Source: Macrostomum lignano (lineage: Eukaryota). From it: a stretch of 29,497 nucleotides of DNA. Below the pieces are notes generated by a model. That model was given only the letters and a program-made list of their open reading frames with translations, did no database searches and was not told the DNA's origin. Made by a program: the position numbers and the translations under genes. How positions within the stretch are numbered: the first letter of the stretch is position 1; each line of letters starts with the position of its first letter. The stretch covers positions 1 to 29,497 of the forward strand of contig NIVC01000796.1 in the NCBI GenBank assembly GCA_002269645.1. Reading direction: 5' to 3'. This document shows, in pieces, positions 1 through 29,497 of the stretch.

Positions 1-2
1 CT

Positions 3-113
3 GCTGCTGCTGCTGCTGCTGGATCAGCTGCGCGCGTCGTCGCCAAAGAGGAGGCGCAGAAAGCTGAACATTTGCGGAAATGTATGGATATGAATGTGGC
101 ACTTTATCCTTAA
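3..113 (+). other. Possible 3' end of an ORF entering from the left (AAAAAAGSAARVVAKEEAQKAEHLRKCMDMNVALYP*)
   Basis: Open frame from the window edge with poly-Ala, ending TAA at 111-113. No domain recognised. Confidence 0.25.
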
Positions 114-1032
114 GTTAAAGTTAAGTTAAGTTAAGTCAAAGGCTCTAATGTTCGCGCCTGCTAAAGCCGCAGAAATTATGTGGATTATACGAGTTGTTGG
201 TTGCTTGCAGCGGGCGGGGTACAGAAATGCTGGACCTCTTTAAGAATGAACAGTGGCGATGGTGAGGGGGGGAACGGTCTGGGTCTAGAGTCTGCGATCG
301 ATGCATAGTCTATGGTTTAAACCCCCCCCTACTAAAACAGTACACTGAGTGTGTCTAACGAAGTAGAGAAGAGGGACGGTCCGGGGTCTATAGTCTATGG
401 TTAACCCCCCCCCCTAAAAGCAGCACGCTAGCTGAGTGAGTCTACAACGAAGTATTGAATCGATACTCAAAGTATACAGTTTAGTAGTTCCAAAAGGTGG
501 TTTTCAAAAGGAGATGTAGATTGCTTGTTTCATATATTTCAAAAAGAGGGTGTCGAAAATCGCAACGAGATTAATACTTACTACCGCCGGTATTGAGACT
601 GTAAAATTGTATATACGCGGCACATTAGCCACAACAAAACTGCAGACAACAACAATATTGCAATATAGAAACCCACGAGAATGGAAATGCCCCAAAAATA
701 CCCCTTTAAGTATGAAACAAGACGAACTGGTGCTATTCCTTCCTTTAAAAGCGATAACTAAAAAACACACAAAAACAAAGGGAAAGTATAACTGTTACAG
801 CTACTAATCGCCTCTGCATGGCTTGGATGTGCCATTTATCTTTTTATGGGAATGTTGCTAAGCACAATTTCGCGATAGTGCTACTGTGCCAACACGCCTT
901 ACGGAAATGTATGAAAATGAATGTAGCACTTTTCCGATGTTTTGTCTGGCACTTTATCCTTAGTTACAGTAGCGTTAAGGCTCTAATGCTCGCGCCTGCT
1001 AAAGCAGCAAAAGGTGCACATAAAGCTGCAGA
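75..1032 (+). repeat. Degenerate direct repeat pair, about 75-175 and about 902-1032
   Basis: Both contain CGGAAATGTATG..ATGAATGT.GCACT..TTATCCTTA...AAGGCTCTAATG.TCGCGCCTGCTAAAGC. Confidence 0.8.
275..465 (+). repeat. Two degenerate tandem units of about 90 bp containing ATAGTCTATGGTT and a poly-C tract
   Basis: ATAGTCTATGGTT(T)AA(A)CCCCCCC...CTGAGTG.GTCTA..ACGAAGTA occurs twice. Confidence 0.7.
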
Positions 1033-1353
1033 ATAGTTGAATTTTTACTGTCCCTGCAGTGGCTCGTATAATAGCTGTAACACGAAATTGTTGGAACTTG
1101 AACGGCCAAATGTGAACTTTGTTGCGTTGCTGACGCACGAGTAATATTACCTAGCTTTGTGTTTACCTGCGTTCTACGGCGCATCCTGCACTATGTGAGC
1201 AGCCTAGCAACAACAACAAAATCCACTACTAATGCATATAAGGCCGGCTTGATTGCTAGGAGGGGAATCGGGATTTGGGAATATTTAAGGGCAGGGAAAG
1301 CAGTGCGTCATCGTTTATCTGCCCCGTTGTTCATCAATCCAGCTAATCAAGCT

Positions 1354-3811
1354 CTAATCAGACTCTGCGCGAGCATCATCCTGCAGCTGGCAGCCGGTGC
1401 ACCGGAATATGTCGTGCTTCACGTGAATACACTGGCCGCCGGAGTTGACCCGCCTGACAAAGTCTATGGGCAGATCGGCGGGAGGGACATGGCCAGCGAG
1501 CATCACCGGGCCGCTCCATTCAGTCAGAATGAGGGCCTTGTGCTTGGCGTTGATGGTAAATTTATCGCGATTGAGCAGCAGAAGCAGCTGCTGCGAGGAG
1601 GCCTGCGAGACGCTTAGCTCATCAAAGAACAGACACCTATGAATGCCCAGGCGCAGACCGTCGAAGGCAAAACCCTCGTCAAGGTTCGGAGTGAATACGG
1701 TCTCACGACCAAAATGCAGGCCCACCATTGCTGATTTGCCCACTCCACTGGCACCCCATAGGTACAGGATTGAGGGCACAACTACAGTCTGCCGCATCGC
1801 TGTGCAGATTGCCTGCTGAATCGCGCAGCTTCCACCTAGCGCGATGCGGTGTGTTGCCACATTGCTGCACCCCGGCTGATCCGTATTTGAAGCGGCTGTG
1901 TCGCCGCGTGGAGGCACCTGCATGCATTGTACAGGCAGAGGGTGACATGCCCCGCACATACTCGGCCAGACAATGGTGCTGGGGAGCAGTGACACGCCGT
2001 GCTCTTCGGCACGAATTCTGCGCATCTGTTGCACCGTTGTAAAGTAATCCATGGTCTGCTTCAAAAGCAGTGGATTACCGCAGACGAGATGGGGGTCGTC
2101 TGGTCGCGGTGCCATACTCCCCAGCGGATATGACATAGCCCATCTGTACAGTTGGACAACGCGGGACAGACAAGCGTCGTCGATTTCGGTGATGGCGGCT
2201 GTGGGGTCGTGCATGGTCACCCGTCATATTTCGGCAGCTGCTGAGCGCACGCTCCTGATCTCGGCGCATGTCCATCCCTGCACCGCAAAGGTGTGCAGGC
2301 TGGAGCCAGACGCGAAGAAGGAATTGTGCATGGCATTGGATCGCAAAAATATCAACAGCGATCGTGTCTTGTCCACAGGGCAAGATGGAGTCGGGGCGTA
2401 CGCGTCAGTCATGTGCGCGGGAGTCAGCATAAATTCGTTATCTGCCAGGCCTTATTACATACAGTAGTAGTAGTTGTTGTTTGTTGTGGTGGCGTTGGGG
2501 GATGGGTTAAAGAGTTTCTTAAAATCGCATGTTCTACGTAGAAGATAATTGTTATGAGTTTTTCAGACACTTGTGAAACGACGCAAACACTCACTCACTC
2601 ACCTATGGCAAACTGTGTCGCGAAGTCGCCGCTCCAGGTGCCGTTGATCATCAGCTTCATCTGGGGCGCGTTCTTGACGTAGTACAGCTGAATCACCGAC
2701 ATTGCACGATGCGAACGCCGGCTCGCATTAGCCGAAAACATTATGTCGTTTGGTATGGTGTCGCTGGGATGCAGCGACACGGACGATGCCAGAAGGCGCG
2801 AGCTCGTTCCCTTCGGCGAGGTGCTAGCCGGCTGCTGCTGCCGTTCCTCCCCCTCTTCGTGGAACAGTGGGATCTCGCCGGCCGGGCAGGTCGTCTCTGC
2901 GAGGTTATATTTAGCTGTCGCCTCCATCTCCCTGGCCGCCAGCTCGTAGCCAGAGGCCAAAGCCCGCTCGCGCTGCGTAGCACTCGACTGCGGTACGGCT
3001 GCGGCGGTGGCTCCTGTGTCGTCGGGAAACAACAATGTGAAAATGATACTACTGTAATATGAGAGAATGTAGCATGAGCAAAAGTGTGAGCGCGAAATGC
3101 ACGTAACCTACCTCTCGGGTAGAACGTCGTCGGCGGGCGGCTCGACCGAGGTCTCGGTGAGGCTGTCGGCGTCATGAATCGGAAGGCAGCAGTAGGAGCA
3201 GCAGGGCGAGTGGTGAAGCGCCAGGGCGCGCCGATGCCGCACGGGCCGATCCTAGGCTGCCGTAGAAGGTGCGGCTTCGGTGACGCTTGAGCAGCAGCGG
3301 CAGCAGAGTCAGTAGTATGGAATGAGGGCGACGCCTTCGGAATAAACTGCAGAGTCGGCGGCTGGTCGCCGCAGCCGGCGACGTGGTCAGCAGGATGCTG
3401 CTGCTGTTCGTCGTCGCTACCGCTGCTGTAGACAATTAATCGCGGCAGCTTGTTAAGCAAGCCGCGCTGCTGGCTTGGTTCCGGCGTCTCATTGGCTATG
3501 ATGCGCCGAGAGGGCGTTGCGCTGCTCGTCTGCGGCGTGCTGACATCTTCTAATAGCATCCGCCGGCGACTGGGTTGCTGCTCCTCATGAAAAGTAGTAA
3601 CAGCAGCGGCAGTTTCCAACTCCTTCTCATGACAAGTAGCAACAGCAGCGGCAGCTTCCAACTCCTCCTCATGACAAGTAGCAACAGCAGCGGCAGCTTC
3701 CATCTGCAGTTGCTCCGCCTGCCGCTCTTCAGCAGCAACTTGTTCTTCGAGCTCGAGCTGCTCTTCCACACTTAACATTATCTCGTCGTCGTCGTCGTCG
3801 AACATGCTCAC
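1354..3811 (-). pseudogene. Spliced gene: acidic low-complexity N-terminus plus CRESS-Rep-like superfamily 3 helicase (disrupted)
   Basis: C-terminal part has Walker A LYLWGASGVGKS (about 1732-1770), FAFDG (WxDGY-like), Walker B CLFFDE, B' LLLLLNRDKFTINAK, motif-C-like PVMLAGH and Arg-finger-like DFVRRV. Two frame-restoring introns: 3111-3052 (GTAGGT..TTACAG, 60 bp) and 2602-2442 (GTGAGT..CAG, 161 bp). One in-frame TGA at 2226-2224 and a frame discontinuity near 3250. TATATAAA on the minus strand about 100 nt upstream of the ATG. Confidence 0.8.
3585..3710 (-). repeat. Three tandem 42-bp (14-aa) coding repeats in the helicase-gene N-terminus
   Basis: AAAAVATCHEEELE / AAAAVATCHEKELE / TAAAVTTFHEEQQ. 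Confidence 0.85.
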
Positions 3812-3909
3812 GATGCTGCTGCTGGAACTGTGTGAGACGATGCGCTATTCTTCTGCGATCTAACCATAAAGACTGCTGCTCTGCTTCTACTAGAAGGGGG
3901 AAGCTTAAG

Positions 3910-3987
3910 TTTATATACATTAACCTATAAACTTAATGTATATTAATACATTATTTATACATTAATACATTGTATATTAATGTATAA
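3910..3987 (-). promoter_or_regulatory. TATA box and AT-rich hairpin upstream of the helicase gene
   Basis: Minus-strand TATATAAA at about 3917-3910. Perfect 13-bp arms TTATACATTAATA / TATTAATGTATAA (3955-3987) with a 7-nt loop. Confidence 0.5.
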
Positions 3988-4030
3988 CTAAAGACTAGTT
4001 ATAGTCCCTAATATGAAATGCGCTATCCCA

Positions 4031-6850
4031 TTAACCATGAGCTGACGGATGGCCCAAATTCGGGTCATGGCTCAACACCCAAAGCCAACGGGGAATTTTT
4101 TTATATCTATGGCCAAAAAACCAGCAAAATTAGCACACCCGTTCTGGACTGATGTGGCCCGAAATCGGGTCAAGTAGTGGCCAATAAGATAGTGAAAACG
4201 CACTTAGAAAAGATAGACTGTAACAAAACAAAGTAATTTCAATTACTCATATATTTTTCTTCTGTTTAAAAGTTAACGACTTAAATTATATTAGAACATA
4301 GTGAAGTGGGGTCATTTTTTTAACTGGAGTGGTCAAAAATGGAGGGAAGCTGTCACAATTGTCACGCTGTCACGTCATTTTCTGTAGAGTTGATTTTAGA
4401 AAACTTTTAGAAAACTGGAAAGAAACAGGTAATACAAAACAACAAGCATCTAAATTTATTATAACTCCAAATTAATACGGAATAATGTAATTTCTATCCA
4501 CGATAATGCAACAAATATATTATTTTATTTCAAGGGGCCTTGGTGCTAGGACTGAGGTCTAGGAGCTGAGAGACCGGGTCCCTGGATTGATTGCGAATCC
4601 TCGCCATCTCTAACACCCCCTGCCTCCCCCGTCTCTGCGCCTGCGGTTATCACTGTGCGAATCCGCCCCTTCCTATTGTAATTCCCTCACCTCTACCCCT
4701 GTGCTCATGACCCTACCCTCTTCTACTGTTTTCTGATTCCTACGTCTCATATTAGTAGTTTCTGTAACCAGGACAATTTCTGGACTATCTGTAACCAGGG
4801 GCTGTGGTGGCACCAATTCAAAATGAAGTCAAAATAGAAAGGCAAATTTGCGGAAAGGGTGGATACTACAATATTTTCTATACTGTCTAATACACATCGC
4901 CAGGCGTCAGACCTAATTGGTTTGAAATTGCATGAAGCAAGCACCAAGGCAGAGTGCTGGCGTTCCCGGGCAAGCTTCGCATACAAACACTGTCTTCTTC
5001 ACTTGGCCAGCCGCATAGCATACTCGGCATCGTTTGCGTGGCCGAGCCTGGTCCCTGTGTCTGGGAGCTTTGCTTGGAGAATGAGCAGCAGCTCCATTGC
5101 CTACAGCACCGGCAGCTGCTCCATCTGGCATTCGACCGCGTCGCCTGGCAACACCAGTGTCCTCCAACAGATATTTGACTGCGAGCCTTATAAACTGCAA
5201 GAAGGTCTTTGTGCCGCCCGATTGCTTGAAGATGACCCAGGCATTTCTCACAAGCATCAGGAAAAGGTGGAACCCAAGCTTGTGGAACCAGCGCATGCTC
5301 TTACGATTGGCTAGGTAAGGGTGCATTGAAGCGTCCAGATGGTCAACACCACCCATGCTGGCACAGTATGCTAACACACTTACAGGCTTCGGCACCACCT
5401 GCACGGCACCTCCACGACGGGTACGATGGACCTGGATGCAATAAGCTTTTCCTGCTGTATCTAGCAGATACACAGTTTTTATGCCGCTCTGCTTCCTGTC
5501 GACAAATTTGCAAGCCAGTAGGTTCCCTGAGCGAGCGAATGCAGATGAACTCGGATGTAGGTTGGCAGCTTGCAGTTCAGCTGGGATACCGCGGTTTTTC
5601 CGTACTGTTCCGGTTAGCAGCGTATCATGCTGCAACAGCCAAGTAGCCAGCCGCTGAGACTTAAACCAACTGTCGGTCAAGACGTGGTGTCCAAGATTAA
5701 GCAAACTGCGGCACAGTTCTGCAACAACCTTCTCACTCATCGTCAAGTCCTGACACCCGAGGCCTTCACCGAACTGATTATTGACCTCAGGGAATGTGTG
5801 GACGACGAAGTTCCATAAGTACGCACTCTCACTCTCACAGATACAATACATTTTAATTCCGTATTTACTTTTCTTTGTTGGAATGTACTGTTTAAAAGCA
5901 ACTCTGCCCTTGTACAAAACGAGTGTCTCATCAACCGACAGTCACTGCCGTGGCATGTAATTGTTGCTGCACAGATGCTTTACGCTGTGCAGAAAGGGCT
6001 CCATCTTTGCCAGAGGGCCATCTCCTAAAGCCTCAGCGCAGTTGTAAAAACGCAGGCAGGACAGCAGCTGCTTGAAGCGGTCTCTTGAGAGCGAGAATGG
6101 CTTGGCCAGAAGGGAGCAATGAAACGCTGGATCGGTTGACCAGTAGTTGGCGATTTCCGGCTTCTTGTCGACACCCATCAAAAGCACGATTCCAACTAAC
6201 GAACTTCATCCGTCGTTGAGTCCCGCCATTTCAACACTTGCTTCGGCAGTGCAGCCTCTGTTTCGGCTTCTTGAAAGATTCTCCAAGCCTTAGCATTAGT
6301 CCAATTGCTGAGGTCTTCGAACAACTGGTCTGAAAAAAAAGCTTTAGGAAAGCATCTTCGTTTCCATCAGCAGTTGGTGGAGGCTGCCAGTCTGGTCGGA
6401 TGCCAGGTGTTCCGAGAAAATCGGGTAGGGCTGATGGCCTGTTGTCCTCATTCGGTTGAACCATGTGCCACCCACCGGCTTGCTCGTTGTTCTCAGCGAT
6501 GTCCATCTCATCGTCCTCAGACCATTCGAAAGTTTCATCAGCGGTGGAATACTGACTCGACGAAGTATCAGAGTCGAAACTGGCGTCTGAATCTATGTAT
6601 GTATATTTGCTTGAAACAGAAAATCTCTGTGCAAACTCTACGCGCAGGCAGTCAATAAGTATAAGTGAAGTCTATGTAGAAACTCTGTGGTACTTTAGAA
6701 ACTTTTCCCGGCGGGAATGGGTGTGAGCATTACAAGAAAAAATTCTAAGAAAAAATAAGAATAGAAAAAATTTGTCAATAAACTTGCCCCGCTGTTGTAA
6801 ATTCGGGCATACACAGTGTATATTTGGGCAGTCGTAGACTGTACATTGTA
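4031..6850 (-). mobile_element. piggyBac DNA transposon (decayed; right end uncertain)
   Basis: TTAA-CC start at 4031. Subterminal GGCCC(A/G)AA(A/T)TCGGGTCA repeats near 4050 and 4156, and a related motif near 6800. Contains the transposase pseudogene. No clean matching TIR plus TTAA found at the right end. Confidence 0.7.
4913..6590 (-). pseudogene. piggyBac (PGBD-type) DDD transposase pseudogene
   Basis: YWSTDP, SRDRFKQLLSCLRF, LSVDE (D1), YIPTKKSKYGIK, TDSWF (D2), MGGVDHLD (D3), C-terminal Cys-rich CRVC..CEAC..LC..CF. Broken by a frameshift near 6340 and in-frame stops near 6200 and 5942. Confidence 0.95.
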
Positions 6851-7101
6851 TCCGGAAAAAGGAGGCAAAGCGGGCAGCCGTGTAATCGCGGGATGCGGTG
6901 AGTATATGCGGGCACGCTATAAAGAGACTGTATAGAAACACTATAGACTATAAGATTATTGCATTGCATAATGTGGCTGCTATAATAAAAAAGCGAGCGA
7001 GACATATGACACAGTAGCTAATATAACAATGTAAACGTTGTATATATAAATATAGACATTCAATTAGAGCAGATAACAGAAGCACACAATGGGATGGGAG
7101 A

Positions 7102-7250
7102 TAGCACAATCGCGGCACAGTGCCCAGCACAATTCCCGTTAAATATACGCGTAGCTAAGCGCAGCACAACTGTATTGTCTGACAGACAGCACTACTCACC
7201 GGCTATTAATTTAGGGGAATTGTGTTAGGCACCTTGCCGTGATTGTGCTA
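7102..7250. repeat. Imperfect inverted repeat: arms of about 43 bp, 64-bp spacer, two GCACAAT boxes per arm
   Basis: Reverse complement of 7102-7144 (ATTTAACGGGAATTGTGCTGGGCACTGTGCCGCGATTGTGCTA) aligns with 7209-7250 (ATTTAGGGGAATTGTGTTAGGCACCTTGCCGTGATTGTGCTA). Confidence 0.9.
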
Positions 7251-7359
7251 GCACTACAGCTACTATTGCTACTAGAGTGTTAAAAGAACAAAAGTAGGTG
7301 CACACTACAACTACTACAGTGTACTATAACTAGAATTAGTAGGCGGCTGAGGTGAGGCG

Positions 7360-7419
7360 AGGCAGATAAGAAATTGTGCTTGGCACCGGAGGTGCCAAGC
7401 AGCAATTTCAAATCTGCCT
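7360..7419. repeat. 60-nt hairpin
   Basis: AGGCAGAT-aag-AAATTGTGCTTGGCACC-gga-GGTGCCAAGCA(g)CAATTT-caa-ATCTGCCT. Confidence 0.9.
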
Positions 7420-7768
7420 GTGGTAATTAAGTACACACTAGCTATAGAGCGTAAAAACAGCAAGAATCGGGGACTGGCAGCTATTTATGGCCAATAGATT
7501 GTAGCTATACAATCAGTCAATAGCTGATAGCCTGTGTGGATAATAGGCGTAGGGGTATATGATGCTGAACGCGGATGTTACAACAAAATAAATAGCCAAC
7601 TATCTAGACAAAGAGGGAGCAAACACAACCTGCACCACGCGTAGTGCAACCACCACAGTGTCACATCGAGCGTGCAATGAAACATAGGGAGAGAAACAGC
7701 AACGACACATACATAAAAGGAGACGGCTTCCAAAGGTCAGACACATGCCTGTCGCAAAAAGTCGCTTA

Positions 7769-9326
7769 TTAGACAGAGGCCGACACGCGGCACAATTTAG
7801 GTTTCTTACTGCCGTTGCGTCTGGCTTTGCAGCCGGACGTCGCCGCCGCCGCATCGGACCAGTCGAACTCCGCCGCAGCCGCCGCCGCTGCACTGGACAG
7901 CAACAAGGAGCGCGTGGCGTCCACAGCAGCCCGCCGTTTCGACGCGAGTTGCGGCACTGCAACCACCTCCGAATGCCGCTGCTGTTGCTGCCGCTTCTGC
8001 GACATTGGCTGCTGCCGCTGCTGAGTCGGCAGCTCCTGCGAGACCCGAGCGGCGATCAGCTCCCGCTGCTGCTGCTGCTGCTGCTTCTGGGACGTTGATG
8101 CTGCCCGCTGCTCAATCATTCCGCTGACGGTGACCTGCATTTCTGTACGACTGGCGAGCACAGCGTTCGGTGCGTAGTGTCGCATAATCATGGTTGTCGA
8201 AGTCTCATACAGCGCCGCCATCTGCTGTATTAGATCAGGGTTGTTCGCCATGACGACGTCCTGCGTCGAGCTGCGGAACACAGTTGGCCCGACGCCTTCC
8301 CGATGTAGGATGCCAGCTGCTCCGGATTCCACAGCGTGGCTGAATGTCGACGGAGACATACGCGTGCCATTGCGGGTGCAAAATACAAAGACCTCGTCAT
8401 CATAGGCGCAGTTGCCGAAGCTCGCGCCTCGACGCCACTTGCGGAGCATCTCGACAAAAGAAGTTGGCAGACAGAGCACGCTGCAACCGACAGACTGGCG
8501 TTTCTTGTGGCAAAGCCTATCATTGTCCCGCCTATAGATGCTGTTTGGCTCCAAATAGGCCAGGCGAAGGCCGCACCATGGCTGGATGCGCAGAGGATGT
8601 TGTACCGTGGCATGCAGCGCAAACCGATTGCGCAGCTGGACCTCCTCAGCGTTAAGGCGGACACCGCCGCTGCCGCTCAGCGCCGCGACAGTTTCGTCAT
8701 CGTCTTCGTCATCTTCGTCAACCTCGATATCGCCAGACTCGTCGCCGTCACCGCCGCCGCCGCCGCCGCCGCCGCCGCTGCTGCCGCCGCCGCCGCTACA
8801 TCGGCACAACCGATGGGTTAGCAGCAGCGGACTCCAGCCGTTGACGCTTCGGCTGCAGCGCTGTCGGGGCACTGGTGAAGGCCTCCTCGTCGGCGAAGAG
8901 TTCCAGCTTGATAGTAGCCGCGACCGAGCTTCCTTCGTTGAACGAGTCATCTTCATCACTGCTGGAAGGCACCACGACGTTTGACACCTTCGTGATGACG
9001 CATTCATCGTCCGCGGCTGCGTTCGATTCGGCCTGGGTCGCTGGCGCGAGCACGACAGGTAGCACTTCCGGCGCCGCCGTAGCAGCCGCCTCAGCAGCGC
9101 TGCAGGCAGCCAGAAGTTCCGCGTCGAAGAAGACGTCTTCTTCGTCATCGTTAGCCGTTGGCTGGTTTGATTCGGTGGCGGCAAGATCGGCTGCAGTCGC
9201 CATCAGGTCGGCATCTTCAGCTGCATAGGCAGCTTCGAAGGCCGCATCGATTTCCGCATCGGTCAAGGGGTACCACACGACCGAGTTGTTGCTGTTGTTG
9301 CTGTTTTTGTTGTTGCTATAGCTCAT
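7769..9326 (-). pseudogene. Tyrosine-recombinase-like gene, copy 1 (acidic N-terminus plus catalytic domain; frameshift near 8800)
   Basis: HPLR (Arg), HKK (Lys), PTVFRSS (Arg) and MRHY (Tyr nucleophile) appear in YR order and spacing. The acidic N-terminal ORF 9326-8796 is in a different frame. Clear paralog at 27911-28906. Confidence 0.7.
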
Positions 9327-9904
9327 AGTTGCGTTAAAAGCAAATTAATTCTTTTAAATTCGAGTGCTGCAGTTTGCTGGAAAGGAGGCAGGATAATTAC
9401 ACTAAGAATTATTAAGCAGCACTAAGCTTTACTTTTAAAATATACAAGTTGTAGAAACAGTAACTAGATACTTATATGCATACGAGTTTTTTTACTTATT
9501 GAAGTTGGCCAATAGATTATTGCAGCGGGCGGGATGCTGTGCGTTTCACCCCGTTTCAACACGCCTAGGCTAACTATAATATTTGATATATTGCGATACG
9601 GCAGATAGTTTGGGCCCTAGACAAACCTACTGGAGCAATTGGAGATTTTAAAGCTATTAGTCCTATTTGTCTATCGCCGGTCGGCGAATCCTACCAAGCT
9701 TTCTTCAATAGTCGCAGATACGGTACAAGAAAATGAATAACACGGTTGAATGCAATTCCAGATAGATTTAGATTGAGTGGTGTTCCTAATCTGACAGAAT
9801 GACTGACAGAGACTTGAATTGAATCCTTTAATTTAATTAACTCCAAATATACACGGATTGAAATAACGCAATTCGCAATTTAACACTTGACAAATGATGT
9901 ATAT

Positions 9905-10038
9905 AATCTTTGTCTGTTCTTTTGGTTCCTTTGGCAGAGAAAGGCCGAGGACGCTGTTCTCAGGCCGAGGCGAAGCCGAGGCCTTAGAATTGCGTCCGAG
10001 GTCTTTCTGCCATAGACACCAAAAGAACAGACGAAGAT
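9905..10038. repeat. Imperfect palindrome of about 130 bp centred on GAGGCGAAGCCGAG
   Basis: TTTGTCTGTTCTTTTGGT..GGCAGA..GGACGC on the left mirrors GCGTCC..TCTGCC..ACCAAAAGAACAGACGAA on the right. Inner arms TTCTCAGGCC / GGCCTTAGAA. Confidence 0.9.
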
Positions 10039-10254
10039 CGTACTTAATCTACAAATATTGGAAGCGACTGGGAGTGGGAGAGAGGTATTCGTCAAAAGCG
10101 GGGGTGTGGGCCCCCCACATTTAACCATAGACAAAAATTAAAGTAAAAGGTTCGATGCTTAAATTAAAAGCGAGAAAGGAAAGGTTTGGGCAGCTAGAGG
10201 AAATCAGAGAGAACTGAGAATCATGGAACGCGACTTGGAACTCGCTTTCGACTG

Positions 10255-10545
10255 GTGAATGACATTGAACTGAGAGAAAACGAGGCTTCTAGATTTGCTT
10301 TACTGTCCGATAACGAGGTTGCTGAAAGGATTGACGCTGCTGTGCCGGAATCGACACGCCGGAAGGAACGATGGGCACTAAAGCAATTTGACGACTGGTT
10401 TCAGGAGAGGCAAACCAAACTGCTTCATGGAGACGCCTGCGGTCTATCTGTGTCTACCTATCGGCCGGCATACTCTCGACTCCAATTGTGGCGAATATCA
10501 CCAAACCCGTGTCTACGGATGGTAAATTCTCAAACCAGTCTCTAA
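10255..10545 (+). pseudogene. Crypton-like (KCTD1/ZMYM-related YR) N-terminal fragment
   Basis: RFALLSDNEVAERIDAAVPESTRRKERWALKQFDDW resembles the Crypton core-binding N-terminus. Catalytic domain absent. Confidence 0.65.
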
Positions 10546-10800
10546 GGAAGACTTGTGCCAGCAGGTTGCATCGGGCTGGACTGGCTAGAGACGATGGAGT
10601 CCAATGGGCGGACCAGTCGTGTCTGAGGGTACTACCAAGAAGATGCGCATGACTGTCCACGGTGACACCAACAGCGTAGAAATCATGTTCGAGTAAATCG
10701 GCAAGAATGAATCGGTCTTTACTGCTGTTGATAGTTTATACTTCTAATGGACTAACTGACAAATTATAGTCGTTCTAAAATATTCTCAGGCCTTGTTCTT

Positions 10801-10826
10801 AGGCCTGTTAACCGGTTAACAGGCCT
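10801..10826. repeat. Perfect 26-bp palindrome
   Basis: AGGCCTGTTAACCGGTTAACAGGCCT is its own reverse complement. Confidence 0.95.
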
Positions 10827-11769
10827 CGTTTTGAGTTCTCAGGCTTAGTTTTTTAGTGAGGTTGGCCATAGACTATCGTTCTACTAGAAAAGAAGGAGCC
10901 TAGGAATTTAGTGTGAACCGTCATATCTGTAGGTTAAAATAAAATAATTATCACAAATTGGTGAGCGGATCTCAGCACTGGAAGAAGTGAAAAGATGAAA
11001 CCAGGAGCACAAGACTAACGGAGAAGCTCCCTAACACCACTGGCCTAAATCCCAAGGTCCTACTCTCAGACGAGGACACTGACGGCCGGACAGTTCAGCG
11101 AATCCCTGGCCAAATTCTACCAGGTATGCCTTTCAGTGAAACACTGGGGCCCTCAGAATCGAGGTCGCGTACTACGTCAAACCGACAGTTCCTATCTTGA
11201 CCACGCTTGCCGGCGACAAACTCTGAACAAGGTTGTCGCGATTGTTACGCCGGCAATGCTATTGCGGTCGGGCAGCGGAAACAAAAAAGGAGGCCGGGGC
11301 TTGACTCAATAAAAGCTCCTCAAAGCGCGGCAGATGGCAAAACGGCCGGGAGATAAGAACGAAGCCAGGCCAAAACCAGAAGTAAGATCCGACCGCCAAA
11401 ACATACTTTCATAGTCTCTCCAACCCCCCCCCCCTCAAGCCGGGTGGTGGGTGTCTGGCTGGCCGCTCGATAATCCAAATTGCACTGATCCTGCGGCGCG
11501 CTCTCAAGCCGGGTAGAGCTGGTTTGCCGCATGCCAGGGGTCCAGGCCGGTCCTGATTGCCTGGCAACGCAAAGCCGGAGTACATTGGCAAGTTTGCCAA
11601 GCCAGAGCCACACTGGCTTGGAAATGCGTCTAGCTTTTCCGACCTGTTTACTATAATAAACTTGTAAAAGCACTTTGAAAAACCTGACTAAAAATAGAAT
11701 GGAAACACAATTAATAATTAATGACAATTGAAGGCAATTTACATAAGATGCTCACATTACAGTCACCAT

Positions 11770-12340
11770 CTGCGACACAATGGCTCCGCTGACTCTCCAG
11801 TCAGACCACCGACTTCTGCTCGGCGACTTGCGGCTCCGCGACCAGCTCTACCGACCGCCAAAGCAGCGACCACGGCGCTACTATCACGCTCTGTTGGACA
11901 CCCGCGTCAAGCGTCAATTCGCGGGCGCCTTCGTAGGCGCGCTTGGAGACCAGCGCGAGGCGGAATATTCCGACATCAGCACCGTCGTTGGAGCCGCTGT
12001 GGAGCAAACGGTTCCGCTGATGCGGCCAGCGAAAAAATTGCTGCCTGTCTGGCAGAGCGACCCGACCATCAAGCAAGCGCAGGCTCAACATCGAGCGACT
12101 CCGCAGAAACCGGTGGCCCACAGGCGACGCTGAAGACGCGTCTGAGCGCCTTCTAGACGAGTGGCAGCAGGCCGCTGTCAACGACGCCGTTAGGTCCATC
12201 ACTGCAGCCGGCCGCTGTCAACGACGCCGTTAGGTCCATCACTGCAGCCGGCCCAGACGTGATGAGCCGCGTAGTGGGGACGGCCGTCCGGACTCTGACG
12301 GGGCGCAAAAGGCGCGTGGCGCTGAATCTGACCGGTGACA
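11770..12340 (+). mobile_element. Non-LTR retrotransposon fragment (end of APE endonuclease plus linker), decayed
   Basis: SDHRLLLGDLRLR endonuclease C-terminal motif. After removing a 40-bp duplication the linker reads VRTLTGRKRRVALNLTGDT. Confidence 0.65.
12171..12250 (+). repeat. Exact 40-bp tandem duplication
   Basis: GCCGCTGTCAACGACGCCGTTAGGTCCATCACTGCAGCCG occurs twice. Confidence 0.95.
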
Positions 12341-12344
12341 CCGG

Positions 12345-12821
12345 TGCACGCCTACGAATCTGCGGATGTCGCGGTCGGCCATCGTCGCACTAACACCGCG
12401 AATAGCGTCAGTTAACGGCCGGCCAGTTAGCATTGAGAAGCGCCGTTAGACGGTATCGAATGGCATGCCGTCTTCGTCGCCTGCGTCTACAATTGTGGCT
12501 AGCGCCCAGACGACGGACTCGACACACGCCATCTGCAAGCGTATTAGAGGATGCGCGTTTTGTGAAATCAGTAACATTACAATGTCTATACAAGCAGTAT
12601 GTTAATAAATGAAAGCTAATTACGCGTACGCCGTGAATAATTTCATCGAATGTCTGTTGGAGCAACTGGACGGCGACAGGGTCTTCTGGGTTAACAGATG
12701 CGGCGGCCGCAGGAGCGCGATCCTGGCTGGAAGTTGTGTGCGCTGCTGCTGCGGCTGTGATTGTCTCGTCGTCAACGATGTCACCGTCGACGTACAGCAG
12801 CCCTGTGCTGTAGACGGCCAT
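12345..12821 (-). pseudogene. Unidentified spliced gene fragment
   Basis: 64-codon exon from ATG 12821, a phase-0 97-bp intron (GTACGC..CTAAT..TTGCAG, 12629-12533), then MACVESVVWALATIVDAGDEDGMPFDTV*RRFSMLTGRPLTDAIRG with one stop. Truncated against the LINE fragment. Confidence 0.35.
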
Positions 12822-13787
12822 AAATTCTCATGTTTGAACAGCCAACGCTCTGGGCCGCTTCAAACAGTGATCGGCTCGGTATTGGTCAGCAGGTTTTGTT
12901 AAGCTCTGTCAGGCTCTTTCGGCTGTTTTGCTGTGCAAATGCCTGATGTGGTCGAGTTACACGGACCATCATTAGAAGATTCTAGTGCAGCTGCATGGCT
13001 AAGCTGTTTAAATTTTCATTGGTCAACTGCGTTTTGCAGTAGATTGCAGACGCTGAAATTGCAGGATACATTTATCGTCGGATTGAACTCTCACTGTATT
13101 GTAAGTAATGTGATGCACATACAACTGATAATAGTACGACTAAAGTAATAAAAAGACTATTTAAGTAAAACTGTAGCTAAAATATGCAGAATGTATGACT
13201 ACATAGGTTATAAGGGCAGATGGCACCGTTGGCGACGGTTAAGTAGTTTAAAAATGCAAGCAATTTAAAGATTGATGTGTACTGTTGTAACATACAGTAA
13301 TATTATTGTGCATTGTGTCTATGAAATTGCACTCAATGCGTATTATTCCTATGGCGAATACCTGCTGCTCCTTTTATGTTGCGTGTTTTGCTATTATGCT
13401 TTGTAAGCAGGAGTGGGTGCATAGGAGCTGAAGAGATACAAGACAGAACATGGCCCCTGTAGCATAAAGTGTATCTGTTGTGGATCCAATTTAAAAAAAA
13501 TTGATATACGCGCCATGACCCTTTAATATACGCGCTAGTGTACCTACTACTGAGACTACCAATATTAAAACGATAAGAAATAAATGAAAGCTAAACGCAG
13601 CAGAAAAGGTAAATTTGTAACTTTACTTGCGCCAACTGCACAGGATTTTCACGATAATATGAAGGAGGGGAACAGCATTTACTTAAAAAAGATACCCTCC
13701 TCCTTTTTCAACCGGGCTTGGGACTGGCTTTGGCTTTTACCCATCCACCTCGTATTCTGTATCAACTGTTCTAGACTTGATCGAAGC

Positions 13788-14027
13788 TTTATTACCCCTC
13801 GCATTAAAGATTGGCCCGCGTAGTCAAATAAAAGTGACTACTCTCATCATGGCGGGACTTTATTATTACCCCTCGGATTAAAGATTGGCCGCGTAGTCAA
13901 ATAAAAGTGACTACTCTCATCATGGCGGGACTTTATTATTACCCCTCGGACTAAAGTTTGACCCGCGTAGTCAAATAAAAGTGAATATTCTATCAAAGCG
14001 AGGCTTTATTACCCTGCGGATTAAGTA
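13788..14027 (+). repeat. Tandem repeat, unit about 73 bp, just over 3 copies
   Basis: ATTACCCCTCG.A.TAAAG.TTG.CC(C)GCGTAGTCAAATAAAAGTGA units start at 13791, 13865, 13938 and 14008. Confidence 0.95.
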
Positions 14028-15579
14028 TTGCACATTCTTTTGAATTTTTGCCCCTCTTTTAACTTGGAAGTTCCATTCACTTTAGACAACCCATGAGCAT
14101 GCCCAGACTTGCATGCCCAGACTGAAGACTAGATAGCGTCTGCCTTAATAGGATAATCTGTGTTTAACTCACTGGGCCTGCTGGAACATAATTGGAACTA
14201 TGCTACAGATTTCGGCTAAGACACCCAGCTGTACAAAACAATATACATAGTTTGTGTCTTGGCCTAATGACCGACGGACGGGATGGGGAGCGGGTCCTCC
14301 CGCCGGAGACACCCAAGGTCCCAGCCCCAACCCTGGCTATGCCTACGCGACCCTGACCGACCCGGCGAGATTTCGCCCTGGCCGATCACCCTGGGACTAG
14401 CGAGAGTTCGCCGACCTCAGGTTCCTACTCAATCCCACCGGCCCCTCGCGGCAACCCAGAAGAAAGAAGCGCGAGCTCACTCCTAGTCATCGATTTAACA
14501 GCTTGACGAAGCGTATATTTGGCCGACCAAACGCAGAGCAGCACAAACAGCAACGGACGCAGAACGCAGACAAACAGACAAACAGTGGGGCGCAGAACGC
14601 GGAAAACAGTGGAGCGCAGAACAGACAAGCAGTAGAGCGCAAATCGCAGACAAGCAGTGAAGTGCCGAATGGGCAGGGCGAGAACTTAAATAGAATACTG
14701 TACACCAGAGGGGGGTAGAAAGGAGAGGGGCAGGCCAAACCCTGGGGCTTAAGGCAGCTTATCAGCCCGCCAGTCAATGCGAGAGGCCCAGGGTGGGGCG
14801 GAGCAAAGAGGGAGGGGTAGGGCAAGCGCACAGATTGGAAAGGGGACTGGGCGCAGAAAAGACTAGGCCATGGTAGAAGCTTACGCCTCATAAACCCCGG
14901 CAAGGGCGCGAGACGGTGGACGGGGCGGCGCAGCATGAAAACACGAAAACAAAAACAAGGGGCAACAGAAGGGCAGGGTAGACTGAAAGGGCGCTGCACA
15001 AGAATAGGATGCTTCAGAAGTAATTAGAATAGTCTGAGTGCAACACATCCAAAAGGCATCCTCATTTGTTGTATGGTACAGTACACAGACTACATGCTAA
15101 CGGGAGTCAAACCTTTGTACACAATAATGCAACTACCTTGCACTAAATGCAAATTAGTAGAGTATACAAAGGATGGTTGCGACCTCACATTACGAGCAAT
15201 ACAGTTTCAACAAGTCCTTTATTTAATGCAGAGGTTTAGCGCCACTGACTAGGTGGATTCCAGGGATAGCTTGCCGGGGTAGCTTGTTATGTCATTAAGT
15301 ATGACAGCCTTCCATCGGAAGCACTCTTATTTTATCCCTAACTTTCGAATCTTGTCTTGTCATGATTCGGACCTTGTTATTTGGTAAAATTCGGATTGCT
15401 CACCAGATTAGAGTCAAACCAGATAACATTAAAATTACCTGGTAACGAATCTGGTGGTTTTACCAGTTTCGCACCCTAAACAAGCATTGGAAGTATAGTG
15501 AATCTGACAAGATTCGCAAATTATCTTGTGGTGTTATCTGGTTTATTTTCCAGAGGGAGTGAGCTAGCTACCGGTTAGG

Positions 15580-15630
15580 TACAACAGTAACAACAACCAA
15601 AAGCAACAACAACAACAAAAACAACAACAC
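15580..15630 (+). repeat. (CAA)n microsatellite, possibly a LINE tail
   Basis: CAACAGTAACAACAACCAAAAGCAACAACAACAACAAAAACAACAAC. Confidence 0.8.
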
Positions 15631-15849
15631 TTGGCACCTCGTCTACGTCGCGGAGGGTAGCCGCTTCATCTGGGGGCGGTCAAAGAGCGCCAAAACTCGG
15701 ACACAACGTCGAACGAGCGAGTTTTTTGTATTTACACTCTAAAGAATCTCGCTCAAAGCGATCATCCACCAAGCCGCGGGAGCGCCCTGCTCATCAACGC
15801 AAGCGGAACTCTACGTGGTCAAGCTGGCCTAAATTGGCTCGAAGGGCGC

Positions 15850-16440
15850 ACCAGCAAAGGAGAAAGCACCGTGATCATTAGCGACAGTCAGAGCACTCTA
15901 CAGGCTATTAAGGGCTTGAGCAGAAACACCTTGGCCATTAGAGTCAGGAAAATGCTGAGGAAGCTGGAGGAGGAAGAGAAGGTGGTTAAGCTAATCTGGG
16001 TGCCCGCGCATTGCGGCTTGACAGGAAACGAGTTGGCGGATGAAGCAGCGAAAGAGGCATCAACCTGGGCCCAGGAAGGCATCAAAGTGCCACCCAGCAG
16101 CAACAGGAAGTACAGCCAGAGCAAGCTGGGCAGAGATAACGGCAGAAGCCACAGGAGAAGCAGGGAAACCTATGGAGAGCAGGGGGCGGAGCCCCAGCCG
16201 AAGGGCCTGAGCAAGCAGGAAGCGTTTGACTTCAGACGATTCAGGAGTGGCCACTCTATGGACCTAGCAGAGTACAGGAAGCGCATAGGTAGACAAGAGG
16301 AGGGCTGGTGTACGAGCTGCGGCTTGGAGACCGAGACGCTTGAGCATGTCATGGCGTGCCCCGTCACGCGCAGCCTTAGGGAGGAACTGGACCTGCATGA
16401 GATTCGAGTCTTGAGTAGGAGACCAGGGAATCTGCAGCGT
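15850..16440 (+). mobile_element. Non-LTR retrotransposon 3' fragment: RNase H plus C-terminal zinc knuckle
   Basis: IISDSQSTLQAI and LIWVPAHCGLTGNELADEAAK (RNase H); RFRSGH...CTSCGLETETLEHVMACP (CCHC). Confidence 0.9.
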
Positions 16441-17665
16441 CAGAAACAGCACCTCAAAGATTGGGCACCACGCTTAAAAAGGCCCTTTTCCGAGCACAAT
16501 CTCCCTGGCGTCGATACAGACGAAAACATCGCACCTGTATCCATCGACCTGAACTGTCCGTGACAATGTATCGGCTTCAAACTTGTCTTGACACTTTCTG
16601 AACAAGGAAGGGGACATCCGAATCGAGAAGACAATTGCAATTTTGCATGTTCGAATCATATTAAATTCAAGTGGAAGCAAAAATCATTTCGTAATACTCA
16701 CATACCAGGTACTGATGTTGTAATACGATAACAACAGCTTAATTACTTCCAGCGCAGAACTATTAGCTTATTTTCCCGTAGTCTAACCAGGCTTGTATCG
16801 ATAGAATCCAGGACAAGAATCTTTCGTCGCTTAGCACACACAACGATAAGATAAAAGTGCTCCTTGTGTAAAAAAGGATTTAATGTCTTATTCAAGCCCT
16901 GGGAAATATACAGTGAACTAGAAAATTACGAGCTAAAAACAACTTTGCATTTGAGAAATGCTAGAGTTACTACGAATTTACTTTTACATACATGTTACAA
17001 GAAAAAGCAATTATTCGTACCTTATACACTAAAGTCCTTTTCGACAAAATTTTCCTCTTAAAAGTAATATTGTTATTATTGATATCCAAAATGCTGTGAA
17101 AGTCTCCCTTGCCAATGACAAATTCGTTGGTGCGCCTGAAGTAAGTGCTGTGCAGTAAGCCGGTAATATCTACACCTTTTTCCATTCTATTTTGGCAAAC
17201 GTGCAATCAAAGTCAAAATCTTTTCATTCAATTCAGACAGTTTATGGTAGTTCTTGGCCGGACGTGCATTCAATTCCGACAAATGTGCTTTCAAAAGCGA
17301 CAATTTTCAAACAAAGCAAACAAGCTACCACGAGAAACCGACACTTTGCAATCAATTCAAACAATTTGCAATCCATTCCGACAGTTGGCTATGAATTGGC
17401 TTTTTTCTGTCCTCCTATCTATGGCTCATACTAATACGCTCGTAATGCCGAATGCAAAAGTGAGTGACAACGATCGGCAGAGGCTCATCGACGCACACGC
17501 AAACGGAGACGATTTTGGGCATCTTGCTCGAGTATGTACTCCAGTGGCTTGTCTAAATAGATTGAAATTTGTCGGAATTGATTGGAAATTTCGCAGTATG
17601 AGCCATAGATAGGAGGACAGAAAAAGCCAATTCATAGCCACTGTCGGAATGGATTGCAAATTGTT

Positions 17666-18530
17666 CCCTTTTGTCTATGGTTTCCGGCATTCATACTTGC
17701 GGTAACAATTTAATTGTTTGTCGGCTTTTTTCGATTGTTGCCGGATTTCAGACGAATGTATTTGGCTATCAAAACAAGGAACAACAATAGCAACACGGCG
17801 AAAGTGCTTTCGAAGGGATGAATAGAAAAGCCTCAGATAATCGTTCAAAAATCGATCCGGAACACGCTCAAACTCCTGGCAGAGCCCCTTCTCGTTGAGG
17901 AACTGTCGGAACCTTGCCACGTGAAGCTTCCGTTGCGTCTCGGTCGATTTCGGCACTGAGTCACTCTCAAGTCGGTCCAACATTTCCAGATCTTCGCTAC
18001 CTAGCTCAGGCAGCCCGTTGGAACTGGACGACGCATCCAGGTTGTCCATCTCCAGAACGTAGCGCGTGCTCGACTCTCGGGTGACAAAAGCCAACTCGTC
18101 CGTGGAGAGTCCACATATTTCTCCGCCAGGAATGTTTGCGTAGCGAATCATAGCTACTTTTCCTATTTGCACTCCGAATAGGAGAATTAATTCAAGCTCA
18201 AAATCAACTTGAGAATTAACTCATGGCAGCCAGGCTAGCTGTCTTCACTGTCCTTTAAATTTGCCATAAACGATTAATTATCTCTACAACCCTTTCATTT
18301 AGAGAGCAACTAAATTTGCCATTGACGATTGATTATCTCTACAACCCTTTCAAAGCGCATTCCGGCAACAATCGCATTTCATACTCAGCATCCGCACTAT
18401 GTCTGGGCCATAGACAAGGGAAGTCAAAAGGGTACAATAATGACATGTACCGATTTTTTTCGGCAGCAATTGCGCGCTTCAGCTTACGCAATTGCTGCCG
18501 AAAAAAATCGGTATATATCGTTACATTGTT
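17666..18530 (-). mobile_element. Non-autonomous Crypton-like insertion, 865 bp
   Basis: Flanked by a direct ATTGTT. Encodes DSVPKSTETQRKLHVARFRQFLNEKGLCQEFERVPDRFLNDYLRLFYSSLRK (Crypton/KCTD1-like N-terminus). Inverted CCCTT(TT)GTCTATGG / CCATAGACAAGGG at 17666 and 18408-18420. Confidence 0.75.
18448..18513. repeat. Perfect hairpin: 27-bp arms, 12-nt loop
   Basis: TACCGATTTTTTTCGGCAGCAATTGCG-cgcttcagctta-CGCAATTGCTGCCGAAAAAAATCGGTA. Confidence 0.95.
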
Positions 18531-18907
18531 TGAATTGATCGCAAAGTGTCGGTTTTTCGTGGCAGCTTGTTTGCTTGTTTGAAAATTTTCTAGTTTGAAA
18601 ACTAGACGGAGTGGCCGAGGGCGGCTATAGGCTGCAGTTAGGCAGACGATGGAGCGGCGATGCGCTGAAGCGGCGAGGCGCTGGTGTCGTTCAGGCATTG
18701 CTGATGATGATTGGCGGTAACAGACCGCGGACCGGCAGACGAGCTCACTTGGGGAGCTGAGATAACTTGGCGGTAACAGACCGCAGACCGGCAGAGGTTC
18801 GTCTTATAGACGAATAGGTCAGAGCAACGTCTGACAGCAAGTCCACAATAGGACGCTTGAGAAGAAGCGCGAAAAGGTTTGAGGATTCTCATGCCGAAAA
18901 CCGCTTC

Positions 18908-18990
18908 CTTATATAGTCTTCCCAGCCGCCGCTCCAAGGTCGTTTCCATGACTCCCTCTCTCTGATTGGCTGCCGGCAGAATGACGTCAT
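18908..18990 (-). promoter_or_regulatory. Pol II promoter-like cluster (CRE, CCAAT, TATA)
   Basis: ATGACGTCAT at 18981-18990, ATTGG at 18965-18969 and minus-strand TATATAAG at about 18915-18908, in promoter order. Confidence 0.5.
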
Positions 18991-19734
18991 AATGAGTCAT
19001 GATGAGAAGCATGAGAACGGCATAGCAACATAAGAAATGGGAAAATTGCGCAATCCGGAGGTGGGGTGGGGGGTAATTGGCGCAGCGGGAGGTCGCGAAA
19101 GTGTTGCGCAAGCAAACATTGAGAACAATGGGGCTGGGGTCGAGGACAAAGGAAATAGAAAACGGGAATAATTGGGGAGAATCGAGAACAATAGAAAAGC
19201 AAACATTGGAGAAAATGTGATAATTGGGTACGAAAACGAGAACAAAAGAAAAAGAAAATCGGAGAAAATGTGATAATTGGGTGCGAATAGGAGAACAAAA
19301 GAATCGAAAACGAGAACAATAGAAGCGGAGGTGGGGTGGGTGTCGCATGAGAAATTTGGGGAGGAGAACAATAGCATGAGAAAAGGTTGCGCAAGAGAGG
19401 GGGATGAGTCATCGATGAGTCATCGAGGGGAAAGAGGGGTCACACGACTTGCGTCACCGTTTGAGAGTTTGAGAAGGGATGGGGGAACGGTGAGCGCACG
19501 AAGTACTGTAAGTAGACACTGAAAAAGGAGGAACAGCGCAGAAAAATAGTGCAAAAAGAGACCAAAAGATGGGGGACAGGAGAAGTACATAACGAATAGG
19601 GTAGAGCGCATAGGAGATAGGGTAGAGGGGGAGGTACAGAGAGGGACAGGGAGCTCCGGAAAGGCATGTGTGGCGGCCAGGAAGACGGAACCGAGGCAGC
19701 AGGAGGTGCAGCAGAGCGGGAATCTGCAGGCCTG

Positions 19735-20500
19735 GTCAGAGACTGAGCAGTCGCTCAGTGACGTAGCTGTCGTTTAGGCCTTGCATGAACTGCTCGAGAA
19801 CTATTTGCTCCACAAAGACCTGGGCTCCCAGTTCCGGGTGCGCCCGAATCGTCAACCGTTGAAGCTCCATCGGGTACTTTTAAAAGCTCTCGTCAGATTT
19901 CCGATGTCGAGCACGGAACTCGCGATGAGGAAGGGCTGCAATCTTGGCACCACCGTGACGTGAGCGGTGGTGTTCTACCAGATCCTCGTAGTCCACCCTA
20001 GGTAGCTGATCCAATGTTAACCCGGGTGGTAGACCGAAGTACGCGCACTGCATTGCCAGCCAGGTAGTGTACGTTGCGTATGCCGGACCTTCTCGATGTC
20101 CGGGAGGCCGGGGAATCGACCAATGTGAGCGCCGATCCTGACGAGGAAGTCGTCGAAGTCTTCACGGCCGTTGTATGGCGGAGGATTTGGCTCCGAGGGA
20201 AGAGCAAGCCGTTGATTAGCCACTGGCAGTGCTGCATAAGCCAGCAGGAGGTTAGGCGGGGCGTACTCCAGCTCCGGGACATGTCGAGCTGGACGGTGAA
20301 CATCTGCATGGAACAGGTTTATTGAATACGACTGCGGCTGTGTCATCCGTGGATCTTCGTCTGTGATGAATGGGTTTGTCGATCTGCTGGCTGCTGCAGA
20401 CACAAACGGGTTGTACGAACTCGAACTGGACGCGATGCTTGGCTCCGCTGATGCAGCTGCATCTGCCGTGTTTGCTCGTCTGACGAGTCGTTCTCGAAGC
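19735..20500 (-). pseudogene. gag: Ty3/Gypsy-type gag pseudogene
   Basis: PPPYNGREDFDDFLVRI, YLAGNAVRVL, YEDLVEH..REFRARHRKSDESF, ELQRLTIRAHP, EQIVLEQFMQGL, read across frameshifts and stops. No pol present. Confidence 0.8.
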
Positions 20501-21479
20501 TCCAGGATGTCGTCGTCGTTCGGGACTCGTTCTACATAATGAAGCACTAGCGTGGTCGCCAAATATAAATGCCCACGTCTCAGTTTGAAATAATGAAGTC
20601 GTGCAGACACCAGGCAGTTACTTGTTGGCTGAACTCATTGGTCGAAAGGAGAGAAAACCCTTAAAGATTCTGGCTCAAACCATTACTGTATTTATAGTGA
20701 TTGGCGATGATTCCAGATTACGTGCGATAGCTTAAAAGCGTAATTCACGTGCAGGACTAAAACCGATTCGAGCATCTAAGCGAGTCGGGGAAACGAGGCC
20801 CGGAGGGAAATTTGAGGCCTGTGTGACTTTTAGTGTGAGCTTGTGTGAGCTTTTCTGTGTGAGCTTTTAAGCAGGGAAAAGATCACACACAAAAGCTCCC
20901 ACAAATGGTGAAAACGCTCGCACAATGCAACGATCTCTACAGATCTCGGAGATTTAGGTGTAAAATTTTCACCCCACCTACTGACAGTAGGCTACTAAGT
21001 GGATGTAACGTCCCGTTTATATAGTTAGTAGCATATGCACCTGATTTTGACTTTATAGTTTTGCAATTGAATGTCCATGCAATTGCACGCTATGGCGTAG
21101 TACTGCAATTGTGGTTACGATTAGAAGCCACAGCTTCCTCTAACGAAGAGAGAGACTAATATATATGTAGATACACAGCATTTCTATTCGACTGGAATAC
21201 AGCAGTCAGATGCAGAAGGAAGCAGTGCGTTTTACAATGTAATTAAACAGAATGCAATGCGATCGAAGTTGCAAAAAGCGCGAAAGAAGGCAGCTGCAAA
21301 ATGTACGGATAAAGGCTTTGCCAGCCAGTCGCCTCGCGTACTCGCAGCCTTGCCACACCGTGCACGCTGCAGCGTTGATCTTGTTGGCAGTCGTAATCCA
21401 ATGCTGCGTGACATCTTGGGCTGTAATGCAGCAGCCCAGTGGCAAGACGCAGAGATGCCTGAGGCCAGACAGTATACGT

Positions 21480-21591
21480 ACCTCTCACGACTCTTAATTG
21501 GAAACTTGTGGAAGCGAAGTCCTGGTACATTTCTATCCGCATATGATCTGCATCCGTACGATGCGCACTGCAGACGTGGCGCTGTCGGCAT
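21480..21591 (-). pseudogene. THAP zinc-finger N-terminal fragment
   Basis: MPTAPRLQCASYGCRSYADRNVPGLRFHKFP matches the THAP C-x4-C...FHxFP start. The remainder is broken. Confidence 0.65.
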
Positions 21592-24145
21592 GACGACCCG
21601 AGAAGACGAGAAGCTACCAGAAACAGTTGATTTATTGCAGCTGCAGTAGTGGAAATTAGATAAAACCAAGAAGCGTATGGAACGCAACAGTATTGCGGAG
21701 GCAGCCGATGAGAAATAACAAATGGTTGAAGACAAGATCCATCCAAATAGTAATGAGTTGAAGGAATATATGAGAGTATAGGAATGCAATGTTTAAGCCA
21801 TTGACAAAATAGTGGTGATAATCGCGATAATCGGTGATCATCGCAGGAGTTGCATGTCATGAATACATTTTTGCCACGTTTTTTTATGCAGAGGGGTCGA
21901 TTGAGCATTCTGGTGTATTCTGTAGTCTCAACCGCCTCAGCTGGAGGTTCCGTCGCAGCGGCCGCAGCAGTCGCTGCAGCCTCAGCCGGACGCTCCGTCG
22001 CAGCAGTCGGAGGAGTCGTCGCAGCCGGAACCGTAATATGTGCTGCATGTCCCGGCACATGTCGAGAACACGTGCCACGTTCTCAGCTCCTGTCTCCATG
22101 GACGCAAACTGCCTGCTGATCTGGGCATGAAACTCCGCTGCCTCCCGGTCCCGATCGGCGAGTTCCGCATGCAGCTATTGACATCGCATGCATGGCATTG
22201 GGATATGGGCAGCGTCTTGGCAGTGCTCGTCTGAGCCGGTCGAGCAACCAGACTGCGAAACTTCTTAAAGCTGGTTGAGAGCGACAGTGCTAGTGCCTTG
22301 TTGTCCACGGCGTCCGTTAAGACGGAGGCACGCTGCACACGGTTTCTTCCACTGAAACGCCTGCCTCCCTGCCGTAACAGAGGTTACTCGGAAGAGACGC
22401 TTCGCTGTCTTCATTGAACACCGCCAGCTGTTGTCGACCAGCTACAGCAATCTCCTGCGGCGTTGTACTATTATCATACATTACGACATACCAGGAGCCA
22501 CAGTCTGCAACCAGATGACGGCAGATATGTAATAAAATGCACCTGTCGGAAAGCGTATGATATGTCGTCTGAGTAACATCTGGCATTTGATTACCGGCGT
22601 TCGCCATTGGCAGGGAATGCAGCGCGTGCGATCTGCAAAAGCATTAATGCAGTAAGTCTGTATAGCAGCCAGCCACAGTGGCCACAGGTACATGTATTCA
22701 CATTTTTAGTACGGACAAAGAAATTAGGCATTACTAAAGAATTGATTTCTGGCATAAGTTTTTTTTTCTAATTTACATAATTTATGTTTTATTGAAGCTT
22801 TAATGAAGCTGAAATTCTTCATTTCCATTGGCTTCAATTTGAAATTGTACAGTTTTAGTTAGCTTTCTTGGGCATTTGGTATACTTAATAGAAAAAGTAT
22901 ATTTATTAGAAAGTGAAATTCTAATAGCATTTTTCAAGCTAGTAGAAAGTGCGAGCATGGAACTAAATACACCATTTTACCCTCGATTTTGAACAAGAAC
23001 TTCAAAACCGACAAACCCCTCTTCAATATTGACACTCTATGGTCGGGCACTCAAAATCTACAATCGATATTGACAGATGAAGCTTTAATTTTGACAAACT
23101 CTGGTTCAATTTTGACGATGCACTTTTAGTCATCTTCTGGGAGAATTGTGAATTCAGTAATAAAGTAATCCAATGAAAGCCTGAACAGGGCTGAATTATC
23201 TGGGCAAAATCAGCTCATTCTGACTTTGCTTTTGGGATCTACAAGTATTGATAAAATTGCATGACACGCGAAAAATAACTATCCCCATTTTTTCGACACT
23301 ATTTCGGCTAAAAATCATTAAAACATAAAACTAAAAGACCTATAGGCCATATGAAAAAATGAGAAACTGCTCCAACTCAAGCATTTACTCGGGCCTGTAT
23401 GAATAAACTGAGAAATTTTTCTCAAGAGAATTCGCTCAGATTTCAGAGCAATTACTCAGGTCAATAAGAATAAAACTACTACCATAGACTAAATTTCTGA
23501 GCAATTTAATGAGATTCCTCATTAAATTCATTCCTCATTCCTCATTCCTCATAAATTTGATGAGGACGCACTTTTTTCCAAACCCGCGCTAGCACATGGG
23601 CTCTAAACTTACTAGCCTACTAACAGTGGGCAATGGGCATTTTTATCCTTTTTCTGCGATTTGTCGTATAATCTATAGTAGATATAATGTTTGGTCATAC
23701 TAGTAGTCGTAATAACATAGGCGCAGCTTTTTGGGTCATAAATCATCGCTCTCGAAGCTGGTTTGACAGCCACCTGCGCCTCACTCAGTGTTGAGGCGGG
23801 CGCCAGATGTCTGAGGGGATGCGAATGATAGCTTTTTTCTCATCATTTTTGACAGGCCATCAGATTTATGAGGTCAGAGCCTATTGTTCGGGTTCACTGA
23901 AGCGTGTGACAGTTTTGACAGCTATGCGTTTTACCCCTAAAAGTACTTTGGGATTAGCGATTAGCGATTTCTCTTCATTATCTTCACTTCTCTATTTAAT
24001 AAGAGCTTTCTAATGAATATTTTTTCATTCATTTTTTTCAATTCTACGCGAAAAGTCATAAATCATTTTGTTGCGATTTTGAGTGATTTATGGCCGCACC
24101 TGTCATGTTTTTTACGACCCTGTGGGAACTGATAGGATCTCCCGG

Positions 24146-24277
24146 TCACGTGATTTTGGGTGGCAACTAGCTCATCCAATCAGAAAATTCGACGCTCATT
24201 TTAACAAATCGGCTCAGCCAATCAGAATCGACGTGTTCCATTATAACAAACTGCGGTCCAGTTGGCGGCTATTTAAA
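24146..24277 (+). promoter_or_regulatory. Pol II promoter-like cluster (E-box, two CCAAT, TATA-like)
   Basis: TCACGTGA at 24146, CCAATCAG at 24176 and 24218, TATTTAAA at 24270. No downstream ORF identified. Confidence 0.45.
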
Positions 24278-26744
24278 CCGGTGTTTTTGGCCCGCTCGGA
24301 CTGCAACCTTCTTGCGACCGGGTGCTACCCTTGGCTCCACCGGCCAGGGACTGACCGTCGTTTCTTGATCCCCGGATTGCGACTTCCCCCCGTCATCATC
24401 AAGGACGAATCCCCCCGGTCATCAGCACTGAACATCAAAGTGAAGAGCATCACCTGCTAGCTATCAGCGAAGATTGTGACATCAGCATCATCCCGGGCCT
24501 ACAGCTGCGAAGCACTAAGCCGATTCGGTCACCGTGGATTACCTGGTCTCCGGCTGTTGAGTTTCTGATTGGTTAGGTGAGAGGCTGCCCAAGGACTTCT
24601 AGACTAGCTAGTCTAGCTTGAGGCTGCCTAGACTTGCTAGATTGGGTGATTCCTTATCTGTCCCCTGTTTCAGTAGCTGGATTAGGCGTACACTTTTGCT
24701 CATTTTGTTCAGTAGTGCTGTAATCGAGGCAGAAGTCATTCAATAATACTGCTAGTAGTCTAAAACTCCAATTCAATCTGAAGTGTGAAGTGATCTAAGG
24801 AGAAGGTTAAATCTAACAGTTATTTTTATCGGTTTTATTCCTTTGTTCGCCGATGGCTCAGATGAATAGCTAAGCTAGTAGGCGCCGGTCACAGTGGACC
24901 AATGGCAAGGCAGTTCTCAATCGATCAATCTATCAAATAAGTTAGCGAAACTGCCAGTAGTGCAGAATCGGCGCCAGAGATGTTCTTTGTGCACTCTAAG
25001 TTCGCCAAGCGGCTCGGGTAATGAATCATGCGGTCTCTGAAGTTCGAGTTAGTCTATCATCAGCGCTATGAGAGGCTAGTTGGCGCGTTGAAGGCCAGAA
25101 GTACAATTCCTCGTATTTAGCAATGTAATAGTACATGTAGCTACCCCATAGTCTCGCCACTGCAAGAATCCCTGCACAAGTCCCCTATGTACCTGCATGG
25201 CCAATGCGATCTAGTCCCAGCAGTGTCCCTTATCATCGGCTATGACTTCGAGATTGACAGCAAAAAGACACTAGTTGGCAGGTAAGTGCAAAGCCCCTTC
25301 TAGTCGGAAGCCCGATTTCGAGAGTCCCGGTGTGGTGGGCCAGGATATACGGGCTGGTGGCAGCGAGTTAGCTAATCTGCGGATTAACTAATTTCTACCT
25401 TCAAAATTCTCCCTGCTTGTCTCTCGCTGTCCCTCTCTTAGCTATAGGACCTAGACTGCTCGCCACACGATCAAGCTACCATGGGCTGACCATCTGACAG
25501 GAGTGGGGGGCCGGGACTCTAATTGATTTATTTCTGAGACCTGAGGCCTGAAGGCTTCCCCAAATGGGGGCCGGAAGGTCGAAACCCATCAAATTCCCCT
25601 CGCACCACCGTTCGACGTAAACAATGCCAGTGAGGCCGCGAAAAGAGCGGCCGGAGTCCAGCGCCGGAACGCTATCGCCGACATCATGTTCAGGCATGGG
25701 CCATGACAAACTGCGTCGCTATCCGTACTGACTTACCTCATGCTGCTTACGTTTGCTGTTTTTTATTTGTCTATTGATAAAGCCACGTTAAAGTCTAAAA
25801 CTTGATAAAGCCACGTTAAAGCGAGCGTTAAAGTGTCAACCCCAGCCTGTATATGGACATTCAATGTTATCCTGCCGAGTGCGTTAATGTGGGCCATAGA
25901 GAGTGCGTGAATGCGGTTGCGGCCATAGACAAAAAGAGTAACTATGTTTTATCATAGAACTTGAAACATAGAGGAGATTGAATACATGTATATTATGACT
26001 GAAGGTGGTGTATACGACAATTGCAAACCAAGCAATTATATAGAAAAAGAGTAATAGCACAATTGCGGCAGTGTGCGTAGCATAATTCCCTTTAAAGAGT
26101 ATATAGATATAGATATGTATATGTACCTGTAGCTGGTACTTATAAAAATGGCTGGCTGGCTGGCTGGCTGGCTGGAAGGCTAGTGGCTATATTTTCAGGA
26201 AATTGTGCTTAGCATAATTCCTAAATAGTGCGCGACATACCAGCTAGATAGATAGCAAGCAGCAAGTAAAATTATCAATATGCAATTGTACAGCTATTTC
26301 AATATAGTTATAAATGCCATGCAACATTGAGCGCTATTTCAAAGCGCTTTGAACCCTTCAACCTGCAGCCATGTCCAACCAACCAGCCGACGAAGTAGTA
26401 GCTACTGCTAATATTAAAACCAACACTATACGACTATAGTCTAATAAACGCTAGGAAAAAATGTTATAACAATGGGCACGTAAACAATAAGAGAAAGGGA
26501 TAGAACGCATAGCAACGCGCGCAATATGAGGCGAAGATGCATTGTAATTACGCTCGTATGAGATGAAAATATTGAAAAATATTGGGGCCAACATACATAT
26601 AAAGAGAGATGAGACAGTTACAACAAAAAAGAGAATCATCTACATTTCACTATTACTAATTAATTCAGTTATGTTAATAGCAGCACTTATTAATTAATTA
26701 ATTTACCCAAGAACACTCTAAGTTTGCATAAAAATTTGCAGCAA

Positions 26745-26912
26745 TGGTAAAGCGCACATTTACTAGATTTCATATAATGGTAAAGCGGTATTTAAAGTTT
26801 TAACGTTGTGGTAAAGCGGCCAACAGTTGAAATTTGCAGACAATGGTAAAGCGGTACTATTTAAAGTTTTAACGTTGTGGTAAAGCGGCAAACAGTTAAA
26901 ATGGTAAAGAGG
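26745..26912 (+). repeat. Six TGGTAAAG(C/A)G repeats with spacing of about 33 bp
   Basis: Starts at 26745, 26778, 26809, 26844, 26878 and 26902, partly within a duplicated unit of about 66 bp. Confidence 0.9.
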
Positions 26913-27016
26913 CGGTAGACGCGCAGCATGCCTTGAAATTGTGCAATTTTAGGCTCTAGTGAATTGTGCCATGCCATTTTCAGACAGCAGTATATCTATT
27001 ACTATAACTAATTGTA

Positions 27017-27050
27017 TCATCATCATCATCATCATCATCATGATCATCAT
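27017..27050 (+). repeat. (CAT)n microsatellite
   Basis: About 10 CAT units. Confidence 0.9.
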
Positions 27051-27910
27051 TGATTTCAAATTTATCGAAATGCAGCTGGATGGCACAATTCCATATTTAT
27101 GCGAAGCACAATTTCGTAAAAATATATATACGAATTAGATATTATAATGAGAATTAGCTAACAAGAAGAAGACACAACTAGCTTGGGTCTGCAGCAGTCA
27201 GCCGTAGAGTCTTGATTATTTATATATATCAATATATATAATTTAGGGAAATTGTGCTAGGAACTATTTGGGAATTGCGCTACTGGGTAGCTATATTCAC
27301 TAACTAGTAGACGACTACAAGCAATCTATACTGGCATAGAACTCTGTATAGATAGATAAACATAGCAACTGTTGAATTAGGAATTTCTATAATTATTAAA
27401 AAAGATTTGTATGCAACAATTTACATTATAGCTTTGTCGCAATATTGTCACAGCTATTGTACCGACGATTAAAGTTAGACATTAAATCATCAATGACATA
27501 AACTATTGGTAAGGTAGCTATAATCCGCAGGTTTTGACAGCCTGGGTTGGATGCGTGCGGTACCTGCGCATAATCAATCAATCGATTGATCCCAAAATTA
27601 TGCCGAGCACAAATTATTATCCGTTTCAGAATTATAGTCGATTAGATGAGCTACTACTGCTGTACGTGTTAGTTTATTAACTAGCTATTTAGTTGCGATC
27701 TGCAGGTCATCTCACGCAACACCATGATTAATATGCAATAAATGAATATATATATTTCTAGGGGTATAATTGTGCTCTCGTCATAATTTTGGTATTTCTG
27801 CTGCTGCTACTGCTAAAACAACAACTCTGAGTCTGGCATGCTATAGTCTGGTATATATTCTCTCACCGCCGTTGCGTCTGACACAGAATGCCAGACGTCG
27901 GTGCAGCACT

Positions 27911-29157
27911 CTAACTGATTGTCGTCTTCTTCCTCTTCGTTTGTTGTTGCTGCTGCAGCAGGGAGCGACTGGCCTCGGTAGCCGCTTTGCGCTTCGATTG
28001 GCGTCGCTGACGCTCCATCTGTGTTACTGGTTGTGATAGAACGCCCATCGACATGATCCCCGACGACGATTCTTTGTCTCGACTCTCGAGCAGTGAAGGT
28101 GATACTGTCGCCGGGGCGGATGCTCGCTGAAGGTTTGGCTGACGATGCTCGCTGAAGTACCAGCTTGCGACGGTGGCTTGAACGACCGTCCGATTGTTCA
28201 GCATGGCGTTGGCCGCGTAGTGGCGCATCAACATTGGCACAGAGGTTTCAAATAGCGCCGCTGACTGATCAACCAACTCCGGCCGCCCGCCAGCCACAAT
28301 GTCCTGCTTGGAGCTCCGAAAAATATTCGGGCAGACGCCGGAACGACCGAGTATAGCTTTGGCATGATCGACAACCGCCTGGCTGAAGGTGGAAACGGAC
28401 ATCCGCTCACCTCGGTTGGTGCACAGCACAAACGGCGAGTTGGCGACGCCGACCATGTCGTTGCAATGACGGCCGTTTCGCCAGGTGAGCAGCAGCTTAA
28501 TGAATGCGGTCGGCACTGTGAGAACGCTGCAGCCGACAGACTTTATTTTCTTATGGCTGACCTGGCGACCAGGCAGCCGGATGGTCGAATAGCCGTTGTC
28601 ATGATTGTCGCGCCGACTGGCGCTACCCGGCCGGATGTGCGCTATGCGGAGACCGCGCCATGGCCGGACGCGCAGCGGATGCATCGCAGTGGCATGCAGA
28701 GCAAATCGATTGCGCATCTTAACAAAGCTGTCCTCGTCGGCTGGACCAGAGGCGACCAGTGCGGCGTAGTCGTCCAGGATGGTGCGCCACTCTACCGGGG
28801 TTAACAGCTTCTCTTTCTTTCTGTCGTGGTGCAGCGGCGCATCCAGCCTATACTCAAGGTCGTGCGCTGGCGAATAGTTTTGAGCCGCTACTGAAACAGC
28901 TTGCACCTGTTTTCCAGCTCGGCTGCAATGTCGGCCGGCAGTTGCATGCGCTCCACGAGCGATTGAAGATGCGCGCGGTCGTGCTCAACGTAGGCTAGCA
29001 TGTACTGCATGCATTTTATTAGCGCTTGCGCCCTGTTTCTAACTGTGCCGGAGCTATTGCTGGTGGCTCGAACCTCCGTTGCGGCGGTCGTTGGGTTGGC
29101 TAAGCAATAGACTAAATCTCGCGGCTCGACGACTGGACAGCTCTTGTCGGCGGCGCC

Positions 29158-29190
<33 letters not shown>

Positions 29191-29497
29191 CATCTTTGAG
29201 CAGACCGACAAGATCAGCAAAAAGGTGTCAATGAGAGCGTCAAGATGGCCGTCATAGGCTGGGTTGCGCACGCCTGTTGCATCGTTCCAATACAATGACT
29301 GGATTACACGCAGCTGCTTTATCAGCGGAGCATCGGCCGAATACTGCGCCAATAGCGAGGAATGCGCAGTGTAATCACAGCAAGGCATCACCCGCCGCGA
29401 TCGCCTCCTTGGCTGACATGGTCGTCGTCTTTGTCGTCGTCTCCGCTGCACCGCCGACGCTGACTGCCGCAGTCGAAGACGCGCTTGTCGCCGCCGT
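27911..29497 (-). pseudogene. Tyrosine-recombinase-like gene, copy 2 (core-binding plus catalytic region; frameshifted; 5' end beyond the window)
   Basis: HPLRVRPW, HKK, PNIFRSS and MRHY. The upstream frame SSGTVRNRAQALIKCMQY resembles a core-binding helix. A 1-nt frameshift near 28905 (AAC AGG TG) and another near 29385. Confidence 0.75.

Follow-up and report, generated by a model that had tools for sequence, protein, structure and literature searches.

A Rep-derived SF3 helicase gene and two tyrosine-recombinase-like genes with inverted-site arrays in a transposon-rich eukaryotic region

The window, by which we mean the whole 29,497-nucleotide stretch of DNA that was analysed, contains a Rep-derived SF3 helicase gene and two tyrosine-recombinase-like (YR) genes, YR1 and YR2, together with a family of short sites related to AGCACAATT and the remnant of a piggyBac transposase (Table 1). 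The surrounding region is transposon-rich and the host is intron-bearing; the only RNase H lies at 15661-16560 on the other strand, >6 kb from the YR genes. A preliminary description of this DNA had reported that YR1 and the helicase gene are co-oriented, lie about 4 kb apart, resemble each other in composition and have acidic, alanine-rich N-termini, and that a second YR paralog lies at the right edge followed by the same kind of sites. All of these observations were confirmed. The two genes are co-oriented and separated by ∼3.96 kb; GC3 is 0.61-0.75 in the helicase and 0.60-0.70 in the YRs, above the 0.47-0.51 of piggyBac; and both N-termini are acidic and Ala-rich, with a similar motif in which Ser and acidic residues come after a hydrophobic run. 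YR1 and YR2 are paralogs with 42% identity (E 9e-63), and the same site family is found on the 3′ side of YR2. The piggyBac insertion said to separate YR1 from the helicase gene was recovered as a remnant matching DDE_Tnp_1_7 (E 3.6e-37) and zf-Tnp_2 (E 7e-6) in Pfam. Its supposed extent of 2.8 kb was not; no TTAA-flanked terminal inverted repeats of piggyBac were found.

Table 1. Positions of the genes, domains and site arrays in the window
Feature	Position	Strand	Details and basis
Rep-derived SF3 helicase gene	1354-3811	minus	splice sites and phases read from the sequence; homologs
Helicase exons (n = 3)	3112-3805/3811, 2603-3013, 1354-2450	minus	
Helicase introns (n = 2)	3014-3111, 2451-2602	minus	GT-AG
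SF3 ATPase core	1384-1833	minus	AlphaFold pLDDT ∼90; Foldseek; PDB profile search; motif alignment
Helical region 5′ of ATPase core, candidate oligomerisation domain	2002-2178	minus	AlphaFold; hhalign
piggyBac transposase remnant, two ORF pieces	4916-6671 (6234-6671, 4916-5941)	minus	Pfam
YR1, tyrosine-recombinase-like	7769-9326	minus	YR2 paralogy; PHROG phrog_1; hhalign
YR2, tyrosine-recombinase-like	27911-29497	minus	YR1 paralogy; 5′ end beyond window edge
AGCACAATT array 3′ of YR1	7088-7411		foldback 7088-7260 and compact hairpin palindrome 7362-7411
AGCACAATT arrays 3′ of YR2	26053-27795		modules 26053-26232, 26931-27282 and 27589-27795, with inverted site pairs in each
Degenerate single AGCACAATT-family site	849-872		24 bp; ∼480 bp 3′ of helicase stop codon

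The position and strand first assigned to the helicase gene were retained, but the single continuous reading frame was not, as the gene is spliced and has two introns. One in-frame stop interrupts the gene as it stands. A longer second intron that would bypass this stop was considered and rejected because homology to the protein P0005 extends beyond the ORF boundary and continues upstream of it. The intron that follows F-x-I-G has the same position and phase in the M. lignano locus L002. At its N-terminus the helicase carries a long extension that is acidic and Ala-rich, and an acidic N-terminal ORF is also present in the M. lignano helicase homolog.

The helicase had been described as CRESS-like and of the SF3 type, and here the structure model and the sequence relatives agreed. 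Its Walker A (G-x-S-G-V-G-K-S) and Walker B (F-F-D-E) motifs aligned with the same motifs of HUH-Rep relatives at SF3 spacing, and in the alignment the B′ Lys (K96) and the Arg finger (R127) after motif C were invariant in both a close and a far group of relatives. Motif C of the window helicase lacks the sensor Asn: it reads A-G-H where far-group Reps have V-S-N, and of five close relatives aligned at that position one alone keeps the Asn. The AlphaFold model, with a pLDDT of 75 overall and ∼90 in the core, shows an AAA+-like SF3 fold that comes after the helical region. Its best Foldseek matches were papillomavirus E1, B19V NS1 and AAV2 Rep68/40 (E 4e-7 to 1e-5), and further matches were CRESS Rep and the NS1 of parvoviruses and bidnaviruses (E 2e-8 onward), with TM-scores for the fold matches of only 0.35-0.47. 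A PDB profile search returned a ‘Replication-associated protein’ (9pqj, E 0.006) across the whole domain, while a PDB sequence search with the single helicase ORF gave no meaningful match. In the helical region upstream of the ATPase core, which is the most conserved part of the close helicase family, helices were modelled at residues 16-30 and 51-74 (pLDDT 86-91), and window positions 1900-2223 matched the N-region of the close group (hhalign Prob 95.8%, E 8e-9).

A representative search with the helicase yielded 15 matches, with E values of 4.5e-24 to 2e-9 in the close group and 2e-5 to 1e-3 in the far group. Proteins of the far group combine an HUH-Rep with an SF3 domain, were recognized in Pfam by DUF5906, PPV_E1_C and RNA_helicase and, at cut-off, by Gemini_AL1, and are encoded on CRESS-like contigs of 2.3-2.9 kb with a second ORF. 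In close relatives the nuclease domain persists in degenerate form (hhalign Prob 94%, E 1e-7), and the position of its catalytic Tyr is not Tyr in P0005. Upstream of the window helicase domain no HUH nuclease domain was detected, hhalign against the far-group nuclease domains giving Prob ≤0.5% and Pfam being blank. A C-terminal His/Cys motif is conserved across the close family. A word-indexed homology search with the helicase ORF gave zero matches in a collection from which the window's own proteins were likewise absent; the same search with the family alignment returned one protein, its candidate list having been filled by low-complexity words. Nothing was found when the helicase protein was compared with viral contigs or the sub-alignment with metagenome contigs. 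By structure and by sequence relatives, the assignment of the window helicase to the SF3 helicases of the CRESS/parvovirus Rep (Rep/NS1) class is supported.

The closest helicase homolog with usable flanks was an M. lignano locus, 38% identical (assembly GCA_002269645.1 is M. lignano Mlig_3_7; PMC10733133). Its neighbours are the host genes COG7, EME1 and a glycosyltransferase, and neither a YR nor AGCACAATT sites were found within ±10 kb. YR similarity was also absent from all seven other contigs with helicase homologs, which are short.

The reading frame changes once in each YR copy, where the catalytic ORF meets the acidic N-terminal ORF (YR1) or an upstream ORF (YR2), and the two copies are therefore relics. 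Short introns were rejected as the cause of the frame changes: every GT...AG candidate is just 14-19 nt long, and in the one checked (YR2) the phase was wrong. According to the alignment, the first helix of the catalytic domain is present in YR2 and lost from YR1. The preliminary description had called these proteins atypical tyrosine recombinases. In favour of this is the colinear order of Arg, Lys, Arg and Tyr. A YR profile with YR2 as first sequence aligned colinearly with eight phage integrases (global hhalign, P = 0.0023), placing the Arg of G-L-R on R212, the Tyr of R-H-Y on Y342, and the Lys region and second Arg within 1-3 residues of K235 and R311. The alignment score was 17.4 compared with 3.4 ± 2.5 in column shuffles, and neither the global nor the local score was reached in any of 100 shuffles. 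The PHROG integrase family phrog_1 matched YR1 only (E 4e-4). On the other side, Pfam and NCBIfam gave no YR match even at E 10, the top match of a PDB profile search was an integrase at a non-significant E of 0.56, and a PDB sequence search with the full YR alignment gave no meaningful match. In both YR1 and YR2, residues other than His or Trp occupy the positions of the catalytic His of H-x-x-R and of the His/Trp that precedes the Tyr; the second of these positions aligns to an invariant Glu. AlphaFold, run on two YR sequences only, gave a pLDDT of 37 and a fold search that returned noise. There were no matches to YR2 in a word-indexed search of a large protein collection also lacking the window's own proteins, none to the YR protein in viral contigs or to the YR profile in metagenome contigs, and none to YR1 in phage genomes by tblastn. 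Reading the YR genes as tyrosine recombinases has modest, reproducible support.

We also analysed the sites that accompany these genes. GCACAATT occurs 13 times in the window where 1.6 occurrences are expected, a count reached in 0 of 100 shuffles, and AGCACAATT with ≤1 mismatch occurs 30 times where 6.3 are expected. Two-thirds of the latter (20 of 30) fall on the 3′ sides of YR1 and YR2, at 7103-7372 and 26056-27768. The layout consists of pairs of sites 23 bp apart, set as inverted pairs ∼90-145 bp apart, plus compact palindromes. In the flank of YR1, the foldback has two direct AGCACAATT sites 23 bp apart on each arm (DNA fold z −5.4), and both it and the compact hairpin (z −8.2) fold strongly; the 43 bp at 7101-7143 are 84% identical to 26054-26096 in the flank of YR2. 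No crossover spacer could be defined in the AGCACAATT sites. The third location is the single degenerate site beyond the helicase gene. Its 16-mer at 856-871 recurs exactly, as the reverse complement, at 26199-26214 (blastn E 0.001), and over the whole site 21 of the 24 positions agree by eye with the counterpart in the YR2 flank. Within the 29.5 kb, all three locations of AGCACAATT sites are 3′ of the helicase, YR1 or YR2. Palindromic sites had been claimed after both the helicase gene and YR1. This holds for the YR1 array; the site at 849-872 is a true member of the family but not a significant palindrome, as alone it forms no significant hairpin (z −0.4). These results support a real site family that accompanies the YR genes. 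Its 24-bp member beyond the helicase gene is either a stray dispersed copy or the last trace of a former association.

Our leading interpretation, to which we give about an even chance, is that two separate decayed entities are neighbours in a region rich in transposons, separated by an inserted piggyBac remnant. Apart from their adjacency and a single 24-bp site in common, nothing shows that the YR and helicase genes form one mobile element. On this two-entity interpretation, a CRESS/parvovirus-type replication protein would have given rise to a resident, intron-bearing eukaryotic gene family, and the intron common to the window gene and the M. lignano gene argues for such a long-resident family rather than a recent replicon. 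The helicase keeps the candidate oligomerisation helices, Walker A, Walker B, the B′ Lys and the Arg finger, and alone it would be at best a ring ATPase acting on DNA. Lacking a detectable HUH nuclease it would be unable to nick an origin, and so would not start rolling-circle replication. The earlier proposal that the helicase drives replication is weakened by the missing HUH domain and motif C Asn, the stop and the spliceosomal introns. The second entity may be a Crypton-like recombination unit present twice, each time as a YR-like gene followed by its own AGCACAATT array. By analogy with Cre, Flp and lambda Int, dimers of the recombinase may bind the inverted half-sites, and the Tyr of R-H-Y would exchange strands with the help of the Arg-Lys-Arg residues. 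Several observations weigh against the two-entity interpretation. The agreement of the 24-bp site with the YR2-flank site is too close for chance (E 0.001). All site locations are 3′ of these three genes, the genes are co-oriented, GC3 is high and the N-termini are similar. For the YR half, Pfam and NCBIfam gave no support and the PDB none of significance, and the model reached a pLDDT of only 37.

The preliminary description had put forward one integrating replicon, with integration, excision or resolution carried out by the YR and replication driven by the helicase. In the form considered here, one element would extend from 849 to ∼9350, with the YR carrying out integration, excision or resolution at AGCACAATT and the Rep-derived helicase supporting episomal replication; the present copy would be old, decayed and hit by piggyBac, and YR2 would be a shorter or truncated relative. 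The presence of one site family 3′ of all three genes, with its 16-mer identity at E 0.001, speaks for such an element, as do the co-orientation, a similar GC3 distinct from that of neighbouring transposons, the similar acidic N-termini with an acidic ORF also in the M. lignano homolog, and the pseudogene-like state of all three genes, which is expected of old element copies. The proposal did not hold up, however, when boundaries and a second linked copy were sought, as neither was found; nor were target duplications, empty sites, or capsid or polymerase genes. Terminal inverted and direct repeats around 849-9535 amounted to low-complexity matches (I16/I17) and one 14-mer; this 14-mer, common to 205-218 and 9520-9533, was rejected as a boundary because chance alone would give ∼3 such 14-mers in a window this long. 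Unlinked homologs had been named beforehand as evidence against a common element, and they were found in part: the window has no second helicase gene, so that none lies within ∼8 kb downstream of YR2, and the M. lignano homolog sits among host genes with neither YR nor sites, evidence that comes from one locus with useful flanks and only 38% identity. The seven short contigs without YR similarity, the helicase's want of a detectable nuclease domain and motif C Asn, and the shared intron, which argues for long residence as a cellular-type gene, point the same way. We therefore regard a decayed copy of an undescribed eukaryotic integrating element, comprising a His-less YR, a Rep-derived SF3 helicase and AGCACAATT sites 3′ of each gene, as possible and unlikely.

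That all three are host or domesticated genes, and that the AGCACAATT palindromes are shared cis-regulatory or 3′-end elements bound by a host factor and not sites of recombination, seems to us improbable. The spliceosomal introns, one of them conserved in position, fit this reading, and so do the high GC3 of both gene types, unlike that of nearby transposon ORFs, and the host-gene neighbourhood of the M. lignano homolog; loss of the two YR catalytic His and of the helicase motif C Asn would be consistent with enzymatic loss after exaptation. All three genes are interrupted as they stand, however, which would have to be put down to assembly errors or recently dead paralogs, and part of the YR1 catalytic domain is lost. 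The YR family also has no detectable homolog in the large protein collection or in the viral and metagenome contigs, where a conserved host gene should have some, and the surroundings are transposon-rich. Far less probable is that the window holds part of a larger integrated virus-like element resembling Polinton-like viruses or virophages. The likeness lies in the occurrence of YR-like and SF3 helicase gene types a few kilobases apart, here within 8 kb; Polinton-like viruses are described as encoding tyrosine recombinases and superfamily 3 helicases (PMC4642659). Against it, the window genes have spliceosomal introns, the helicase belongs to the Rep/NS1 class, neither protein gave a match in the viral contigs, and the window ORFs scanned gave no match to a capsid, packaging ATPase, protease or polymerase family. 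Double jelly-roll capsid, penton and packaging ATPase gave no Pfam or PHROG match in these ORFs, and such proteins often escape sequence profiles. Replitrons were considered as well and excluded, since they lack a helicase (PMC10288648).

If the helicase and YR genes are unrelated neighbours, the former would represent a small, intron-bearing, nuclease-dead family of Rep-derived helicases, also found in M. lignano, and a candidate exaptation of a viral replication protein, while the latter, an orphan YR-like family with its own inverted-site array, would widen the range of recombinase elements known from eukaryotes. If the genes instead belong to a single element, this would be a new architecture of eukaryotic mobile DNA in which site-specific recombination is joined to a replication protein of ssDNA viruses. 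Such an element would bear on the exchange of modules between viruses and transposons and would parallel, in eukaryotes, the integrase-plus-helicase modules found in prokaryotic satellites and integrative plasmids.

Among known systems, the helicase gene is most readily compared with endogenous CRESS/parvovirus Rep-like sequences. Like them it encodes an SF3 ATPase nearest in structure to CRESS Rep, NS1 and E1, and its relatives include HUH-Reps on 2-3 kb contigs and close ones with a degenerate nuclease domain. It differs in its spliceosomal introns, its long acidic N-terminal extension, the lack of a detectable HUH domain and of the motif C Asn in this copy, the C-terminal His/Cys motif of the close family and membership of a small family also present in the M. 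lignano genome. The genome of a CRESS-DNA virus is small and circular, carries a capsid gene, has its origin at a stem-loop and is free of host-type spliceosomal gene structure; its Rep is an HUH endonuclease fused to an SF3 helicase, with motifs I-III including the catalytic Tyr. In the window, by contrast, the helicase gene has two GT-AG introns, no capsid-like ORF alongside and a eukaryotic chromosomal setting.

For the YR units, DIRS/Ngaro retroelements combine the YR with RT and RNase H in one unit, whereas the ORFs adjoining YR1 or YR2 gave no RT or RNase H match. Cryptons, DNA transposons of eukaryotes, encode a tyrosine recombinase and nothing else. The YR units resemble them in having a stand-alone YR-like gene with no adjoining RT/RNase H, in more than one diverged copy and in a repeat-rich eukaryotic region. 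They differ in that the collections searched contain no protein with detectable similarity to the YRs, both catalytic His are replaced, and an array of inverted 9-bp sites lies 3′ of each YR copy; ends of the YR units were not found within the window, and their status as transposons is putative. To our knowledge, arrays of inverted sites after the gene are not a described Crypton feature. With Cre/lox of phage P1 and lambda Int/att the differences are the eukaryotic setting of the YRs, the arms of the larger modules lying ∼90-145 bp apart and the absence of the catalytic His. The likeness to both is that the YR catalytic domain is colinear with those of lambda Int and Cre, so that Arg, Lys, Arg and Tyr line up with their equivalents, and that compact inverted-repeat and multiple flanking sites adjoin the recombinase gene, just as in the P1 and lambda records lox adjoins cre and the int binding sites adjoin int.

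ORF calls bore out the minus-strand positions that the preliminary description had given for the helicase gene and for YR1, one of two tyrosine-recombinase-like genes in the window. The helicase gene lies where it had been placed, but it is not a single reading frame, since the frame is interrupted by two GT-AG introns (3014-3111 and 2451-2602). Three frames are read, and the intron phases join them correctly. Against Pfam the gene gave only weak P-loop matches, and a word-indexed homology search returned no match. An exhaustive representative search recovered 15 relatives. In a close group (P0001-P0008 with P0013; E from 4.5e-24 to 2e-9) the shared parts are the stretch preceding the P-loop, the ATPase itself and a His/Cys motif at the C-terminus. 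A far group (P0009-P0012 with P0015; E from 2e-5 to 1e-3) is made up of proteins in which clear HUH motifs precede an SF3 helicase, matching DUF5906, PPV_E1_C and RNA_helicase in Pfam, and Gemini_AL1 at the cut-off. The two far-group contigs looked up, those of P0012 and P0015, are 2.3-2.9 kb long and also carry a second ORF, as small CRESS-like genomes do. On these small contigs from public sequencing runs, L005 (1-2347) and L006 (1-2942), a protein with HUH-Rep and SF3 parts is accompanied by an ORF without a Pfam match. Among relatives of the window helicase that bear a nuclease they stand nearest, and they are probably uncharacterised CRESS-like genomes; terminal overlap was absent in both.

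An AlphaFold model of the helicase, built from the close-family alignment, was confident in the ATPase core (pLDDT ~90). Its best matches among solved structures were papillomavirus E1, B19V NS1 and AAV2 Rep68/Rep40 (E 4e-7 to 1e-5), and among predicted viral structures CRESS Rep and parvovirus and bidnavirus NS1 (E 2e-8 onward). The sole whole-domain match of the family profile in the PDB was a 'Replication-associated protein' (E 0.006). The earlier label of a CRESS-like SF3 helicase is therefore supported by the far-group HUH-Rep relatives, the fold of the model and the PDB profile match.

Walker A, Walker B, the B' Lys and the Arg finger are kept in the helicase gene family. The motif C Asn, which the far-group Reps have, is missing from the window gene, and of the close relatives aligned there a single one keeps it. 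A degenerate Rep nuclease domain is kept in the close relatives (hhalign probability 94%, E 1e-7), and in P0005 the position of its catalytic Tyr is not Tyr. Window fragments upstream of the helicase domain gave no significant match to the Rep nuclease domain with hhalign. Homology to P0005 runs beyond the upstream boundary of the long helicase ORF, and therefore the conserved coding part of the window copy is interrupted by one in-frame stop. As it stands, we infer, the gene would be unable to encode a rolling-circle replication initiator, and it looks more like a derivative that is resident and nuclease-dead than like a functioning replication gene. The window gene (2602-2603) and its M. lignano homolog (locus L002, 9530-9531) both have a phase-1 intron immediately following F-x-I-G, which marks the helicase genes as a long-resident, intron-bearing family. 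Of the homologs whose flanks could be used, the best (P0001) comes from a contig of 220 kb in GCA_002269645.1, the Macrostomum lignano Mlig_3_7 assembly (PMC10733133). COG7, EME1 and a glycosyltransferase were found within ±10 kb of it, with no YR similarity and no GCACAATT site in that interval. The remaining helicase-homolog contigs (0.9-3.4 kb) also showed no YR similarity, and flanks this short carry little weight.

The two YR genes are clear paralogs (42% identity over ~290 residues, E 9e-63). No homologs were found in a large protein collection, viral contigs or metagenome contigs, and Pfam and NCBIfam gave no match. The PHROG integrase family phrog_1 matched YR1 weakly (E 4e-4), and the top PDB match of a trimmed two-sequence YR profile was an integrase, again a weak signal (E 0.56). 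The YR profile was also compared with a profile of eight phage integrases from annotated records (lambda Int, P1 Cre and six others). The global alignment was colinear (P 0.0023) and scored 17.4, against 3.4 ± 2.5 in 100 column shuffles (maximum 10.8); the local score was 24.5 against 14.2 ± 2.9 (100 column shuffles, maximum 23.8). The G-L-R Arg falls in register with lambda R212 and the R-H-Y Tyr with Y342, while the H-K-K region lies at most one residue from K235 and the F-R-S-S Arg at most three from R311. Both catalytic His positions are unconserved in the YR genes, and the structure model reached a pLDDT of only 37. The PHROG match, the PDB match and the profile comparison are three weak signals that agree in pointing to integrases, and we consider it likely that the YR genes are tyrosine recombinases. 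The catalytic domain of YR1 is missing its first helix, which YR2 has; the 5' end of YR2 is beyond the window edge. In each gene the reading frame changes once, between an ORF upstream and the catalytic ORF. An intron was rejected as the cause, none of plausible length and phase being found.

The site family is real. GCACAATT occurs 13 times in the window against 1.6 expected, and AGCACAATT, with at most one mismatch, 30 times against 6.3; 20 of the latter 30 lie in the 3' flanks of YR1 and YR2. Sites are arranged as pairs 23 bp apart, and inverted pairs are ~90-145 bp apart. The foldbacks in the YR flanks are far stronger than those of shuffles (z -8.2 and z -5.4). A 43-bp site arm is 84% identical between the YR1 and YR2 loci while the remaining flanks have diverged, which suggests that the sites were conserved alongside the YR gene. 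The site 3' of the helicase gene (849-872), described earlier as palindromic, belongs to the family but forms no significant hairpin (z -0.4). It is a single degenerate copy sharing an exact 16-mer with 26199-26214 (E 0.001). A direct duplication of ~120 bp (72-174 and 899-1012, conserved blocks 88-92% identical) was also observed; its copy 899-1012 is just right of this site, and the left copy has none.

The window is eukaryotic DNA with much transposon debris, and many of its ORFs have no family match. The RNase H ORF, probably a retrotransposon remnant, is unrelated to the YR genes in position and strand. Nested inverted repeats (window 17289-18600) enclose the minus-strand ORF 17678-18220, which has no Pfam match. 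The ORF at 10198-10542 (+) has no family match; in sequence pattern both ORFs may resemble the N-terminal part of certain recombinase-derived animal proteins. A stretch of hydrophobic residues with Ser and acidic residues after it recurs at the N-termini of the helicase (~3400-3440) and YR1 (~8950-8990) and at the C-termini of the far-group Reps P0009-P0012 and P0015; this motif may resemble the SUMO-interaction type.

Coordinates of genes, repeats and sites in the window
Feature	Coordinates	Strand	Remarks
Helicase gene	1354-3811	-	three exons
YR1	7769-9326	-	
YR2	27911-29497	-	
piggyBac transposase remnant	4916-5941		Pfam DDE_Tnp_1_7, E 3.6e-37
RNase H ORF	15661-16560	+	Pfam, E 9e-7
Inverted repeat pair around ORF 17678-18220	17302-17365/18525-18588		64 nt, 88%
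Inverted repeat pair around ORF 17678-18220	17360-17385/17640-17665		26 nt, 100%
Inverted repeat pair around ORF 17678-18220	17402-17432/17595-17625		31 nt, 100%
Inverted site pairs	7103/7126 facing 7218/7241		
Inverted site pairs	27082/27105 facing 27250/27273		
Compact palindromes	7362-7411 and 26199-26222		
Tandem repeat	13782-14030		73-bp unit, ~3.5 copies
Tandem repeat	12164-12243		40-bp unit, two copies, 98% identical

We put at about even the probability that the helicase and YR interval holds two separate decayed entities. The preliminary description had joined YR, helicase and sites into one integrating element. One site family does lie 3' of all three genes, which are co-oriented and all decayed, and the helicase and YR genes are alike in their acidic N-termini and in a GC3 above that of neighbouring transposon ORFs. 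However, the window contains one helicase gene, with none within ~8 kb downstream of YR2, and the sole informative external locus, in M. lignano, is a helicase gene without YR or sites. Ends, target duplications and capsid and polymerase genes were looked for in the window and not found, and the helicase gene, in looking resident and nuclease-dead, is unlike a working replication gene. We consider a single element unlikely. The earlier observation was confirmed in part: its identification of the helicase and YR genes is supported, while its composite element is only partly so and is weakened when judged by the refuting observation that the description itself had named, YR and helicase homologs lying unlinked elsewhere in the genome. 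We regard it as quite unlikely that these are domesticated host genes with shared regulatory palindromes, and as very improbable that they are a fragment of a larger virus-like insertion.

No described eukaryotic transposon pairing a tyrosine recombinase with an SF3 helicase of Rep type turned up in a literature search; Polinton-like viruses and virophages are where the two are known to occur together, and identity with a Polinton-like virus is unsupported here. With neither reverse transcriptase nor RNase H beside the YR, membership of DIRS/Ngaro fails. The helicase differs from a functional CRESS Rep in having neither an HUH domain nor the motif C Asn; its nearest counterparts are endogenous Rep-like sequences that derive from CRESS or parvovirus-type viruses. 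The YR unit would, by analogy, come closest in its working to a Crypton or to a recombinase-plus-cognate-site cassette. The analysis leaves two moderately novel gene families and one real site family.

Follow-up and report, generated by a model that had tools for sequence, protein, structure and literature searches.

A Stop-Interrupted Rep-Like Gene of Macrostomum lignano Belongs to a Two-Gene Element That May Be Excised and Copied as a Circle

We analyzed a stretch of 29,497 nucleotides from the Macrostomum lignano genome (contig NIVC01000796.1), referred to below as the window, which carries on its minus strand a Rep-like gene interrupted by a stop codon. The gene encodes an SF3 helicase preceded by a nuclease-like domain that has lost its catalytic motifs, and it belongs to an ∼8-kb element in which it and a recombinase gene are the only long genes. 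We consider it fairly probable that this element is excised as a double-stranded circle and that the Rep serves as an origin-binding helicase. The annotated parts of the window lie on the minus strand, except for one palindrome given without a strand.

The gene model starts at the ATG at 3805 and comprises 733 codons in three exons (3805-3112, 3013-2603, and 2450-1354), with a premature in-frame TGA at 2226-2224, which is codon 444. The window's copy is thus a pseudogene, and alignment revealed a deletion of 9 residues that its paralogs have; models of two open paralogs have 746 and 808 codons. Exon 1 (3112..3805), which encodes an acidic, low-complexity N terminus, is predicted from the reading frame and has no supporting reads; its donor position is also found in copies C491, C1024, and C957. 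Intron 1 (3014..3111, 98 nt, GT..AG) is predicted from the frame and from paralogs, two of which have introns of 123 and 151 nt with in-frame acceptors at the same position, and 3014 was the sole acceptor tested that preserved the frame, which then stays open until the TGA. In the alignment, the 3' part of exon 2 (2603..3013) encodes the strand and helix that open the HUH-like domain, and exon 3 (1354..2450) encodes the remainder of this catalytically dead domain, the oligomerization helices, a Cys-bearing linker, and the SF3 helicase. Between them, intron 2 (2451..2602, 152 nt, GTGAGT..AAG) is supported by one spliced contig from run X6, which we guess to be RNA; the contig jumps the 152 bases 2451-2602 at a depth of 3.1 and has 38 letters on its short side. 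The position of intron 2 is identical in the alignment of C1024, C957, and C3789b, and its junction creates the sequence G-L-A-D/E-N-E-F, which is also present in paralogs.

The initial annotation had proposed splice donors at 3111 and 2602, which we retain, together with acceptors at 3052 and 2442, which we do not. With acceptor 3052 (or 3049), the frame closes at about codon 342 and contains 18 stops, and the spliced contig places the acceptor of intron 2 at a distance of 9 bases from 2442. The proposed check for junction reads, carried out on reads from 4 of the 24 listed runs, thus supported one of the two introns, namely intron 2 with its shifted acceptor, and gave no read for intron 1. 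In run X1, which may be DNA, reads run unspliced through both introns. The introns had also been taken as a sign of long nuclear residence. This argument is not supported, since Rep genes of free CRESS viruses can have introns according to PMC6186406 and the Rep gene of the active Replitron-1 is described with two in PMC10288648. Copies of the element that are 97 to 100% identical lie at different sites, which indicates that the family moved recently.

All of the helicase motifs listed in the initial annotation were found in the window sequence. The SF3 domain (1447..1755), recognized from sequence and structure matches, contains Walker A GASGVGKS (1755-1732), FAFDG (1671-1657), Walker B LFFDE (1632-1618), motif B' (1587-1537), a motif C-like VMLAGH (1506-1489), and the Arg finger FVRRV (1461-1447). 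This is the set of SF3 motifs of CRESS-type Reps, with His in motif C; the His is shared by all genomic subfamilies and replaces the Asn of HUH-intact relatives, so that helicase activity may be altered. A structure model (pLDDT 74) was built for the final exon of an open paralog with 70% identity. In Foldseek, the model matched SF3 helicases, including BPV E1 (E value of 2e-6) and AAV Rep, and it matched SV40 large T and PCV2 Rep with Z scores of 11.7 and 11.1; its closest BFVD matches were unclassified viral Reps. The HUH fold was missing from these matches because the model does not include exon 2. We conclude that the SF3 helicase of the window gene is real, and it would be expected to have ATPase and unwinding activities.

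The region ahead of the helicase had been regarded as equivalent in position to the HUH nuclease of CRESS Reps, and profile comparison bore this out. A profile of seven genomic N-terminal sequences matched four HUH-intact Reps with an hhalign E value of 8.6e-7 over 105 columns and a score of 48, whereas none of 30 column shuffles scored above 17.5. The region is thus a homolog of the nuclease domain found in HUH-intact CRESS-type Reps, and the profile similarity suggests that it has their fold as well. Alignment to the intact Reps also confirmed the reported absence of HUH and YxxK and the placement of RVTMHD at the position of YxTKED. The motif II position (2353..2361) reads S-L-L, and the motif III position (2206..2226) reads stop-R-V-T-M-H-D; relative to K-Y-I-T-K-E-D in the intact Reps, the Tyr aligns to R (2223) and the Lys to M (2214). 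A motif I equivalent without the UUTU Thr lies near 2702-2673 in the register of a global alignment, outside the local hhalign match. Among 8 copies in which motif III was found, the window's TGA at this site was shared only by the two near-identical duplicates.

The motif losses extend to the paralogs, open copies included. Motif II and YxxK were absent from 7/7 aligned genomic sequences, which represent five subfamilies and go down to 23% identity. The H-x-H column reads S-L-L, S-I-L, S-I-H, S-V-L, T-L-S, and G-V-T (twice), and the K-Y-I-T-K-E-D column reads R-R-V-T-M-H-D, R-R-I-T-A-L-D, R-R-V-T-L-N-D, R-S-L-T-Q-H-D, and G/V-S-V-T-R-H-D. The Tyr and Lys of motif III are likewise lost in P0005, which comes from another source. 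Across eight dead sequences, the first His of motif II is never present, the second is kept in two (the C957 subfamily and P0005), and both the Tyr and the Lys of motif III are replaced in all eight. It is therefore very improbable that the N-terminal domain still cuts DNA via other residues and that the element is a rolling-circle replicon: the retained second His and the nearby Tyr and His residues (YRW, MHD) could be invoked for such a nuclease, yet the second His is lost in most sequences, the catalytic Tyr position is occupied by R, S, or W in 8/8, and YRW is no substitute because it also occurs in HUH-intact Reps alongside their own YxxK.

We then estimated dN/dS between the window and C1024 by simple counting, with synonymous sites near saturation, and obtained ∼0.16 for the HUH-like part (dN 0.222/dS 1.38) and 0.10 for the SF3 part (dN 0.161/dS 1.68). 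These values show that the HUH-like domain is under purifying selection even though its catalytic residues are gone. Together, motif loss in all relatives and purifying selection indicate a family-wide loss rather than decay and, with the homology described above, support the earlier reading of a nuclease-dead Rep kept as a helicase; none of the three outcomes named beforehand as refuting that reading was observed. We give hardly any credence to the explanation that the motifs decayed in a single dead copy or that the host has domesticated the gene. The stop and the 9-residue deletion that distinguish the window copy from its paralogs would be in line with it, but the same residues are missing in open paralogs, the dN/dS is 0.16, and copies with sharp ends lie at unrelated sites.

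The ends of the element were defined by comparing copies. C957:80449-88537 matches C1267:166988-158754 with 98% identity over 8.2 kb, the flanks of the two copies are unrelated, and the left end of the copies is shared by C2240. The C957 copy is inserted in a common repeat, 9/9 empty copies of which read through with a single GC. GC is present at both ends of the C957 and C1267 copies and is missing from the left end of C2240; the empty site of the C1267 copy was searched for and not found. Near its ends, the element has short subterminal repeats in inverted orientation; long terminal repeats are absent, and in one subfamily the ends are sharp, at unrelated sites, and marked by a 2-bp GC repeat only. 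Among frames of at least 110 codons, the bounded 8.1-kb element on C957 contained no long gene besides the Rep-like and recombinase genes, and no capsid gene was seen among its long genes. A distant subfamily has the same two genes, convergent, in ∼7.9 kb. A third subfamily lacks an intron in the N-terminal domain, and its genes are not kept in a stable order; in the most distant one, both gene order and orientation differ between two loci.

These layouts bear on the idea that the element is an endogenous small DNA virus or a satellite, with a capsid gene that is unrecognized, lost, or supplied by a helper. Viral Reps are the closest structural and feature matches, Polinton-like viruses are reported to pair SF3 helicases with tyrosine recombinases (10.64898/2026.06.19.733378), and one copy lies within a repeat that is found in inverted pairs. 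Nevertheless, we regard a virus or satellite as improbable, given that the bounded element holds two long genes only, that the same pair is found over a similar length in the distant subfamily, and that a search of viral contigs with two queries (P0012 and A5) found no relative.

In the region of the window, three family copies lie head to tail. The Rep-like gene is separated from the recombinase gene of its own copy by a spacer (1..1353) with one AATTGTGC motif at 862, and this partner lies beyond the window start; it is seen, interrupted, in the duplicates C2956:74634-81123 and C3789:60013-53536. On the other side, the left noncoding part of the element (3806..4034) is common with C491 up to the TTAA at 4031-4034 and includes an ∼82-bp AT-rich palindromic insertion that is not in C491. 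A piggyBac-type element, foreign to the family, is inserted at this TTAA (4031..6700, upper boundary not fixed; Pfam DDE_Tnp_1_7, E value of 3.6e-37); neither its upper end nor the true left end of the element with the Rep-like gene could be located. Run X1 shows a loose end at 4031, the piggyBac boundary. Sequence matches identified the C-terminal part of the recombinase gene of another copy (7769..8677) and the frameshifted recombinase gene of the third copy (27911..29497), whose Rep-like partner lies past the window end and is seen in the duplicate C3789:92717-91653. The ORF at 8796-9344 gave no BLAST match, and the idea of a deleted exon 1 in fusion with the recombinase was dropped. The suggested partnership with a tyrosine recombinase is upheld by linkage in the family but not by the window's two recombinase genes, which belong to other copies.

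Among 28 helicase loci with flanks examined, 19 had recombinase-like sequence within ∼10 kb (18 by tblastn and 1 by eye). The other 9, some of them truncated or at contig ends, had no nearby match, and at least 9 recombinase loci had no helicase match in the flanks examined; these unpaired loci fit truncation or, equally, an optional passenger. The recombinase model reached a mean pLDDT of 65, with 70 to 90 in the catalytic part. In a structure search of 48,161 chains, the chains at ranks 1 to 26 were all, by title or family, recombinases, integrases, type IB topoisomerases, or relatives of these. XerH was the best match (Z score of 10.5, rmsd of 4.2, 166 aligned residues), with XerA at 10.2 and Cre at 9.0; in Foldseek, the best match was Tre/Cre (E value of 5.6e-3), with none at an E value of ≤0.001. 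The modeled partner thus has the catalytic-domain fold of tyrosine recombinases. The motifs HPLRV, HK, FRSS, and RHY are retained across three deep subfamilies, so that R, K, R, and Y occur in the expected order and are conserved among subfamilies, and the His of HxxR is missing; their catalytic roles are presumed from the motif order. Sequence searches with the recombinase gave no Pfam match at an E value of ≤1, a single PDB match for the profile (E value of 1.1), and only tblastn matches with E values of 6 to 9 in phages. When searched by tblastn, a Crypton-like frame of this genome (C283) had no match on the element's recombinase genes. The model suggests that the partner is a divergent tyrosine recombinase, which would be active.

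A search of the 764-Mb assembly (5,269 contigs) yielded 36 Rep-like helicase matches with 39 to 100% identity, several of them with open frames; the 28 loci with examined flanks come from this set. Many family loci are segmental duplicates: the window's entire length is found almost unchanged in C3789, and parts of it in C2956, and neither C1938/C51/C1789 nor C2956/C3789 could be counted as independent insertions, as they are long duplicates. A protein search over 1.84 billion representatives gave 15 hits. P0001, a family member labeled Macrostomum lignano, matches the copy on C1938, in agreement with a flatworm as host, and P0010 to P0012 and P0015 are whole Reps with HUH and YxTK, matched in the helicase with E values of 2e-5 to 1e-3; P0015 passes the Pfam Gemini_AL1 cutoff. 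For the window proteins and their paralogs, Pfam and PHROGs gave no Rep or recombinase match at curated cutoffs. Word-indexed protein searches retained 0/6,431, 0/7,999, and 1/7,991 candidates, the single one being a member of the query, and a search of metagenome contigs with P0002 and A5 found no relative.

In a helicase tree that was midpoint rooted and included neither named references nor papovavirus sequences, the genomic copies and seven outside fragments split from the HUH-intact group with a support of 100/100. The deepest split of the helicase tree (85/90 and 90/91) is the same as that of the recombinase tree (100/100). Inside the window's clade, the two trees conflict, and this shallow disagreement suggests an exchange of modules.

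In the window's clade, a conserved ∼40-bp palindrome downstream of the recombinase gene (7360..7420 in the window) is a candidate origin or protein-binding site. Genome-wide, the long palindrome pattern occurred at 5 loci, all of them 3' of these recombinase genes, and at 0 in the control; palindrome z values were -8 to -11. Short AATTGTGC copies concentrate in the noncoding parts; in 611 kb of sequence, some of it duplicated, 89 were counted and ∼21 were expected. Two distant subfamilies have no AATTGTGC palindromes.

We propose the following sequence of events. The tyrosine recombinase would excise the element as a double-stranded circle and re-integrate it via a short core, as has been proposed for Cryptons (PMC3212892); the element is likely Crypton-like, and circle formation is suggested by analogy to that model. 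An end-to-end junction of the element was looked for in the assembly and not found, which says nothing for or against a circle. Prior to re-integration, the circle would be copied by host enzymes. The dead Rep would bind the repeated AATTGTGC palindromes as an origin, a role for which a dead HUH domain has precedent (PMC6668415, PMC13595969), and its helicase would unwind them for host polymerases, in a theta-type copying comparable to that by papillomavirus E1 and SV40 large T. The loss of nicking would fit this scheme, since the strand breaks needed for integration would come from the recombinase, and the copying of a double-stranded circle would require no nick.

The number of copies is small for an element that amplifies itself, which counts against replication. 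The main rival explanation is that of a Crypton-like transposon whose circle is not replicated, the dead Rep being an accessory or passenger with a part in excision, end synapsis, or regulation. Besides the low copy number, it would account for the recombinase loci without a nearby helicase, the change in motif C, and the disagreement of the trees within one clade, and additional genes, for example one for a peptidase, are known in Cryptons (PMC3212892). On the other hand, purifying selection acts on both Rep domains between subfamilies whose synonymous distance is saturated, the gene pairing persists across the deepest split, and Walker A and B, B', and the Arg finger are retained. We thus hold an accessory or passenger Rep to be a serious but clearly less probable option than a replicated circle with the Rep as its origin-binding helicase, the reading we favor.

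Among known systems, Cryptons resemble the element in having a recombinase, no long terminal repeats, a very short end repeat, and a proposed circular intermediate (PMC3212892), and the element likewise has a recombinase without reverse transcriptase or long terminal repeats. In the account of PMC3212892, CryptonS elements mostly show TATGG, which is included in the right end of one subfamily here. The element differs from the Cryptons described there by its 2-bp GC, compared with terminal direct repeats of 4 to 6 bp, and by its additional Rep-like helicase gene, the word "helicase" occurring 0 times in the main text of that paper. Further apparent differences are an N-terminal Cys/His-rich piece and the lack of any Pfam match.

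Papillomavirus E1 and polyomavirus large T (Papovaviricetes) likewise have an inactivated HUH domain before an SF3 helicase (PMC6668415, PMC13595969), are the top structural matches of the helicase model, and share a long low-complexity N terminus. Unlike Papovaviricetes, the element is integrated, has its own recombinase, and shows no capsid gene of the L1/VP1 type. Its dead domain can still be aligned to HUH-intact CRESS-type Reps, in contrast to E1 and large T, which points to a separate loss of HUH, in trees that contain no papovavirus. Reps encoded by CRESS-DNA viruses and by pCRESS integrative plasmids have the same Rep-oligomerization-SF3 layout, and the closest motif-intact sequence relatives are unnamed Reps of 368 to 443 amino acids, in keeping with the unclassified Reps matched in BFVD. 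In contrast to these, the element has lost motifs II and III, its gene is spliced from three exons, and it resides in an animal nuclear genome with a recombinase partner and no capsid gene seen.

Replitrons and Helitrons are also eukaryotic transposons with a Rep domain, and two introns as well as short direct repeats are described for Replitron-1 (PMC10288648). As described, they need an active HUH/HUQ and a catalytic Tyr, which the element lacks; Replitrons have no helicase and Helitrons an SF1 helicase, and in the account of PMC10288648 neither is described with a recombinase. Polinton-like viruses carry an SF3 helicase and a tyrosine recombinase on one integrated element (10.64898/2026.06.19.733378, 10.64898/2026.10.13.758929), but according to these accounts they are larger, have capsid and packaging genes, and mostly have SF3 fused to PolA or primase.

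In the literature covered, which lies outside Repbase, subscription journals, and supplements such as the Crypton list of PMC3212892, no such element is described. The element can be viewed as a Crypton-like recombinase transposon, sharing part of the Crypton features, that is joined to a papovavirus-type initiator. More tentatively, it may represent a new class of animal mobile elements, that is, capsid-less, self-replicating integrative nuclear plasmids that would integrate by a tyrosine recombinase and use an initiator of the E1/large T kind, derived by a second, independent inactivation of a CRESS-type HUH domain, with recent activity in a laboratory flatworm and with relatives in other eukaryotes (P0002 to P0008); the class would be new if replication of the circle were shown. 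We know of no described way in which eukaryotic DNA transposons with a tyrosine recombinase raise their copy number, and a switch from a nicking Rep to a helicase that binds origins is known in papilloma- and polyomaviruses. If the proposed scheme is true, the recombinase transposons would gain a replicating member, and the Rep switch a second case. As HUH-intact relatives can still be aligned, the steps of this switch are open to study, and near-identical copies at unrelated sites in a laboratory animal make circles, expression, and binding testable.

The left side of the two-gene element in the window has received two insertions. One is a piggyBac-type transposon on the minus strand (4031 to ~6700; Pfam DDE_Tnp_1_7), which went into a TTAA site there and has a broken transposase frame. 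We looked for the upper end of this transposon and did not find it; ~6700 is approximate. Upstream of the Rep-like gene lies an AT-rich palindromic insertion of about 82 bp (3917-3999; fold z, -6.3), which is absent from the element copy on contig C491. Separately, an acidic ORF of 176 codons (8796-9344, minus strand; ATG at 9326) overlaps the partial recombinase frame where that frame begins; the ORF had no match in a Pfam search and none by BLAST against exon 1 of the Rep-like genes.

The window holds other mobile-element pieces and repeats as well. The frames at 10198-10545 (plus strand) and 17675-18220 (minus strand), neither matched in a Pfam search, resemble CryptonA/DUF3504 recombinase pieces, as does the frame at C283:523248-524372 of the same genome. 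Frames related to these Crypton-like pieces were found close to several element copies. Nested inverted repeats (17289-18600) surround the second of the two Crypton-like frames in the window, and 73- to 74-bp tandem repeats occupy 13782-14030. Also present are an RNase H fragment (15661-16563, plus strand; Pfam E value, 8.8e-7) from a LINE-like element and a minus-strand stretch (21232-21792) that resembles a THAP zinc finger and for which a Pfam search returned no match.

Elsewhere in the genome, the repeat into which one copy of the element inserted (C957:80300-80450) is present at many other loci and forms inverted pairs about 11 to 16 kb apart on several contigs, a pairing like that of the terminal repeats of a larger element. 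The nearby frame C957:93354-92296 is Polinton-like in appearance. The most distant subfamily (contigs C2362, C267, C157, and C2367) adjoins long arrays of short tandem repeats.

Outside this genome, the protein matches P0002 to P0008 and P0013, which are fragments drawn from assemblies of other metagenomes and runs, clustered with the dead-Rep family in the helicase tree. The atlas look-alike cluster at rank 2 was mostly eukaryotic, with Rotifera the commonest. In alignment A1 of the Rep-like proteins, the dead-Rep group, devoid of HUH motif II and YxxK, keeps a CxxC and a further cysteine before the helicase, in the linker, and a CxGC at the C terminus; all three are missing from the HUH-intact group. 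These conserved cysteines possibly form a zinc site. The intron inside the HUH-like domain also varies: that of the C150 subfamily (C150:330557-330637) lies about 20 codons earlier than that of the window (2602-2451), and another subfamily has none. These differences are independent intron gains or losses.

What the first reader, a model, noticed from the sequence alone, without database searches (positions are those of the whole stretch)
7104..27280. GCACAATT box pairs with an exact 23-bp period, found five times at two loci 19 kb apart
Seen: 8-bp box + 15-bp variable spacer + 8-bp box at 7104/7127 (+), 7218/7241 (-), 26057/26080 (+), 27083/27106 (+) and 27250/27273 (-). A near-miss pair with a 25-bp period lies at 26937/26962. 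The spacers differ in sequence while the length is held. All pairs lie downstream of a YR gene. Inference: bipartite protein-binding sites (iteron-like or recombinase arm sites) under spacing constraint, probably for an element-encoded protein.
Basis: partly seen in the sequence, partly recalled or inferred. Interest (0 to 1): 0.78.

Follow-up and report, generated by a model that had tools for sequence, protein, structure and literature searches.

The report
Recombinase-linked inverted box modules in flatworm DNA
Downstream of two very old, very divergent copies of a tyrosine-recombinase gene in what looks like a flatworm genome sit small inverted-repeat modules built from a conserved 8-base box at a fixed 23-base spacing. 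They are most likely the DNA sites that the element's own protein machinery recognises, which has not been described for this class of animal transposon.

Summary
There are 13 exact GCACAATT boxes against 1.6 expected. Eleven lie in two zones totalling 2.6 kb, where about 0.2 are expected. Same-strand pairs at exactly 23 bp occur six times, not five (expected 0.005).

The pairs are not free-standing. Each is part of a ~48-bp arm made of an outer box, 4 bp, a degenerate inverted box, 3 bp, an inner box and a short conserved tail. Six arms form three inverted-repeat modules of 145-198 bp (A, B1, B2). A seventh, solo arm lies at 842-884.

The two neighbouring ORFs are a very divergent tyrosine-recombinase family. 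Their synonymous sites are saturated, so the 65-84% arm identity cannot be neutral retention. Loops vary in length and sequence, while spacing inside the arms is fixed.

Gene end, palindromic boxes and module come in the same order and at similar distances at both loci, and no target-site duplications are seen.

Best reading (about 0.48): cis-acting protein-recognition modules of a Crypton-like recombinase element. The main rival is an unrelated MITE family. No genome-wide census was possible, and binding itself is untested.

The parts
7101..7148 (+). Arm A+ (outer box 7104, inner box 7127), left arm of module A
   Evidence: arm profile E 3.5e-13
7204..7251 (-). Arm A- (outer box 7241, inner box 7218), right arm of module A; 82% complementary to A+ with 61 nt between the arms
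   Evidence: E 6.3e-12; ssDNA fold z -7.6
7360..7419 (.). 60-bp palindrome carrying two head-to-head boxes (exact box at 7372, minus strand; imperfect partner on the plus strand), between the YR1 stop and module A
   Evidence: z -9.8
7790..7797 (+). Single exact box inside the 3' end of the YR1 ORF
7769..9184 (-). YR1: ORF of 471 aa. Residues about 164-355 form a divergent tyrosine-recombinase catalytic core; the rest is low-complexity.
   Evidence: (phrog_1 integrase E 0.002)
26054..26100 (+). Arm B1+ (boxes 26057 and 26080); 84% identical to arm A+
   Evidence: (E 5.3e-13)
26187..26233 (-). Its middle half-site is the plus-strand box at 26212.
   Evidence: (E 1.2e-11)
26745..26912 (+). Six copies of the 11-mer TGGTAAAGCGG (four exact, two with one mismatch) spaced 24-35 bp; found only in locus B, between module B1 and the 25-bp pair
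26935..26971 (-). Variant pair of two exact boxes with a 25-bp period (26962 and 26937); it fits the arm profile poorly
   Evidence: (E 0.77)
27080..27127 (+). Arm B2+ (boxes 27083 and 27106, both exact), left arm of module B2
   Evidence: E 1.2e-10
27236..27283 (-). Arm B2- (boxes 27273 and 27250), right arm of module B2; positional counterpart of arm A- (75% identity, same orientation)
   Evidence: (E 4.2e-11)
27589..27795 (.). Weaker inverted repeat (34-nt arms, 74% complementary). Each arm carries two head-to-head box-like half-sites (27596/27607, and 27768 plus a degenerate partner). It lies between the YR2 stop and module B2.
   Evidence: (I2)
27911..28906 (-). YR2: ORF of 331 aa. It is 42% identical to YR1 overall and 52% over the catalytic core; R, K, R and Y are retained.
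842..884 (-). Solo seventh arm (outer and inner boxes degenerate; the middle inverted half-site is the exact box at 862). It lies about 470 bp downstream of the P-loop ORF 1354-2220 (minus strand) and has no partner arm.
   Evidence: (E 1.4e-7; not used to build the profile)

Best explanation
The box pairs are parts of a ~48-bp cis-acting recognition unit (an 'arm'). Each arm has three half-sites of one 8-bp box: outer box, 4 bp, inverted degenerate box, 3 bp, inner box, then a short conserved tail. The arms belong to a family of very divergent, Crypton-like tyrosine-recombinase (YR) elements in a Macrostomum-like flatworm genome.

Two arms in inverted orientation make a module with four strong boxes. 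One module sits 0.5-0.8 kb downstream of each recombinase gene, preceded by head-to-head (palindromic) boxes.

Most likely an element-encoded DNA-binding protein, with the recombinase itself as first candidate, binds the boxes as multimers. The fixed 23-bp register would place protomers on roughly the same face of the helix. The inverted arms would give a two-fold symmetric platform for four protomers, the number a tyrosine-recombinase synapse uses. Extra copies (module B1, solo arm at 842-884) would be duplicated or dispersed copies of the same cis unit.

Shown: the anatomy, the enrichment, the constraint on sequence and spacing, and the association with the two paralogous genes. Inferred: that a protein binds, that it is the recombinase, and that the modules act in recombination rather than in regulation.
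For: 1. Strong non-random clustering and exact phasing.
2. Seven arms are recognised by one profile, including one not used to build it. There were no arm hits in 42.5 kb of Macrostomum lignano, in the contigs of the two remote relatives, or in 476 kb of viral loci pre-selected for two exact boxes at 23 bp.
3. YR1 and YR2 are 52% identical in the core. Four-fold degenerate sites are 28.9% identical, equal to the 29.1% chance value. Non-coding arm identity of 65-84%, and 13-15 of 16 box positions, therefore needs selection or later movement.
4. Arms align without gaps, while loops differ by tens of bp and are not alignable.
5. Arms of one module are no more alike (mean 32 of 45) than arms of different modules (30.4 of 45). 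Sequence is kept, not hairpin complementarity.
6. Both loci have the same order and similar distances: a homologous stretch at the gene's 3' end (7804-7849 with 27861-27907, 74%), then palindromic boxes, then a module. A- matches B2- and A+ matches B2+ in the same orientation, at an offset of about 20.0-20.2 kb.
7. No consistent target-site duplication flanks the modules.
8. The genes are recombinase-like. The 4-sequence profile hits XerD, XerA and XerH (E 2e-4 to 7e-3) with box I Arg, box II Arg and Tyr aligned. hhalign to a PF00589-positive relative gives 94% probability.
Against: - Arm A+ is closer to B1+ (84%) than to its positional counterpart B2+ (65%). That fits later copying or movement of arms better than simple vertical descent.
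- The seventh arm has no recombinase gene within 6.9 kb.
- The collinearity is only modestly significant (roughly P = 0.1 for the module distance alone, my estimate).
- Described Cryptons have no inverted repeats, only 4-6-bp terminal direct repeats (PMC3212892, PMC13465315).
- Canonical tyrosine-recombinase core sites are inverted half-sites 6-8 bp apart (PMC3212892), whereas the strong boxes here are direct repeats 15 bp apart.
- The window proteins lack His at both conserved His positions, so they may be weak or inactive.
- The window is rich in unrelated palindromes, so inverted repeats are common in this genome.
- No genome-wide census was possible, and there is no binding evidence.
Confidence: 0.48

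Rival explanations
1. The modules are copies of a miniature inverted-repeat transposable element (MITE) family. Its ~48-bp terminal inverted repeats would carry two binding sites for a transposase encoded elsewhere, as in IR/DR-type Tc1 elements. On this reading they merely landed in the AT-rich DNA next to the two recombinase genes.
For: - Size of 145-198 bp, inverted arms and unrelated internal sequence, which is common among MITE subfamilies that share only their ends.
- A solo arm away from any recombinase gene.
- Arm A+ is more similar to B1+ than to its positional counterpart, and module B1 combines two arm types.
- The region is full of transposon debris: a decayed piggyBac copy and an RNase H fragment.
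- Four of six module ends are preceded by TA.
Against: - No consistent target-site duplication. The TA also precedes three of the six inner boxes, so it is part of the motif.
- All three modules and the extra palindromic boxes fall within 1.9 kb downstream of the only two genes of this family, 8.7% of the window.
- Order and distances are the same at both loci.
- None were found in 42.5 kb of M. lignano.
- No DDE transposase with matching ends is nearby. The piggyBac relatives in M. lignano carry no such arms within 10 kb.
Confidence: 0.22
2. The boxes are binding sites for a host transcription factor, chromatin protein or insulator protein. They would regulate or terminate transcription of the recombinase genes or their neighbours, and were kept because the two genes are old, possibly domesticated, paralogues.
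For: - Sequence, not structure, is conserved.
- The palindromic head-to-head arrangement with 3 bp between boxes is typical of dimeric DNA-binding proteins in general.
- The position is 3' of the genes at both loci.
- The recombinases lack two conserved His residues and could be non-catalytic.
Against: - The box is not enriched elsewhere in the window or in the M. lignano sample.
- A seven-fold repeated 48-bp composite unit in inverted pairs is unusual for ordinary enhancers.
- The surroundings are transposon-rich, not gene-rich.
Confidence: 0.12
3. The arrays are origin-like sites for a replication initiator, for example the P-loop ORF at 1354-2220 if it is a superfamily-3-type helicase. This would resemble the palindromic box arrays plus AT-rich DNA and iterons at origins of small DNA viruses and plasmids.
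For: - Palindromic boxes, AT-rich context (GC 36-37% in 26-28 kb) and a neighbouring set of six 11-mer iterons.
- One arm lies downstream of the P-loop ORF.
Against: - The ORF has only Walker-A-level similarity to anything (AAA_16 E 0.014, below cut-off; no hits among 5.8 billion proteins or in the PDB).
- No such ORF is seen near locus B.
- No viral hallmark genes were found, and no relatives in viral contigs.
Confidence: 0.05
4. The modules act as hairpins. Either they form cruciforms or folded single strands recognised by structure (as integron attC sites are by their recombinase), or they are transcribed into hairpin RNAs that feed small-RNA silencing of the element.
For: Module A and the 7360-7419 palindrome fold far better than shuffles as single strands (z -7.6 and -9.8). 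Two boxes per arm with a variable loop formally resemble the attC layout.
Against: - Complementarity within a module is not better kept than similarity between modules (32 against 30.4 of 45).
- Only 1 of 15 spacer columns shows a compensatory change between modules A and B2 (read from the alignment).
- B1 and B2 arms are only 64-73% complementary.
- There is no Rfam match.
Confidence: 0.05

Closest known systems
Crypton DNA transposons (eukaryotic elements encoding only a tyrosine recombinase)
   Same: An animal-type genome. A gene whose only recognisable domain is a tyrosine-recombinase catalytic core. No reverse transcriptase attached. Old, divergent copies in transposon-rich DNA.
   Different: Described Cryptons have no inverted repeats and are bounded only by 4-6-bp direct repeats (PMC3212892, PMC13465315). 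The proteins here miss Pfam PF00589 and have only two remote relatives among 1.84 billion representative proteins. Element boundaries, copy number and mobility are unknown here.
FLP/FRT of the yeast 2-micron plasmid (from general knowledge, not tested here)
   Same: A eukaryotic tyrosine-recombinase system whose target has three copies of one binding element, two inverted around a short spacer plus one extra. The target occurs twice in inverted orientation.
   Different: Spacings, orientation of the extra element and sequence all differ. The inverted copies there are about 600 bp long on a plasmid. No sequence relationship was found, and the FLP family did not come back as a hit in any search.
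Arm-type sites of lambda-like attP and related integrase systems (general knowledge)
   Same: Several short, phased copies of a box, in both orientations, spread over a few hundred bp beside the integrase gene.
   Different: Those systems have two site types (core and arm) read by two domains of the integrase. Only one box type is seen here, and no N-terminal arm-binding domain could be identified.
MITEs and IR/DR-type Tc1/mariner ends
   Same: Short elements with long inverted arms, each arm holding two direct copies of a binding site. Internal sequence is free to vary.
   Different: No target-site duplication, no matching DDE transposase, tight linkage to recombinase genes, and the box spacing is 23 bp rather than about 165 bp.
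Integron attC sites
   Same: An imperfect inverted repeat with two boxes per arm and a variable-length centre, linked to a tyrosine recombinase.
   Different: In attC the structure is conserved and the sequence is free. Here the sequence is conserved and complementarity is not preferentially kept. attC sites are bacterial.

Membership tests
Tyrosine recombinase superfamily (the two neighbouring genes) | Significant match to the catalytic-domain family model (Pfam PF00589 or equivalent) | tested here: inconclusive
   No Pfam hit for either ORF even at E 5. YR1 hits phrog_1 integrase at E 0.002. A remote relative, P0001 (E 9e-5), is itself PF00589-positive, and hhalign gives 94% probability. The 4-sequence profile hits XerD, XerA and XerH in the PDB at E 2e-4 to 7e-3.
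Tyrosine recombinase superfamily (the two neighbouring genes) | Catalytic residues R-K-H-R-H/W-Y in order | tested here: inconclusive
   Box I Arg, the hairpin Lys, box II Arg and the Tyr are invariant in all four sequences and align to XerD. Both His positions are non-His in the two window proteins. The first is non-His in all four sequences.
Tyrosine recombinase superfamily (the two neighbouring genes) | Catalytic-domain fold | tested here: inconclusive
   Two AlphaFold2 runs gave unusable models (mean pLDDT 33.7 and 36.1). No fold search was made.
Crypton | Element encodes a tyrosine recombinase and no reverse transcriptase or other transposase | tested here: inconclusive
   No RT or DDE domain is attached to either ORF. 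The nearby piggyBac and RNase H pieces are separate, decayed insertions. Element limits are unknown.
Crypton | Short (4-6 bp) terminal direct repeats at defined boundaries; no terminal inverted repeats | not testable with these tools
   Boundaries need several copies or empty sites. The two copies share no alignable DNA outside the core, the arms and a 47-bp stretch.
Crypton | Recombinase groups with named Crypton clades | not tested
   No named Crypton protein came back in any search. No reference sequences were available for building a tree.
MITE | Terminal inverted repeats and small size | tested here: met
   Arms of 44-48 nt, 73-82% complementary for modules A and B2; B1 was not returned as an inverted pair, its arms agree at 29 of 45 positions. 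Modules are 145-198 bp.
MITE | Target-site duplication of constant length | tested here: not met
   No shared flanking direct repeat across the three modules. The TA before the outer boxes also precedes three of the six inner boxes. Old copies could have lost their duplications.
MITE | Many dispersed copies, unlinked to a particular gene | tested here: inconclusive
   Within the window, six of seven arms are next to the two recombinase genes. None were found in 42.5 kb of M. lignano. The source genome could not be searched.
Iterons / replication origin | Tandem, regularly spaced direct repeats next to AT-rich DNA and an initiator gene | tested here: not met
   The boxes are arranged as inverted arms, not tandem arrays. 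The separate 11-mer array at 26745-26912 does fit this feature, but no initiator could be identified.
Integron attC-like folded sites | Conserved secondary structure with free sequence | tested here: not met
   Similarity within modules is about the same as between modules. Only 1 of 15 spacer columns is compensatory.

The most novel reading that the evidence does not exclude
These loci represent an undescribed clade of animal tyrosine-recombinase elements: only two remote relatives among 1.84 billion representative proteins, and both conserved His residues replaced. Their recognition region would be a defined, modular architecture of inverted pairs of three-half-site arms with a fixed 23-bp register. 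That would be the first explicit cis-site architecture for a Crypton-like element, whose recombination sites have so far been reduced to 4-6-bp direct repeats.
Probability: 0.3. Interest if true: 0.65.

Novelty: new variant of a known kind. Interest (0 to 1): 0.5.

Why it matters
Cryptons and related recombinase-only transposons are the least understood class of eukaryotic DNA transposons. Their boundaries are hard to find, and no protein-recognition sites have been defined.

Here a conserved, phased, modular box architecture is retained beside two gene copies whose synonymous sites are saturated. If confirmed, it would give a concrete sequence signature for annotating such elements in flatworm genomes, where most repeats are unclassified. 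It would also offer a candidate recognition site for a very divergent recombinase family.

If instead the modules prove to be an ordinary MITE family, the finding reduces to a repeat annotation.

Tried and rejected
1. Word-indexed searches of 5.8 billion proteins with YR2 and with the P-loop ORF found nothing.
2. An exhaustive HMMER search of 1.84 billion representatives with the two-core profile gave only two weak relatives.
3. Scans for recombinase relatives in viral and metagenome contigs found none.
4. The exact two-box pattern in viral contigs gave 53 single matches at chance level, none fitting the arm profile.
5. A 33-nt degenerate arm pattern gave 0 viral hits and 1 metagenome hit. That hit is a single arm-like match in a 32%-GC contig, with no partner arm and no recombinase, so it was judged chance.
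6. Structure prediction of the recombinase core failed twice, so no fold search was run.
7. Rfam found nothing in the window.
8. piggyBac ends as the source of the arms: rejected. The M. lignano piggyBac loci have no arms, and loci B and C have no piggyBac.
9. The neighbour ORF 28888-29451 as the N-terminal domain of YR2: no support.
10. A conserved stem-loop at the 3' end of both genes: the fold is not better than shuffles.
11. Two ORFs that looked by eye like fragments of another recombinase family (10255-10545 and 17675-18172): no support.
12. The prokaryote genome collection was not scanned, because the window is eukaryotic.
Full report
**Context**

The window is eukaryotic. It has microsatellites, GC-rich coding blocks and AT-rich spacers. 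It holds a decayed piggyBac copy: ORF 4913-5917 on the minus strand, PF13843 at E 6e-34. The best named relatives of that copy are Macrostomum lignano proteins at 81% and 58% identity. At the DNA level it is 75% identical to an M. lignano locus. I therefore treat the source as a Macrostomum-like flatworm. This is an inference from transposon similarity only. An RNase H fragment (15871-16563) and several unrelated palindromes show that the region is transposon-rich.

- GCACAATT occurs 13 times against 1.6 expected.
- With local composition, 3 boxes lie in 7100-7800 (0.05 expected) and 8 in 26050-27910 (0.18 expected). The other 27 kb hold 2 (about 1.4 expected).
- Allowing one mismatch per box, same-strand pairs at exactly 23 bp occur six times against 0.005 in simulations. 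No simulated sequence had more than two pairs at any one spacing.
- The sixth pair is 26201/26224 on the minus strand.
- The 25-bp pair at 26937/26962 is real and lies on the minus strand.

**Anatomy**

The pairs are pieces of a larger unit. The six pairs form three inverted-repeat modules:

| Module | Span | Arms |
|---|---|---|
| A | 7102-7250 | 44 nt, 82% complementary, 61 nt between |
| B1 | 26057-26231 | not returned as an inverted pair; arms share 29 of 45 positions |
| B2 | 27083-27280 | 48 nt, 73% complementary |

Aligned outer-to-inner, the six arms show the following:

| Segment | Arms agreeing (of 6) |
|---|---|
| Outer box | 5.5 |
| Spacer | 4.1 |
| Inner box | 5.75 |
| Next 12 bases | 4.7 |
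| Beyond | 2.7 |

- The spacer is not free. Bases 5-12 of it match the reverse complement of the box at 5-8 of 8 positions across the seven arms. It is followed by 3 bases and then the inner box.
- An arm is therefore outer box, 4 bp, inverted half-site, 3 bp, inner box. The 23-bp period is the sum of these parts.
- The head-to-head arrangement with 3 bp between boxes also occurs alone at 27596/27607. In expanded form it makes the 60-bp palindrome at 7360-7419.
- A profile of the six arms finds them all (E 1e-10 to 4e-13). It also finds a seventh arm, not used to build it, at 842-884 on the minus strand (E 1.4e-7). This arm has no partner. It lies about 470 bp downstream of a P-loop ORF (1354-2220, minus strand).

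**The neighbouring genes**

- ORFs 7769-9184 and 27911-28906, both on the minus strand, are 42% identical overall and 52% over a ~200-residue core.
- Pfam does not recognise them. A word-indexed search of 5.8 billion proteins finds nothing.
- An exhaustive HMMER search of 1.84 billion representatives finds only two relatives, at E 9e-5 and 7e-4.
- One relative carries PF00589. hhalign gives it 94% probability.
- The other relative is 30% identical to YR2 over 183 residues.
- A profile of the four sequences hits XerD, XerA and XerH in the PDB (E 2e-4 to 7e-3). Box I Arg, box II Arg and the Tyr are aligned.
- R, K, R and Y are invariant. The two conserved His positions are not His in the window proteins.
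- Structure prediction failed (pLDDT 34 and 36).

I accept 'divergent tyrosine recombinase' as supported by sequence. Catalytic competence remains open. The 'helicase' is supported only by a Walker-A motif.

**Evidence for constraint**

- At four-fold degenerate sites of identical residues, the two cores are 28.9% identical. Chance from composition is 29.1%. Neutral DNA that diverged with these genes should therefore be unrecognisable.
- The loci indeed share no alignable DNA outside the core, a 47-bp stretch at the gene's 3' end, and the arms.
- Yet the arms are 65-84% identical without gaps, and the boxes match at 13-15 of 16 positions.
- The sequence between the inner boxes differs in length (83, 113 and 136 bp) and is not alignable.
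- Arms of the same module are no more alike than arms of different modules (32 against 30.4 of 45 positions). Only one spacer column changes in a compensatory way between modules A and B2.

What is kept is sequence and register, not hairpin complementarity. That is the signature of protein recognition, whichever protein it is.

**Link to the recombinase genes**

- Both loci show the same order along the gene strand: a homologous stretch at the gene's 3' end (7804-7849 with 27861-27907, 74%), then head-to-head boxes, then a module.
- A- matches B2- (75%) and A+ matches B2+ (65%), in the same orientation.
- The offsets are 19,979-20,216 bp.
- No consistent target-site duplication flanks the modules. 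The TA before the outer boxes also precedes three of the six inner boxes.
- No arms occur in 42.5 kb of M. lignano around piggyBac copies.

These points favour modules that are an integral, old part of the recombinase element. Three things count against a simple vertical history:
- A+ is closest to B1+ (84%).
- B1 combines two arm types.
- The solo arm is 6.9 kb from the nearest recombinase gene.

Some arms have therefore been copied or moved later. The collinearity alone is only modestly significant.

**Mechanism (inference)**

A DNA-binding protein encoded by the element, most simply the recombinase, recognises the 8-bp box. The head-to-head pair with 3 bp between boxes would take a dimer, and the outer box a further protomer 23 bp (about two helical turns) away. 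Two inverted arms would then offer four strong boxes in two-fold symmetry, which matches the four protomers of a tyrosine-recombinase synapse.

It is not shown whether the modules are sites of strand exchange, accessory (arm-type) sites, or regulatory sites. Known core sites have inverted half-sites 6-8 bp apart (PMC3212892). Only the middle/inner pair comes close to that layout.

**Comparison with known systems**

- Cryptons are the closest class, but they are described as lacking inverted repeats (PMC3212892, PMC13465315).
- FLP/FRT, lambda-type arm sites, IR/DR transposon ends and attC each share one formal feature and differ in others. These comparisons are detailed in the structured fields.
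- No relative of the family or of the arms was found in viral or metagenome collections.

**Verdict**

The protein and the process are inferred. The main rival, an unrelated MITE family, can only be settled by a census of the source genome, which these tools could not reach.

Noticed in passing
window 26745-26912 (+): Six copies of the 11-mer TGGTAAAGCGG (four exact, two with one mismatch), spaced 24-35 bp and partly forming a 69-bp tandem duplication. They lie between module B1 and the 25-bp box pair and are absent from locus A. This may be a second binding-site array.
   Followed up: partly
window 7804-7849 and 27861-27907: A 47-nt stretch that is 74% identical between the two loci despite synonymous saturation. 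It is coding at the end of YR1 but lies just past the stop of YR2. It contains a short stem-loop with a variable loop, whose fold is not better than shuffles (z -0.85 and -1.66).
   Followed up: partly
It has no relatives in 5.8 billion proteins, the PDB, Pfam or PHROGs beyond P-loop-level noise. The solo arm lies about 470 bp downstream of it.
   Followed up: partly
window 4913-6476 (-): A decayed piggyBac copy. The ORF covers only the C-terminal 334 aa, whereas relatives have about 560-576 aa. It is 75% identical in DNA to a Macrostomum lignano copy. Its upstream end lies a few hundred bp from module A, so it may interrupt the downstream region of the YR1 element.
   Followed up: partly
window 28888-29451 (-): An ORF of 187 aa that overlaps the start of the YR2 ORF in another frame. 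It shows no detectable similarity to YR1, P0002 or any family. Whether it belongs to the same gene is unresolved.
   Followed up: partly
window 9906-10038, 10801-10826, 18438-18523, 3951-3991, and 17360-17432 with 17595-17665: Five palindromes or inverted repeats without the box, including a perfect 26-bp palindrome and a 73-bp inverted pair at 97% identity. Inverted repeats are common in this stretch of genome.
   Followed up: no
window 72-178 and 899-1012: A direct repeat of about 110 bp (about 76% identical), 830 bp apart. The solo arm ends 15 bp before the second copy.
   Followed up: no
window 13789-14011: A tandem repeat of a 73-bp unit: three copies, 91% matches.
   Followed up: no
window 15871-16563 (+): An ORF with the C-terminal part of an RNase H domain (PF00075, E 4.7e-6), probably a retrotransposon remnant.
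   Followed up: no
L059 831-863 (metagenome contig Ga0316217_10033854): The only match to the 33-nt degenerate arm pattern in the metagenome collection. The contig has 32% GC, no partner arm and no recombinase, so the match is judged chance.
   Followed up: yes

Follow-up and report, generated by a model that had tools for sequence, protein, structure and literature searches.

We consider it fairly probable that the open reading frame (ORF) at positions 7772-8803 (minus strand) of the window, as we call the whole stretch of 29,497 nucleotides of Macrostomum lignano DNA analyzed here, is the truncated recombinase of a group of approximately 8-kb two-gene elements, which would be excised as circles and reinserted by a crossover within an 8-10-bp core. 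Elements of this group are bounded, dispersed, and precisely inserted in the genome, and carry both a tyrosine recombinase and an SF3-type helicase gene. The earlier note on this DNA had described an atypical active site shared by two diverged paralogs, without recognizing the gene as the recombinase of a mobile recombinase-plus-helicase element; the truncation of the first paralog, the frameshift of the second, and a Pro in place of the acidic residue after Arg-I are likewise additions to it.

Three nested and decayed units are partly preserved in the window, amid unrelated transposons. Unit 2 contains copy 1 of the recombinase (7772-8803), made of a catalytic domain (8111-8656) and a low-complexity tail. 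Its N-terminal half, corresponding to the core-binding domain, is gone and 12 residues are missing before the catalytic Lys; copy 1 is most likely a dead, internal-deletion derivative. Through a GCC repeat (8737-8800), the recombinase core is fused, in a different frame, to an acidic ORF (8799-9326, minus strand). A weak similarity (E = 0.095) suggests that this ORF is probably exon 1 of the unit's helicase gene. The ends of unit 2 were searched for and were not found. Unit 1 contains copy 2 (27914-29496, minus strand, running off the window end; ORF 27914-28984), which has core-binding and catalytic domains and is frameshifted near 28,870-28,890, whereas its counterpart on C2956 is a single open frame of 644 codons. 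Unit 3 consists of a helicase gene, whose recombinase falls outside the window and is seen, broken by insertions, on C2956 and C3789.

The two window copies share 42% identity over 291 columns (E = 3e-65), and a Pfam search of both ORFs gave no match. Mapping the codons (all on the minus strand) bore out the active-site signature claimed for the two ORFs: both retain Arg-I (8588-8590 in copy 1, 28670-28672 in copy 2), Lys (8504-8506, 28550-28552), Arg-II (8273-8275, 28316-28318), and Tyr (8174-8176, 28217-28219), and both lack His-II and His/Trp-III. The His-II place is taken by Thr in copy 1 (8282-8284) and Asn in copy 2 (28325-28327), and the His/Trp-III place, nine residues before the Tyr in both ORFs, by Thr (8201-8203, 28244-28246). 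As for the identities reported between their N-terminal blocks, the second (17/28) agrees with our count, while the first comes to 24/37 instead of 25/37.

Searching the six-frame translation of the animal's own genome (764 Mb) returned 37 matches out of 48 candidates scored. They comprise recombinases of the window type (group A, with 40-100% identity) and more distant ones at about 29% (group B), and a third group C is located next to helicases; the recombinases of subfamilies A and C are only about 20-25% identical to each other. Full-length open frames exist on C2956 (644 codons), C957 and C1267 (670 and 713), and C150 (885). A profile search of 1.84 billion representative proteins yielded 12 matches, two of which are group-B proteins with Macrostomum lignano as UniRef organism. 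The other ten (E = 3e-10 to 9e-4) are of other origin, and the eight that we looked up stem from JGI, ENA, or Logan sources and bear no informative name; four long outside relatives carry N-terminal zinc-finger-like motifs. No recombinase relatives were found in the viral contigs, metagenome contigs, phages, and plasmids searched, and word-index protein searches gave no match for the recombinase or the helicase, and three for P0009. Six group-B recombinase fragments (P0003, P0004, P0015-P0017, P0019) are named "Ras-GEF domain-containing protein" in UniRef; Pfam detected no Ras-GEF domain in P0003 and P0004, and the name is probably a mis-annotation.

In the alignment of the family (A2), Arg-I and Lys are present in 17/17 rows and the Tyr in 16/16; Arg-II stands in its column in 15 of 16 rows, and is shifted by one column in the remaining one. 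The Arg-I register agrees with that of a CryptonA alignment, and the other registers rest on motif spacing. A His occupies the His-II column in none of the 16 rows having a residue there (T, N, S, Y, M, L, or C are found, never K), and the His/Trp-III column reads Thr in nine rows, Asn in one, and His in six, the latter all being outside relatives; these six of the ten outside relatives thus retain the third His (LQHS) and still lack His-II. The losses are therefore traits of the family, given the absence of His-II from all 16 rows and the Thr or Asn in 10/16 at His/Trp-III. Moreover, dN/dS (Nei-Gojobori) is 0.29 between the window copies and 0.16-0.51 across all 15 pairs computed, with dS near saturation, which points to purifying selection and sustains the view that the substitutions are family features and not decay. 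Collectively, these observations support a recombinase lineage whose substitutions are maintained by selection. Three further columns deserve mention: the acidic residue three after Arg-I is replaced by Pro in 17/17 rows, a His directly precedes the Lys in 16/17, and the position three before Arg-I is Met in all six rows with His-III and His in the other 11 rows with that column. This Met/His swap is a single split (100/99) on the 17-row tree and hence one event, which makes it only a lead; the C150 recombinase, outside A2, has Gln there.

The earlier note had wondered whether the altered active site implies different chemistry. His-II and His/Trp-III are described as the least strict positions of the pentad: Cre(H289A) and Cre(W315F) still recombine, and Cre W315A is inactive, and hydrophobic bulk matters at this position (PMC4381057; further background on catalytic residues is found in PMC13465315 and PMC8371274). 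The Starship captain HhpA carries a Tyr at the His-II place (PMC10104507). By analogy with Cre(H289A) and this captain, the loss of His-II need not alter the chemistry. More unusual is the replacement of His/Trp-III by Thr, a small residue, since W315F works in Cre where W315A fails.

The fold was predicted with AlphaFold2 from a 20-row alignment on the intact C2956 paralog rather than on copy 1 (pLDDT 79, pTM 0.68); a single-sequence fold (pLDDT 38.5) was discarded. The predicted structure is that of a two-domain tyrosine recombinase, with an all-helical N-terminal (core-binding) domain that aligns with those of Cre, XerH, and Tn1549 Int, followed by the catalytic domain. VIA-align matched both domains to XerH (Z 15.2, rmsd 4.6, 240 aligned residues), XerA (Z 14.5), Cre (Z 13.9, rmsd 4.5, 267 aligned), and Tn1549 Int (Z 12.3), and the top PDB rows of Foldseek are Cre, XerH, lambda Int, and XerA, so the tyrosine-recombinase fold proposed from the motifs is supported at the level of the model. 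The viral structures matched comprise unnamed proteins from giant viruses as well as integrases (9-17% identity). Sequence searches alone reveal little of this: PF00589 is hit at E = 0.0075 in two of seven family members, PHROGs gave a weak match to phrog_1 (E = 0.009), and Pfam, PHROGs, and PDB sequence searches returned nothing else relevant to the recombinase.

The affinity to type IB topoisomerases (TopIB) or protelomerases that had also been suggested was not supported. Type IB topoisomerases have KxxR at the His-II place, where this family has Thr or Asn in the window copies and Lys in 0/16 rows. An enzyme of either kind, relaxing DNA or making hairpin ends at the adjacent palindromes, would share the catalytic fold, and TopIB chains and the protelomerase TelK are indeed matched. 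Yet TopIB chains come at rank 29 and lower in VIA-align, with Z at most 11.1 (10-11, versus 14-15 for recombinases) and mostly over residues 183-410, the catalytic half, and TelK comes at rank 40 in Foldseek (E = 0.011) and is not among the best 50 VIA-align rows; the recombinases achieve better scores, which extend over both domains. The palindromes beside the gene, proposed as substrates for cleavage or resolution, do exist, but they are internal to the element and not at the ends, where the crossover would take place; there are several per element, with centres varying from 2 to 5 bp. Rather than forming linear replicons, the elements are inserted in the genome and flanked on each side by host DNA. 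We therefore regard a TopIB- or protelomerase-like activity as hardly credible, the lower TopIB scores (Z about 11) leaving that reading unsupported.

The family is also distinct from the typical tyrosine recombinases encoded elsewhere in this genome. None of its loci is among the 103 genomic PF00589 matches, the top 16 of which, when translated, are CryptonA-like with HxxR and TGH intact. Aligning the profile of the atypical family with these CryptonA recombinases using hhalign gave a probability of 0.1%, i.e., no detectable profile similarity, in line with the distinct clade that had been proposed; of the CryptonA, F, S, I, and V lineages, the comparison covered the first.

The second gene of the elements is represented in the window by unit 3. 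Its last exon (1357-2460, minus strand, stop near 2225) encodes an SF3-type helicase with Walker A (GASGVGKS) and Walker B (FFDE), and its upstream exons (2598-3805, minus strand) an acidic N-terminus, a KPxLxRQPR motif, and a conserved block that stops at a GT donor around position 2600. As in SF3 helicases, Walker A, Walker B, and motif C fall within about 110 residues, the motif C place reading AGH and not the usual Asn. The ATPase ORF (1357-2223) has 37 matches in the genome. The closest helicase relatives found are the Reps of CRESS viruses (six loci, E = 2e-6 to 1e-5): the helicase profile matched seven CRESS Reps over 112 columns (hhalign 96.8%, E = 2e-10), within the SF3 part only, and no profile match to the HUH domain of the Reps was obtained outside the helicase part. 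An ORF at 2598-3107, considered as carrier of an HUH motif, was unsupported by profile comparison. In the C957 copy, the corresponding introns are spliced in RNA-type runs (a run kind guessed by the tool), with a GT-AG joint of 151 bases, whose shorter side spans 27 bases, in 3/4 such runs and one of 376 bases in 1/4; neither is among the joints reported for four other runs. The recombinase core has zero cover in the four RNA-type runs, which carries no evidential weight.

Recombinase and helicase genes are linked more often than expected. Among 31 merged recombinase loci, 12 lie no more than 12 kb from a helicase match (expectation 0.04), although the count includes allelic contigs and the independent cases are therefore fewer than 12; the remaining 19 have no helicase match within that distance. 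Conversely, six of the seven subfamily-C helicase loci fetched carry a recombinase. In subfamily B, the orientation and distance of the two genes vary, and no recombinase was present in the fetched flanks of the helicase loci on C267 and C2362. The group-B regions (C157, C267, C2362, C2367) exceed 12 kb, contain extra ORFs as well as a 21-bp repeat encoding a seven-residue coiled-coil-like unit, and are rearranged between copies; a sharp edge at C157:573730, taken as a candidate end, proved to be an insertion in one copy.

The ends of the elements are best seen on C957, where an 8.1-kb element has flanks unrelated to those on C1267 and C2240. All 17 paralogous empty sites are contiguous across its insertion point, with nothing lost or added, and the insertion point on C1267 is matched by three comparable empty sites. 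The sequence is GC-TATCTT at the left end and GC-AAACTT at the right (GC-TAACTT on C1267). At its left end (L237:501), contigs of two RNA-type runs start 64 bases before the end with a sequence unlike the C957 flank, either the flank of another copy or an end junction. The right end of the copy 2 element lies in the window near 25,780 (25764-25800, minus strand), with a small local duplication, and 8/10 matches, with four types of flank, stop at or within five bases of 25,793. A 10-bp repeat, GACAAATATG, bounds this element at both ends on C4730 and C3789, the same left end being found on C2956, and occurs once at each of the empty sites on C2709, C1811, and C1457. The C150 element (about 7.9 kb) is flanked by ACAAACTT and ACAAATTT, an 8-bp repeat with one mismatch; no empty site for it was found among the loci compared. 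The helicase gene lies inside the same ends as the recombinase on C957, C1267, C3789, C150, and C283, and in both subfamilies A and C, in two different gene orders. Versions of unit 1 without helicase (C4730, C2956) have the same ends as the C3789 version, which retains it. Young copies are 98-100% identical. No ORF for a capsid, packaging ATPase, primase, or polymerase was recognized in three complete elements; the 8 kb is taken up by these two genes plus flanks, with little room for a capsid, although very divergent capsids can escape sequence searches.

Identical repeat motifs flank the recombinase and helicase genes. The window contains 16 copies of GCAYAATT where 3.2 are expected; most form inverted pairs, situated 3' of the genes and within both ends. 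Copy 1 is followed by an imperfect inverted repeat (7102-7250) with paired motifs of the GCACAATT type and by a palindrome (7366-7413) with 16-bp arms and a variable 2-5-bp centre, and a short palindrome with the same motif (849-871) lies 3' of the helicase gene. The palindrome at 7366-7413 is conserved, with compensatory changes, in diverged elements (C957, twice on C1024, C3789), and a pattern built from its copies hits six sites in the genome, of which five fall on known loci of the element and the sixth is adjacent to a helicase fragment on C1651. We propose it as a candidate origin or protein-binding site, either of which its variable centre would fit better than a crossover site. In the right subterminal region of the copy 2 element (26052-27795) we found inverted GCAYAATT pairs (26052-26231, 27083-27280, 27589-27795) as well as GGTAAAGCG repeats (about 26740-26915), and the C957 element has five GGTAAAGCG-like copies in its first 100 bp and five inverted ones in its last 210 bp. 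Such end arrays resemble the arm-type sites of integrases. Elsewhere, 23-bp tandem arrays with GCACAATT are present at C854:42819-43769 and C1471:23481-23557, with the same 23-bp period as the paired motifs of the elements.

We propose that the recombinase, through its zinc fingers and core-binding domain, would bind the inverted subterminal repeat arrays and form a 3'-phosphotyrosine intermediate using its Arg-Lys-Arg-Tyr residues, two new histidines, one located three residues before Arg-I and the other immediately before the Lys, possibly standing in for the lost His-II and His/Trp-III. By analogy with Starships and Cryptons, the element would then be excised as a circle and reinserted by a crossover in a loosely matched 8-10-bp core. 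More speculatively, the helicase might be loaded onto the excised circle at the internal palindromes and unwind it so that host polymerases can copy it, and amplification of the circle might raise the copy number before reinsertion. A circular intermediate has been proposed for Cryptons (PMC3212892), and is described as still undemonstrated (PMC10104507); no circle junction was found in the assembled contigs of eight runs, contigs being prone to drop rare forms. Several observations count against our reading, namely that both window recombinases are broken, that the 10-bp repeat could be an ordinary target duplication, that a small Thr occupies the place of W315, that 19/31 loci have no helicase match within 12 kb, and that subfamily B is loosely organized; the single tree split behind the His swap and the Gln of C150 count against a rebuilt active site. 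A bolder reading, which we put forward tentatively, is that these are self-amplifying integrating episomes of animals, combining a nuclease-less, Rep-derived SF3 helicase with a recombinase of rebuilt active site, and forming a new class between Cryptons and small DNA viruses.

The end signature alone fits Cryptons, whose terminal direct repeats are 4-6 bp long (PMC3212892), and Starships as well, and the elements might simply be cut and reinserted like Cryptons, without episomal replication, the helicase being a passenger or part of a second, often nested element. This would agree with the helicase-less versions that share the ends of C3789 and with the loose linkage in subfamily B. It accounts poorly for the presence of both genes within the same ends in A and C, whose recombinases have diverged so far and whose gene orders differ, or for the same repeat motifs lying beside both genes, and we hold it to be unlikely. 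Given the CRESS-virus relatives of the helicase, and the end module of Polinton-like viruses in which a tyrosine recombinase is paired with a primase-helicase (PMC11296320), the elements could also derive from a capsid-less satellite or small circular DNA virus, integrated in the genome, with the recombinase as integrase or dimer resolvase and the capsid supplied by a helper. Such an origin seems quite improbable to us, as none of the viral hallmark ORFs was recognized in the three complete elements, the viral contigs and phages searched held no recombinase relative, and the genes contain host-type introns.

Finally, the recombinase might be a catalytically dead DNA-binding protein, three usually conserved positions having changed, and movement might occur by rolling circle through the helicase protein, as in Replitrons and Helitrons; Replitrons share the short terminal direct repeats, often without target duplication (PMC10288648). 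Against this stand the catalytic Arg, Lys, Arg, and Tyr, which persist in practically every row despite very long branches, the match to Reps, which spans 112 columns of the helicase without including any of the HUH domain, and element ends that are precise and not fuzzy, which together make this reading very improbable.

Excision as a circle followed by reinsertion thus remains our preferred reading, and the elements can be compared on that basis with known systems. Like Cryptons, they are eukaryotic tyrosine-recombinase DNA elements with short terminal direct repeats, no terminal inverted repeats (TIRs), and a proposed circle (PMC3212892, PMC13465315). Unlike Cryptons, which keep R-H-R-Y and, in the CryptonA copies of this genome, HxxR and TGH, they have the altered active site, their repeats measure 8-10 bp instead of 4-6 bp, and they add a helicase, a word absent from the text of PMC3212892; of the features of Cryptons, the short direct repeats without TIRs are therefore found here, and the R-H-R-Y recombinase and the recombinase-only content are not. 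With Starships they share recombinase-driven movement, end repeats that arise from matching between element end and target, and a replaceable His-II (PMC10104507), but Starships are fungal, giant, and cargo-bearing, with the recombinase first, whereas the flatworm element has 8 kb and two genes, the helicase gene coming first; the Starship captain domain DUF3435 gave no match in Pfam scans. The Xer, Cre, and Tn1549 recombinases, the best two-domain structural matches, have the Arg-Lys-Arg-Tyr at the usual spacing, yet are only 9-17% identical to the flatworm enzyme, in which His-II, His/Trp-III, and the acidic residue are replaced and which has an N-terminal zinc-finger-like region and introns. 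Polinton-like viruses also carry a tyrosine recombinase next to an SF3 helicase, but are described with capsid and morphogenesis genes, long inverted repeats, and D5-like primase-helicases (PMC11296320), none of which was seen in the flatworm elements. CRESS Reps have a related SF3 helicase domain as well as an HUH domain that was undetected in the flatworm helicase, and Replitrons have similar short terminal direct repeats, but possess HUH and lack helicase and recombinase (PMC10288648).

Tyrosine-recombinase DNA transposons are already known, and so are recombinase-plus-helicase modules in the capsid-bearing Polinton-like viruses (PMC11296320). Our literature search, with Repbase and subscription journals outside its scope, retrieved no capsid-less animal element with a recombinase and an SF3 helicase, or with this active site, and DNA transposons combining the two genes probably constitute an undescribed group. 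They would add to the animal DNA transposons a group missed by Pfam-based annotation, neither gene having a curated Pfam match, and the recombinase, a selected lineage without either conserved histidine that is tied to precise insertions, offers a test of how much of the pentad is needed. If the bolder reading is true, they would represent a new element class, in which a small, precise integrase uses loosely matched 8-10-bp targets in the animal nucleus.

The remainder of the window holds further repeats and transposon remains. A piggyBac-like transposase broken by stops (4913-6670, minus strand; PF13843, E = 3.6e-37) lies between units 2 and 3, and a 180-bp high-copy interspersed repeat (9400-9580, 573 candidates) just upstream of unit 2. 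Decayed CryptonA-like recombinase fragments (9880-10900, ORFs 10198-10545 and 10392-10652) are located within a 33-bp inverted repeat pair, and a second Crypton-like fragment is found at 17675-18220, both identified by resemblance to the CryptonA-like loci of the genome. A stretch of 11.4 kb (15982-27416) is missing from the otherwise 97-99% identical C2956, a deletion that takes the right end of unit 1 with it. Also present are a 73-74-bp unit in four tandem copies (13782-14030), a fragment of a non-LTR retrotransposon with an RNase H domain (15661-16563, plus strand; PF00075), and nested inverted repeats with perfect 20-31-bp arms (17289-18600), possibly a foldback or MITE-like element.
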